Shown here: piece after piece, positions 1 to 64,000 of the stretch
Numbering within the stretch: the stretch's first letter is position 1
Layout: every line of letters begins with the position of its first letter
Assembly (NCBI GenBank): GCA_051294375.1
Contig: CM119267.1
Location: 15,602,105 to 15,666,104 of the forward strand
Length of the DNA: 64,000 nt
From: Paraspadella gotoi
Taxonomy: Eukaryota > Animalia > Chaetognatha
Direction: 5' to 3'
Notes under the pieces: model-generated
What the model saw: the letters and a program-made list of their open reading frames with translations, nothing else
Database searches by the model: none
What the model was told of the DNA's origin: nothing
Position numbers and translations under genes: made by a program

Positions 1-483
1 ATATTGACTCGTATGCGGAGGGGCCGAGATAGGAACGACACGGCTTTGGCTCCGTGGAATGTACAAAGACTGGTCTCTAACAGTGTTGTACTCCTTGGAA
101 GAAGCCAAACGTTTACGGAAATCGGGGTCTCGACCACATCTGTCCCATTGGATTAAATGGTCCGAGTAGTGAGGCTGGGACCCTTGACGGTACGACTGAG
201 GATCATGCCTGGAGGGTTCTTGGCGGTATGGTGGGGCTTTGGAACGGTGGGTCAGTGAAGACTCTCGACGAAGATGAGAATCTGAACGGTAAGAGCTAGC
301 CTCTGGACGGTACGCCTGAGGCGAATGGTAGGAACGTGGGTCCGACTGGTAGTTTCTGGGCGAACGCTGTCTGTGTATGGAGGTGCGATCTTCGTAGTGA
401 CCGCGCTTCGACGAAGCACGATGATCGTACGGCGGAAAACGCATCGGATCTTCCGACCGGGAATCAAAATGAGAACGTTTCAT
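1..483 (-). CDS. 5' part of an uncharacterised Arg/Ser/His/Tyr-rich low-complexity protein; open to the window edge
   Basis: Manual translation from ATG at 483 gives 161 codons with no stop (MKRSHFDSRSEDPMRFPPYDHRASSKRGHYEDR...PPHTSQY). AAAAATG start context; pyrimidine tract + AG at 509-510. Absent from the ORF track because it has no stop in the window. Confidence 0.7.
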   Translation of the reverse strand, partial: MKRSHFDSRSEDPMRFPPYDHRASSKRGHYEDRTSIHRQRSPRNYQSDPRSYHSPQAYRPEASSYRSDSHLRRESSLTHRSKAPPYRQEPSRHDPQSYRQGSQPHYSDHLIQWDRCGRDPDFRKRLASSKEYNTVRDQSLYIPRSQSRVVPISAPPHTSQY

Positions 484-627
484 TTTTTATGCCAGTCACC
501 AATATATACTAACAAAATAGAAAAAATTTGGAGAAATATAAAACATTAATCTTTGTATGTATTTAACATTAGTGACTAGATGATCAAAAAAAATAAACGT
601 TGAAAAACCCGAAAAGCGCTAAGAAAA

Positions 628-2726
628 TTAATTCTTCCACTTTATGTTGGGGTTTTTCAGCAGCAGATCTGCATGGATCGCGTTCTCCGGTTTCAGTTTT
701 CTCGCGTAGTCAATGAGGCCGAGCCTGTCCCGTTCCGTGGCGAAGGCGTCGACGGCGGCTAAATGACACCCGATTTTTATCGCCGTCGCCAATCGATCAC
801 CAACGTCATTAACTTCTAACAGGTAGGAGGCAACCATTCGTGACTCGGCACCCTTCAAAGAATATTATCTGGGTATTGATTATTTGATTACAAGGTAAAA
901 ACTAACTTTCTCATTCTAACCTGCTTCGACAAAATGGAGGCAACCGTTTTAAAATCCAAATCGACCTTGCGTTTCTCCTTGCCGAAAAAAGACTTTGTCT
1001 TAAGTAGTTTGTCCACTTCCGTCCAGCGCTTTAGCCGTGCGTGCGCTCGCAGCGCTACCCAAGCGTGTTGTTTCTGAGAGAGGCCGAAAGTCTTCCGCAG
1101 GAACTCAGGGCTGCCGAAGCAGCTGACCGGCTCTCCGTAATGGTAAGTGACGCAGTAGTTGAGTGACGTGAGCAGTGGGAGATCGATGAGGCTTGATGGT
1201 CGGGGAATGCGGGCAAATATTTCCAATTCTGGTGGAAGATTAGGTTCGGGTAAAGGCGGCGAAGATTGTTGCTCAGCCCGGAGTCGCAGCAACGTCTCTT
1301 TGGCCTTGGCGGCGACCTCCGCGTCTGACTGATCGATCGGCTGTTGAACTTCGAGGAGCTGGATTTGTTGCTGAATCAAAGCGGCGTCTTTGGCGAGGAA
1401 GGGGTCGGAAAGATAATGTGCTTGGAGGCAAGACTTTAGAGCACGGACTTTTTGTTGAGGATTCTTCATTTTCGTTGCTTGACCGAACTTTAAGATGGCA
1501 GCTTCCTCGTTGAAGCCGAACATACCGAGGGTCTCGATCAAATCGGATGTTCGAGAAGTTTGCCTCAAGTACTGTCAATAAATAAAAATAAACGTTCTCA
1601 ATTGGGCATTCCCAATAATTTTCTCATTTTCTCTTCGTACCTGCAAATAATGATCTCTCGCCGCGGGACGGGATTGAATCTCGGCCAAAAACAAATTGGT
1701 TTTGACAGTTTTATGAAAGAAAACGACGGCGGCGGTAAGAGCGTCCCCGTCGCCGCAATCGACGGCGGCGTCCAGCAAGGCCAGTTTTTCGTTCAAAGAT
1801 TTGTAGGTCTCAAGGGTATAGACCTGGAATAAGGAATTTGAAAATACGTACTACAGTAAAAAAAAAAAAATCAACAATCTTGCCTGCCCAGTTAACATGC
1901 GCTTGACCGTTTCCTCGACTGGAAGAGACGTCCAACGCGAAGATTCAGCCGCCGCCAATTTGCGTTTGTAAGAATTGAGATCCGACTTTTAAAAAAAATT
2001 AAAGGAGGGAAAAATCAAATTTCACGGAAATGTTATCTGTCGAATTCATTGCCATTTGGTTACCTACCTGCAACTTGGCTCGTTCGGTGGCGTCTCCCAG
2101 CTTTGATTTTGATATATTTTTGGTAGGCTTATCTATAAAGTCTTCCGGTTCTTCCTCCTTTAGTATGGCGCCGGCCAAAGTTTTGGCCAGTTCTTTCATC
2201 TCCTTTTCCTCCTCATATTTTCCTGATCGCCCCAACGAAGAAGTCTTACTGAGAAAAAAAAAAAGGGATTAATTTTCATCGTTTTCGCATGTTTAAAACG
2301 AGATAAACTTGTCTTACTGTTCTGGTTTCTTCTTTTTCTGTTTATCCGAAATCGGATAGCGGTACCGGGCACTCTGCGCGCTTAAAGCGCTCGAAGATAC
2401 CAATTCTCCCGACCAATTTACGACCTCTAAAAAAAATTGTGGTTTGAAAACTAAAAAATAATTCAAAGCATTTTTTTCCTACCGACATCATCATTATCCC
2501 CTTCCGGACCAACGGCGTCGTCTTCTTCGAACAAGTTTTTCCATTTGTTCGAACTAAACCAGAATTCGTCAGTTTCGTCATCGTCGTCGAACAACGGCTT
2601 TTTCATTTCCGGAAATAAAACAATCGGCTCTTCATCGCCAAATAACCGCTTTTCCATTTCCGGAGATAAAATCACCTCTTCGTCTTCGTCATCGAAAAGC
2701 TGATTGCGTCTATCCGCAAATGACAT
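628..2726 (-). CDS. VIPAS39: VPS33B-interacting protein / SPE-39 (VIPAS39, VPS16B), 7 exons
   Basis: Spliced product matches recalled VIPAS39 motifs: YTLETYKSLNEKLALLDAAV..DGDALTAAVVF, PRPSSLIDLPLLTSLNYCVTYHY, FGSPEFLRKTF, and C-terminal IKWKN*. Intron 1824-1883 is GC-AG; the others are GT-AG. Confidence 0.92.
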
Positions 2727-2930
2727 TTTCACTGCAAGTGAACGCTTGATTAAGAGAAAAAAATCTGAAAAATTAAAATTTGGGAATAATACTAATCGTC
2801 GCACATCATCGGAAGTCATCGTACTCGGAACCCGGAATGCGATAATAGGAATATTTCTGGATTCTTAGAGTAGAGAGGATATAAGTTTTAAACTGACTAG
2901 AGTAGGCACTGAGAAGCAATTCACTGAATT

Positions 2931-5900
2931 TTACAGCCGCCTGATCACATTGTTAACGTCCTCAGATCGAAAGTCAGCCCTGAGACCCATTACAACCTTA
3001 ATTTCATGCTTGGACCACCAGCCCCAGGATCCCAAAGCAGCTCCGCCACCTCCCCCCACAATTCCTCGATCTCCGAAGGGATCTCAAGATTGAGGATAGA
3101 CGCCATCTGAGTTAATTTTGTAAACTTGTCCCTGATAGTCCAGCTGGTCGTCGACGAAAGGTATGCCATAAGGCTGCGTAGTTCCTTTCAAATTGAAGGC
3201 CGCCCAGTCGATTGAAGGTCGATTTGGCTATAGCCTTCTCTAAGCGCGCCACGATTTCCGCCGTCAACTGGGCCACCAGCCCGTCGTAGTTGTTGGCTGT
3301 GAGGGCGTCTTTGAAACTAGTCAATAGAGAGTCGAGGCAGACGATAAGCGCCTGCACCCAAGGGTCGTTTGCTTCGTAATTTGCAAACTCTTCTTCGGAA
3401 ATGTCGTGACTGATGGCGGCGAAGTTGTCGACAAAGGGTTTGATTCGAGGTTTGAGCACATTGGCGCGAAGTTGGGCAAGACCTAGGTCAATCAGTTCCT
3501 GGAATCTTTTGGAGACGAGGACAAGATCGGAGATGCCCGATTCGACTTTGGCCAGAGATTGAGGACGCCAGTCACGCGATGAAGCTGTTCGGCGACACTC
3601 GTCCTCGAACGTCTTGCAAAGCGTCTGTACGTATTCCGAGGAGACTTCCGCGTTGTTCAACGAACTGAGGAACAATGCTTTGTCCCTTTCCGAATCCTTG
3701 GCGCTTTGAATTTTGCCCTACGGTGATCGCAAAAACATGAAGATTAGATTAACTCATTAAGTGTTTTTTTTAAACCGCTGAAGCAACTTTTTTACCTGTT
3801 GAAAAGACGACTGCATCAAGCTGTACGCTTGGTTGAAGTCGAGACTTCCCCAGGCCGCGAAACCGGCAGCGTTACTCAATCGGGTCTTTAAGATATCGTG
3901 ATACTCGGAATCGAGAATGGCACTGGTGTGGTTCAACATGGCGCAAGTAACATCCGCGGATCCCGAGGAGAGGGCGCGTCGAAGACATTTTTTGATAATA
4001 AAGAAAACGTCATCGACCTGACAGGTAAAAAAAGTTGTAAAGTTAAAACAAAATAAAAAAATTAAATCCCAAACTTTAAAACGCACCATAGAAGAAGTAG
4101 CTTGTCCGTGCTCTTCATCAATGCTATCAAGAGATTCGGCTTTGGCCACTGAAATACGCATGAAATATTCTTCCATGAGTACATAATGTCCCATTACCTA
4201 AAATAAAAACATTCATAAAAACAATTCGAAAACATTCTTTTTTTAATTAATTAACAGTAATACAACCTAAAATCATTAAAACTATAATGACCCAAGTTAC
4301 CCAACCCTCTATTATTTGAAACAACCTCCTGCATGGTCCGACATAATTCGCTGTTGGAGATTATATCATCCTTGAGAGAGGCCAACTGCCGATCTTGCTC
4401 GTCATCCTCAAAGGATTCTACGTCGGACTGGAGGCGGACTTGAAGAAACCTCCAATACACTTCCGTTCGCGTGTTCAGTAAGATCACTTCACTGAGGAGC
4501 AGATCCAGTTCCTTCGGATCGATACCGTTTTCTAAAAATGTATTTAAAATTATTTACAATGAAACGCCGTTTTTTCGTACCTAGAATCGGTTCCGCACAA
4601 ACTGTGTACTCAATCAAATTTGATAAAATTTGGCATGAAGGTAGACACTGGCTATACAAATGGAACTATCGAGGGGATTTTTGATATTCAACCCCAGAGA
4701 GGAGATACAGGGCCCCGGGATTGTAGCCCTCGGGGACGAAAAAAGCCAAATTTTTTTTTTTAATTTACACGAATTGATAATTAATAAAAAAACATTTTAT
4801 ACATGTAAAATTGATATTTTTGTTAATTTGACGTTTTTTGAAGATGCATGGTTCATCATTTTACTTCAAATTTTCTCATTGTTTATTCCAAATCTAGCTA
4901 TGAACCGCTGATGTTCTATGGACATAAAAATTAAGGTTAACTAAGTTTGTTGGTGACCGATGATGGAAAGAAAAATTGTCGCGGTTAAAAAGTATTTCAA
5001 CATGAATTAATTTATTCAATAAGAAATATACAAAATATAAATAAACATTTTGCATTATTTGGTATGTAAGAGATAACATTGCTTAGAAATAAACTAAATG
5101 AGATTGAGATTTCAATCATCTCATTTGCATATAGTAGTAAATCATTTTAAGTCCAATTGATTTTTGTACTGTAATATTTTAGGCAATATATTTGGATTTT
5201 GATATTACTTTTCTAAATATTGTTTATAGTTTATATTTGGATTCAGTGGATATTTTGTCATGAATTTGATAGATATAGTTATGGTCATTAATGATTGAGA
5301 GTTTATCTCTGTCGCTGGGACGCGTTTTCATAACACATAAATTACTGTTATTATTCAAGAGGTGAAAATGCAATGGTCAGCTTGGATCAAGGGAAGTACT
5401 CTCATGTTAGTAGTCGCACGATACTCTGAAGTCCTTGCTCAATGTATTTAAGTGTTGAATAGTTGTATTAAATAAACATAATAGTTATAATAATAAAAGA
5501 TAAATTAATGTTTCTATTTGTATTTAAGTTATTTAGCTAATTGTAATAAAATCTCAGGTAAACTAGAAGAGGCAGCGCGGCACTAGATCACTGAAGATAT
5601 AAGTAACAAATAATATTTAATTCATAGCCTGAGTCCCAACTCCTATAGTGGTTGGCATCGGGTTGTGGAAAGATAACGATCCTCAGGGAAGCCCGCGCAT
5701 TATATTTAATATTTTAGCTCTAAAAATATAAATATTTTATATTATTTTTTATTCTATTTGCGGCGGCAACACTATCAGAGTCTCATCTTGTTGACAATGC
5801 CATTTCATACCGTTCTCGCCGGTTTATGACAGCAAAGTTCCATGGAGAAATGGGAGAGGCTTGAGTTTTTGCAAAGCTTCAACTCAACTGAAGTGTCAAT

Positions 5901-8900
5901 TCTATTTCATCATTGAGGTAAACTTTGTCATTTCGTGCTGTTCTCATACAGCCATTGACAGCAAATTCTCTTGGGAGAAGGTAGTGGGCAGCCTGGTTTT
6001 TGCAGCTTCATACCACAAAATGGAGTGTCAAATAACTTTGTACAGCAATTCTTTTTTTCAAGTTCTCTATTCATTCCAGACCCAGGCAGCATAGACTGTT
6101 TCAGGCCCAAAAACTAAGATCAGCTTTTGCGGCTCAACAAGCTTTTAATTATACCTGGCATTTGGGTTTGAGAAACACATCGTCATTTAGGAATTCTAAC
6201 AGGATCTCCTTTCCGGTGTCAGGGGACACCAAAACTTCCACAATGGCCAACCCACTTCAACAATACGTCACACCCGCCGGTGTCCTACTCTGCGTCTCTC
6301 ACACCTCTAATCTCGCTACAAAAAGCTCGTCAAAACTGCTTCAAGACTTCATTTCTACAAAATTCGTCGGTGGGTCCCTGTTCACTTCCTGTGCTGAACT
6401 CTGTGGGGGAAGATCAGAGGTCAAAAAAAAACTTATGAGAATTCATACCACTGCTTTTGTGTCTTCTTTTCTGCTGAAATTTATTATTTATTTACAAGTC
6501 AATGACTAAGGCTAACTTATTCTGTTACACTTGCAATGTATTTGCTTAAATTCACAACATTTGTATTTTCCTCAGATTCCGAGTCCTTTTGATCCAAGCT
6601 CAAATAAAAACTTTGTGGGACATAAGCGCCTGTCCAACCTCTTGACTTCCTTCACACCTCTCAACCTATCTTGGTGCTCTTCTGGTACTCACCTTGTCAA
6701 GCTTCTTTGCAAGGCGATCGCCCACATGGTTTTGAAGCTACATCCCCCAAGTGGAACTGTACGCAAGTTGCTGCCATCCGATCCCAAGGGCGCATCAATT
6801 CATAAACTGCTGAGTACTCAAATGTGTTTGCAGATCTAACTCTTTGGATTGCGTGGACTTTTGGCGCCGCTTCTTATAGTAGAAATAAATAACATCTTAA
6901 GCCACATTAATATTGGCCATTTTGGACACAATTGCAAAATTTACTTTAAATGTAACTCTTTAAACAGCCTATATTTGGCACATGTTCAGCGTCTCCAATC
7001 AAGCCCACATCTCATTAATTACTGATTTTTTATATTTTCTCATCGATATACTTCATTACATCTTAGCATACCACCAGCCCCTTTTTCAAATCCGTTCCTA
7101 ATCTCAAAATTTTTCTATTTTCAACTTATTCATGTCGCTTTCAACTAGTTTCCACCAGACGTTACTTCAAGCAATCACTCCATGCTAATTTCAATTTTAA
7201 TCACCGCATGTTCATATTTCAAGATTCTTCCATTCCATTCCATTTCACCTGCGTTTTGGCATTCAAATTTCAATTGTATTTCTCAGTCAATAAGTGGAAA
7301 TAGTCGTCTGGAATATCTTTACCAGCTGGCAAATAATAGACAATCTACCATGAATACAGCAAATCCTTTATAACATAGAGCTCTCTGAAGTCAAGACGAT
7401 TGCCCACAGGAAAGCACTTCTTTCACCTACAGCTCAATGAGAGTTTGCGTGCAATCAACTCCAAACAAGTAAGTCAAATTTTGACAACATCTATATTTTA
7501 TTATAAATTTAGTTATGGTTAATCATTATTTTTTTTTTTGCCTGTCCTTTATGGGACCTTATGGGTAGCGTAATTATAGGTTTATGATAATTGTTATTTT
7601 TTTTCTGCCCGCCTTTTTGGCAACTAATTGTTGCTCCGTGAAGTGGGGTTCTTATTTGGGCGATAGCCGTACTGGCGACCTGAGGTGCTGCACCGATCAC
7701 TGGGCATAAACCTTTTGTGCTTGCTGATGTTCGCTATTTATCACATAATTAACCGTTTGATTCCATTTTCTTACTCGCAATCGATCATGAATCCATTGGA
7801 ATAAATAAATATAGAAACCTTTCTGCTTATGGGCGAGAACAGCTAAGATAAGAAACTTGTTTGTCAAATATACTCCGAAGCTGTAGTTGTGGCGCACTTC
7901 CAGATGAAGCTACCAATGAAATTATAACAAATGCTTATCTCAAATACGGCTTCCAACGAAACTGGAAGATTTGGCTTTAAAATCTATGAAAGCTCTGAAA
8001 ACAGAAACATATTGGCCTGCCTATAAAGATTGAGCTCAAACAAAAACTTTCAGACCCCTGCAAAAGAACAAAGATTTCAAAGACAATATGGGAATTCTTT
8101 AAATGGGATTCAAGAGATCACTGTTACATGTCTTTGAAAACCAGTCATGCACAAAACTCAAGATCTTCATCCGCTTGTAGCTCAATCAATGAACTCTTCA
8201 ACCAGGCAAATTCACAAAGATTCATTGGCTGGTTCTTCCACCTCTTATATCTAAAGCTTTGTTGATGCAGGAATACCCCCAAGACTTATGATATAACAAA
8301 AAGCGCGTGAACGAGCTGAAAAGTTCAAACTATTACTCAATAAAGATGATAAATCCAATGCTGACAGCAACCTGCTGGATTAAACAACAAGTAACGGCCT
8401 CCACTGCATGGAGCAATGGCAGAACCCAATGGTTGAACTCTTGCCTGTAAAATTTCTCAAGTTGACCATGACTCACAAACAGATGATAGAACTCAGCAAG
8501 AAACCAATGAAACATAAAAGAAATGCTGGAAAGAACAATGAAGATGGAAAGAGAAAGGGAAGAAGAAATTATCACTGTTCAGCAATCTGGAAGATCAAAT
8601 TACGAACACATAGATAAATCACAAATCAACGATTTTATGATTATAAACCCCAAAGATGAACGTTTCAAACATGATCACTCTCAAGATCAGCCCTTGGAAT
8701 ATGATAAAGCTATCAAAAGCCGGCAGGAAGGATATCACGATATGATGACAGCGCTGTGCAAAAGATTCTATTTTGAATACCAAAAAGGCCGTACTATCCT
8801 CAACAAGACTCTTTTAACTTACAGATTTCCACACAAAGATGAATACAGAAAGAAGACACTATTATGGATGAAGTCTTGATTCAGATGAATAAAACATAAA

Positions 8901-11900
8901 ATGGCTGTCAAATATCGAGGACGTTATCATTCCCATAGTGCCGCAGGGAATTATTTTATCTTTCTCACCTTTTTATATATATTATTATATATTTAGAAAT
9001 ATTTATTTATGTATTTATTATATATCTTTATATGTGTAATATTGGAGTTTAGTCTCAAGATGAATATATTTGCCTTGGTGTTTGTGGTCAGCATACTTAA
9101 TCTTATTTTGAACGCCTGTGAATAATTTGGAGTTTGTCTCATGAATATCCTTTATTTGCCTTGGTGTTTGTGTTCAGCATACACTCTTATTGTGGACGGC
9201 GAGTGAACATAATTGGGAAAAGCTATTTATATTATTTGCTTCTGGACGAATTTTCCATTGATGTACCAAGATCGTTATGTCAACAACTGATCATCCTACT
9301 TCCATATCTAACTCAATCTGCATAACGAATGGAGGTACGATCCACAGTTTTAGGTAACTACTTTTGCAACATTTTGTAGAATTTTATAATAGACTTTTGA
9401 ATAACTTTTTACGCAATATCTTAGTCTCTGATTTTGCGAACCATGAATGGGGTAATTTGGGCAAAAAGAGGACGTTTTGTTTTTTTGAATGGTTGTGAAC
9501 GCAATGTAGAGATACATTCTTAGAATAATACTAATGAAGATTGAGATTTCTCAATCTCATTTGCATATAGTAGTAAGTCATTTTAAAGTGCCAATTGATT
9601 TTTTGTACTGTAAGATATTTTTTAGCATATATTTGGATTTTATATTTACTTTTCTAATTTGTTTAGTAGTTTAATTGATTTCATGGATAATTTTTGTCAA
9701 ATGATTTTGATAGATTAGTTATGTCATTAATGATTGAGGTTTATCTCTGTCTGGCTGACCTTTTTCATAAGACATAATAGCTTTATAATTCAATGAGGTG
9801 AAATCAATTGGTCAGGCTTGGATCAAGGGAATGTACTCTCATGGTTAGAGTCCATCATGCTTCTGAAGTCTTGCTCAATGTTTAAAGGTGTGAATTAGTT
9901 GTATTAAAAATAAACCAATAATTAAAAAATAAATAATAAAAGGATTAAATTGATTGGGGGGTTCTTTCTAATTTTGTGTATTTAGTTATTTAGGGCTATG
10001 TAAATAAATCTCAGGTAACTAGAAAAGGCAGCGCGAGGCACTATCACTGAAAGATATAAGTAACAAATAATATTTTAATTCAATAACCTGAGTCCCACTC
10101 ATATAGGTATACCCTTTGTCGGCATCGACTACTGCTTGCATTAGTCTGGGTATGCTCTTATACGGCAAATTGAGGCATGACAGCGAAATGTTTTTCAACA
10201 TCTTACGCAATTTTTTTAAGTCTAATGTTAATATATGCGCATCTTTCCTCTTTTTGGAGAGCTATAATAACACTTTTTTGAACCTGAAAAAGGTGCAAGG
10301 CGTTTAGCATTGCCATTAAAAAAAATTAAATACAATTTTTTTCACTATTTTTTATTTAAAGTAACAATATTTTTTTGACTGTAACTGTCAAGAAAAAACT
10401 ACTGAAAAAAATTCAATGTAAATTTAGAAAATATTCTGATTTTTTTTAAATCAAATAAGTTTTTGAATAAATATCTGTTATAAAAATGTGATTTACTTTT
10501 TTTCTAGATAGTATTTGAAAAATTCAAAAATATTTTTGAGCATTTTTCTCCCTTGTGGGTGACCCCCCTGGGGGCCCATATCTCGGCTCAGGGGTCAAAT
10601 ATTAAAATTCGCTTCGACAGTTCTATTTGCATTCCCCTAATGATCATATATACAAAATTTAAACATACAGATCTGCTCAAAAAAAGTTTAAACTTTGAAC
10701 CCCCTACTATCTCGCTTGTCTGTCGTACTATTAATTAAAAATAGGGTTCATTTGAAAGCCAAGACAAATATCTTTCATCCGAGCCCATGACGAGGTTTTT
10801 AGGCTAAATATTATAGAAGCTGTGCTAAAATTAAAAAAAGGATCCAAATTTTGTCTTAAAATTTTTTTTATCCATCTTTGTTTTTTGTTTTTTTGTGTTT
10901 TTTTACCATGGAAACTTCAAAACAGCTGATCCCCAAAAGAAAAGCTGCAATAGTTGAGCTTTGGAAGGGGGTTTGTCAAGATATAAGATCGCCAGAGTTT
11001 TATTTCCCTCTAACAACCATCTGCAGAGTTGTTAACAAATTTGAAGCAACTGGACACTTAGGACGAGCTGTTGGAAGCAGGCGGCCTCGCATGTCCACGG
11101 AGAGTGAGAATGATAACGTGGATAGTCTCGCAATTCAAGATTGTAAGGCTTCTGCAAGCCAGTTGAGAAAAAAATGGAGATAAGAGGAAGTGTTGCCAGT
11201 CGTTCAATAGTGAATGGGCGGGTTTTCATCGAGGATTGAGCTCTTAGATACAAAACTAAAACCACTCAAAAATGTCATGAGGAAAATGGGATCGAGGTGC
11301 TCAAAGTTGGCCCAGAAACTTACCTGACTGCAACTTCATCGAAAATGATTGGTCAAGGATGAAATGGGATATTTTGCAGTATAACGCCATGACAATCAAC
11401 AAAATCTAAAAAATTTTAAAATGAATTTGGGGAGTTGAACCCTTCATATTTGTGCAGCCCCTAAAACTCTCTCCCTCATTGCAGGGAGGTGGTGTAGAGA
11501 TATGTCCCCCTTTTTCCCCCATTTATTTGTTTGCCTTTTGTTATTACCGTTTCTGCCGATAGATGCCTCTTTTCTTTTCTTTAGGAGATTACACTCCTCT
11601 TTTCTTTTCTTACCAGATATACTAGGCCCATGTAGATTCTTAGGACTTTTCCGCCCGTCACCAAACTGCCTTTTTCGAGGCTACTAGGACGCCCTCATGT
11701 CACCATCCGTCACCTTTGATCACGGCCATAGAGCCCACGACGAGACCACACTCCAAGAGACTTGTGGACGCACTTGTGGTCAGACTTTAGGCTCCGTCAC
11801 AGACTCGTGGACGGACTCGTGGCCCATTACATTCGGCCACACGTGGGTGACGATAGCCTCGCCGATTACTCCTTCTTCACGGCGAGCCGACGTTTTCGGC

Positions 11901-14900
11901 GCACGCGCAACAGCGCTGGACGCGGCCACGCCCACTTCCGGAGACGTCAGCGAGGGACGTGGAGGACGGCGGTCCTCCGTAACAGCACGACGGCGTCGAT
12001 GCAGAGGCGGCTACACGAGCACACGGCAAGTGTTCGTACAGGTGGTGCTGGAAGCACAGTGGTCTGATAACGTATTATCTGAATCCTAAAAAGTACTATT
12101 TTCCTTCAAATAACAAAATAAAATGCTTTTATCATAACTATTAAACTTTTTTTTAGCAGATCTGTATTTGGTCCAATAGTTATTCCGGAACCGATTCTTG
12201 ACTGAAAAAACGGCGTGAAGAAACAGTAATTATTGTTATGAGTTAATGACAGAACCGTTCGATATAAGCATTAAGCAGTCCCTGAGATTCAGATCAGGCT
12301 GTAACAGTGTAACACCGTGTTACAGGCGGGTTAAGCGCCCCGTCCCTCTTAACTGCTAGGCGACCACCGGGCTAGAACCCTGGTCCTTTGGGTTGGGAGG
12401 CGAATGACTTGCCTCCGGTACCAATGGCCGCTGATGAAAGGTTGGTAGATTTTAGTCCACCCTCGGCGTATCATTTTCTAATATGAAGACTTCTGTAATA
12501 GTTTTATCGGGCTTACGAGTGACGATGAAAAGCGACCATCAAATTTGAGATAAAACTTCTCTCACCAGCCGAACTAAAGTTCTTAGTCAGTAGCGCAGAT
12601 TGGGCTTGTCTCGCTTTGGCCAAATAACATCTTCCGGACTTGAACTTGTCCAGGATCTTTCGGGACTGCCGGTCACATTCGGCTTGGAGCAGGCGAAGAA
12701 GAACGAGAATCTTGCCAGGACCATAGTATGTTTCCAGAAGCGGCTGGCGGGCTTCTACAGCCTGAGCGATGGACTCGAAGAGAAGAGTCAACAAATCGGC
12801 GTACACCACGTGACTGCGATTCGTAATCTGTATTATTAAATTATATTTAATTATTTATGTTTGCTGGTTTTTCTTTCTTTTCGTTGGTAGTTTAAATTAG
12901 CAGAAAAATTTTTTGATTATCACAACGAAATTTATTATTATTCAAAAAGTACTTCTGTTCTTCATCAGTATTTTGTGAAATACAAATTGGTTTAGTTCAA
13001 AAATTGAGTGAGGGAGGGAGAGACAGAGAGAAATCAATGCTTCCAACATAGATTTGAGGAAAATTTCAGTTAGATGGTGAGGACAGCTTAAGTTTGAGAG
13101 ACAGAGGTGAAAGGAAATAAAAGGTCAAACAAAGAGAATAACAAATATAGTGGCACACATCAACACAATTAGATTAAATCTAACCCTCCCCAAACAGAAA
13201 AGTAAAACGAAAACAAACGATAACAATAATGATACTCTATGAGAGTATTCCAAAATTATTGTACAAATAAATTAGTACATTATTTTCTGTTAACACTAAT
13301 CTCTTTATAAATCGTTCATGACTGCTTTGAAATTTACACGTCTCTCTCTCTCTGATTATTGTATTTAATTTGTTTCAATATAAAATATAATTTTATTTAA
13401 TAAATATGACAAAAATATCAGGATTATTATAAAATAATTATCGATTTTTAAAGATCTTGATGATGAGAAGCTATATGTAAATTTTCAACTTCATACACGG
13501 ATTTCAAACTTTGCACCCTGACGTTTTTTATTTTTTAACTCCCAGTAGTCCAGCTAACTTAGTTTCTGTGCTCATTAATGCCATGGTTGAATTTCAAAGA
13601 AGCAATTTTTTTTTTCATTTGAATAGCACCTTACTGTTGTAAGATATATCTTTATGAAAAAAAAATTTTTTTTTAAAAATTGAGTTTATCTTACAAATAT
13701 AGTATGTGTAGGAGCAATCAGAATGTCAAAAAATTTTTCACAGCCACAATGACAGCCCTTTCCTTTTGATAGTTTTTATAGTTAAAACTTATAGAAAATA
13801 AAAATTGGAAAAGAGCATTGATCTGGCAAGCGCCTGTTACCTCACTAAACCTTAAAATATATTAATGAAATTTTTTTTGCATTCTCCCAAGACATTTTAC
13901 TAAATAATGAATGTAAAAGAAATTATAATATTCGTCTCATTTTTTTTCACAATGAGTTTGAAATTGAATTATCAAATAAGAGGTGAAAAATTATGCAAAA
14001 AATGCTGCTGGAAAGCAAGCGAACCAGTTGTTATGAAGTATTCTCAATTTGTTATATACTGGGTTGGCAAAAACCTGGGTTTTTTTTTGGTTTTTTTGGT
14101 TTTTTTGGTTTTTTTTGGGTTTTATTGGGTTTTTTTGGTTTTTTTAAATTATAGATAGCAGACTGTCAATATATTATTTTCCCGCATTCTCGTTAATTTA
14201 CTCCTGGTTAGGATACCTTTTCAGAGAATTCTTTAACATGTGACAAATAGTCAAATGTATAATTATATTGAAGTTTAATTTTTTCTGATAAATCGCTTTA
14301 AGAAAAGGGTATTCAATTCAACTTCAAAATAGGCCAAAATGGAGTACAAATTCAGAAAGCTGAGCTCCTGGCGATTCTGAAAATGTATTCACTTTAAACA
14401 TTTGATGCATTCTACCCTATTTTATATCGGTTTTAATTATAATATAAAATAAAAGAAACCTATCTGAAGAGTTGCAGGTCAAACGAAAGGCCAATCCATC
14501 TGATATTTTTTATGAATTTTTTATTACTGAATTAGAAAAATGTAATAGAGAGACATTTTTAAATTTCAACCCTGAATTCTTTCTAACTGGAACGCGTTTA
14601 TCAAAATGTCTCTCTATTACATTTTTACAAATGTTTTTAAGATTGCTAATCAAATTTTTAATTCAATATATATTGCAGTCGTTTAGGCTGCAACTCTTCA
14701 AATTCAGTGTAGATTCTTATTGTAGCTCGAAGTTCTTTACCATCTATTTAACTGAAGATTTTGTTCATGACTGCGAAAACCAACAGAGTAACGAGATTAA
14801 TTGTTTAATTCTCCCCTTCTAAACTAACCCATACCGTGTTTTTAACTTCTTACCTAGAATTTTTTAACAAACAGAATGAAAAACAATCTTTAAAAAATGT

Positions 14901-16653
14901 GCTTACCCATTTAACTTAACAATTTTGTTATTTACCGATTTCAAAAAAAATATTTAAAACACAATGTTGACATATAAATAAAATCTTTTTTTTGGTGATT
15001 ACTGGTGATTACGATGTATTTCTCGATGTTTTAGCTCTAATACATCAATGATTACGTATTGTTATGCTGAATGACCTTTCCTCTTAAAAGACCATAACCT
15101 TGTGTTAAATAATAACGAGAGAATAGCAATCATTTTTAATGTGTCGCTCTTTACATAATTTGCGATTCATGATTAGGATTACTTAATATAAGGAAAATGG
15201 TACAGAAGCCAGCATCGAAAGTGATACTGATATTAAACATGTAAAACATAGGTTTGGGTTATTTTTTATCACTAAATTATATTATTATTATATATATATT
15301 ATATATTATATTATTAAGCTTTGTAAAAATGATATATCTTATATGATTTAAATTTTTGCTTCAACAATTTAATGTTTCATATTAAAAAATTAAGTAATTT
15401 TAAAAAAAACCCAAAAAATCCACTTTTTAGTGGGTTTTTTGGGTTTTTTTAGCTGGGTTTTTTTAGTTTTTTTTTGGGTGGGTTTTTTAATTCCAACCCT
15501 GGTTATATAGGAATAAAAGTAAGGGAATGGTCTAACTAATGAAATGACCAAATATCAATCATATTGAGTCAGTTAAGAGTCATAACCAATCTTTTCATTT
15601 CCCTCCGATTTTAGGATCACTATAATTATAAAATTATCAATTAGGAAGGACCATGATTATGAGAATATATATCTAAATTTTTAACTTCATACAATCACAC
15701 ACTTTTATAAAAAGGCGATCTATAATGTAGTAAGTTTTATAAATTTAGAACGACGAAGACAATCGTCCCAAAATCGGCGCAAGCGATAGCGACGATAAAA
15801 AAAACCCAACCCAACCTGGGCGTTTTCGTTATCGCTGTTTTTGAGGTTAAGATCGGCGGCCGAGCTGATTTGAGAGCAGAGATATTTTCCAAACTTGCTC
15901 ATCCCTTCATCATGGAGACCGAGTCGTGGAAAGATCTTGAAGAAACGCTCGACCGATGCCGCGTCGCCGGAGTGTACGGCCTTCGAAAAAGAGTTATTTC
16001 ATGTGGAACAAACATTTCACCACTCTTGGCTTTTCATATTGTAACCGGATTTTAAAAACATGAAGAAATTGAGAAAATCTGTGATACAAAACCTGATCGA
16101 ATTTTGATCGTATGGTCTTCTGTAGCCTCTCCTTGGCTTCGTTCAAGGCGTTGTAAGAGGTTTCTCGGTTGGCCAGGGAATCCGACTCGGCGTCGTCGTC
16201 CGCCGCCGTCAGCACCGACTTGTCAAGGTTTAAAAAACTGTGAATGTGCATGGCGGCCTGTTCGTAGTCGTCCCGCTTGAGTGCGCTGTGCACGTCGTAA
16301 CTGCACGACTTGAGAACGAGAAGATCCTCAACACGCTTCCTAGTCTCTCCCACTCGCTTCTTGGCGTCGTCGAGTCGCCGCACGCGACCAGACACTCGGT
16401 CTGCCAAGTGGGCCGTCGAAGAGATCATACCAGTTAAGTTGCGGGAGGAAGTTTCCAACGCCACAACCGCCGGAAGCAGAGAGCCGATTCGGCGCATCTC
16501 CATTTCCAGATCCGGAGCGAGGTTCCTTAACTCAGCCAAGCGAGTCTCAGTTCTTGTCTCGGCGACTTTGATCTGAGCCAGCGCGGCTTCGATATCCGAG
16601 ACAGAAGTTAGACACTCTACGCCCGAAAAAGATTGTTCTTGTTCGGAACCCAT
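2931..16653 (-). CDS. COG4: Conserved oligomeric Golgi complex subunit 4, 7 exons; two single-base frameshifts in the last exon
   Basis: Exons about 16653-16093, 15980-15816, 12827-12566, 4531-4326, 4197-4087, 4017-3796, 3717-2931. Motifs [102 protein letters not shown]. Confidence 0.95.
5065..10105 (+). mobile_element. Non-autonomous Gypsy/Ty3-like LTR element; LTRs about 5065-5647 and 9505-10105
   Basis: Two ~590-bp indel-rich direct repeats start TGTA(A)GAGATA and end CTC(C/A)TATA. 4-bp TSD GGTA at 5061-5064 and 10106-10109. PBS-like TGGTTGGCATCGG at 5649, similar to tRNA-Leu-type TGGTGGCAGCGG. No gag/pol recognisable inside. Confidence 0.7.
9042..9213. repeat. Two-copy ~85-bp tandem repeat inside the LTR element
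   Basis: ttggagttt(a)gtctca..tatttgccttggtgtttgtg(g/t)tcagcatac..tcttatt..gtgaa..taat occurs twice in tandem. Confidence 0.75.
10668..12164 (+). mobile_element. Internally deleted Tc1-family DNA transposon
   Basis: TIRs CAGATCTGCTCAAAAAAAGTTTAA / TTAAACTTTTTTTTAGCAGATCTG, flanked by TA on both sides. Degenerate transposase at 10908-11352: HTH-like [21 protein letters not shown] and [15 protein letters not shown], similar to Tc1 WPxxSPDLNPIENLW. Confidence 0.88.
11493..12040. mobile_element. Solo LTR (548 bp)
   Basis: Begins TGTA and ends TACA, flanked by a 5-bp TSD GGTGG (11488-11492 and 12041-12045). Distinct GC-rich composition; inserted inside the Tc1 element. Confidence 0.82.
12217..12463 (-). 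mobile_element. tRNA-derived SINE, copy 1 (COG4 intron 3)
   Basis: Reverse complement aligns with 50940-51129. 72-nt tRNA-like head at 12360-12431 (GCGGCCA..TGGTCGC ends, B-box-like GGTTCTAGCCC, TCGCCTCCCA as in tRNA-Gly). Flanked by CGGCGT direct repeats at 12211-12216 and 12464-12469. Confidence 0.8.
14059..15501. mobile_element. Non-autonomous hAT-family DNA transposon in COG4 intron 2
   Basis: Termini CTGGGTTGG..AAAAACC / GGTTTTTT..CCAACCCTG with a perfect 8-bp TSD GTTATATA (14051-14058 and 15502-15509). Subterminal GG(T)n repeat arrays at both ends. Confidence 0.88.
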
Positions 16654-16822
16654 GGTTTGATTTACGTAGGTTTTTTGTGGATAAATTTTGATTAACAAAC
16701 CCTTTTAAATTTCATCTAAATCCAGATGCAAAAAAGAAAATACTTATTTAACGCTCTTATTTCTTAAAATTTGAAATACAACTCGAAAATGTGGGCTTGA
16801 TGACGCCAAGGACGCAACGAAT

Positions 16823-17311
16823 CTAGCTGTTGGAGTTGGGACCCTTCTTCCGACCGAAGGTGGCGACGACGTTGACGAAACGGCGATTGTACTGAATCCT
16901 TCTTCTCGCACGGCCAGTCTTCTTTTTTTTCTTCTCTTGCTTTTCTACTTTGGTCGTTTGACCTTTAACCTTTCCGGCGCGTGCCAAAGAGCCGTGGACT
17001 TTTCCACCCAGTAGTCGACTCGTCATTTCGACAGTGGACATCTGGTTGCAGAGATATAAAGAAATATTCGTCAAAAATTTAAATTCGACGAAAAAATAGT
17101 TTCAGAAACAGCGAAAAATTACCTCGACCAATCCACAAGACGAGAGGAGCTCATCCTCCAGCAATGGTGTTCCATTGTAGGAGAGAATCTGAGTCTCCGC
17201 ATCTTCGATGTTCTCCAAAAGGCAAGCCTGCTTTTTCAACGATTCGACCGACTCGCAGCCGGAGACATTGACGGTGTGCACCGAAAAGAAGCCGCGCACA
17301 AAGAGCTGCAT
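16823..17311 (-). CDS. FAU: FAU ubiquitin-like (FUBI)-40S ribosomal protein eS30 fusion, 2 exons
   Basis: MQLFVRG...RLLGG followed by [43 protein letters not shown]...KGPNSNS; GT-AG intron about 17042-17122. Confidence 0.97.
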
Positions 17312-17720
17312 TCTTTCAAATATAACTTTCAATAAAACTATAAAAAAAATAAAGATTGGCACGAACAAATTACATATTTTATTCAGCAAATGATTTCAAA
17401 ATTTTTTCGGGCACAATTGGAAATTTTGGAAATTTTAAAAATTTTTCTGAAATTTGTTGAACCTTTTCCGAATTACTTAAGAACAATTGATAAAAAGACT
17501 ACGTGTAAAAATCATATCAAATTACATCAAAAATATCATATAAGTGAGAACCAACAATACCAATAAAAAGCTTTGTAAATTCAAATGATTAAACAAATTT
17601 GAGTATTGTACAATTCACAAGTTGTACAATGTACAATAAGGCCATAATTATTTTGATAAAGCTGAGTTTATTACTGTATTTGCAAAAATTGCATTAAGTG
17701 CGAATAAACTAGCACAACAA

Positions 17721-20700
17721 TTAGTAGGAATGTAAAAGGCTAATGGCTTCAGCAGCCGAAGAACGGACGCCAGCATCCGAGTCTTTCAATAAAATAATAA
17801 GGGCAGAACAAACGTGTTCTTTACTGATTAATCCTCGACGAGAATCTGATTCTGAACTATTTTGTAAATTTCCCATTAAGAACCCAACACAAATGGCTGC
17901 ATTGCATCTTATTGACACCCATTCACTTTTAAAAAATCCAACAGTATTCATTACGTAAAAGTTGATCTTGTCAGGAAAATCATCCACAATAGATTTAGAC
18001 AAGTCATTAATAAATTCGCCATAATGGAGAGGCCGATCCTCAATCAGCAATGTTTGAAACATTTTGTTAACATTAGGAGATCCCATTAACGGCCCAATTT
18101 GCTTCAATGCTCCTTTAGTTGCTTTGACAACATCGAGATCGGCATCATTAAGATGTAATAGCAACGTCATTAAATTTGCATGAATTTGCTCCAAAAAAGT
18201 AGAGCTTGAGGGGCCATTAGCAAATCTTGATAAAGTACCAAATAAATCAAATGCAGCGGCCCGCACTTTACCGTTTTCGTTTGCCAAACATGGGCGAATT
18301 CGCAAGGATATATTTATTAAAATTCCTCTAACATGCCCTTCCTCAACTTGACAAAGAACTTGCGAGAGACCCTTCATAGCTGCTAATGCAATCTGATCAT
18401 CTGGATCATCTTTGTCATCCATTGCTGAAATTAATGCAGAAAGGATTGTAGTCAGATGATGTTCAACTAAATCTTTACGGCAATTTGCCATATTTCCAAG
18501 CCCTGTTGTAACAAGTCGTCTTACCGACCTGTCATTGTCTACCATCCGACCTAACAACGTTGATACCAAAAAAGCTAAATCTTTCTCATCACCACAAGCA
18601 TTTTGATTGATAAATTCGGCAAACATAGAAGCAACAGCTATTCTTTGGTTATCATAAGGTCCATAAAGCCCTTGAGACAATTGGCTCGTAAGATCAGAGA
18701 TGCAACTTGCTTTAAAATGCGCCAATGTAGAAGATAGTTTTGTCAGAGAATCTTCTAGTTTATTCGGAATAACTAAATCGGAAAAAACGGCTGATTCTTC
18801 CAAACATCGTACGACTTCTTTACAATCTACCAAGTCATGCATTAAAAAAGATTTGAGACAGTCTATGCTGATTTTGATTGTGGCATAATCCTTAGCTGTT
18901 ACCTTCAAATTCGATGCCATCTTGTGAATTACTTTTATTTCTTGCTTTTGCTGCTCAGTAATGACATTATCTTTTTCTTTAAATCCAAGTAAAACTTTAT
19001 GGCTGACTCCAACCCTTAAAAGGAGGGACCCCAAAATTCTTGAGAACTGCCCCTGCAAAGTTGGTCCCATTTCGGGAACTTGAAAAATGCAAATCAAAGC
19101 AGATGTGACGTGTAAAGGTAACTCGGTCGACATTTTTAAAGGCTGCTCTTTTTTCAAGCTTGAATCAATTTTCTCTTCATATGGTAAACTTTTAGATAAA
19201 ATACTAAGTAGATTGTCTAAAATAGAAGGGGCCAATTGAGGGTCAGAAACAAGAACTTGCCAACATGCTATTATTGTATCGTCATATGGTATTGGAAAAG
19301 TAGTTAATAGCTGGTTTAAAACTGGCTCTAAACAGTGACCAGCTAATGTTCTCAGAGCCCTGAGTGTTCCGGTACGTGTTTGAGGATGTGTAACTCTTGC
19401 TAAATGAACATGCAGAAGCTTTAACAAAGAATCAACTCGAGAAGCCAATTCCAAACCCCGATTACGTAAAAGTGCGTTTAAAACAACGCAAGCAGCAGAT
19501 GATGAATGTGGTTGATCATCGAGTAAGCCACCCATAAGCCCTTCAAGAAGCAACCATAATTGCTTGGTAGGTGTCCTTCTGACAATAACTTTTGAGAGAT
19601 CATTAACTAAGCTAAACAGGGAGTTGGGATCTGATTTGTCTAATCGTCCTTGAAAAGAAGTAAGAGCGCTCAATATAGAGTCAGAATCAGGATCTCCTCC
19701 AGCGCATTTGACTTGAATAGTTAAAAGTTTACATATACAGTCAAGAGAAACTCTTCGTACAGTAACCTCGGAATCACAGAATCGAGGAACAAAATGAGCT
19801 AAAGCTGTGCCATATAGAGCAAGATCAAATGAGGCAGGATGAATAATTCTGTCGTTTCCTTCAGATTGAATAAAAACAGCTTCAGTATAACATGAAAAAA
19901 GATTTGATATAGTTTTCAGAGCTCGAAATCTCTGGGAGCCTTCAGGGTAAGATATCCATTTTTCCAAATATTCATAAATTTTTTCTATTGTTGCTGCATT
20001 AGTGTTTTGCTTCAAAATTTCCATCAATAAATCATCGACTAGTCTCAAAACGTCATCCGTTGTTATAATTTTCCCTTCAAGTACATCTTGCTCGCTTTTT
20101 TCCTTGGGCGTTACAGTCGGCAAACTATATACCGAACTAGTAGAAACTTGAGCTAATTCACAAATATCAGCATCGGTTAAACTAGGGTTGATTTGAACTA
20201 AAGTGATGCATGTTTTAAATATCGCGACGAAAACTTCATACGAAGGTACTTTCAATTCGCTTTCAGCTTTCAACCAATGAAGCATCTGGGATAACAACTG
20301 AGACCTGTCCGCAAGATGATAAACACTTTTTAAATGAGATGGGTGAAGTGTTTTTCCAATCAATTCCACCGTTTTAACAACATTTAATTTGAAAGAAACA
20401 TCCTTTTCAGTCTTTTTGTCTTGAGTTTCTAAATTTAAGTTAATTACTCTCAAAATATCGGTCTCAATACGACTTAATATTAACTGAGGATCAGAATAAA
20501 GGGCTACGTATCCATACGCTAATATAAAAGTCGATTTTGCCTTGGCAGACAATGTTTCAGTCTTATCACGACCGAATGAAAAAATTCCACTTGTGCGTCT
20601 TGAAGAATCAGCTTTAAGGGTAGCCTCTAATTTAGTCAGGACAACATCCAAATGCGACGTTCCACAGAAGCCTAATGCGACAGCAGCTCCTTCCCGTTCA

Positions 20701-23078
20701 TCATGGTTTGAATGATCGATACAGTTAACAACTGCATCCAGATTCTGTTTAACTATCTGCGTGTTTAATGATTTTCTAAGTGAGATGCCAGTACACTTAA
20801 AAAGGAAATTTTTATCTCTGGGAAACTTGCTGTACATCGAGCAATGGGAGGATAAGGTATAGCATAATTCTGCAATCCATTCCTGATCTTCTATTAAATC
20901 TAAAGTTTTAGACAGAAACTTCAGAACCAAATCTTCCCAAGTTTTTTGTTCAAAATTACCATTTTCTGGATCGTTTTCCTCCAGGTAATCTCGTAATTTG
21001 ATGAGAACAGTATCCCACATTTCAACAACATTTGAATGAATATTCGGACTCATTGCCTCTAACAGATGTAGTAGTTGAATTCCTCGCATTGAATTTTTGA
21101 AAGGATTACCCAATAAAACAAGGCACCGACTAAAAATTGCATGAGGTTTAGGGAGATCAAGCTCTTGATTGTAGTTGAGGAAATAATTATCTGAAGCATT
21201 CCCAGATTCACCCCTTTTAAGCTTTCCTAAATGTGCAATGCTTTTTGCAACCGAAGTTATTGCTCTTGAGTAGGTGTCTGGAACGATAAATTCTAATAAC
21301 CTTGGCCACAAAACATCTTCCATACTTGTGATCGTAGTTGTCATTAATTGAAGAATATTCTCACACATAGTCTTTAACGCAGCATTGCTGATAAAATCGG
21401 GGTCTGAGATTTTTGAATTTTGACTAGCATTAGGGTCCAATGAACATTGCTTCACTAAAAATTCTATCATTCCCTTGCCTCCTTCTAAATGTAAGTAATT
21501 GTGATTAGCCATAGCGATAATGACTTGCGAAAAAATTTTTTTCACTTTGTTGCTAGTTTCTAGAAGAATTACTTTTAATGCACTTATAATGACCGATTTT
21601 TTCTCCACACTGATTTGATCTGCACCGAAAAAATTTATCAAATGACGAAAAATGGTTAAAGTTCCTATTCGTATTTTTTCGTTATTGTTTTGAAGCTTAA
21701 TCATGAGAAAAGCTACCACTTTATCCATAAATGAACTCGCTAGCACGGCTAAACAGCGAAGAACTTCATTATGAGATTTCATTTGATTTATATTATTGTA
21801 ATCAATTGATTGACAAACAAGGGGGTAAAGAGAATTGAGCAATAAGTCAACCATTGGTTCTAGCATTAAGTTTTGGTCTGCGGTGGCTGACTCAAGAACC
21901 ATGCAAAGTCCCTGAGTAATCGGTGCTGGGTTATCGGAATGTCTTTTCAACAAAGTGACCACTGTAGGAAGTAACTTTGGCAACTGTTCTTCTAATTTTT
22001 CTTTAGCCATAATTTTACTCATGTAGCCAATAGATTCAATAATAGCCAGTCGTAATTTTCCTTCACTCGCTTTCAGCCAAACATTAAACAAAATTTCATA
22101 AGCTGAAAATATTTCCTGAGAATAAGTTTCAATACTGACTAAGTTTTCCTCCTCCGTCGCAGCATTTGCAACATAATCAAGAATAGCTTCAGAAAATTTA
22201 GCTAAAGTAGCAGCAAATACCCAGCGTTGATTTTCACCCTTAGCAATTCCCATCATAGGTAGCATAGTTGCAAGAGCATTGCTCAAATAAGGAACCATGT
22301 GATTGGGATTAACTTGAGCCAAAAGTGCCATGGTATGAACAATAAAAAAATGAGGAATTTGTCCAGGTTGAAAAAAACCTAAAAGCTTATCCATGATTTC
22401 TTGGCAAAAAGACCTTCCCAAGGATACTAAAAGAGCTGATGCCTTTTCCTGCCAATCGGGAATAATTTCTTTAGATAAGGTCATTTCTGAAATACCCAAC
22501 CGAACCAAAGCCATTCCCATTTCTGGAGAAAGCTCCTCTTGTTTTTCCTTACAAATTTTTTCCATGGATTCGAGCAATACAATTCGGTGACCGTGAGCCA
22601 ATTTCGGATGTCGTCTCAAATATTCTTGGCAGGAGCTACAAAAAATCAATTTAAAGTTTCAAAGTAAACGTTCAGAAAAGTTTATTTTTACGAAATTTTT
22701 GGTAATATTTTAGAATGTTAACTGAACCCAAACAAAAAAATAACGATTTTTTTTGGAAAATTTTAGTTGGCGAATGTAAAATTTACCCAAGGTTAATCTT
22801 TTTTGTCAATAACCTTACCTCAAAACTAATTCGGACTGTTTCTTCCCCAGGTCTACCAACGCATTACATATAGTTTTTCTTACTAACTCGTCCTTATCAA
22901 ATGCTGCATCAACCAAAGCCATCGTCATAACGTCAACCTTTAAAACAGTTTTTAATGATACAATTTTTTTTTAAAAATGGCAAAATTTGTTTCGTTAATA
23001 AATATATTAATTAAAATTAACTACCTGTCCTCCAGTACTAAATAGCTCTCCGACGGGGGCATCATCGATGCCATCCAT
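17721..23078 (-). CDS. MROH1: Maestro HEAT-like repeat protein 1 (HEATR7A), 3 exons; last exon about 4.9 kb
   Basis: About 1690-aa HEAT-repeat protein with ALVDAAFDKDELVR, HNEVLRCLAVL, LKTMCENILQLMTTT, VLWPRLLEF, HLDVVLTKLE, LEQIHANLMTLLLHLND, LHYGEFINDL. Confidence 0.92.
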
Positions 23079-23203
23079 GTTCAAATCTAAATAAAAATTA
23101 TTTTTATAAAATTTTAACCATAATAATAATAAATTTACAATGCGGTATTTTTTAAAAGAATTTATCAAAAATGCATTAAAAAAAGTTTTCATCGAAACGG
23201 CCT

Positions 23204-25743
23204 TCATTTAAAATTAAAGGAATAATCAGCTTCGCTTTCTAAAGGACGAAAATCGAGCGTCGTGGCATCAGAAGTCGGAGACGTCGACAAAAGATTGACC
23301 CCTGACATAGAGACGCTAATGTTTTCTTTATTAGACGAAAAATCTTTGATTGACACCGAAGTGGTTGCATCCTGATCGTCTTTCGGCCTTGCTTCAACGA
23401 CCTTGACGTCGATTCCAGACTGAGAAATAAGATCGGTAAGCAATCTCCGGGCGTGAGTGTGTTGGCGTTGTAACTCTTTAAGTTCGTCTTCGAAATCGAT
23501 AGCCATGTTGGATTTTAAAGAGGACACAGTCGTCTCCACGTTAAAAGGGGGCGACGGACAGTTTCTTCCAACGCTTTCCTTCAAATTTAGAAGAGACGGT
23601 TCAGTAGTAGATAACGGAGGATCGAATTCTTTTTGGTACTCAAATAAAGAAGCTGCTTCTGAATTGGTCACAACCTCTTTCGGACGAAAAGATAGAAACG
23701 TATCTTGCGTATTAGGCAAAGTTGTTTCAGAAGCTGCCAATTGGTTTTGCAATTGTCGACCGATCGGAAAAGATGAGCCGATAGAATCGAGTAAAGAGAC
23801 ACGGGGTTCGCTCGTTTGAGTATTGGCAGAATTTTCAGGAACGAACGTTTGGCGTTCTGAGTTATGAGATCCAAGAAGTTTCAAATCATTTAGGCGTTGT
23901 TGAGCGTCCTGCTGCTGCAAGGTCAAACTTTGTATTTGAAGCTCTAACCGTTTAATGCTATCGGGAGGGTCGTTTACCTTTGCTTGACGTTTCGGCGCTG
24001 AATTTCTTTGTAAAACCTGGTCAAGAACCTGGGAATCGAACTTCGAAACGCGTGTCGACGAAGTAACGAGTGGATGAGTTCCATTATTTGCAATGTTTAC
24101 GGAAGAGTTTTCACGGAAAGGAAGGCTAATTAAGGTTCTTTCTCGGGGGGAAGGTAGAGAAATTGGAACGTCGGACGTTTTACAAGATGCGTATTGGCCA
24201 CAGGATAAAACGACCTCGGGAGAACGATTCCGTCCATACGAAAATAGATTCGCTGTAGCCTCTTCACCTACGATAATAGATAAAATCACAAGTAATGCAG
24301 ATTGAAAAAAAAACCGATGACACTAAAAGCTTGGTGATGCTTTTGCTTTTTTAAATCTTTTTCTTACGAACCTGAAAAAGGTATCAGCTCTTGCCTTTGA
24401 AACTCTTCGGGATCCGTTGCCAGTTTCTTTCTGGTCATCGCCGCTTGGCAAGCAGTCAACTGTTGCAGTTTTTCTGACGGGCTATTCTTCATTTTCTGAA
24501 CCACCGACTGCATCGCAGTGGGAGATACACTATTCACAAACGCGGAAACTTCGCGTAATGGTTGCAGCATTGACGCCTCTAACGCTGAACGCCTCGTCGC
24601 CAAATCGAGGACGGCCGCGAATCTGTCCATCTTCAACCTTAACTCCTTTATCCCGTCTTCTTGACGTTTGTATATCTGCTCGAAGCATTGACGCATTTCC
24701 TTTTGCTCCTCACGAATGGAGAGAACGTCGGCCGTCAGCAAATCCAAAAATGTCTTCATCCCGTCCGCCTCGGTCTCTTTTTGATGAATTTTTTGAGCGG
24801 CAGCTTCAATTTGCTTTCTTAATTCTATAATTTCACGTTTGGCTTTCTTAATTTCTGCGCGAACGTCGTCATCGACGGTTCTGACCGGAGAGCTCGAAGA
24901 CGTTTTCGAATTAAAAACTTCGTCTTCGCCGTCATTAATAACTTTCTCAATTTTATCGATCATTTCTAAGGGGAGACTCCCCTTTGCCTTTTTTTCCTTT
25001 TCAGCCGAGAGAGGGCGCTCAGGCAGCATTTCGTCAGTTAAATCAGTCCGGTTTAAGCAATCGGGTTCAGAAATGATTCCACGAGACGGAGCTCGATCTC
25101 CGACCACTAAGTCGGGCTCCGGAGTCGTGGACGTAAGAACCTCGTTTTTGTTTGATTCAAGGGTGGGGGCCTGAGTAAAGCTCGCGAGTCCATAGATTCG
25201 ACGAGGGCGAGTCGACCTCGTTTTGCCATCCTCTTTCGACGATGTGGCAAAAAGTTCCTTGACGATGTCGCCGCCGCCGAGAAAAGCCTTGAACTCCTTC
25301 TCATCGCACAAGATCTCTTGTAAAATCCCGCTCTTGTTGGGTCGCCCTGTGTTCTTGGGAGTATCTCCGAGCAGGCGAGAGGCGCGAGCAATAGCCTTCT
25401 CCTCCTCCTGCAGGCGGACGACTTCCAGATTGCGGCTCTTGAAGGAATCCTTACGGCGCTCTCGTTCACGAGGGGACAGTTTAAACTCTTCAAAATCGGT
25501 GTTCCAGGTGTCATTCCACGATGGTCGTCGCTTAATGCGTTCGGAACGGGGACGACTCTTATCGTCATCGGATCGAGGCTCCGACCTCGTCTGGCTCAAC
25601 GCCGATTTGGGCCTTGTAGGCTTCTTCGCTACCCTTTTCGATTTGGCCGAGTTTTGGGATGACTGCGAAAGGCGAAGGCCGCTAAGGCTGCGATATTTGT
25701 GCGGCTTGAGGCCGGTGCCTGATAATTCCGAGTTCGTACTCAT
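23204..25743 (-). CDS. SPICE1: Spindle and centriole-associated protein 1-like (CCDC52), 2 exons
   Basis: N-terminal block WNDTWNTD..SPRERERRKDSFKSRN..EEKA..ILQEILCD..KELF..RRIYGLASFTQAP parallels recalled SPICE1 WDNTVTDL..PEDLVRRHEIHKSKN..IMKEILSD..KELFPRRRTGFPNVTVAP; followed by coiled coils. Confidence 0.72.
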
Positions 25744-26049
25744 TTGACTTTTATTATTGTTTCACTTCAGTTGCCTAAAGGGTTAAAAGATTTTGGTTTA
25801 TCTTATTTATAAGCGCGTGAACAATAAAATAAATGCAGGGAATGTCGAAATATTTGTTAACAAAATTAATAATCACCGAATGAAGAATAAAAAAAAAACA
25901 CAAAAAAATACGAACGAGATAATCAGTCAACTGTACATAAAAATAATCAGCAATATGCACGAACCGCATTTGTTTTTTTATATTTTTTTAAGTTAAGACT
26001 AGCAGTATGCCTATCTTTGTGACCGGCAAACAAAAAGAGATTCTTTCCC

Positions 26050-29000
26050 TCATTTGTCTTCCATTTCCATGATCAAGTCGTCCTCGCCGACTTGATCTCC
26101 GACCTTGACGTGAACTTTCTTGACGACGCCAGATTTTTGAGCGACGAGCGAGTTTTGCATCTTCATCGCTTCAACGACGACGACCTCCATGCCCTCGGCG
26201 ACGCGATCGCCGACGGCGACGGCCACGCTCTTGATAATACCCGGCATGGGGGACAACAAAACTTTGCCCATGTCAATCTTGGGTTTCTCCGGCATAAACT
26301 TTTTTAGCCTTGCGAACCTTTCTTCGAGGATCTTGACTCGGAAAATGGTGCCCATGTACTGAAGGGAGATGGCGCCGCAATGGTCGTTGGATATCAGTTG
26401 CATCGCCGTCGTGCCCGCGGACTTGAGATCGATGATAGGGTCGGCGAAGTTGATGACGTCGTCAATGATGATCGGATAAGAATCGCCATCGTGTACAACT
26501 TTGAAGGAGCCATCATCTACGTGGACGGTAAGGTCTTTGTTTTCTAATCCCGCGACAGAAACGTTGAGACGCCACTTGTAACGTCGCGAGTTGTTAATGG
26601 GGCTTCTCGATTGGTCGATGAATGAGGACTGTCGAAGAGAGTCCTTGACGAAGATGCTCGCGGCGACTGATTCGAGATTCTTGGTCTCCGGGATGGAAAG
26701 CTGTTTTCCCTGGAAGCCCTCAGGATAAACATCGGGCAAATAGTTAGTCGTAACTTGGCCCGCAACAAATTTAGCTTCAGTCACGATGTCACGGAGAAGA
26801 GGAATGTTGTGGGTCACCCCGCGAATCACGTAGGAGTCCAAAGCCTAGACGGTTTGGGAAACAACAAAAGCATAGCTGAGATATATGACGAATACTGTAA
26901 AAATAACATTTTCACAATATAAACACGAATATACCAGATACCAAAGATTTATCGAAATACCTTTGTCATTATTTTTAAGGCTTCATTTCTGGATTCTCCA
27001 TACGTAATCAATTTGCAAATCATTGGATCGTAGAAAACGGAAATTTCTGATCCTTCGGTGATTCCGCTGTCGCACCTAACCCCTAAGAGAAATTATACTA
27101 TATACATACACATTACACAATATATGTAATGTATGCAACATACAGGTACATGTGTCTTGAGCTTTTTAACACTTCTTAAAATTTACAAGTGAACCGATAA
27201 AATTTACCGGGAGTAGAGTCCGGCTCTTTGTACTTAAGTAGCCTTCCGACAGAGGGCAATCCGAAATTCTTGGTTGGATCTTCGGCGTAGACGCGACTTT
27301 CGACAGACCAACCGTGAATCTTTATGTCGGATTGTTTGTGCTTGAGTGGATGACCTTTGGCTACCCGGAGCATTTGGTGTACAAGATCGATGCCTGTGGC
27401 GAATGTCATAAAAATTGTTTCGACTTTCGACAATGCTTTGTATTTTCCTTGTTTGTTCGAATATGTTAGACAAGAGAATTAAATCTTTAATTACTTAATA
27501 ATAATATTTCATATGATGATGAAACTTTCATTGAAAGTAATAATAATTACCCGTGATGGCCTCGGAAATTGGGTGTTCGACCTGAAGACGAGTGTTGATT
27601 TCGAGGAAATAAAAGTTTTTGTCGCCGTCAACAAGAAACTCGCAAGTTCCGGCCGAATCATACTTGACGGCGCGAGCGAGCGCCACTGCTTCCTCTCCCA
27701 TGCGGCGACGAAGACTAAAAAAAGTACGAACCAATGAGGAATTTAATAAACCGCTCCCTGTTTCTTCATATTTTACTAATAATAAGATATTAAGCCATAA
27801 AAGAATAAACGAACCCCATTCACAGTCACTAATCAAGTATTTACTCAGGGTCCACAAAAGGAGAAGGCGCTTCCTCGATAACTTTTTGGTTTCTCCGCTG
27901 AATCGAACAGTCACGTTCGTTCAAATAGATGTAGTTTCCGTGTTTATCGCCGATGAGCTGTCGTTTGATGGAAAATTATACGACAGTGTGTAATATTTAA
28001 AGCATACCTTATCTAAAAATATTAAATATTATATAATATAATATAATAATATTTAAAATCAACCTTAACCTAAAGACTTGGCAGAATAAGCTCTTTGTTT
28101 TTTGTTTTAAAAATTTTGTCATTTTTCACCGCAAAAGTGGTATGGGTAGGTGTAGCCGCACTCAATGGGGTGAGCCAGAAATGTAAAGCGAGTACAGGAT
28201 CAAACGAAAATTGTAACATTTTTAAGTATACTTTAAACTGACAAAATTTTTTAATATGGCTCTATACCCTAGTAATTAATTTTTATGAAAATTTTTATAA
28301 TATTTATAGATAAAAAATGGGAAAAATTTTTGGGGAAAAATATTAAGTTTTAAGACCAGATGTAGATAGCTCAAGTTGTCTACACAAGGCACAATTTATT
28401 TGTATGATAAGTGGGTCAAAAATAAGAAAAACTATAAAAAATCATCTTTCGATGATTTTATCAGTTTTTTATAAGTAAGAATATTTAAAAGCTGTAATTA
28501 TATTTTTTTTAGAATTCATTAAAAAAATTAGATTTCAATTTTTTTTCTATATAGTTACATGATAATTTTAATTAGTACCCTGGGGAAAAAGCATTTTTAA
28601 AGAAATATTTTTTAATACTATAATCTATGATCATGATAGATTATTTTAATGCTGTATAAATTGGCATTTAAATTTGATCGGCTATGGATTTACTTAAAAC
28701 GTGGACACACCTGAATTTCAATGTGCCTCGGATTCCATATATACTTTTCGATGAGCATACGATCATCGCCGAAACTGCTTGCGGCTTCTTGCGAAGACAG
28801 CTTGAAACCCTCGCGACATTCGTCGTCGTTCCACGCGATTCTCATTCCTTTATTTCAAAATATATATATATATATATATATAATAATATATATTTTTAAA
28901 AATATGGCTGGGAATTATGTTACGAAATGGGTCAAAGGAAACTTTCAATCGCCAAGTTTTGTTCATGTTTTTATCAATAAATATATTTCAAATCTTTTCC

Positions 29001-30171
29001 ATTATGGAATCTTATAAATTTATTACAATGGTTAATGTTTTGGTTATATGGCAACACATTCACGGTCGCTAACGTTAACTTCATTATTCAAAACCCCCAA
29101 AAAATATGCATGTAAAAATAATTAACAAAAACAGGTAATACATATGTATAAATGTCAAATCATCCTCACTTGTAGTAGTAGTAGTAGTCACAACAGTACT
29201 GATCCATGTAAGGGAGCTAATGGTTGCATGGTTGGTTGCATCAAAAGTTCATTCCTTATATCCATACTTCGTACTTACTAATCCCAATTTACTTATTAAT
29301 AATCACCTTTTCCGCCGCCGCCGGCTGAAGCCTTGATCATGACCGGATACCCAATCTCATTTGAGACTTTTATAGCAGCGTCGGCGTCAGGCACGAGCCC
29401 GTCGAAACCGGGAATGCAACTGATTTTGGCCTCATTGGCGATGCGTTTGCTCTCGATCTTGTCGCCCATAGACGAAATGGCCTTAGAGTTAGGGCCGACA
29501 AAAGCGACGCCAAGATCCTCCAATTTCTTCGCAAAAACTGAGGAAAACCATTTTTGTTTGGTTTGCTCAAATTTCTCAAGACTAATTAGACCGACTAACC
29601 GGTGTTTTCAGATAAGAATCCGTATCCAGGATGGACAGCTTCCGCCCCAGTCTTTTTTACAGCTTGCAATACGTTTTCCATTTTAAGGTAAGAATCCAAA
29701 GCCAGTGCGGGACCGACGCAAACCGCCTCATCGGCCATCTTTACGTGACGGGAGAACGCATCAGGTTCACTAAAAATATTAAATGACGACGGATGTTTTA
29801 AACAGTAAGTTATAATTATATTCTGCAAAACAATATTTCCCCCCCAATTTTACTTGCCTGTAAATTGCCACAGTTTTTATACCCATCTTCCTGCAAGTGA
29901 GGATTACGCGGCAAGCGATTTCTCCCCGATTCGCTATGAGCACTTTTTTGAAAGCAGGTTCTTTGGGATCAATCGGATCGGCAAAGTAGAAAGAGTCATG
30001 ATTTGGCCATGTTCGGGCCGCGCTGGGCGCCATCGCCGGGCTCGTCGCGGTCGCCGCGCTGGCGCAACGCGCGTTCACTCGCGACACGCAGATTGCGATG
30101 GCCGACCGAGGATCGCGAGCCCAGGCGCCGCCCCGGGCAAGGAGAGCGGATCGGGGGATGCGCGACAACAT
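26050..30171 (-). CDS. PCCA: Propionyl-CoA carboxylase alpha chain, mitochondrial, 9 exons
   Basis: Arg/Ala-rich transit peptide. Biotin carboxylase motifs [65 protein letters not shown]; [19 protein letters not shown]; biotinyl domain EAMKMQN. First intron 29770-29857 is GC-AG. Confidence 0.96.
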
Positions 30172-30201
30172 GACCACCGCACAGGGAAGTTATTCTCCTT
30201 G

Positions 30202-30240
30202 CTACGTAAGTGGACGAAAAACATTAGTATTTATGAAAAA
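30202..30240 (-). promoter_or_regulatory. Putative trans-splice acceptor (branch point + polypyrimidine tract + AG) upstream of PCCA
   Basis: Minus strand reads TACTAATGTTTTTCGTCCACTTACGTAG, 30 nt before the ATG, in a 91-nt spacer after the PDRG1 stop that has no consensus 5' donor. Confidence 0.65.
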
Positions 30241-30262
30241 ATAAAAGAAGAATACAAATGAG

Positions 30263-30679
30263 CTAAGTTGGGAACAAGTGCAGTTCTTTCATTTGCAAAG
30301 GCTTTAAATCAAATCCCTTCAATTCGGGCTTTTTTTCCAAATGCCTTAGATTTTGAAGCTTAGGTTTAAGACCCTCACGCAATTTCGACATTTCTTCCTC
30401 GAGTTTTTGTTGATCTTCTTCCAAAATAGGGCGAATTTCTGACGTGGGAAGTTTGATGAACATGTCGCCGAGACAGACCCAGGTTTTGCCTTTTTTCGCG
30501 ACAGTCCGACCTTTTTCATCAAATGTTCTCTCTTGATTCATCAGGACTCTAAGAGCCTCTCTGTTCTTGTTTCTCCTCTTTTCCAACTCGGTAATGGAAT
30601 GTTTATCGGATAAAATATCTTCGCCCAAAGCTTCGATTCTGCCGAGAAAATCGGCGACCTTTCCAGCGTCGTAAGTCAT
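30263..30679 (-). CDS. PDRG1: p53 and DNA damage-regulated protein 1 (prefoldin-like), intronless
   Basis: 138 aa: EDILSDKHSITELEKRRNKNREALR, WVCLGDMFIKLP, LEEDQQKLEEE, KPELKGFDLKPL. Confidence 0.92.
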   Translation of the reverse strand: MTYDAGKVADFLGRIEALGEDILSDKHSITELEKRRNKNREALRVLMNQERTFDEKGRTVAKKGKTWVCLGDMFIKLPTSEIRPILEEDQQKLEEEMSKLREGLKPKLQNLRHLEKKPELKGFDLKPLQMKELHLFPT

Positions 30680-31005
30680 GATTCTTTTGAAATGAAAATT
30701 TAAAAAAAAGAAGGATTATGACGTGTATAACACCCGCAAAAAGTAGAATTAAGTAAATTATCCAATAACCAAAGAACGAAAAAAATTTGATATAGGAAAG
30801 AATCGTGGCAGATGAAGTAAAAAATGTGATCACAGAATACCTTTTTTCCCTGAAAATCAAATTTTAAGAAACGCCTTACAATCGAACAATTAAGTAAGTG
30901 TTGCAAGTTTTAACGTAAAACTTGTCATGTGCAGTAAATTCTTTGTTTTTATTGGCATAAGTACGAATTCCAGGCGTTATAGAATCGGTTTCAAAAAATC
31001 CGATA

Positions 31006-33060
31006 TTATTTTTTCAACGTGTCCCTGCAGAATCCAGGTCCGGTGATGGGCGTGTAACTGATTCCTCGTCGATCGAGTCGGCACTGCATCTCGTCGACAC
31101 GGGACATAACGTCATCGAAGTCGGTGACGGTCTCCGAACTCCAAAGACGCTCGGCCACGAAGAATGCCGCCGGCCAAATATTCGATAATACTATATCGTT
31201 GTTAGTGTATTCCGCCCACAAGCAAGCTAAACCGTGTCAAAAAGTGTTAAAAAATAAATGTATATCTTTAAAATTCAGGAGTTATTACCTTCACCACCCA
31301 TGACCAGTGCCTTCTCTTTCATCGTTCCGTTAAAATTTGTAGGATCCGCTTTGTAATAATCTTTAAGGTAGTTAAAGGAGTACGGATTTGCTCGATAATT
31401 TAGATACCAGGGCGAAGACAAAATTGCTCGGTGACCTAGGATAAAAACAATAAGAAGTGAGGAACAAAGCTAGAGAAAACAATATCAATCATTCAACTAC
31501 TACGGTTAAACTACCTCATAATTGTCGTTAATAGCCAAGGTTACCATCTTACCATCACATACCAGTTTTTGTAACGTTCTTTAATGTGTTATTGTAATCC
31601 CCAAGCCATATTTGGACCACAGTATTTTCTGGAAACTTGACCCCATGCAACAAAGGATCTTGCCATGTGATTAGGCTAAAACAAACGATTTTTTTACAAA
31701 TCTATGTATGTAAATATTTGTAAAAAATTATCTCCTGTCCAACCTACCTGAATTTAGAATCGCTCAAGATGCTAATAATCTTGTCGAAGTAATATTCCTC
31801 CAGCTGTCCATTGGTGGTGAAATTTTTTAACTTCATAAATTCTTGAACTTGAGGATTACTCTGCCAACATTTAAAATCCGTTTCATCTCCGCCAATGTGA
31901 AAAAAATCATCCGCAAAGACTCTTCGCCATTCATTTGAGAGTTTTTTCAAGACATCGAAAGTGTAATCTTTCGCCGGATTTAGCAATTGGAAGGAACCGT
32001 CCGGTTTTCCTTCGCTGTAACAGGGCGTCAATAAATCCGGCAGGCCAATGCGCCAAGATCCCGTATGTCCTGTGACAAAACAACAGGTAAACTTAACAAG
32101 CAAACCAATTTTTATGCTAAAACAAACCTGGAGTGTCAAACTCGGGAACGACTCGAATTCCTCTTCGACGAGCATATTCGACGATCTCAGCCACATCCGA
32201 CTGAATGATGCAAGTCAAATTCTGTTTTCAAATATCCCCGAGTATGACCTAACTAAATCGAACCTGCGAATACACGAAATTGGCATCGTACGCTCCGTTG
32301 GTTAAATTGGGAAAAGTAGTGCTGGCGTATGGAAACGATTGGTCGTCAACGATGTGCCAATGAAAGACGTTTAGCTTTGCAAAGGACATAGCGTCCAAGT
32401 TGGAGAGCAGGTTACGCTGAAGAAGAAGGTAAAAAATGAAGCGATGCCCGTAGAGAAGGAAGAGGAGCGTCGTGAGGAGCAGAATGACCTTGCTCATTAT
32501 ACAATTTACGGTACCTTCTTAATAAAGTGACGACTGGTATCGAGTAACAACCCTCGGTGAGGAAATCTGGGAAAATCTTCGACGTGTGCCTCCGACACTC
32601 GCAGACAACCGCTGGCCGCGTCTAAGTGGACCATCTGGCTGAAGGTCTCTAAAGCTCGCAAGGCGCCCCACACTTCCGAAGCTTTGACGACGGCTCCGTC
32701 GGCTTTGACCAACAGGGAATAGGCCTCGTTCGACTTTTCGGAGGGATAAACGCCGACGCAAGGGAAGGCCACATTTATGATGAACTTGCGAAGAACTCTC
32801 GTCTCGTTTGCGCAAGAAGAGGGCGATTTCCCAGCGTTGATAAGATGAGAATATCGGGCGACGGCCAAGGGAAGAATATCGCATTCGGCACCGATGGGCA
32901 CGAGAGAGAATTTAGGATCCAACGTCAGCGGATCTTCGACGTATTTTTTCAACATCTGAGGCATTGGTATCGGCTGGCCGACCGACGGTTGTACAGATGT
33001 TGCCATTTTCAATGACAACAATGACAACAAAAAGCAAAAAACGAAGTGACGACCGAGCAT
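31006..33060 (-). CDS. Beta-hexosaminidase (GH20, HEXA/HEXB-like), 7 exons
   Basis: Signal peptide; [61 protein letters not shown], catalytic HIGGDE, WYLNY, GGEACLWAEY. Confidence 0.95.
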
Positions 33061-33362
33061 ATTTCTATCTAAAGCTTTTTTTTCTACAGAGGTAAAAATA
33101 AGGCAAGTAGTGAAGATAGTAATGATTTGATCACATACCAAGAGGCGAATTTCTTTTCTTAAAACCTTTTTTAAAGAATATTTTCAAGCAGGCTTACCAC
33201 TTAGCAAACAAAATACATTTTATTAGTTTACTACACTAAGTATATATTTAAATAACTAAACTGTAATAAACATAGCAACAAAAAAATAGGATCTCTTGTG
33301 ATCAAGTTTTTTATCACGAAGGTAAGTGAATGTAAGTTTGGAACACAGTAATAAATCAAAGG

Positions 33363-36291
33363 TCAACTTCTTTTCAAAACTTGTATAAATGCGTCGTTAG
33401 GAATTTCCACTTTACCGATTAATCTCATTCGTCTTTTTCCCTCGGCCTGTTTCTTCAAAAGCTTGATCTTACGCGACATATCTCCGCCGTAACACTTGGC
33501 CGTCACGTCTTTTTTGTACGGAGAGATGTTCTCACGCGCAATAATTTTAGATCCGATGGCGGCTTGAATCACAATCTTGAACATTTGTCTCTCAATCACG
33601 TCCTTCAACTTGAGCACGATATCTCTTCCCAACTCTCGGGCGTGGTCCGCGTGGGCTATGAGAGACAGTTCATCGATTGGCTTGCTGCAAACAGAGCAGT
33701 AATGAATTATATCATCTCATGATCAAACATATTATTTTCTGCCAAGTGTAATAACGCTGACTTCAAGCTATGCTAACTCAATAATTCTTTCTCTCAATAA
33801 AATCATGGTCAAAAAGGTTAATTTGTTGTCACCTGTTAACGAGAAAATCTACTCTAACCATATTCGAAACGACGTAACTATCGTGTGAATAGTCGAATGA
33901 AGCGTATCCCGACGACACGGATTTGAGAGCGTCGAAAAAATCAACAATGATTTCGCTTAACGGAATTTTGTACTTGTAAACTATTCTGTTTCCTAAAATT
34001 CAATTGGCATTATTGAATAAATATTAACTACATTTGACATCCACTTTGATAATGATCAAAATATTGTAAACCTTCAATAGTTGTCGCGGATAATTCCTCT
34101 CCTCTTCGAGACAAACACAAACTCTCAATGGCACTCCCATACTCAATTGGCGTAATAATAGACGCAATGGCAATAGGCTCCATGGAGTACTCTACCTCAT
34201 TCGGATCTGGCATTTCAGCAGGGGAGTGCACCAATTTTTCCGTCTCATTTTTGCCTTTTCTAAAAATATATATATATAAATAAATAAATATACCGCAGAA
34301 AAAATCCGAACCTTGAGTCTTTACTTTTTAACTTTGTAAATGACGTTCGGGGAAGTGACGATTACGGGTGCGTCAAATTCTTGTTCCAATCGTTCTCGGA
34401 AAACCTCAAGATGCAAGATACCTAAAAACCCAACCATCCAGCCAGGACCCAAAGCGGCCGAAAAATCTTTTCGCAAACTGACGCCGGGGTCGTTGAGCAT
34501 TAACTTATCCAAAGCTTTCGCCAAATGACTATATTGAGTTTTGTCGAGGGGATAAAGACCAGCAAAAACTACCGGGATTTGAGGTTTGAATCCTGGCGAA
34601 AAAAGAAACGTTTTAGGTTTTCGTATTCCCCAAAAAAAATCAAGAAACGAACGAAATTATTCAACAAACATACAAATAAAAATTTAATTTATATTATACA
34701 TATAAGACGAAGCCGAAATATTACTATATAAATTATATATATATAATATATATATGAAATATTATACCACTTCATTGATAGGGAAGCTGGGAGTGAATAA
34801 ACAAGTCTGTGAGAGAGGCTTGATTAAAAGCTTGCAAGATAGCTTATTTATTAAATGGATGGATAATTTTTATATTGATTGTACCAATTTCATACAAGAT
34901 AAAAATCTTTGCGTTCTTAACAAGAACGGTAATTCCCATTGTTTTAACCGCATTGACTTTATTTTCACATGTATTTGGACAGACAGACATACAGACCGAC
35001 TAACGGACGGACCGACCGACCGAAAAGTGACTTATAGAGTTGCTTCGCGAGTACTCGCGGCGCAACTAAAAAAAAACACACCTTCGATCGGCTCCACTTT
35101 TTGCCCGACGTGAAATACAGTCTCCCCGATGTGAACATCAGCTGTCTCCTTAATTCCCGTAAGAACGAAACCCACGTGTCCCGCGCACAATTCTGTCACG
35201 CTTCTCTCTTCCGGTTCAAAGACGCCAAGTTCGTGAGCAATCTGCTGGCGCTGAGAGTGAAAGAATTCGATTTTGTCCCCGCGCCGCAATGACCCATGGA
35301 GGACCACGATGAGGGCGACTGTTCCACGATACTGGTTGTACCAAGAGTCGAAGACGAGGGCAGTGAGCGGGGCATGGTTCGAAGGCGGCGGCGGGGGCGG
35401 TATGCGTTCAACGATGCTGTCGAGAAGATCCTCGACGCCGGCACCGAATTTGGCGGAAACGCGAAGCACGTCGGCAGCGGGGACGCCGAAGAGCGACTGT
35501 ATTTGCGATGAGACCTGATCGGGGTTTGCTGATTTCAAGTCGATCTTATTCAAGACGGGAACGATGACGAGGCTCCGCTCTGAGGCTAAAAAGAAGTTTG
35601 CCACCGTCTGCGCTTGGACGCCCTAAAAAATAAAACGGCTCACCTTATAAATTTGAAACGAGATATATATATCCGCATCGCGAAAGAATGAACTACAAGA
35701 CTCACTATTCAAGGCCATTCTAACCTGATTGGCGTCTACCAAAAGCACGACTCCTTGACAGGCAGCCAACGACCGCGAGACTTCGTAGCTAAAGTCGACG
35801 TGTCCCGGTGTATCGATGAGGTTCAAGAGGTAATTCTGTTCGTCGTACTTAAACTTATAGCGAAAAGAGACTGTTTGCGCTTTGACGGTTATTCCTCTCT
35901 CTCGCTCGACCGGTAACTTGTCCAAAACTTGCTCGTTCTTTCTCCCTTCGCTTTTGATGGCTCCGACAAATTCGAGAATTCGGTCAGCCAACGTGCTTTT
36001 CCCATGATCGATGTGAGCGATTATGCTTCATAAATTGATAATTAAATAGAAAACGGTGAGAAAGCAAAAAATAAATTAAATTGGTAATTTAATTACTAAA
36101 TTAGATTCCTCTCACCTAAAATTTCTTATCCTTTCGATGGGAATATCGCGAGTAATTTCGCTATAGTTAGAATCGAGAGGTTTCGTCCAATGTAAATATC
36201 GCGTTGAAGAAATCACGGACAATGGCGCTTTTAAAATAGAATCTCTTGTCAAAATTATTTTGGAGAATCGACATAATATTGATAAATTCAT
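33363..36291 (-). CDS. GUF1: Mitochondrial translation factor GUF1 (EF4/LepA), 7 exons
   Basis: [92 protein letters not shown]. Confidence 0.97.
34977..35076 (+). mobile_element. 3' end of a Helentron/DINE-1-like (HINE) non-autonomous element in GUF1 intron 3
   Basis: Tetranucleotide microsatellite (CAGA/CGGA/CCGA)n, then AAAGTGACTTATAGAG, a terminal palindrome AGTTGCttCGCGAGTACTCGCGgcGCAACT and an A-run. Confidence 0.6.
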
Positions 36292-36432
36292 ACCGGGATT
36301 CTTTCAAAACCACTTTTTAGTTTTCACTGTCGAATCGACAGTGTCGATCTCATTTCATAGTTTTCTTTATTCGGTTCTGAATAGAATAATATACACATTG
36401 GCTCGTTATAATCACGTTTGACAAACGCGGCT

Positions 36433-37230
36433 TTAAATGGCGAAGACTGGTTTAACATCATCAAGTGACGTCGATTCCGCGCCGCAATCACCACAGACTA
36501 ATCCCCCGTTTTCCACCAAATACGCGACGACGCACGAGTAGCAAAAGACGTCGCGACAGCAGAATCCGTGAGGCTGCACCACGGGCGATTTACGACAGAG
36601 TGGACAAGAACCGGGAATTGCAACGATTTCCGGCACCAATGCGGTTGCGGTCCTTTCGACTAGAGGGCGAACGAGGAAGACAAAATCGGTCATCCCGTGC
36701 CACAGCAGGTCTCTTAACAATGCAGAGAACTCAATGGAGTGCAAAATTCTCCTTTCGTCGCTGACCATTTCAAGCTGAAAGAGGCGTTCGAGAAAGGTGG
36801 CATATTTCCCGAACCGAACGAAGGCTAACAAATTCACAACGTTTAAAATCAGAAGAAAGAGGTCAGCAACGTTTAGCAGTTCTTTTAATTGTTTAATCCA
36901 AAAATTTTCAGTTCTGTCCTTGAGCCATTTTAATAGCGCGTTGGTAAATACGAAAGCAAAGGTTCTCCGGAGAGAAGGTCGAATTCTTGTTCCTTTGATT
37001 GTAATTACGTGATGACAAGAGAGTAGCTTCTGTCCAACCGTCTTAGTTTGATCAGCATAAGATAATTTCCACAGGACTATCGACAACAGTAGCTCAATTT
37101 CAGGTTTTATTAAAACTAAATCTTCGTTTCGAAGAAGATAGTCGACTAGATATCGTTCCAAAACTGCATCCAAACGGCCACTATCTAAATGGGCAACTCG
37201 TGTCAAATGGCACCTGTTTTTGTCGTTCAT
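36433..37230 (-). CDS. PEX2: Peroxisome biogenesis factor 2 (Pex2/Pex12 domain + RING), intronless
   Basis: RVAHLDSGRLD, KPEIELLL, TVGQKLL, NLLAFVRFGKYATFLERL, LLRDLLWHGMTDF; RING CPLC...CRDVFCYSC...CGDCG. ATG at 37230 follows an acceptor-like CAG. Confidence 0.9.
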   Translation of the reverse strand: MNDKNRCHLTRVAHLDSGRLDAVLERYLVDYLLRNEDLVLIKPEIELLLSIVLWKLSYADQTKTVGQKLLSCHHVITIKGTRIRPSLRRTFAFVFTNALLKWLKDRTENFWIKQLKELLNVADLFLLILNVVNLLAFVRFGKYATFLERLFQLEMVSDERRILHSIEFSALLRDLLWHGMTDFVFLVRPLVERTATALVPEIVAIPGSCPLCRKSPVVQPHGFCCRDVFCYSCVVAYLVENGGLVCGDCGAESTSLDDVKPVFAI

Positions 37231-37611
37231 TTTAAAATCCTGGTTTTTAAAACGTTGAATCACAATAGTGAGAAAAAAATTTCCGAAAATCATGCAATTG
37301 TTCCTTGAAAAAATGGAGTTTCGGTGTAAAAAAAAATATCTTTTTTTGCACTGAAACTCAATAAATTCAACACTTTCATCATTATATTAAAAATACCATA
37401 AATTAAGAAAATATCTTTGTGAATTATAAACTTTCTGGAGTAAAATATTTCTAAAATTTAGACACACATAAAAAAAATTAATAAACAAAATGATAATGTA
37501 AAAAAATTAGCAATAAACTGGACGGATTAGATAACAATTACTATAGAAGACAATTGACTAGTTAAAAATTATTATTTTGTACAAATTGTAGATTGTACAT
37601 TAAAAGTTATT

Positions 37612-40600
37612 TTAAGGCACATCGTTGCTGTCCCCTAAGGTTTTTTGGTGGCTTCCCCTTTCCTCTTTTTTTTTCAAACGTTTCTCATTCAAAAGTTTAA
37701 TTGCGTCTTTTTGACTACGCCGAGCACCTTTGGCAATGGTTGTCAAGGATAAAGTCGAATCTTCATCAATAGACGTACTTTCTTCAATATTCTCTTCATC
37801 AGCTTCAGGAACCATAATTTTTCGCTTTCCTTCTTTCAATTCTCTTTCTTGATCCAGCATTCTTTCTTGGATCACTTGTGCAATTTTCTGCATTTTTTCA
37901 TCGTTACTTAAGCCTTCCAATTGACCTGGATCAACTATCTCTTTAAATTGAGCAGCGTTCTGATTTCTCTTTTCTTTCATTGTTCTTGTTCGTTCGGTTC
38001 TCACTTTTTCGATCCGTTCCTTTACATTTGTGATTTGTCGGTCGCGTTCTTCTTTCTTAGTTTGTTCCACCATAGTTTTTTGTCTTTCCCCTAATCCAAG
38101 AATTATTTGAGCTTCATCTTTAATATCTTCTTTTTTCTCCCTTTGCTTTTTCAAACGTTCAAGACGGTCCTTTAATCGTTCTTGTGTTTGTTGAATTTCT
38201 TTCATAGTTCTCATTTGAATTTTAGTTTGTTCTCTTTCTAATTGGCTTAAAATTGCTTGTTGATTTTCATTAGTTATAGTTTCTTCAGGTTTATAAGCCT
38301 TCACTCTTCTCCTCCCTTCGGTAGTTGTATCAGTAAGATCAGAAACAATTGAAGTATCCGCACTCCCTTGTGAAAAACCAGATTCCTCCTCGAGTTCTGA
38401 GATCGATTTATTACCTGGCATTATTTCTCTTTGCAAAGCCGATTCATTGCTTAACTTAGAAGGTTCAACATAAGAGTCCTCTAATTTTTTTTTCCGAGCC
38501 TCTTTTCTTTCTGCTAACTTCTTTTCCATTAAGATTTTCTGTTTTTCTTTGTCGTATTTTTGACTATTTAACGCTTTAATTTGCTCTTTTCTAAGTGATT
38601 CAATTAAAAGAACTGCCTCTTGTCCTTTTTGTTCTTTTGCAGCTCTTCTTTCTTTCAGTTTCCTTTCACTTGCTTCTTTTTGCCTTTTTAAAGCGGATTG
38701 TATAGCAAGTCTTTTACTTTCATATTGTAATTTTAACTTTTCAACTTCTAGATCGTAATTGACCGGATCATTTGTTTGCGCAATTTTATTCATATTATTT
38801 TTAAATTCAGCATCGATTTCGTTAATTAACTGTATCTCCGTTTCTTTCATGTCACAAGATGGTTCACTTTCTATTTCTTCTGGTTCAAAAATAACTGAAG
38901 CTAGATTATCTGACCAGTTGGACTCATTATGGAGGCAATATTGTAGTATTTCCTCTCTTGACAAAGATGCATTATGAATCAGTTCGTCTAAGGCTTTTTT
39001 TTCTTCAGATTGCTTATACTGTAACTTGTTCACTAGCAAAATGTGGACATCAAATATCTTATTATTGCGATTAGATTTCATCACTTCATTGACTTTGTGC
39101 AAAACACCAAGCAAAAATGTGTGCCGTAAATTGTCATCTTTAGCGCTTTTTATTCTATCGTATCTTTGTGAGAGTAACTTTAATTCCATTTGAATTTCAT
39201 CAATAGGTAGTTCACCGATTTCTTCTAGTTTTGGATTATCTCGTATTAATTCAAATAAGTTAAAAACATATTCTAATTCGTGGTTTTGTTTTTTATCTAA
39301 AGATGCTAAAATTTGATCGTCAATATTTTCATTTAGATTTTCTATATTTCGAATATTATTTTTTCTTCTCTCCTTCATTGCTGTAATTCTTTGAAGCGTT
39401 CGCTGTTTCTGTTTCTCTAACTCCGACAGATTGCTTAGAGATTTTCCTCGTTCATCAAGTTTAGCCTTAGAAAATATCATACAAGCCTCATCAACTTGAT
39501 TCTGATGTCTTAATAACTTCTCTTCACGGCGTAGTTTTGCTAGCTGTAATTGACGGGTGCGTTCCTGTGTAGCTCGATCAGTCTGCAAATTTAAATTATT
39601 TAGAATTTTTTTGCGCTCTTCTTCATATTCTTTATCCAAAGCTGAAAGAACATTTTTCGATGTTATCAACACCTGTTCATCACTACCTTCCTCAACATTT
39701 AGCAAAGTATCAAGAACCATATTAGACACATCCTTTCCTTGTTTTTCTCGTTCTGCTTTTAACTGCATCCTTTTGGTTAGCTGTTCTTGAACTCGTCGCC
39801 TTTGTTCGCTTTGACAATTTCTTAATAAAGTAGCAGCCGCTTCTGATTCATGCACTAACTTATCATACAATGCTGCAGCTTCATCATCTTTTCCTTGTTG
39901 TCGTAAGCGCTTTTCTTCAAGTTTTAGCCTTAATATTTTTGCTTGTTTTTCACGTTCTGACATGCGCGACCATTCTGCTAAAGTATACTGCTTCATAAGC
40001 CCTTCCAGAATAATAGTGTCTTTCAATGCATTATATTTTTTGGTCAATGTATTATCAATTTCATCTGTTCTTTCTTTATTTTCCATGGAAAAGCTTAAGT
40101 ATAATTCAGCAATATTCAGATAAGGATATTTTTGAAGAAAAAATTGCCTTTGCAAAATTTCTTTTACTTCTAATAACTTTAATTGTTCTTGAATATTATT
40201 TTTTTCTGCTTCTTGTAGCTTTTTTAGTTGTGTTAAGTAGCCATAAATAACTTCACCCTTCTTAGATGATTCTAATTTCGAATTTTCTTGTCCCTGACAA
40301 TCAAGAAAAAAGCTTAATTGAACCATTTCCTTTAAAACAACAAACTGTTGGTTTATAATCTCTTTTTCAGTAGTTGACAAAGATTCGCCATTTGACGGGA
40401 GGCTAGAAAGTGATTCCCATTCCAACTTCCATAATTCAGTAATTTCTTTAAGCTTCTCTAATTTTTTTAATATATCAGAATGTTCAGTTTCCGAAAGCTC
40501 TTCATTCAAAAAACAACTCAATATTCTTTCTTCATCTTTATGTCTTTCAAGTAAAACTTGCCAAATTTTATCGATATTTAAATCTTGCTTTAAAGTGTTA

Positions 40601-43600
40601 TTTTCCTGGAATTTCTGTAAACGAGATACAAGTTTTGCTCTGTTTTTCTTTTTCACCGATTCAATTGAACTTTTAATCAAATTTTCGTCTTTTATTAAAT
40701 CATTGATCATGTTATTAGCAATATTTTCTCTGTAAGCTTTTTCACCTTTTCTTTTGCTAACCTTCAGTTGTATTAAATGTTTTTGTCTTTCAGCTTCTGT
40801 TAAGTGATTAAATTCAGCTTCACACATTTCGGCCAATACGGCATCAACTACTTTAGTAGGATCAAAAATAATTAAATTGTTAACATCATTTTCTTCCATT
40901 GAAACTGATTCTAATTCATCGATTAACTTACCAAATTGTGACTGAAAATCATTGTTCGAACTGTCATTTTTTCGATTTTGTTTTAAATCTCTTAAACGAT
41001 GCCTGAGTTGTACTGATGATGCTGCTTTGCTGGTTTGAAGAATCTTTTCTAACGCATTAGCATTGGAAAACATAGTTAACATTTCTTCAAATCGATTTTG
41101 ACGTCTCAGCTGCTTTTCTTTAAGTCGAACGAGGGTTAATAAATTTTGACGTTCTTTTTCGTCAAGATCTAACCATTCTTTTTCTCCAATCTGCATCTTC
41201 AGTAACTTCAGCAATAGCTCTTCCCTAGTTCTATCATAGATACGAAGAGCATCTGACTCCTCATGTTGGGGTATCTGTAATAAAACTCGGCTTACATTTG
41301 TTAGCAAATGTTGGTGAAGTAAAGTTTCAAGACCTTGCTGCTTGATTAAAGCAATTGGTTTAAATAAAAAATTTGTTACTAATTCGCTTATAAAACAGTT
41401 CTGCAGTAAAAGAATGTTAAAGACTATATCTTCGACTACTTCAGATTTTTCAAGCCCACTTCTTTGCTTTATCTCTATCTGTAAGGTTGAAGCTTCCTCA
41501 AAAATTGATATCAAATTTTCACGAATGATTGAATGATATTCCTTTGAGAATATACAATTTTGAGATGCTACCATCAATTCATATTGATTTATTTTTAATT
41601 GTAACTCTTCTATTCTCTCCACAATTTCTGAATTGCTCATTTCTTTTGTAATATTTTGTAATTCATTCAAACTGGGATCCATCAAAATATTAATAATGAC
41701 ATTTATTTCCACGAGATGCTTCTGATCATTAATCTCTAAAACCCAATTAAAAATATTCTCATCATTAGTATGTTGCATTTCTTCAAGAAAGAGATCCGGA
41801 ATACTAACCGGTACATAATTTATTAGGAGTACTTTAGCCAGATGCCTTATTCTTTCTTTATCTCTATTATCAATTTCAAAACTATCATTCATATGACAGG
41901 CACGCTCATTCAATCCTAAGACAATGGCTAATTGAGGATATTCATACAAATTAGCTAATCTGTGAGTTCTTAATCCTAATGCAAAATGTCTAATTTTTTC
42001 CGATTGAATAACAGGATTTATTCTCTGGTTGGAATAGAGAGCGAGGTTTAGCATATCTTTTTCTTCTTCAGATCGAATTATTAAGTCTATAAGCAGACAC
42101 GGATTTTCTACTGACTCAAATTGAGTACTTTCACCAAAAGCATTATCTGCAAAGGAACATTCAATAGAAATATGAGGCTGGCCCATAAGGAAGAAGATGG
42201 CTTTATTTGTAGAATGATCTAACGTCAAACTCTTTTCAAGATCATTCAGTCCTTCTGCATCTCCATTACATCGAAGCAAATACTCTTTATTTGTTAATTC
42301 AAGGATATCAGTTTTATTTTTCGTATTTTTTGCCAAATGCGCTAAGAATCTATTTCGTAAAATTTCATATTTTTCATTCATCGTTTTAAAAAGATCGAAA
42401 TCAGTGTCCTCATAATGAATAAGCTTTAAAACTACATGAAGAATATTGTTAATCGATTCTAAATTTTCTTTTTCCTTGATAAGAATATTTTGCAATTCCC
42501 GATCGTTATCTGCTGTTTTGGTTAAAGTCAAACAGTAATTAAGTATTGTTTTTTCTTCATGAATTTGCTTTTGGATTAAGTCTGCTACAGAACTTGAATA
42601 ATGGTCATGTTCTTTCAGAGAAAAAAATGACCTACTCTTTTCTTTAATGGCAAGGAAACAACTTATACCTTTTTGGATTATTGACTGAAGTAAACTTGTA
42701 GAATTAAAATTTAAATACTGCATCTCGTTAATTTTCTTTGAGTCACGCTTAAAATTAGGAAATTTTTCATGGAAACAATGACGTAAAAATAAAAGAGTTT
42801 CTACCGATTTCTTGAAATCTTGATCAATAATTTTTAAATTCTGGATAAAAACGCCTCTTTCGTACTCGTGTCGTAACTTGACAGCGTTAAGTATCTCTCT
42901 AGTCTTTCGTATTACCGGATCAGAAATATCTTTTAGGGGGTCTATGATTTCTTCATCTTTGTGTGGCTTATCATGAATTTCCAAATAAAGCGCCCCCAAT
43001 GACAAAAGTCGGGAGGCATCAAAATTAGGTCCCCATTTTGGAAACTGTTGATACCTTTCAGTAAGTCCGATTTCGAGCAAATTAAACTTAAATACATTTA
43101 AAGGTGATACTTTTTTGTGAGATGATAACTTATCAATTTCATTAATTAACTGAATTTTTTTAAATGATCTTCCAGAGTCGTTGTCTTTCATTAAGCGCTC
43201 CTTCTCCGCTGCATAGCGCCACTTAAGATCATTAATAATGTCGGAAACTTTACTTTTTCCTTTCCACAAACTGTTATATTCTGTCTCCAGCATCGAATCA
43301 ACTTCATGTGCACACCATCCATTTGTTATATACTGGGTACCTTTCAATAACAATTGATTCTCTCTAGTGCAATGCAATCCATAATCCTCTCCCATAACTT
43401 CCAACAGAGTAAAATCAAGAGGGAGACAATCGAAAAGGCTTAAGTCTACCTGTTCCTTTGAAAAAACTGCGGCAGACAAGAGTGACTGGATCGGCGAACG
43501 ATCCACCTTTTGAAATCCGGATTTGTCCAGAAATGTGCAAAGGCCAGTCAAACTTTTTAAAATCAATCTGTACTTTGTATCGATAAGGTAAGCCATAAAG

Positions 43601-44307
43601 TGCGTTTCTTGATCACTTTCTAGTTCCGCTCCCTTCGTCTTTTGGGAGGGTCTTTCAAACACGTTCCTTTGAGCGCCGTCCATAAACCCGCTCTTATTCT
43701 CTGAGCGGCTGGCACTAACCAGATTTCGCAACCTCCAAAACTCCTCGACGTCTTCTTCAACCTCCTCGTCTCGCAACTGTAGGACGACGGCCGTTATCTC
43801 TTTTTGTGCCCACGGAGTTCCGGCGGTCATACGCGTTCCGCAGATCCACGGTCGAATTTCCTCAAATGAAATGCTTTTAGGACCGTCGAAACGCCGAGAA
43901 AAAAGAAATTCTTTCCAACGACCCTCTTCAAATCGAGAGCCGAGGGTAACCTTAAACAGAATCAAGGCTTCGGATTGAGAGAGAGACAAATCTCCGTCTG
44001 TGTCGAGGGAACAGAAATCCCACCACATTTGGGAAGTGAGTCGACGACGACGCTCCAAATCCACCAAGACGTCTAGGACGCGAAAGATCGGACAAAACAG
44101 TTCGTCGGGGAAGAACGGGGAACTCATCTCGTTCGACGGCAAAAGTGTAAAGAAACTCTCCTCCAGCTGTCGATAATCTAGCGGCTCAATCAGGACAGAG
44201 TGTTGTAGGCTGTGGATTTGAGAGATGCTTAGTCCTCCGCGAACTCCACCGGGATCGTAAAGGTCTATTACGTCCTGGAAGGACGACGCACAAAACGAAT
44301 GCGCCAT
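37612..44307 (-). CDS. Uncharacterised 2231-aa protein: N-terminal EF-hand-like region, internal repeats and long Glu/Lys/Arg coiled coils; intronless
   Basis: 6.7-kb uninterrupted ORF with an EF-hand-like loop DTDGDLSLSQSE, a repeated W/F-x2-(L/M)-(S/D/T)-E-x-E-(R/K)-Q unit and a charged helical C-terminus. Confidence 0.85.
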   Translation of the reverse strand: MAHSFCASSFQDVIDLYDPGGVRGGLSISQIHSLQHSVLIEPLDYRQLEESFFTLLPSNEMSSPFFPDELFCPIFRVLDVLVDLERRRRLTSQMWWDFCSLDTDGDLSLSQSEALILFKVTLGSRFEEGRWKEFLFSRRFDGPKSISFEEIRPWICGTRMTAGTPWAQKEITAVVLQLRDEEVEEDVEEFWRLRNLVSASRSENKSGFMDGAQRNVFERPSQKTKGAELESDQETHFMAYLIDTKYRLILKSLTGLCTFLDKSGFQKVDRSPIQSLLSAAVFSKEQVDLSLFDCLPLDFTLLEVMGEDYGLHCTRENQLLLKGTQYITNGWCAHEVDSMLETEYNSLWKGKSKVSDIINDLKWRYAAEKERLMKDNDSGRSFKKIQLINEIDKLSSHKKVSPLNVFKFNLLEIGLTERYQQFPKWGPNFDASRLLSLGALYLEIHDKPHKDEEIIDPLKDISDPVIRKTREILNAVKLRHEYERGVFIQNLKIIDQDFKKSVETLLFLRHCFHEKFPNFKRDSKKINEMQYLNFNSTSLLQSIIQKGISCFLAIKEKSRSFFSLKEHDHYSSSVADLIQKQIHEEKTILNYCLTLTKTADNDRELQNILIKEKENLESINNILHVVLKLIHYEDTDFDLFKTMNEKYEILRNRFLAHLAKNTKNKTDILELTNKEYLLRCNGDAEGLNDLEKSLTLDHSTNKAIFFLMGQPHISIECSFADNAFGESTQFESVENPCLLIDLIIRSEEEKDMLNLALYSNQRINPVIQSEKIRHFALGLRTHRLANLYEYPQLAIVLGLNERACHMNDSFEIDNRDKERIRHLAKVLLINYVPVSIPDLFLEEMQHTNDENIFNWVLEINDQKHLVEINVIINILMDPSLNELQNITKEMSNSEIVERIEELQLKINQYELMVASQNCIFSKEYHSIIRENLISIFEEASTLQIEIKQRSGLEKSEVVEDIVFNILLLQNCFISELVTNFLFKPIALIKQQGLETLLHQHLLTNVSRVLLQIPQHEESDALRIYDRTREELLLKLLKMQIGEKEWLDLDEKERQNLLTLVRLKEKQLRRQNRFEEMLTMFSNANALEKILQTSKAASSVQLRHRLRDLKQNRKNDSSNNDFQSQFGKLIDELESVSMEENDVNNLIIFDPTKVVDAVLAEMCEAEFNHLTEAERQKHLIQLKVSKRKGEKAYRENIANNMINDLIKDENLIKSSIESVKKKNRAKLVSRLQKFQENNTLKQDLNIDKIWQVLLERHKDEERILSCFLNEELSETEHSDILKKLEKLKEITELWKLEWESLSSLPSNGESLSTTEKEIINQQFVVLKEMVQLSFFLDCQGQENSKLESSKKGEVIYGYLTQLKKLQEAEKNNIQEQLKLLEVKEILQRQFFLQKYPYLNIAELYLSFSMENKERTDEIDNTLTKKYNALKDTIILEGLMKQYTLAEWSRMSEREKQAKILRLKLEEKRLRQQGKDDEAAALYDKLVHESEAAATLLRNCQSEQRRRVQEQLTKRMQLKAEREKQGKDVSNMVLDTLLNVEEGSDEQVLITSKNVLSALDKEYEEERKKILNNLNLQTDRATQERTRQLQLAKLRREEKLLRHQNQVDEACMIFSKAKLDERGKSLSNLSELEKQKQRTLQRITAMKERRKNNIRNIENLNENIDDQILASLDKKQNHELEYVFNLFELIRDNPKLEEIGELPIDEIQMELKLLSQRYDRIKSAKDDNLRHTFLLGVLHKVNEVMKSNRNNKIFDVHILLVNKLQYKQSEEKKALDELIHNASLSREEILQYCLHNESNWSDNLASVIFEPEEIESEPSCDMKETEIQLINEIDAEFKNNMNKIAQTNDPVNYDLEVEKLKLQYESKRLAIQSALKRQKEASERKLKERRAAKEQKGQEAVLLIESLRKEQIKALNSQKYDKEKQKILMEKKLAERKEARKKKLEDSYVEPSKLSNESALQREIMPGNKSISELEEESGFSQGSADTSIVSDLTDTTTEGRRRVKAYKPEETITNENQQAILSQLEREQTKIQMRTMKEIQQTQERLKDRLERLKKQREKKEDIKDEAQIILGLGERQKTMVEQTKKEERDRQITNVKERIEKVRTERTRTMKEKRNQNAAQFKEIVDPGQLEGLSNDEKMQKIAQVIQERMLDQERELKEGKRKIMVPEADEENIEESTSIDEDSTLSLTTIAKGARRSQKDAIKLLNEKRLKKKEERGSHQKTLGDSNDVP

Positions 44308-44381
44308 TTTTAAGTTTTTTTCTTTTTTGTTAATTAAAAAAAATTAAAATTAAATTAAAAAAAAGACATTAAATTCAATAA

Positions 44382-45319
44382 TTAACTTTTTTCGACCAAT
44401 GCCATCAAAGAAAACTGAATTGTACCAATTTTATTCACGTATTTGTCTTTTATGTAATCGACGGCGCGAGACAAAAAGTCTTTTTCATCTTTAAGCTCTT
44501 CGACGACGTGAGGACCCTCGATATAGGCGCCGTCCAACTCGACGAGGTGTTTACCAACTCCCACGAAGCAAACGTAGTGGTGACAAACAATGTCAGGCCG
44601 TTGGGACTGCCCTTTTGCGGCTAAACAAGCGTGAATATCGTGCAAGGCAGAATCGGCGTCCAGCGCGATTCCACGGGCCTTAAAGTCTAAGTTCTTTGAT
44701 CGCTGGAAATAGATTTCTAGTGGGGAATCAGAATTTTCGAGTCCCACAACGCCTCTCAAGTTGAGCAGGGAATGGATGACGGCGATGGTACCGCAAGCAT
44801 TATTCAAGTAACCGTTGACTTGGTCCAAAAAGAAAACGTCTTTATTCAAACTGGAAATAAAATGGCGTAGCGTGAAGAGCTCGTAATACTAACTTTCAAA
44901 TATTAGTAGAACAAATAAGTAAATTAAACACTGGATCAATTTTTGTATAAACCTGTGCGAATCAGGGGTCATTTTCGAAGTAATTCTACGTTCTCCTTCT
45001 CCGTCTCTGCTCGGAAAAAGCAAGTACAGAGCATAAACCGGTTTAGGGATGAATTCAAGCATATCCGGCTCCAAGGAGTAAACATCGACCACCTGATGAA
45101 AAGCGGGTCTTTAAACCTTATATGAGCTCAGCTCTTTAGTGTTTAGTTTATTTTGGTGAGAAAATATGTTTAAAAAAAAAAGCCTCCTGCAAATAAACAG
45201 ACCTCGAACTTAGACGACGCCCCGAGGCGATGGCAAAGCTCCGTAAGAATTTCCGGGCTTGATTCGATCGGCTCCCATCGATTTACGGTCTCCGTCATAT
45301 TTAAAGAATTTAAGCTCAT
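44382..45319 (-). CDS. Ubiquitin C-terminal hydrolase (peptidase C12, UCHL1/UCHL3-like), 3 exons
   Basis: RWEPIESSPE, DVYSLEPDML..IPKPVYALYLLFP, catalytic Q..NACGTIAVIH, HYVCF, ELDG, FSLMAL. Start is either 45319 or the in-frame ATG at 45298. Confidence 0.92.
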
Positions 45320-45503
45320 CAAACGGACTAGTAAAGACAATTTAAATTATGAACAGGAATAAAAGGACAATTTCAAAGCAAATTCAATTCAATAAACCGG
45401 TATGACTGATTGGAATGATTGACATCATTTATCGTTAATTGACAAGCTTCGAAAAAAAAGCTCTTCACAAAAGGTTCGGAGGACTCGGTCATCAGAGTCT
45501 TCA

Positions 45504-47087
<1,584 letters not shown>

Positions 47088-47379
47088 TCACTGCATCAGG
47101 AAGCAGAAAAATTAAGCATGCATTAAAAAGTAATTATTCATTCAGGAAGCAATTCAAACATTCAAAAATCGAAGTAATTCGCAATACTTCTTTAAAATAA
47201 TAAAAAGAAACGTGTTTTGGTGTAAGTAAAAATGAATGAATAAATAAATATGATAGGCAAGCCAAAAAAAAAAAAAAAAACTACGCGAGTATGAGTTAAA
47301 AAGAAAAACTTGCACAAAAAACGCACGAAAAATCTAATCAAGACTATTGCACAAATATTATAAAGTCATAAATATATCG

Positions 47380-48615
47380 TCATGAGTGAAATCTCTTGAG
47401 GTGGGTATTTAAGTGGGAAGACTGGGGAAAAGATTTGGAACAATGATGGCATTTAAATGGTTTCTCGCCAGTGTGGGTTCTCATATGGGCGTTAAGATGA
47501 CCGGACTGAGAAAACGTTTTCGTGCAAAATTTACATTTGAACGGCTTCTCCCCGGTGTGAACGCGGATATGAGTGCTCAGGTAGGACGAAAGCAAAAACA
47601 TTTTGGGGCATTTCGGGCACTGAAATGTTTTTTCGCCCGTGTGTGTCCGCATGTGCGCGTTGAGGTGCCCCGACTGGGTGTAGGTTTTGAAGCAATGCGG
47701 GCACTTGAAGGGACGTTCTCCGGTGTGTACACGACTATGCGTCAGGAGATGACCCGCCTGCGAAAAGGACTTTGGACACTTCTCGCAATGAAAAGATCGC
47801 TCTCCGGTGTGCACACGGGTGTGAATAGATAGATGTGCGGCCGACGTGAAAGGCTTTTCGCAGGTTTTGCAGAGAAAAGGTTTGTCAGGATCCGAACCAG
47901 GAATGTACTCCACCGATTTAGTTCGACCGCGCTGTTGCAGCTGATGTTGTTGAAGTTGACGCGATCGGCGTTGTTCTTGCGGGGTAGCCGAGTCGGTGGT
48001 GTCTTCGTTGAAAACGCCGCTGTCGTTTAAATCTCGATTACTGGGGGCGCCGCCGACGCCGCTTCCACTGCCCGCCCCTTCGGATTTGATGGACATCGGT
48101 TCCATCTCGAAATTAAAATCGTCGCTGGGATGCTCGTCGTCTTCTTCCTCATTTCGAGGGAAGTCCAGTGATTTAACTCGAATCTCCTTGTCGACGTCCG
48201 AGTGCGACCTTCGAGACGGGGGTTGAGACGGCGGCTGAATTTGATTATGAGGATGAGGAGGAAGCGGAGGAGGTGGAGGGAAAGGATGCTGCGGATAATG
48301 AGGCTGAGGAATATGGGGCGATGGATGCGGCGGTTGCTGCAAATGGAGTTGTTGTTGCATTTGTTGCTGGGTTGGCGGCGGCGGATGCGGAGGCGGCGGC
48401 GTTACGTCATTCTCGAGTTGGAAGAGAACATCGTCAACACCGATCTTGATGTGTTTGGCCATGAGCTCGTGCTTTAAGCCCTCTTCGCTGGCGCACCATA
48501 TTCGACGGCCGCTACGAGTCTGGATGCCAACAATGACATCCACGGAAATAGTGGCCGCCAACGAGAGCGTCTCTTTGAAGACAGACGCGTACGACAAATA
48601 TTCGGACTGGTCCAT
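47380..48615 (-). CDS. C2H2 zinc-finger protein: 6 tandem fingers, Pro/His/Gln-rich linker, compact N-terminal domain; intronless
   Basis: Six CxxC-x12-H-x3/4-H fingers with TGE(K/R)x linkers. Likely start AAAAATG at 48615 (MDQSEY), after acceptor TTTTTTTGATACAG; the longer ORF-track start overlaps CABLES. Confidence 0.9.
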   Translation of the reverse strand: MDQSEYLSYASVFKETLSLAATISVDVIVGIQTRSGRRIWCASEEGLKHELMAKHIKIGVDDVLFQLENDVTPPPPHPPPPTQQQMQQQLHLQQPPHPSPHIPQPHYPQHPFPPPPPLPPHPHNQIQPPSQPPSRRSHSDVDKEIRVKSLDFPRNEEEDDEHPSDDFNFEMEPMSIKSEGAGSGSGVGGAPSNRDLNDSGVFNEDTTDSATPQEQRRSRQLQQHQLQQRGRTKSVEYIPGSDPDKPFLCKTCEKPFTSAAHLSIHTRVHTGERSFHCEKCPKSFSQAGHLLTHSRVHTGERPFKCPHCFKTYTQSGHLNAHMRTHTGEKTFQCPKCPKMFLLSSYLSTHIRVHTGEKPFKCKFCTKTFSQSGHLNAHMRTHTGEKPFKCHHCSKSFPQSSHLNTHLKRFHS

Positions 48616-48660
48616 TTTTGCACTTGCAGATCTTTCCTGGCCAAACCCAATCTCTGCTAT

Positions 48661-48685
48661 CTGTATCAAAAAAAAGTCAACGTTC
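48661..48685 (-). promoter_or_regulatory. Putative trans-splice acceptor upstream of the zinc-finger gene
   Basis: Minus strand TTGACTTTTTTTTGATACAG, 45 nt before the ATG, within the 221-nt spacer after the CABLES stop. Confidence 0.6.
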
Positions 48686-48836
48686 ATATCGCGAAAAGCG
48701 AAAAAATTAGGACAATAAATTAAGTAGTCTGGTAAGAATAATATTAATAATGCCTTCGGACAAACATAGTAAATACAGCTTGGATTAGGAAAGGCCCATA
48801 GGTAATTATAATATGAGTTATAAGTAATTGTCCATA

Positions 48837-51800
48837 TCACATTTCGTTGAGAAGTCTCTGGTGATGCGGGCGGATCTCGTGGTCGGGGAGTTGTAAAGAA
48901 AATTCGAGAGCGACGAGTACAACCATTTCCCAGCACATGAGCTCCTTGCGCTGAACGCGGAAAACGTCCTCCACTTCGTCTAGAACGTGCTTCAACTCAG
49001 GGCCTTTGAAGTCATCAAATTTGGCGGCGAGAACCAAGCAGTTAGCGGCGAGAATCTTGCGATTTTGCTTGGTTATTAAACCCTGTGAGAAAAAGTTAAA
49101 TATTTCTGCTCACTTTCCTCAGTTTCTGCACGAGTCCTGTACTTTATTACTAAATCCGACCTTAATATCCAAAATATTTGAATTTTACTCAATTGTTTGC
49201 GTGGATTTTTTAATAAATGGAATAATACCATATTAAATAGGTCTAGCAATATTTCGGTCATTTCTTACGTACCTTGAGGATAATCTTTTCGAAATAAACG
49301 TAAGAAGCGGCTAGAGTGGCGAGTTCGAGTTGCGCCTTATTCGCTATTCGGTGCAGATCTCGTTTGATGCTGCGCAACTTGGAGAGCGTCAATTGGATGG
49401 AGGGAAAGCGTTCCTGGGAAGAAGAATTTAAAGAATTTTTCTCCGAATTCAAATCTCGCATTATTGGCACTGGACTATGGGCTGCCCGCTCACCTTGAAT
49501 TGATCGTTCAATTCCGTCTTGAGATCCGAGGGGCGGACGTAGTCGATGATCGACGTCATGTAGGACGGAAAAGTGAGCAGCGTTCGGTGTTTTCCGGCGC
49601 GAAGCTCCGGATCGTCGAGGCGAAGCGGGTCGTAGGGAATGTAAATGCGGGCGAGCGGGTGCGACAGAGCCGACGATGGAGTCGCCGACCCGTCGGTGAG
49701 CGAAAGAACCGGAGTCAAAGGTGGAACGTCCAAATTGGAGCTCAGTTCTGAATCCGTGAGAGAAGAGAAGCGAATGGTCGGAGTCATTTTACTTTTAAAG
49801 TTTTATCGCACAGTTTTCCGAATGGTTTACCTGTGAGGAGGCGTTTTCCTCTGGCTCGATACGGATAAAGCAGAGGAGCGAAAGACACTTCTTGGCCCTC
49901 CTCCCTCTTCTCCACGCCAAGTAGATCCTGTAGGAAATGAGGGCAAGTTAGTAGTGTATGAAAAAAAATGATCAGAGTTATCCCAATTTTAATTATCACT
50001 TGAATCAGAGAATCCAAAGCTTGACCGGCGGCGTTCCGAGGACCCGAGGGAATTCTTTGCCGCGAACCGTCGGCAGCGATGGCCTCGGTTTTTGAAACAA
50101 CTTGGTGCAGCTGAGAATGAGAAGAGGAGGTCGCGTGGCCGAGATCATTCAGGGTCGAGGCGGTCGTCGAATCCAGGCCGGAGATTGAGTTCGATTTGGG
50201 AACCTTTGCCGTTTAAATTTTTTTTCGAAAGTTAAAAGCAATTCTCATTTTACTTTAAATATAATTTAAGTTATTTTTTTATTTATTTAAGTTATATTTA
50301 AAATTATGAATTAACCTCTGAATACGGAAGCGTCGAGCAGACGACGAAGGGAGCGGCGCATTTTCCCGTGACGAATACCATCCTCTTGTCAGTGGCCTTT
50401 TTAAGCGCGTGAAAGCCTTCGGGGGTTTTTACTCGAAGTACGCGGAACTTGGGCCGCATGGCTTCGTGACTGTTGTCTCGCGGAATTACTGTTTCGAATT
50501 AATAAGGGACGCTCGTTAGTATTTTAAAAAAAAATATTTATAAATAACGAAAAATATGAATTTAGTTTACCCCCGGTCTCCGAATAAAATTCGTTGACAG
50601 AGGACGAGGATTTCCGCGAAGATTTCCCTCCCAGCAGAAGGGCTTGGGTCGTGGTTGGGGCGTGTTGTAGGGAGTGCTGGGAAGACGAAACGGCGGAGAG
50701 ACCCATCGATTCCACGCTATCTTCGGCGGGACGATGATCCGCAAACAACTTCCTCTTGTGCGAAGCGTAGCCTTGGATTCGATTCGATAAGCATTCGCTG
50801 TGACCTTAAAATATATAGTAGATTCACAATAAAAATTGCATAACTTGATCTATTTGTAATTGACTATGATTTATATTAAGACCAAAAAAACGTAAGATCT
50901 TTAATCACCATACTAAAATTTGTAAGTCGTTTAATTAAATAAAATCCACCAACCGTTCATCAGCGGCCATTGATGCAGGAGGCAAGTCATTCGCCTGACA
51001 ACCCCAAGCTCCGGGGTTCTAGCCCGGTGGTCGCCTCGCAGTTAAGAGGGACGGGGCGCTTAACCCGCCTGTAACACGGTGTTAAAGCCTGATCCGGTTC
51101 TGTCACTAACTCATAACAATTATTACTGTCTCATCAATACAATTAATAAATGAAACGAAAGGTAATCTTGACAAGTGACTACAAATAAAAACTTATACTA
51201 AATACTATTTTCGAAATATTCCTGGCTACTCTAGAGATCGTATAAATTGGCTATTCCGAAATGGTTACAGTTATAAATCGAGCAACCGTTTTAATTGAGT
51301 TGGACAATATTAAAACGTAGGCATTACGTATTTCATTCTATTCACCTAAGCTAACAGTCCGTAGCCGGCGTTTGGACAAAACGTTAGTCAAACAAGGATT
51401 TGCGTGCATGTGAGAGGCATCGCCTGAGACGTGCAGGAAAGGATCGGGAAGATTTGTTAGTGATATTAAGCTACAAATACTTATCGTAACAAACAAAATT
51501 ATGCTTTTTAATGACTCATTAAAAAATGATTAAACTACATGTACAACTAGATAATTAAATATTAATAAACAAAATTGAAAACGAACATATTAATACGAGT
51601 ACGACGAGCTGAATGATAATTTAAAAAAAATATTAAGTTAATTAACCCACTCAGGTTTTTACCCTCGGAACTGGAAGAGGCCAAACGTTCGACGACGTAA
51701 GCGCGGATTTCAGGACCTGCACTCGCGCCATCGACCGCGTCCTCGTTGTCAGGAGGAACGGGTTCAGTACTAGAGTCAGCCTCTATTCTCTGCCTCTCAC

Positions 51801-52052
51801 TCGTCGCCTGAGGCTGAAACATCCACAGTTTCGTGTCTCTGGAAAAATAAATTGGGAATGAAGAACGAATTTTAAAAAATTTCGGACAAGGTGGGAGTGT
51901 GAAACAAAAAAGGGGAAAGAGAGGTTTCATGTAAAAAAAGAGTTAAGCATAAACCTGTGGGTTCCATCCAGCGAGATGTTTGACAAAAAATTTACGGCGG
52001 CGATTCGGCGGCGGCATCGCTGACGTTGCGCACGGCACGTTCGACTCGTCAT
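48837..52052 (-). CDS. CABLES1: CDK5 and ABL1 enzyme substrate (CABLES1/2-like), 9 exons
   Basis: [22 protein letters not shown]; [65 protein letters not shown]; cyclin-like AYVYFEK-type segment; [12 protein letters not shown]. Confidence 0.93.
50940..51129 (+). mobile_element. tRNA-derived SINE, copy 2 (CABLES intron 2)
   Basis: Collinear with the reverse complement of 12223-12454 apart from internal deletions. tRNA-like head at 50963-51034; shared body gcagttaagagggacggggcgcttaacccgcctgtaacacggtgtta. Confidence 0.8.
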
Positions 52053-52422
52053 CGTGGTTCAACGTTTCGCTCGAATGAAAAACCAAGACGATGCGCCATT
52101 ACCCATTACCCGTTATCTATTCAAGTTAATTGGCTCATCTGGGAGAGGACAAGTTCTACGAAAGTTCTATAGGAATGCATTGTGCAAAACAGCTTTCTGA
52201 TAGTCTGTAAAAAGAACAAAAAAACCAGCAAAAGTAAGCTTTATTATGCCTTGTTGGTACATCAAAAAGTCATGTACCTTAAAAACCGGAATGAGTAATA
52301 ATATTATCAAAACCAAATTAGGATGAGAACCAACTACTTGGAGAGTAAATATCACAATTCACAAATATTGTAAAATTCGTAGTGGGCAAGGAATCACATG
52401 TAGCGGTAAAAGATTCTTGGCA

Positions 52423-53864
52423 TCAAAGATCTTCCTTGACACGTACTACTTTAGGTTCGTTGAGCCAAGTTCCATTTTTATCAATGTCCAAATCTGCCCT
52501 AAATCTGATTTCTTTTGGAGCATTGGGATTGCGTCGGACGTGTTTTGGAAAACCCTGCGGGTAGCCGAGTGTTAAAGCAGGTAGAAAATTAGAAATGGGC
52601 AGCAAAACGTTTTTCTCAATCGGGTTAGATCAATGAGCTTACCCAAAATTCTAAAGATTTTCCAAAAATCTTTCTGTGACGAAATGCGTAACCCGAGAAC
52701 GTAGATACGCAGTTACCAATCCAATGAGACGCCATTTCCATCACGCAAAGGTCAACCTTAAAATCGGAATCCGGCCCAGGAGCGTAAATCTTTAAATCCT
52801 TAAACTTTTTCTTAAATTCCCTGACCATTGGGTCATTGTCAGTAGAAATGTAGATGGACCTAATTTTGTGCTTTTTCACTGCGGCTGCCACTTGCTTAAT
52901 GATCGTATTTTTTGACGGGAAACAAATTTCCTAGAAAAAAGTGAAAATTCTAAGTGGTTTAATTTTTATGAAATAAACTAAATTGCAATCGAGATGAACA
53001 TTACGAAAAAAAAAATTTCACCTGCGTCAAGAATCCCTTCTCATTCTCGAAGCCCAAACACTGGGCGGAGCCGAAAAAATTTCTTCCTTCTTCCACGTGA
53101 TTGCAGGCGCGTTTGAAGTCGTCTCCATTCCTCAAGTGAATTGCCAAGAAGGGATTTTCCATCTCCTTCCGAATGAGTATCTCGGATCGCTTCCAAACAT
53201 CGTCCGACCAGAGCAAATACTTTTGATTTTCGATGTCGGCCTCTTTGGGTGGAAAGTCGCCCGGCGTGCCAGTAAAGGCCAGGACAGGAAATTTTTCCGG
53301 TGGATATTCTTGGTGCCACCGTTCTATCATGTGCGTGTCGTTGACATTACAGTAATAAAGTCCTTTTTCGCCGTAGAAGGAGGAGGAATCGAAATCGATG
53401 CCGAAGTGATCCCAATATGGTCCGAAAGGGTTCCCGTCCTTTGCGTTGCAGCCCTTATCGACAGAGCCGTGACGTGGCCCGTAGCATATAGAAATTCGCT
53501 CGCCTTTGGGAAACACGTCGTCGCCAACAGTGCCCATAAAAAAGTCCATGGTTATCGAGCGGTGAAACATGGTGGCGGCTCTGTAGCGGAAATAATCTTC
53601 GTAGGGTATCTGGCGAGATCCAGCTTGGTATGGAATGTATTCAATCCAGTGCGGGAGGATAAGGGTTCGATCGAGAGCCTTGGCGAAACTCATGGCACCC
53701 AAAAACTGGGCTACTTGATTTCCGAAACGGCCCATGCAAGGGCAAAACATGATGTATCCCTTGGGGTCAACCTCAAACCCCAAGTTCTGTGTTGGCTTCT
53801 TTTTGTGCGCCATCGCAGAATGAAGGAAGAGCACGAGGACGAATAAACGTTTAATTGGATTCAT
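52423..53864 (-). CDS. POFUT1: GDP-fucose protein O-fucosyltransferase 1, 3 exons
   Basis: Signal peptide; DPKGYIMFCPCMGRFGNQ, CNAKDGNPFGPYWDHF, AIHLRNGDDF..AC, IGNCVSTFS; C-terminal ER-retention-like KEDL*. Confidence 0.96.
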
Positions 53865-53871
53865 TTTTAAT

Positions 53872-53895
53872 CTATAAATAAAAAAACGCTTTCTT
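53872..53895 (-). promoter_or_regulatory. Putative trans-splice acceptor upstream of POFUT1
   Basis: Minus strand GCGTTTTTTTATTTATAG|ATTAAAAATG; two AATAAA signals of ZC3H14 lie about 120-140 nt upstream. Confidence 0.6.
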
Positions 53896-54030
53896 TGAAC
53901 AAGGCGAAGATTTATCAGAACATTAACTGTCCGTTAGGTAATTTACAAATCAAAATCATACATGCATTTAATAATTACTAATTAGTAAAAGTTTATTGAA
54001 ATTTTTTTTATTTGATGACAAACTAAAAAA

Positions 54031-57000
54031 CTAATTTTTTTTCCACACCAATTTCGTCGGAAAGTTAAGAATTTTTTCCGCCATTTCTGTTGACATGTCG
54101 GGGCGAATGCTCTGTCCACGGTCACGATTGTCTGGATGAGAGAACTGACACTCACGCTTAGCGCATGCATTTCCATAACGACACGGCATAGTTTCCGTCG
54201 ACTCTGGTCCAGGCGTAGCCAGGAAAACACTTCGGGCAGGTGGTGGTGTCGGTGCAAACTTCTTGATTGGTGGTCGGGCAAAAAGGTTTCCTCTCTTACT
54301 GGCGTGCGTATAAGGACAGGACAGTTTAGTGCACTGAGCGTCGTACTTGCAGTTGGGATGAATGAATAGACACTTGTCGCCGAAACGACATCGAGGAAAC
54401 GCTTTGCAAGGTGTAGTGGGGTGTTGAAAGGGGCAACTCTCACCAGCGCGGCACGCCGGCCAGAATCGGCATCTTTCGCCGCTAGAATGGGGAACCTCGG
54501 GCCCATCACTCGTTGGTGGCAGCGCTCGGCGAATTGTGGACGCGCTTTTTCTAATCCCCGCCAAAGCGTGAGTTATATTCGCGAGGGACGCGGTACTTTC
54601 GACGGTAGAATTGGAAGAAGCGCCAGCGCCGATAGTGGCACGCGGATTCTGCCAAGAGAATTGACTCGGTGCCGTTCTTTGTGGCGCTACCGATGCTGTG
54701 GCTTTGGCTTGAAACTTAAAGTCTAATGGTGGAGGTGCGTTCGAAGGTGAAAACTTCGGCACGCTATCGGACGAATTGTTGGACGTAGATGAGAAGCGAA
54801 CGGGGAGAGAGATATTCGATGTTGTTTTGGAAGAATTACGGTTAATCATCGAGATATCCGGCGAGACAGAGGGCTTTGACGTCGGCGCCGAAGACTCGCC
54901 CTCGGTGGCGAAGGAAATTTTTAAGGAATCGTGCGGCGGGCAATCCTCAACGTCTTCTTCGTTAATATAAAGAAAAACGTCGTCGTCGGCCGAACCGTCG
55001 AGGGTCACTTCCTCGTCGTAGAGGCGCCGTTTGAGACCCTCGTGATCATTAGAATTTGCTCTCGTTTTCTTATCAGCAAATTTGGAGGCGTCGACGCCGT
55101 CGAGAGTCACAATAAACTTCGGCGATTCCCTTTGACTGGAGGAAGCACCGCATTGTTCTCGCGGTGACGATATAAGAGCCCCATGTGTAGAAGACGGTTG
55201 GACTGGCGGAGGTGCTGACTTGCGAGGCGGAGAACCATCTGAAAGGCCATGTGGAGGCGGTGGTCGCTTTAACCTGGGCTTTACACGTTCCCTTTTTTCA
55301 GAACGAATCTTGGCTTCCGCCTTAGTTTTTGATTTGACTTCCTCGTTGTCGACCTTCAAAGCAGCTGCCACGATATCGCGCCAATTCGGTTCCGTTTGGC
55401 CATTTTCCGAAGACGATTTTTGAAATTTTCCACTTTCTTCCTCTTTATTCTCTTCAATTTCTTCTCCTTTTATTCCTTTCTCATGAGGCAAAACGATAGG
55501 TTCCTCTGTTCCCGGCGGCGCCGGCTCAATATCAATAGAAGACTGCCTAGGTTTTTCCGCCATTTCCACCATCTCCGAAGACTCTTTTCCATATAACATT
55601 TCTTCCTCGCTGTCGTAATCGGCGGGTTTATCCTCAACGTTTGCTTGAAAACGTCGTTCATCGACCTGGCCACAGTTGTTCTCGTTCGACTGCTCGATGG
55701 AATCGCCGCTGCGGCTGCGGCTTCTGGATTCTCGCTCTACAGGCGTTGGAGATTTCGGACGAACGTTTCTTATGCTTTGAATCCTATGAACTTCCTGACG
55801 AAACTGAGAGCGAGATTCGTCCTCGCTTTCCATGGGATGATCTGAGACACGAGATCCGGCGCGAAGTCTATTGTCGACGAAGGGTTGGTCGTAATCGTCG
55901 TCGATGTAAGATTCCGGGGAAGCGGGAATTGACGGCCCGTCCTTTTTCGTCACTGCCGTTTCACCGCCGGAACCGTCGTCGGAAAAATCTTCGGCGAGAG
56001 CATAATCGTCTACGGCGACGCTAGAGGATTCGGAAGCCTTATGTACCCTGTTCTTAATGTGCACCTTAAAACTCTGCAAGTGCGCCCTCGTCACCTTGAC
56101 AGTTTTTCCGTTATCCTTTTTTAATACAATGGCGTCATCGGATTCGACGGACTCACGCCTAGAACTTCCTCCGCCACTTCGATGACGACGGCGGTCTTTG
56201 GAGCGAGAATCTTCGTTCGAGTCTCTTTTTCGGGATTCCCGAGAGCGATGACTGGGCGAGGGAGTCGTCTGAGTCCGGGGATGTGAGACGTCGCTCGATT
56301 TATCCCGACGCAGTGCACCGTCTCCCGCGAACGCATACCTCGCTTCTGAGGCGGGTAGCTGCCTCGTCTCATTGGGAATCTCTTGACGCGATCTCGCGCT
56401 ATGTTCGCGTCGATCTGAATACATTCTGGACTCGCGCCTGATTTCTGGTGAAATGGCGCGCGAATCGGAATGAAAATCGCTTTTAGAATCACGCGGTAGC
56501 GAGGGTCTAATACTTTGTGCGTCGTGACGACCGTCGTTGTGAGCAAGATCCATAAGAGCTTCGTCCGCACGAGATCGCTCCGCGGATGTAATGTTAGGGC
56601 GGTGGCATCGATGGGCAGCCGATTCTAGACGAGAATGGTTATGAGATCGGTCATCTTCACGGTCATCTTCACGCGAGCGGCGGGATTTTTCAACGTAAGA
56701 ATTCGATCCTGGGATGGACATTATTTCGTCCGAACGCATGCCGCCAAGGGTAAACCCGCACTGACGATTGGACGAGCTTTTACTGATCTTTTCCTTGGAC
56801 ATCGTCCTAGAAGACGACGACAACGACTTTGATATTTGAGAATGCGTCGAGACGCTCTTTGATTGGACCAGCGACTTTCCTTTTTTGTCGGTGACCTTGA
56901 CAATGCTACCGATGATCCTTCCTTGCTCATCGACATCACGTTCCTTGAGCACGCCTCCGGTAGACACGCGACTTTTAGTGACTTTTGCCTTATCGTCACG

Positions 57001-57630
57001 CGTCTGGCGCTTGGTCGAAGACGTCGACGCTGTCTTTAACAACTTCTTGGGCATTTCGATTTTTTCGTTGGAATCGCGCTTTTTACGGAGAGCGTCGTCC
57101 AGCGCCTGTCGTGCTTGCACTAGTGACGGAGGTTCTTTAAGGGATAACTCTGACTTTTTCTTGACGGCTTCCTTGGCAACGCCACCTTTTGGAGGGGCAT
57201 CGTCGTTGAGACCCTCAATTACATCGTCCGTGCGGATGGAGATGAAATCGCCAAGAGGAAGTTGCTGCGCAGAAGACGGATCTAAATTTTTTTGTTCCGT
57301 CTTTTTGTCTAGTGTCAATAGCACTTTAGTCGAGTGGCTGCTCTGCCCGGTCTTCTCCGCTTTTTGCTGAGCCTTCAATTGTCGCTCTAACGTTTCGGCC
57401 GTTATGTTCTGCAATTTGTTTAAAAGTTGCTGGAGCCAGTCGGTGAAGGCAGCTGCGGCGGCGCCGAGGAAGAGGCTGAGATCGCCCTGCATCTGATCTC
57501 TCGTTTTCTTATTGGCCACCATGACCATGATATAGTCCGGAAGCTCCTCATCAACGTACGCCCCTAGTTCCTCCAATTTTGTCTTAATGGCGGCACGAAT
57601 CTTTTTGCTGATCTCAGTACCAATCTCCAT
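54031..57630 (-). CDS. ZC3H14: Zinc finger CCCH domain protein 14 (Nab2 orthologue, poly(A)-binding), intronless
   Basis: PWI-like MEIGTEISKKIRAAIKTKLEELGAYVDEELPDYIMVMVANKK; SPKFIVTLDGV; four C-terminal CCCH fingers (CRFWPAC, CKAFPRC, CKYDAQC, CRYGNAC). Confidence 0.95.
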   Translation of the reverse strand: MEIGTEISKKIRAAIKTKLEELGAYVDEELPDYIMVMVANKKTRDQMQGDLSLFLGAAAAAFTDWLQQLLNKLQNITAETLERQLKAQQKAEKTGQSSHSTKVLLTLDKKTEQKNLDPSSAQQLPLGDFISIRTDDVIEGLNDDAPPKGGVAKEAVKKKSELSLKEPPSLVQARQALDDALRKKRDSNEKIEMPKKLLKTASTSSTKRQTRDDKAKVTKSRVSTGGVLKERDVDEQGRIIGSIVKVTDKKGKSLVQSKSVSTHSQISKSLSSSSRTMSKEKISKSSSNRQCGFTLGGMRSDEIMSIPGSNSYVEKSRRSREDDREDDRSHNHSRLESAAHRCHRPNITSAERSRADEALMDLAHNDGRHDAQSIRPSLPRDSKSDFHSDSRAISPEIRRESRMYSDRREHSARSRQEIPNETRQLPASEARYAFAGDGALRRDKSSDVSHPRTQTTPSPSHRSRESRKRDSNEDSRSKDRRRHRSGGGSSRRESVESDDAIVLKKDNGKTVKVTRAHLQSFKVHIKNRVHKASESSSVAVDDYALAEDFSDDGSGGETAVTKKDGPSIPASPESYIDDDYDQPFVDNRLRAGSRVSDHPMESEDESRSQFRQEVHRIQSIRNVRPKSPTPVERESRSRSRSGDSIEQSNENNCGQVDERRFQANVEDKPADYDSEEEMLYGKESSEMVEMAEKPRQSSIDIEPAPPGTEEPIVLPHEKGIKGEEIEENKEEESGKFQKSSSENGQTEPNWRDIVAAALKVDNEEVKSKTKAEAKIRSEKRERVKPRLKRPPPPHGLSDGSPPRKSAPPPVQPSSTHGALISSPREQCGASSSQRESPKFIVTLDGVDASKFADKKTRANSNDHEGLKRRLYDEEVTLDGSADDDVFLYINEEDVEDCPPHDSLKISFATEGESSAPTSKPSVSPDISMINRNSSKTTSNISLPVRFSSTSNNSSDSVPKFSPSNAPPPLDFKFQAKATASVAPQRTAPSQFSWQNPRATIGAGASSNSTVESTASLANITHALAGIRKSASTIRRALPPTSDGPEVPHSSGERCRFWPACRAGESCPFQHPTTPCKAFPRCRFGDKCLFIHPNCKYDAQCTKLSCPYTHASKRGNLFARPPIKKFAPTPPPARSVFLATPGPESTETMPCRYGNACAKRECQFSHPDNRDRGQSIRPDMSTEMAEKILNFPTKLVWKKN

Positions 57631-57703
57631 GGTCACTTCTTTAGGCGATTATCTTAATAAATAAATCAATAAATAAAATAAAAACAATGTTATTCAACAA
57701 TAT

Positions 57704-59360
57704 TTACGTGTCAGAATCGCTGCAGTCGTACAAGTCCGAAACGAGAGAACTAGCAGTTTGCAAAATTTCAATTTTAGTACTAGAAAAAAAATTATCGACA
57801 CTGTGATCAGAAGCATCGCTGTCCTCATGATGACCACTGATAACAGCTGCCTCCGCTGCACCCGAGCAAGACGGCGACGACTTAAAGGGATTGTGAAGAA
57901 TAACGTTTTGTATATCAGCCCGATCTGCCTCTTTCGGCTCGGAAAGTTTGGTGGTTACTAAGGAAGAATGATAAGAACATTCGTTGGCGTCGATAACGTT
58001 GACTCGTTCTAAATCTGTCTTCACGCTCGTCTCTTCATCAATTTTTTTCTTAACAATCTTTCCGAATCCCGATAGAGCAATGGAGAAAGAAGACTGTAAC
58101 GTGCCGGAGCCTCCAAAGACGCCAGCTTTCGGTCTTTTGGCCGGCGTTTTAGAGGTGGATTCGTCGGGAACGAGGACGGACGATTCTTCGATCGCTTTTC
58201 GCTTCTTGTTTTGACGCTCGTCGAATGTTTCGAGGCTTTTGTATTTAATGAGAGAAGCCAGCCTCTTGTCTTCGTCGGATTCTTCTACGAGGACCAAGTC
58301 TGAGCATGACATTGACAAATTTTATTTTTAATTAAAATTATAATTTTTTCATTAGAGAAAACAGAAAAAAAAAACTACCTTTAGGAAGCGACGATTTTTC
58401 GAGAAGAGCCTCTCCAATCTTTTTCTTTTCCAAAATTTCCTTTTTTTCAAAACGAAATTTTTTTCGCGTCATCTGATTTAAAGCAAAATCATCCAACCAC
58501 TCCTCGCGACTTTCCGCCAACTCGGCCAAACTGGGCATTGACTTCTTCGCCTATAAATATATACTTTATATATACTATTAAAATATAAAACGTTAATTCT
58601 TCTCATAATTAAATTGTACTCACCTTCTCAACGTCTTGTTTTCCGTGCTCCAGCTTAAACATCGGGTCTGACTCGAGCTTTCGGTGCTTCTTCTTCTCCT
58701 CGGGAGCAACCTGTTCGTTTTCATCCGGGTTCCATCGTTGTTCCTTCCGCTTGAGCCCGGATATTATGACGTACTCGAAATTTGCAGGGTCCGTCTGCAT
58801 TTCAAAGTGATTGTCGCAGAGGTGACACTTCATTCTGGAAAAAAAGCTCTTGTTGTAATCATTGCTGGTATCACAGCTGACGTAGACACCGTCCCGGTCA
58901 TTCCTTATTTACAGCGGCACAGTCAATTAGACTTAAAATATCTGTAACCCGATTAATCACAGAAAACCTCTTCGTTCATTCAATTAAGCAGAAATACAAT
59001 AGTTTAATTGCAAGTTTAAAAAATACCTAAACTTATAAATCGGAGTGGTGTAATACATTCCCGTTTTCGTTTTTTCTGCGTTGTACCGAACGCCCATGCC
59101 AATGTGATTTCCACATCCAAGGCACCTAAACAAGCTTAGATTTATTACTGACGCAACAAGTGAAAAACTCCTTCGCAAATTTATTTAAATACGTACCAGA
59201 CATTATACGGCATTTCAAATCTGATGATCAGGATTCCTCGATCAAGTTTTCGCGCTCTTTCCCGCAAGGCGTGCACGCCATGGTATCCGTTCAATGACCC
59301 GTGCTTCTTGGGGTCGAAATCGGGGGGATAATACTTATTGGTTCCTTTTCGTTCTCCCAT
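57704..59360 (-). CDS. YJU2B: Splicing factor CCDC130/YJU2B (CWC16 family), 5 exons
   Basis: MGERKGTNKYYPPDFDPKKHGSLNGYHGVHALRERARKL..IRFEMPYNVWCLGCGNHIGMGVRYNAEK..FRMKCHLC..TDPAN..DPMFKLEH. Confidence 0.95.
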
Positions 59361-60123
59361 GTTTTATGCCAAAGTTATTGCCAATGATAAAATCCTCTAG
59401 AATATGATAAAAACATTTCTTACAGAACACATTAAAGCTTAAGGGGAAGACGGTGGGTGGCATTGCGTTCAGAAGAAAAAGTTCTATCATTGTAAATAAT
59501 CATTAAAAAGTTTACCGAATAGAGATCAATGCTGAATAATACCTAAATAAGTTAGATTAGGTAACGACTGTAATTTTCGCAACGTCGCTCACCACAAGAG
59601 AAATTAATCAAATTTAATGGATAAATGAATTAGAAAAGGGGGAAAAACGCTTAAAATCATGAAAATGTCGAAAAAATTAGGAAATTTTAGAAGCGATCAC
59701 AAAAACTACAAACTACATAAAATCTAATAAGGCACCAATTGTGAAACCACCAATCACAAAAGGAAAACGTCATACAATATATAAATATATATTCGACAGT
59801 TAATTCTAGAAAAAAAGAGTTGACCAGTAAGTCCAGTATCTGAATTCTTCATGACTAGAAGACGTCATATAACATCAAATAAAACCGTTGGTTTAGTAAC
59901 ACTTTTTTATTCTTTCTGCAATAAAAATATTATGACTTGTATGTTTTTAAAAGAGCTTACTTTTTTCAAAAATCTGATCATTTTTAACTTAAGACCTAAC
60001 TTTAAATTGCTACATTCCATTCACTGTTTAATATTTTTTTGACTTTCAACTGGTAGGACTGACAACAACAATAAATACCCATTTAAAAAATCAAATCTAA
60101 CGAGTCTATACCCAAAATTACCA

Positions 60124-63100
60124 TTACCGAGCTGCGTTTCCCTTAGAAACTTGTCGCATAACTAAGTCAGATCCCCGTAACTTTTTCTCGACCTTCATGG
60201 CTTCGTCGCACTCTTGCCGACCCATGAACTCTACTTCTACCACGGCGACTCCGGATTCGCGACGAATACGAATTCCGCCGCCGACGAGATGCCGGCCGAC
60301 GAAAAAATCCTCGACTTCGGCGGACGTGATGTCTTCCGGCGCAGATTCGATTCTTATGCAACGGAGTTCATCCGTTTCGGAAGAGTCGACATGAGCGGCG
60401 CGGCTATCGGAAGATTCTGTGTTGGTCGAAGTAGTCGTCGTAATTGTAAAAGTAATCGCATCGTCAGAAAGAGTGGTAGAGGTAATCGAACTCGAAATGT
60501 CGGGATTGAGGATTGAGGACGTGGAGGTCGAGTTCGAAGGAAGTTTCGAAGGAATGGATCGATTTTCGGGGTTAACGACGGCCACTGGCCTCTTGGGTTC
60601 CACACCCTCTAACAAAGGCCGAACTTCGACAATATTTTTAGAGGTCTTGGAAAATGAGTTAGAAAGGGCCGTAGCCCCGGAACGACCCTTTCTGATATCG
60701 AGGATACGCTTATTAACTTCATTTACGGGAACGTCCTCGACGCTCACGCGAAACATGTCGTTCAGCAGACGACCCTCAAAGGTGAAAGCCTTTCGGTAAA
60801 CTTCATGGTCGGACAATTCGGCGAAGGCCCTTCCGTCGGTGGTAGAGCCAGGAGGAAAGACGATCCGAACCTGGGATGGTTTGATCCCAATTTGGGCGAA
60901 GAACTGATTAAGGTGTTGTTGAGCGACGCGAGAGTCCAAGCCGGAAATCATCACCGCGTATTTTCCGTCGCTCCTCGGGCCGACGGGCGTTTTAGGATTG
61001 TGAGGTATGGAGACCACTCTGACCTCATCTTCATCGTCCCCTTCGTCATCGTTATGTCTCCACCTGTCCTTCTCTCGGCTCCCGCTGGATCTGCCGGAAC
61101 GTGCGTTGCTTCTTCGTTCATAAGTAATTTTTCTGTCACGCCGTTCCCGAGAATTTCTGTCGTCACGATAGCGATCGGATTTGAATTTTGGGGAACGAGA
61201 CCTTCTTTCCCTCTTCGGGCTTTTGTCATGAGAACGACGAACGCGAACAAATCTCTCGTTTCTCCGATCGTCTTTATCCCGAACCGAAATTTTTTGTTGT
61301 CTCGTGTCCTGAAAGTCGTACGCAAAGCTTCTCAATTCCAAGGGGAATCCCTCTAAGTATTCCAAGTACCACTTATCGTCGGCGTGTAAGTCCGATTGTA
61401 GCGGTCGCTTAATAGGGACAAAATTACGGTTCTGAACCGACGTCAAGGCATCTTCGTACTGGTAACGGACGATTCGAAAAATTTCCACGACTTTTTTATT
61501 CATCATCTTTCGATCAGAGGCCAGAATTACGGCCAAATCAGATTTTCCCAGGAGTTCGGCGATAAATAGGCTAGACTGGTTCCCCGGTGGTGGGATCAAT
61601 CGATGAATTTCTAAAGGTAGAACGGGGCGAAAAAACTCGAGCAAATCAGCGATTTTAGTGTCCTTAGGAGCATTTGCGATGTGAATGAAAAAGTGTTGCA
61701 GGACTGGAGCGGGAGGTCGTTCTAAAATGTAGTTGTTGCCGCGTTCATAAGCCCGTACGCAATCTTCGAACTGCTTCTCCGTAACACGAAAAATTTTGGT
61801 TGCTCCGACGACGATTCTTGATTCTTTGAGTTCGGCCATGCCCTCGTGTAGACGCGGTTGCGACGCAAACTCAACTAAGATTAGTTCATCGGAAAAGTTT
61901 TTTCTCGAATTCAGAAGGTGTATGCCGTCCTTTAAAGGTTCGACGGCGCCGAGGCAACGACGAACCTCTTTAAAATTCATCCTTGGCGCCGGGTCCTGGA
62001 CGACGCAAATCCATCGAAAGTTAGGCGCTTGGTGAACAGGAGGAGATCCCATAATCCCTGGTTTGTCGCTGAAGACTGGACGGTCGGCGAACCTATCAAG
62101 CGTAAAAGGATCGTCGTGGAGAATTCTTTCCGAATCGGGTTCATGCTGAATCTTTTTTCCAAAGCTCCTCCGATCAGCACAGAACATATCCCTTTTATTG
62201 TGCTCAGTTCTAGAACGCTTTTCAAAAAGTTTTCCCAATAATGGAACTTCCGTCGTTGCCTTCGGAAGATCGCTGAAACAAGACGAAAAATCCCCTTCGA
62301 CCTCTGCGGGTCCAAATCCGTTGTTGTACTCGAAAACGGTTGGCGACTTTTTGTTAGGCTCTCGCTTTTCAATAATCTCGGGTGGCCGATTTATTATTGG
62401 ATCCCTCTCACGAGGTTTGGAATAATTTTGTTGTCCTAAGACCACAGGACGATCCACAGGAAAATTCGAATCGAGTCCATCGCGCCGACTTGAAAACTCG
62501 GAACGATTTAATAACGGTGGTGATTGCATTGCATCGCCGAAAGGACGAAATGGAGGTTGGTCGGAAGAAGTAGACGACGTTTCAAATGCCGAAGGCGGAG
62601 GTCTCTCTATCTGCACGTACGGTAGTCGCAAGCCGAAATGCTTCTCCACGTCATCAAACTGTCGCTGCAAAATTCGAAAAACGTGGACCCGTCGGTTGCG
62701 CCACATTGTCCCAGATTTAGCAAGGACAGTTTTCATGTCACCTTCACTCCGTAGCTCCGCGACAAAGTTTCCATTAATTTTGCCTATGAGGCCGAAACAC
62801 GGGAATATTCCACGGGAACCCTGAATCGCGGGTTTCATGAACTCCACGATCCCGTTAAAGTCGGTGTTCCAGTCCATATTGGTCAGGGCCACGAAAAAAC
62901 CGGTACCAACACCGGAACGCGGTTCAGAGTTTTCCGGTGAAGGTGGTCCTGAATAACGCCTGTCTGCAGACAGAGGCGTTGAGCGGCGATCAAATCTGGA
63001 GTTGTCGGTGGGGTCGACGTCGACGCTTAACTTTTGCGGACTCGTGCGAAAAGGTTTCTCAAACAAGACGTCGAACGGGTTTGATCTTTGCGGAGGAAGC

Positions 63101-63959
63101 AAGGAATCTATCGGGAAGGCTGTATTTGAATACCGCGGAATGTTTGGTGCTGGATGCGGATCGGCAGTCGATCGGGCCACGACGGCTTCAGTAGACAGTT
63201 CACTGCAAAATTGCGCTGGGAAAGAATTTGTCGGTATATAAGACCGACAATTTGCTTCCTCGTTACGACCAGAAAATTTTTGAGCATCAGCTTCGGGCGC
63301 AATAGCTTCATGATTGACATCTTTTGTCGGATCCTCCAGTGAAGCGATTGGGGCGGCGGAAATCGACGTTTTGACGGGCGAGACCGGGAGCATTGATTTG
63401 GGAGGTCGGTCGTGGTGCATTCCAAATGGCAAATCGTTCACCAAGTCTTCCTCCTCCTCCTCGATCTCGTTCCAGCTATCTGCGAGAGGTGGAGGCCGTT
63501 CGCTCCAGTCCGCCTCAGTATTTTGGCCCCGAGACTCCTTGGGGAAGAATTTCGAGGAGAAGTTGGTGTTTGAGACGGGCGGCCCGGAGTCATTATTTCG
63601 AGTGAAGGACAAACTCGATGAATATTCCAACGTAGTATTATTGTGTTCGTAATCTAAAAAAATTAAGAAATCAAAACAATAAAATCTTTCTCAATTACTG
63701 AAAGTAACCACCACAATTTATTCTTACGTGGAACGGTCCAATTGGAGAATAACGGTTCGCAAAATTTGCTTGAAGACCCTTCGAATCTCGTATCAGCGCC
63801 GTCGTTGGTTCCTGCGGTAGTGGAGTCAATGACTCTTCCATCGGCCACGACCTTATCGCTATTTGCTAGAGATATTGGAATGAGACGGTTGGCGCTGTCT
63901 TGCGGATGCTCGTTCACCACCGTAGACATACGAGATGATTTTGAAAGTGACGACGTCAC
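60124..63959 (-). CDS. Multi-RRM RNA-binding protein, RBM12/RBM12B-like (about 5 divergent RRMs plus an RS/RD-rich segment); 5' end may lie outside the window
   Basis: Repeated RRM-like units (e.g. YAVMISGLDSRVAQQHLNQFFAQ..GRAFAELSD; CIRIESAPEDITSAEVEDFF..VEVEFM) and SPKRERRSRSPK. The upstream exon from 63959 joins through a C|GTAAG..TAG|AT intron at about 63654-63727. Confidence 0.7.
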
Positions 63960-64000
63960 CTGTTAAGATTAAGAATATTAATGAATTTTATTTTAATGTA

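Follow-up and report, generated by a model that had tools for sequence, protein, structure and literature searches.

A one-strand array of 20 unrelated genes with short spacers, and a spliced leader on an inner gene, in the chaetognath Paraspadella gotoi

The window analyzed here, a 64,000-nucleotide stretch of contig CM119267.1 of Paraspadella gotoi (positions 15,602,105 to 15,666,104), carries 20 functionally unrelated genes, all of them head-to-tail on the minus strand. The array opens with an RRM-containing protein of 1243 amino acids with one intron (gene 1, 60124..63929), a clean model whose RRM_1 match is weak (E 0.004, below the cut-off); upstream of it the sequence holds an acceptor-like AG ending at 63960. 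There follow a Saf4/Yju2-family splicing factor (gene 2, 57704..59360; PF04502, clean model), which we take to be CCDC130-like; a single coding exon with zf-CCCH_2 and weak PWI matches (gene 3, 54031..57630), presumably ZC3H14/Nab2-like; a POFUT1-like protein O-fucosyltransferase with a C-terminal KEDL (gene 4, 52423..53864; PF10250); and a cyclin-box protein with eight introns (gene 5, 48837..52052; Cyclin_N, E 1e-7, clean model) that we assume to be CABLES-like. Downstream lie a C2H2 zinc-finger protein (gene 6, 47380..48615; PF00096), an ICAT-domain protein (gene 7, 45504..47030; PF06384), presumably LZIC-like, and a UCHL3-like ubiquitin C-terminal hydrolase (gene 8, 44382..45298; PF01088) with an alternative ATG at 45319. 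Gene 9 (37612..44307) is a single-exon open frame for a coiled-coil-like protein of 2231 amino acids, for which a Pfam search returned no match.

The second half of the array begins with a PEX2-like peroxin (gene 10, 36433..37230; PF04757), mitochondrial GUF1/LepA (gene 11, 33363..36291; GTP_EFTU and LepA_C), and a beta-hexosaminidase (gene 12, 31006..33060; GH20). Gene 13 (30263..30679) encodes a prefoldin-like protein (Prefoldin_2, weak, E 0.002) that we take to be PDRG1-like; a search for its relatives in metagenome contigs found none. The alpha subunit of propionyl-CoA carboxylase (PCCA; gene 14, 26050..30171) was identified from Pfam and homologues, and its tree sets it with five proteins (74-78%) in a group apart from every named row. 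Among the homologues listed for the window's proteins, no named chaetognath occurs. It is followed by a SPICE1-like, SPICE-domain centriole protein (gene 15, 23204..25743; PF15678) and by the maestro HEAT repeat protein MROH1 (gene 16, 17721..23078), whose third exon spans 4.9 kb. The MROH1 tree, built from 22 rows hand-picked from 120 hits plus the window protein, placed the latter next to a choanoflagellate, a long-branch artefact that we treat as uninformative. The last four genes are FAU, a ubiquitin-like fused ribosomal protein S30 (gene 17, 16823..17311; PF04758); COG4 (gene 18, 2931..16653; COG4_N, _m and _C), two of whose introns reach 2988 and 8034 nt and whose last exon is frameshifted; a Vps16_C-related protein (gene 19, 628..2726), presumably VIPAS39-like, whose own Pfam match is weak and four of whose homologues, at 64-69%, carry PF04840; and gene 20 (1..483), a 161-codon open frame from its ATG with an Arg/Ser-rich N-terminus, which leaves the window. 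Gene 20 had no Pfam match above the cut-off and is the least certain of the 20.

An initial annotation had proposed that the minus strand carries every gene of the window, at least 20 in number and none a paralogue of another, and our rebuilt models agree. Eighteen of them translate cleanly from ATG to stop, the exceptions being COG4, with its last-exon frameshifts, and gene 20, which runs off the window end. All-against-all blastp of the 20 proteins gave a single weak cross match (FAU with COG4, E 1e-4), likely due to chance. All 20 genes are thus adjacent, on the same strand, and non-paralogous, as in an operon. The plus strand holds 41 stop-to-stop frames of at least 100 codons, of which 31 lie for the most part opposite coding exons and the other 10 are largely intronic. 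No scanned frame, 9 of the 10 intronic ones included, reached the Pfam cut-off, so that no plus-strand host gene was found; searches of the window for tRNA genes and Rfam genes also found none. An apparent one-strand run could arise from mis-assembly or biased gene calling. Local sequence errors or decay are indeed present, as seen in the COG4 frameshift and in a 630-nt intronic segment that occurs in duplicate with many indels between the copies, and one plus-strand intronic frame lay outside the Pfam scan. Nevertheless, a separate RNA assembly follows the DNA in the same order over four gene junctions, each aligned piece showing 0-1 mismatches. Together with the number of clean models and the empty plus strand, this makes an artefact highly improbable.

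Intergenic distances are short throughout. In the order of transcription, the stop-to-ATG spacers measure 763, 73, 166, 370, 221, 349, 205, 74, and 381 nt from gene 1 to gene 10 and 141, 302, 326, 91, 306, 125, 409, 169, 204, and 144 nt from gene 10 to gene 20, with a range of 73-763 nt and a median of 205; 18 of the 19 are no longer than 409 nt. Eighteen of these values are identical to those first listed, and the seventh is 205 or 184 nt, since gene 8 has two in-frame ATGs that could serve as its start. On coding ends alone, 11 of the 19 spacers fall below 250 nt and the longest run under that limit is four genes; once gene ends are taken from RNA, the 250-bp rule holds for 11 genes in a row, from PEX2 to gene 20. 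The 500-bp rule used for Oikopleura gives a run of 19 genes and the 1-kb rule used for Macrostomum a run of 20. Since the array is cut by the window, its size is at least 20 genes. The co-orientation on which the earlier estimate of 2^-19 was based is real; the figure itself takes no account of the many windows that were read, and the expected number of such runs per 21,000 genes is about 0.02 at random orientation, or 0.2 if 14% of neighbors are operonic, as in P. gotoi. For the same reason, the short spacers weigh more than co-orientation alone.

The 40 kb of coding sequence is interrupted by 55 introns (1.4 introns/kb; median, 90 nt), and 6 of the 20 genes lack coding introns, so the earlier description of the locus as intron-rich was overstated. 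Repeats and insertions lie in introns (up to 8 kb), and spacers hold none of appreciable length. Length gives no formal contrast between the two classes, however: introns longer than 400 nt number 7 of 55, and spacers above that limit number 2 of 19. In base composition the spacers are AT-rich, as introns are. AATAAA occurs in 8 of the 19, with no enrichment over introns (10 in 4819 nt against 9 in 4622 nt). TATA matches were likewise not enriched (3 in 4819 nt of spacer, 8 in 4622 nt of intron). After correction, no 5-mer was enriched in spacers, and one 6-mer was. MicroRNA-type sites lie 31-51 nt downstream of four stops, so some of the spacer length probably belongs to 3' UTRs. The miR-279-family 8mer-type site TCTAGTCA occurs on the minus strand in the spacers after gene 1 (59852..59859), after COG4 (2894..2901), and after gene 19 (573..580).

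RNA could be compared with the window through one spliced assembly covering 16500-33600 (17 kb, 8 genes, 7 of the 19 spacers), which was classed as RNA from its splice joints only, 11 of the 15 shown having canonical intron ends. RNA passes through or near all seven of these spacers, and across the eight genes the largest gap in RNA support is no longer than the 91-nt spacer. Spliced contigs bridge four of the seven; a contig across two genes does not amount to a single transcript, and bridging contigs could arise from overlapping ends or trace DNA. Specifically, beta-hexosaminidase and the 3' part of GUF1 are joined in one spliced contig, and the contig on the beta-hexosaminidase side stops 34 nt short of the next ATG. 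Contig depth along the run ranges from 137 to 266, although depths of this kind do not rank genes. Two further sequencing runs gave only short, distant matches to the window.

The same assembly bears on the predicted non-templated leader. A 10,441-nt RNA contig starts in front of the SPICE1 ATG, with its first aligned base, 25774, directly behind tttag, which places a trans-splice acceptor at 25774..25776 on the minus strand (AG at 25776-25775). Its 5' tail consists of nine non-genomic letters, TTGTTTAAA, which do not occur on the minus strand of the window and which agree, at nine of nine letters, with how 25 of the 26 published leader forms of chaetognaths end at their 3' side; for a given 9-mer, the chance probability is about 5e-5. 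This direct evidence comprises nine letters on one contig from one run that is possibly not independent of the source of the window. For PCCA, the contig depth arithmetic fits only an aligned end at 30201, with five unaligned letters left, and our acceptor model selects the same site (30201..30203, AG at 30203-30202), so PCCA likely begins with the leader as SPICE1 does. At the five other RNA-covered junctions, no leader was found among the matches listed. The prediction therefore stands directly for SPICE1 and by arithmetic for PCCA. A degenerate leader pattern gave at least 119 metagenome matches, of which four were near a contig end or leader-like; they were unlike published leaders and were rejected as chance.

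Across the array, 14 of the 19 spacers include, in the 70 nt next to the ATG, an acceptor whose score is comparable to that of cis acceptors, where shuffled sequences give 7.3, and the mean spacer score was attained in 2 of 1000 shuffles. Individually, no spacer acceptor is significant (p 0.08-0.69), and in 5 of 19 spacers the score does not reach the threshold. The acceptors are not of the TTTTCAG type, which is the nematode acceptor consensus, and the leader end differs as well, so a nematode origin was rejected; the leader end instead points to a chaetognath.

Trans-splicing does not imply an operon. An argument can be made that most genes are monocistronic, each with a compact promoter in the spacer or the upstream 3' end, with leaders replacing short outrons and co-orientation reflecting collision avoidance or dissolved operons. 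Trans-spliced genes of P. gotoi are mostly non-operonic, the coding-end spacers form runs of at most four genes under the 250-bp limit, and bridging contigs do not prove a shared transcript. Yet only 45 nt separate the end of the PCCA contig (25820) from the SPICE1 acceptor, and only 60 nt separate the stop of gene 13 from the PCCA acceptor. The spacers of 73, 74, and 91 nt leave little space as well, spacer sequence is likely in part 3' UTR, and head-to-head pairs would be expected among independent genes. We consider this explanation unlikely.

At the other extreme, the array could be a strict single unit of kinetoplastid-like design, as the initial annotation had concluded, in which one promoter, located outside the window on its high-coordinate side, serves more than the 20 genes seen with no internal initiation. 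That reading is supported in part, through the leader evidence. This would fit the absence of a strand switch over 64 kb, the near-uniformly short spacers with their intron-like AT-rich composition and lack of TATA enrichment, the RNA support that is nowhere interrupted for more than 91 nt across the eight genes compared, and the one-strand gene order over about 120 kb of a Spadella BAC. However, the 763-nt spacer and six others of 302-409 nt could each house a compact promoter, and contig depth varies along the run. Furthermore, nematode operons often have promoters inside them. A strict single unit is accordingly rather doubtful, if less so than independent promoters throughout.

The one-strand run and the non-genomic leader tail on an inner gene together point to an array of operons resolved by spliced leaders. 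On balance, we favor a very long array of this kind, in which most inner genes are probably fed by read-through from upstream, while internal promoters may sit in a few longer spacers. RNA polymerase II would continue from each gene into the next, while the spliceosome removes the cis introns, as seen in the spliced contigs. Within the spacer, cleavage and polyadenylation would form the 3' end of the upstream mRNA. The next mRNA would then acquire its capped leader, donated by a distinct SL RNA, at an unpaired AG acceptor lying 4-60 nt ahead of its ATG, a step documented by the tail on SPICE1, probable for PCCA, and predicted for the other genes. With little room for gene-specific promoters, expression would be adjusted post-transcriptionally, microRNA sites in the short 3' UTRs being one conceivable means.

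This mechanism has already been described in chaetognaths; what is new is the size. In P. gotoi, about half of the genes are trans-spliced, 18% are operonic, no operon-specific SL2-type leader has been reported, and the largest published operon has nine genes under the 250-bp rule (PMC12460157), whereas 11 consecutive genes satisfy that rule here with RNA ends and 20 share a strand. In Spadella cephaloptera, one two-gene operon was called (PMC2481426), and in the 2008 BAC table for Spadella all 14 named host genes share a strand. Shared with known chaetognath operons are the leader 3' end, the housekeeping genes including a ribosomal protein, and the very short gaps between RNA ends. Similarly, CpG observed/expected is 1.27 in coding DNA, with no depletion, and 0.6-0.75 in repeat-rich parts of introns, as expected from the P. 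gotoi methylation pattern.

With the operons of nematodes, tunicates, and flatworms, the array shares unrelated head-to-tail genes, short intercistronic DNA, and unpaired acceptors. With regard to the SL2-type leaders of nematodes, the nine leader letters found here are common to most chaetognath forms. Operon sizes are 2-8 genes in C. elegans, up to 7 in Ciona, and up to 9 in Macrostomum, and at least one operon of nine genes is reported in Oikopleura. Against these reported sizes stand 19 genes here under the 500-bp rule and 20 under the 1-kb rule, so that the array would be about twice the size of usually reported animal operons. Kinetoplastid directional clusters also combine long one-strand runs of unrelated genes with leader addition, seen here at SPICE1. 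Kinetoplastids are nearly without cis introns, whereas the window has 55; their transcription is generally described as starting only at strand-switch regions, with every mRNA trans-spliced. In one account, their directional units hold "ten to hundreds of genes" (PMC3376733).

Animal operons are usually pictured as holding a handful of genes, and this array comprises 19-20. Together with the Spadella BAC order, it suggests that one animal phylum may arrange its housekeeping genes near trypanosome scale. If so, operon size, promoter number, and gene order in chaetognath genomes would need rereading. The array also bears on how a polymerase escapes termination past many poly(A) sites and through introns of 3-8 kb. 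More generally, and only tentatively, chaetognath housekeeping genes may lie in kinetoplastid-like one-strand clusters of tens, with one or a few promoters per 60-120 kb or more, that published counts split by means of a 250-bp cut-off. If true, chaetognaths would be the first animals to have polycistronic units on that scale, and cis introns and microRNA control would have been kept inside them.

The 20 genes of the window all lie on the minus strand, as the initial annotation had claimed, and this co-orientation was borne out across the whole 64 kb by six-frame reading, Pfam searches, and exon-level models. Plus-strand frames lay either antisense to the genes or inside introns, and none of those searched matched a Pfam family. 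The models were clean for 18 of the 20 genes and comprised 40,051 nt of coding sequence and 55 introns (19,059 nt in total; median, 90 nt), leaving only 4,819 nt for the 19 stop-to-ATG spacers. Gene 20 runs off the window end, and the last exon of COG4 (2931-3200, minus strand) is frameshifted, likely through sequencing error because a neighboring intron copy is likewise indel-rich. Intron ends of FAU, MROH1, SPICE1, and seven of the eight PCCA introns were set from RNA joints and so offer no independent check. RNA played no part in building the HEXB model, whose five inner exons total 808 nt, exactly the gap between the two pieces of one RNA contig (record 3). We regard an artefact as very improbable. 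The names CABLES, LZIC, PDRG1, VIPAS39, ZC3H14, and CCDC130 are our assumption from domain content.

Several features of the gene bodies can be described in their own right. Two of the 55 introns, 29770-29857 in PCCA and 1824-1883, have GC donors, the former also present as an RNA joint. Two exons are very long (37612-44307, 6.7 kb; 17721-22635 in MROH1, 4.9 kb), with AT content above that of the other genes, and MROH1 is the one gene with a CpG observed/expected of 0.73. These features point to probable extensive intron loss in the lineage. COG4 has two large introns (2,988 and 8,034 nt). Inside the larger one, a stretch of roughly 630 nt occurs twice (5064-5648 and 9504-10106; 80% identity, 50 gaps). 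A dispersed repeat lies at 12216-12454 in a COG4 intron and, in opposite orientation, at 50940-51136 in an intron of the CABLES-like gene 5 (145 nt at 92% and 42 nt at 90% identity). A short plus-strand frame in a COG4 intron (10860-11183) had no Pfam match; we take it to resemble the N terminus of a Tc1/mariner transposase.

How unusual is such a run? The chance of 2^-19 put forward in the initial annotation is arithmetically correct, but it holds per position only. Over 21,000 genes with random orientation, about 0.02 runs of this length are expected, rising to 0.2 with the share of operonic neighbors in P. gotoi (counts from PMC12460157). Spacer shortness is a stronger sign than co-orientation, the three shortest spacers being 73, 74, and 91 nt. 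That these are mostly separate genes is an unlikely reading.

RNA contigs span some of these junctions. An RNA assembly (X1) with contigs aligned to 16500-33600 contains 0.93 of the sequence words of 16500-26400. It is spliced, with canonical intron ends at 11 of the 15 joints listed; the others are three short-sided or repeat joints and a 45-nt skip in the MROH1-FAU spacer (17471-17515), likely an allelic deletion. One contig (record 1; 10,441 nt) extends from SPICE1 across MROH1 and FAU as far as COG4; it lacks the introns but retains the spacers. Record 3 links the 3' part of GUF1 with HEXB, and its end lies 34 nt short of the PDRG1 ATG. Because contigs are not molecules, this bridging is only suggestive of read-through, and cleavage within the spacers is likewise a predicted step. 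The PCCA contig ends at 25820. By depth arithmetic, no contig covers the short PCCA introns or the 45 nt between this end and the SPICE1 acceptor, although contigs drop rare variants.

The non-templated 5' leader anticipated by the initial annotation is present at SPICE1. The alignment of record 1 opens at 25774, directly after tttag, and is preceded there by nine letters, TTGTTTAAA in RNA sense, that do not occur on the minus strand of the window. In Table 3 of PMC2481426, 25 of the 26 chaetognath leader forms end in these same letters. Among the six loose ends listed for X1, the other five fall in introns at repeats. We infer a second leader junction at PCCA from depth rather than from the letters themselves: mean depth in the bin 29633-30203 is 126.7, and an aligned contig end at 30201 predicts 126.69, so that the contig would begin at the first base after AG with five unaligned letters. 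Ends at 30197, 30202, and 30203 predict 125.64, 126.96, and 127.22, which do not fit.

The spacers carry signals of their own. For 14 of the 19 spacers, a weight matrix trained on the 55 cis acceptors located a site no more than 70 nt before the ATG, with no other ATG between, whose score exceeded the tenth percentile of the cis acceptors; shuffled spacers gave 7.3 on average and 16 at most. Of 1,000 shuffles, 2 attained the mean score, no individual spacer among the 19 was significant, and both RNA-supported sites were chosen by the matrix. AATAAA occurred in 8 of 19 spacers, without enrichment. The motif CTAGTC was found in six spacers against 0.36 expected, and none of 1,000 shuffles held any 6-mer so extreme. 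The window carries 10 copies on the minus strand, six of them in spacers; the introns contain none. Three spacer copies (573-580, 2894-2901, and 59852-59859) extend to TCTAGTCA; according to PMC5800810, this is the optimal 8mer site of miR-279/996, whose seed family is described there as occurring throughout nonchordate animals. The other three spacer copies lie at 37555-37561, 25997-26002, and 45326-45331, all on the minus strand, and four copies stand 31 to 51 nt after a stop codon. These sites suggest that a large share of each spacer serves as functional 3' UTR. Five unrelated genes in the array may be under common microRNA control; the motif at 45326-45331 could alternatively belong to an acceptor.

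The leader 3' end and the CpG pattern both point to a chaetognath as the very likely source of the window, whereas trees by themselves do not identify the phylum. The best MROH1 matches are molluscs and nemerteans (44%), and in a tree of 40 of 120 matches, PCCA and five transcript-sized proteins form a fully supported group apart from all named rows. For Spadella, PMC2481426 describes leaders and one two-gene operon, and it remarks on additional groups of neighboring genes that share an orientation. Table S5 of that paper (BAC 35A21; 24 rows over 158 kb), which omits predictions lacking a SwissProt match, gives all 14 named host genes with orientation as plus over about 120 kb; all four minus rows are labeled transposon, five plus rows are transposon-like or unlabeled, and one row lacks orientation. 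About half of P. gotoi genes are trans-spliced, 18% are in operons, and the longest operon has nine genes under a 250-bp rule (PMC12460157, whose main text lacks the words "strand" and "orientation"); elsewhere, operons reach 2 to 8 genes in Caenorhabditis elegans and up to 9 in Macrostomum (PMC8629364), up to 7 in Ciona (PMC7986045), and a nine-gene operon is reported in Oikopleura (PMC11067885). Among the papers listed by literature searches outside subscription content, none described an animal operon approaching 20 genes, or extended one-strand clusters in chaetognaths. One strict transcription unit for the whole run is a less likely reading. The one-strand run is real and appears to work as an array of leader-resolved operons, probably a long one with some internal promoters.

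Follow-up and report, generated by a model that had tools for sequence, protein, structure and literature searches.

Spliced-leader (SL) trans-splicing and operons were published for chaetognaths in 2008 (PMC2481426) and 2025 (PMC12460157). In Spadella cephaloptera and Flaccisagitta enflata, the leaders are reported to end in AAA, ribosomal-protein genes are trans-spliced, and 3 nt separate the upstream 3' end from the downstream acceptor in the RPS14-PCNA operon (PMC2481426). For Paraspadella gotoi, 10,197 of 21,072 genes were reported to be trans-spliced and 18% to be in operons; the operon candidates were defined by gene gaps of <250 bp and were of housekeeping content, the longest reported operon comprised nine genes, and the survey reports no operon-specific leader (PMC12460157). 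According to the literature, leaders derive from SL RNA genes located elsewhere in the genome, and several forms are used interchangeably. Operons of the tunicates Ciona and Oikopleura are described as using one unspecialised leader, with short-distance cut-offs of 84 and 60 bp (PMC7986045). In the SL1/SL2 operons of C. elegans, an unpaired acceptor ~100 bp past the upstream 3' end opens each downstream gene, which receives a dedicated SL2 (PMC7986045); such a leader was reported to be absent in chaetognaths (PMC12460157, PMC2481426).

The window, i.e., the entire 64,000-nt stretch of DNA analyzed here, carries a co-oriented run of 20 genes (positions 1-64000), each encoded by the minus strand. 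Coordinate-based gene models placed 19 start codons within it (19/19 on the minus strand); of the remaining, RRM-like gene, the window contains the 3' portion, which ends at 60124. The 55 cis introns of these models range from 56 to 8034 nt, with a median of 91 nt. The stop-to-ATG spacers vary from 73 to 409 nt in 18 of 19 cases, the single exception being the 763 nt before YJU2B; 11 of the 19 are shorter than 250 nt and eight are longer, and the shortest measure 73, 74, and 91 nt. The introns and spacers are longer than those of Ciona and Oikopleura. The leader sequence of tunicates also differs from that of chaetognaths. AATAAA or ATTAAA was found in only 7 of the 19 spacers, too few to assign positions to the poly(A) sites. 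No Pfam match was obtained for the RS-rich ORF, which runs past the window end, and Pfam and PDB searches with the largest exon of the VIPAS39-like gene (a putative name) returned no match.

A first-pass annotation, made from the letters alone, had listed AG dinucleotides ahead of 14 start codons and read them as SL addition sites, at which a constant leader should join exactly. Evidence from RNA came from the contigs of one sequencing run, X1, which contained 0.58 of the window's words. The classification of X1 as RNA was a guess, but 13 spliced joints at canonical sites show that RNA was sequenced and that canonical cis-splicing is present. Two further runs contained next to none of the window's words. 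The contigs were placed on 17262-34700 and covered 6 of the 14 listed sites, with details available from 8 of 109 contig pieces, 6 of 29 loose ends, and 15 listed joints; the eight pieces do not include the contig of PDRG1 itself. Contig 1, of 10,441 nt, begins with nine loose 5' letters, and its letter 10 is at 25774, the base directly after the AG of SPICE1 (25775-25776, minus strand; ATG at 25743; acceptor score, 5.5 bits). A search confined to the window found no copy of the loose letters, TTGTTTAAA, on its minus strand, and they are exactly the longest 3' end common to SL2.0, SL3.2, and SL4.2. The match thus comprises 9 of 9 letters of the 3' end, the visible last quarter of the leader, and at intron composition a given 9-mer would arise by chance with a probability of 4.6e-5. 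That the three leaders share no more than these nine letters explains why a contig drawn from an assembly graph would stop after them. Like the leaders of S. cephaloptera and F. enflata, the SPICE1 leader ends as do their SL2, SL3, and SL4, and by its nine letters it could be any of these three forms (PMC2481426). The exact junction at 25774 and the published leader end support the reading of the AGs as SL addition sites.

SPICE1 is the sole site, one of six covered by RNA, at which leader letters were seen, and they were seen once. At PCCA (AG at 30202-30203, minus strand; ATG at 30171; 3.5 bits), where the AG lies 59 nt past the PDRG1 stop in a spacer without a possible donor, contig 2 measures 2497 nt against an exon sum of 2492 nt from the AG, so that five extra letters, themselves unseen, are left over. 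TTAAA, the five-letter 3' end common to SL1 and SL2.0, is of the same length as this surplus. As the first-pass annotation had noted, the window holds no recognizable SL RNA gene: Rfam gave 0 matches, and the longest exact leader pieces in it were of 10-13 letters. One 13-letter piece of SL2.0 (~57412-57424, plus strand) was rejected as a chance match, being antisense within the ZC3H14 coding region and not followed by GT.

Three of the six covered AGs were crossed unspliced by contigs, those of MROH1 (23087-23088, minus strand; ATG at 23078; 3.1 bits) and FAU (17338-17339, minus strand; ATG at 17311; 3.4 bits) by contig 1, and that of hexosaminidase (Hex; 33084-33085, minus strand; ATG at 33060; 6.8 bits) by contig 3. 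The MROH1 AG is 115 nt past the SPICE1 stop, and the best donor in its spacer scores 1.5 bits. The first-pass annotation had held that reads running unspliced through the AGs, or cis-spliced to them, would speak against its inference; the former was encountered at these three genes, while the 15 joints listed included no cis-splicing to the six covered AGs. Thirteen of the 20 modelled introns in the covered stretch are among the listed joints, and the other seven fit the remaining 6 + 2 entries, which leaves at most one place for cis-splicing to the AG of a start site. Unspliced crossing fits what a polycistronic precursor gives in assembled contigs. In this organism, the AGs of MROH1, FAU, and Hex are therefore candidate leader sites.

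Further indications came from relatives of FAU and of the intronless PDRG1 (AG at 30684-30685, minus strand; ATG at 30679; 1.9 bits), in the closest of which translated chaetognath leaders precede the Met. In a quick FAU tree (120 rows, 133 columns), the window FAU fell inside a 20-row clade of marine proteins (SH-aLRT, 100) that contains all eight leader-bearing rows of the tree. Among 44 N-terminally extended FAU relatives, six carry EANFYYFTCLK and 21 carry FTCLK; EANFYYFTCLK is SL3.2 translated in frame 2, plus a K begun by the last two letters of SL3.2. An SL3-like peptide is also found on one of the three closest PDRG1 orthologues (P0160, 63% identical), which starts with EANFYYFTYLK. 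We infer from these orthologues at FAU and PDRG1, and from the length arithmetic at PCCA, that all three genes take a leader here. By the leader match, the organism is probably a chaetognath; the protein search matches included no named chaetognath protein, and FAU exon 1, used by itself as a protein query, matched none of 50 candidates. A metagenome scan with the FAU N-terminus of a relative yielded, from 235 candidates, four loci of distant animals (40-54% identity), among which were neither leader-bearing DNA nor neighbour genes of the window. At two of these FAU loci of other animals, L002 and L004, a pyrimidine tract and AG also precede the ATG; a tract plus AG alone is therefore not diagnostic.

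The acceptors of the window are loose pyrimidine tracts ending in T/CAG, unlike the strict UUUUCAG of nematodes. Outside the stretch covered by contigs, candidate acceptor AGs, all on the minus strand, precede the RS-rich ORF (509-510; ATG at 483; 7.3 bits), the VIPAS39-like gene (2765-2766; ATG at 2726; 6.9 bits), the intronless PEX2 (37240-37241; ATG at 37230; 4.5 bits; best donor, 3.3 bits), the Peptidase_C12 gene UCH (45328-45329; ATG at 45319; 4.4 bits), and the LZIC-like gene, another putative name (47059-47060; ATG at 47030; 3.4 bits). The candidate of the intronless C2H2 zinc-finger gene (ZnF; 48661-48662; ATG at 48615; 3.5 bits) has rival AGs at 48657 and 48637 (3.2 bits), and that of POFUT1 (53872-53873; ATG at 53864; 3.3 bits) has one at 53893 (4.9 bits). 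The candidate of YJU2B (59397-59398; ATG at 59360; 2.4 bits) follows the longest spacer, and YJU2B is possibly the first gene of a unit. Five genes were left out of the earlier list. Among them, ZC3H14 has a candidate acceptor (57653-57654; ATG at 57630; 3.3 bits) 49 nt past the YJU2B stop, in a spacer without a possible donor, and COG4 has a weak one (16702-16703; ATG at 16653; 1.6 bits). The candidates of the 2231-aa ORF (44322-44323; ATG at 44307; -3.2 bits), GUF1 (36327-36328; ATG at 36291; -0.3 bits), and CABLES (52070-52071; ATG at 52052; -2.0 bits) are poor: the first, in a spacer of 74 nt, has no other AG within 50 nt of the ATG and follows a long T-rich AG-free run, the second is 39 nt past an AATAAA, and CABLES may not be trans-spliced at its AG.

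All 14 AG dinucleotides of the first-pass annotation are present on the minus strand at their coordinates, each followed after 4-45 nt by the start codon as its first ATG, and intronless genes (PEX2, PDRG1, and ZnF) indeed have them too; "nearly every start codon" amounts to 14 of 19. Their median score of 3.5 bits exceeds the -0.3 of 804 decoy intronic AGs, in a contrast biased by the choice of these sites by eye, and is below the 5.4 of cis acceptors (p = 0.05). When the proposed comparison with shuffled spacers was run, the best AG within 50 nt before the ATG reached the 10th percentile of true acceptors in 14 of 19 genes, where ~10 were expected, a modest excess: dinucleotide shuffles gave 9.5 +/- 2.0 passing genes (45 of 2000 as high as 14) and mononucleotide shuffles 10.3 +/- 2.2 (131 of 2000). 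The same cut-off was passed by 45-55% of ordinary non-coding 49-nt windows, the acceptor scores compared with intron and spacer windows gave p values of 0.06-0.10, and in three of the 19 genes the acceptor scores within 50 nt did not rise above 0 bits. The acceptor score alone was accordingly rejected as proof of trans-splicing, being weakly above background. The AG-free run ahead of the site, measured on all 19 genes and hence unselected, averaged 45 nt against 32.4 +/- 4.2 nt, a value found in 1 of 5000 shuffles.

Taken with a rough probability of 85%, our main reading is that, of the AGs at the starts of 20 packed same-strand genes, one of them with leader letters, most others are likely acceptors for the same short-leader family. 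The spliceosome would add short leaders at these AGs, and sites beyond SPICE1, PCCA, FAU, and PDRG1 would take leaders likewise. An origin of the sites by chance, as AGs that happen to follow T-rich 3' UTRs and were selected by eye, is hardly credible: about half of the non-coding windows hold an equal-scoring AG, the sites are weaker than cis acceptors, and at ZnF, POFUT1, LZIC, and YJU2B, where a rival AG is about as good, the exact choice may well be due to chance, but the leader junction at the exact predicted base of SPICE1, the start of the PCCA contig within five letters of its AG, and the AG-free run all argue against it. It is very improbable, too, that the AGs serve ordinary cis-splicing of 5'-UTR introns with non-coding first exons upstream, an explanation that may apply to individual genes, for instance YJU2B, and is compatible with the tract and AG at L002 and L004. 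The shortest spacers had been said to hold no matching donor. This is correct for six of the 14 spacers, but in eight a GT/GC resembling a donor scores 5.2-6.8 bits and so exceeds the threshold of 4.45 bits (10th percentile of true donors). Against such introns are the letters joined to SPICE1, which agree with a published leader and do not occur on the minus strand here, the lack of start-site AGs among the 15 listed joints, and the close spacing at PCCA, ZC3H14, and the 2231-aa ORF, where the AG follows the upstream stop by 49-61 nt and a minimum intron of 56 nt leaves no room for a donor.

The short spacers are, on the main reading, probably intercistronic regions of operons. One precursor would be resolved there as the upstream mRNA is cleaved at its 3' end and the next AG receives a leader, so that long multi-gene precursors would be split into single mRNAs. 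As in C. elegans operons, downstream genes of the window appear to start at unpaired acceptors, and as in tunicate operons, the leader may not be tied to operon position and operons are recognised by short intercistronic distance (PMC7986045). The genes could instead be trans-spliced and mostly monocistronic, each driven by a separate promoter, with a short outron located in the spacer or the 3' end of the upstream gene and with bridging contigs reflecting read-through or overlapping UTRs. We consider this improbable, although trans-spliced genes of P. gotoi are reported mostly outside operons (6,457 vs. 3,740; PMC12460157), eight of the 19 spacers exceed 250 nt, abutting transcripts can be fused in assembly contigs, and the PCCA and Hex contigs are separate from those of their downstream neighbours. 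On such an arrangement, spacers of 49-61 nt from stop to AG would also have to accommodate a 3' UTR, and the single strand of all 20 genes argues against it. So does upstream RNA that approaches the next AG to within 28 nt at Hex-PDRG1, where the Hex contig ends at 30713, and to within 44 nt at PCCA-SPICE1. As upper bounds from contig ends, these two distances resemble the short 3'-end-to-acceptor gaps of S. cephaloptera and F. enflata (PMC2481426).

A candidate 11-gene operon (1-37241, minus strand) would comprise PEX2, GUF1, Hex, PDRG1, PCCA, SPICE1, MROH1, FAU, COG4, the VIPAS39-like gene, and the RS-rich ORF. Six of its ten junctions are <250 nt from stop to ATG (141, 91, 125, 169, 204, and 144), and contigs, which do not show single molecules, bridge GUF1-Hex, MROH1-FAU, and also SPICE1-MROH1 unspliced; at the last two junctions, Hex-PDRG1 and PCCA-SPICE1, upstream RNA comes as close as 28 and 44 nt to the following AG. 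Judging from its length, contig 1 probably continues into COG4. We regard this operon as a tentative proposal, somewhat doubtful in its full extent. It stands at 11 genes in a run of 20 against the reported maximum of nine for P. gotoi (PMC12460157); the 2008 work validated one operon, of two genes (PMC2481426). This number is the only unusual point, since trans-splicing and the operon mechanism are already known in the phylum, and it suggests that, with 3' UTRs taken into account, operons of chaetognaths exceed the nine genes on record. That the whole 64-kb run of at least 20 same-strand genes is one polycistronic unit, with cis introns of up to 8 kb inside, is unlikely. Such a unit, if real, would be more than twice the nine-gene chaetognath record, would resemble known animal operons less than the directional gene clusters of kinetoplastids, and would provide a test case for the approach of an animal to promoter-poor, kinetoplastid-like gene expression. 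Of practical value are the probable placement of the genome in a trans-splicing phylum from sequence and a single junction, and the exact candidate acceptor sites now available for the genes of the window. The 11-gene cluster may already be listed in the supplementary tables of the P. gotoi survey (PMC12460157).

The proposed acceptors, i.e., the AGs just before the start codons on the minus strand, had been read as spliced-leader (SL) addition sites in the first-pass annotation, and a leader-type end was found joined exactly at one of them, the AG of SPICE1. RNA contigs were taken from a single public sequencing run, which contained 58% of the sampled words of 44001–54000, and were aligned to 17262–34700. 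Among the 15 joints listed, the contigs skipped 13 of the 20 modelled introns in this interval, and the other 7 fit within 6 unlisted and 2 dropped joints. The exons of the hexosaminidase gene (Hex) summed to the length of its contig to the letter. Thus, this is RNA of the same or a very close organism. The tenth letter of contig 1 (10,441 nt, SPICE1 onward) fell at 25774, the first base past the SPICE1 AG, and was preceded by nine loose letters, TTGTTTAAA on the gene's strand, which had zero occurrences on the window's minus strand; the listing covered 6 of the 29 loose ends. As far as 25820, contig 2 (PCCA) comprised 2497 letters, against a sum of 2492 for the exons starting at the PCCA AG; by this arithmetic, the contig begins five letters beyond that AG. 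The expected leader junction was thus observed at SPICE1, in letters absent from the window's minus strand, whereas the AGs of MROH1 and FAU were crossed unspliced by contig 1 and that of Hex by contig 3; the contigs listed did not include that of PDRG1. Judged from its length, contig 1 would extend past FAU as far as the final exon of COG4. Upstream RNA extended to 28 nt (Hex–PDRG1) and 44 nt (PCCA–SPICE1) from the next AG. Contig 1 also lacked 45 nt at 17471–17515, between MROH1 and FAU; the ends of this gap are non-canonical (AA..AT), and it is likely an allele difference, not splicing.

Chaetognath leaders are tabulated in Table 3 of PMC2481426, and 4 of the 26 forms listed there were compared. 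The longest 3′ end common to SL2.0, SL3.2, and SL4.2 is exactly TTGTTTAAA, while that common to SL1 and SL2.0 is the five-letter TTAAA. If one mRNA carried different leader forms, an assembly graph would break off at their point of divergence, which, we infer, fits the 9 letters at SPICE1 and the 5 at PCCA. After one odd fusion match, the best FAU relatives were unnamed marine sequences, 19 of which formed one clade with the window's FAU in a quick tree (SH-aLRT 100); many of these relatives are translated from the extreme 5′ end of transcripts. Among 159 relatives fetched, 44 were N-terminally extended: FTCLK was found in 21, EANFYYFTCLK (SL3.2 in frame 2) in 6, and pieces of SL2.0 (VSICL) or SL1 (KLKFFY) in others. 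Of the three PDRG1 relatives closest to the window's protein, one starts with EANFYYFTYLK. These peptides indicate that the FAU and PDRG1 orthologues of near relatives take chaetognath leaders, and the window's host is most likely a chaetognath, although the protein matches included no sequence from a named chaetognath. EAKNIYFTCLK and EATNIYFTCLK, which differ from all four published forms that were translated, may be unlisted variants. The false N-terminal extensions of the marine metatranscriptome proteins P0002, P0003, P0008, P0009, P0013, P0014, P0019, P0118, P0160, and cluster members are translated chaetognath leaders, and such extensions could be used to recognise transcripts of chaetognath origin.

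All 14 AGs picked from the sequence were found on the minus strand where they had been placed, with the first ATG 4–45 nt downstream. That such acceptors precede nearly every start codon was borne out in part. With a matrix trained on 55 cis introns, an AG ≤50 nt from the ATG whose score reached the 10th percentile of true acceptors was found at 14 of all 19 start codons, a set independent of the earlier selection. Dinucleotide shuffles gave 9.5 (45 of 2000 as high) and mononucleotide shuffles 10.3 (131 of 2000), and 45–55% of intron, spacer, or opposite-strand windows passed the same threshold. The 14 picked sites scored lower (median, 3.5 bits) than true cis acceptors did leave-one-out (5.4 bits). 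A signal clearer than the acceptor score comes from the AG-free run ahead of the site, which averages 45 nt vs. 32.4 ± 4.2 in shuffles (1 of 5000) and to which a T-rich 3′ UTR beside an A-rich 5′ UTR could contribute. That the AGs arose by chance is hardly credible. It is very improbable that they are cis acceptors of 5′-UTR introns. The best donor exceeded the 10th percentile of true donors in 8 of 14 spacers, so that the claimed lack of a matching donor held for 6. The stop-to-AG spacers of ZC3H14, the 2231-aa ORF, and PCCA (49–59 nt) leave no room for a promoter, nor for a cis donor, because the shortest intron is 56 nt. Given the shuffles, the background windows, and the donors in 8 of 14 spacers, the modest signal in the sequence alone suggests the SL-acceptor claim and does not prove it.

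Monocistronic trans-splicing is unlikely. Each rival may still apply to individual genes, CABLES, GUF1, and YJU2B in particular. RNA contigs were continuous over three gene junctions, and the SPICE1 junction and upstream RNA near the next AG were likewise observed. Most likely, one or more polycistronic precursors would cover the run: cleavage and polyadenylation of the upstream mRNA would take place near the following gene, and the spliceosome would attach the leader of an SL RNA at the unpaired AG. We infer that the other sites take a leader, too, and that the genes are co-transcribed. The observation is real and the SL reading correct, and the system is one that earlier work has described in this phylum.

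For Spadella, SL addition was published in 2008 together with a first operon (PMC2481426). According to PMC12460157, nearly half of Paraspadella gotoi genes are trans-spliced and 18% lie in operons, candidates being genes <250 bp apart and the longest having nine genes. Compared with that criterion, each of the ten junctions between PEX2 and the RS-rich ORF is <250 nt stop-to-ATG, or RNA-bridged or nearly reached by RNA. Thus, they make up an 11-gene, 37-kb operon candidate, against nine genes for the longest operon in that text; by distance alone (stop-to-ATG <250 nt), the longest run has four genes, FAU to RS. Looking in the open-access literature for longer SL operons turned up no further paper, and the cluster may already be listed in the operon table of PMC12460157. 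What stands out is how long the transcription unit may be, the mechanism itself being known for the phylum.

The candidate lies within a run in which all 20 genes are on the minus strand. Gene models with GT-AG or GC-AG introns were built for nineteen, each reading from its ATG to its stop but for the two exceptions given below; the 3′ part of the twentieth, which is RRM-like, ends at 60124. From the one before YJU2B onward, the stop-to-ATG spacers are 763, 73, 166, 370, 221, 349, 184, 74, 381, 141, 302, 326, 91, 306, 125, 409, 169, 204, and 144 nt. Pfam backed the labels PEX2, ZC3H14 (Nab2-type finger), C2H2 finger, MROH, SPICE, COG4, O-FucT, CABLES (cyclin fold), UCH, GUF1 (GTPase), hexosaminidase, YJU2, PCCA, and FAU (ubiquitin-like, also backed by PDB), and named matches backed PDRG1; VIPAS39, LZIC, and RS ORF are provisional labels from the sequence-only reading. 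Two of the 55 cis introns are GC-AG, PCCA intron 1 (29857–29770, minus; confirmed by an RNA joint) and VIPAS39-like intron 4 (1883–1824, minus; modelled). Reading frames are clean except in the RS-rich ORF, which leaves the window, and the last COG4 exon (3718–2931, minus), where the frame shifts twice at short G runs, near 3187 and 3055, likely assembly indels; open reading ends early at 3112, and the second frame was read by eye.

In a run that is compact elsewhere, two COG4 introns (12565–4532 and 15815–12828, minus) are 8.0 and 3.0 kb long. They contain a 630-nt repeat pair (5064–5648/9504–10106, 80%), and their short plus-strand ORFs had no Pfam match. A 145-nt element, probably a small mobile repeat, occurs in opposite orientations (92% identical) in COG4 (12310–12454) and CABLES (51084–50940) introns. 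The intronless 2231-aa ORF (44307–37612, minus), 74 nt behind UCH, had no Pfam match; along most of the ORF, GC is much lower than in the neighbouring genes, and its first 500 aa only weakly resemble EF-hand proteins (score 0.89). The AG at 63960–63961 (minus), 30 nt ahead of an ATG at 63929 near the window edge, could be either another start-site acceptor, that of the RRM-like gene, or the end of an ordinary intron. The third POFUT1 exon (52555–52423, minus) is predicted to end the protein with KEDL, an ER-retention-like signal.
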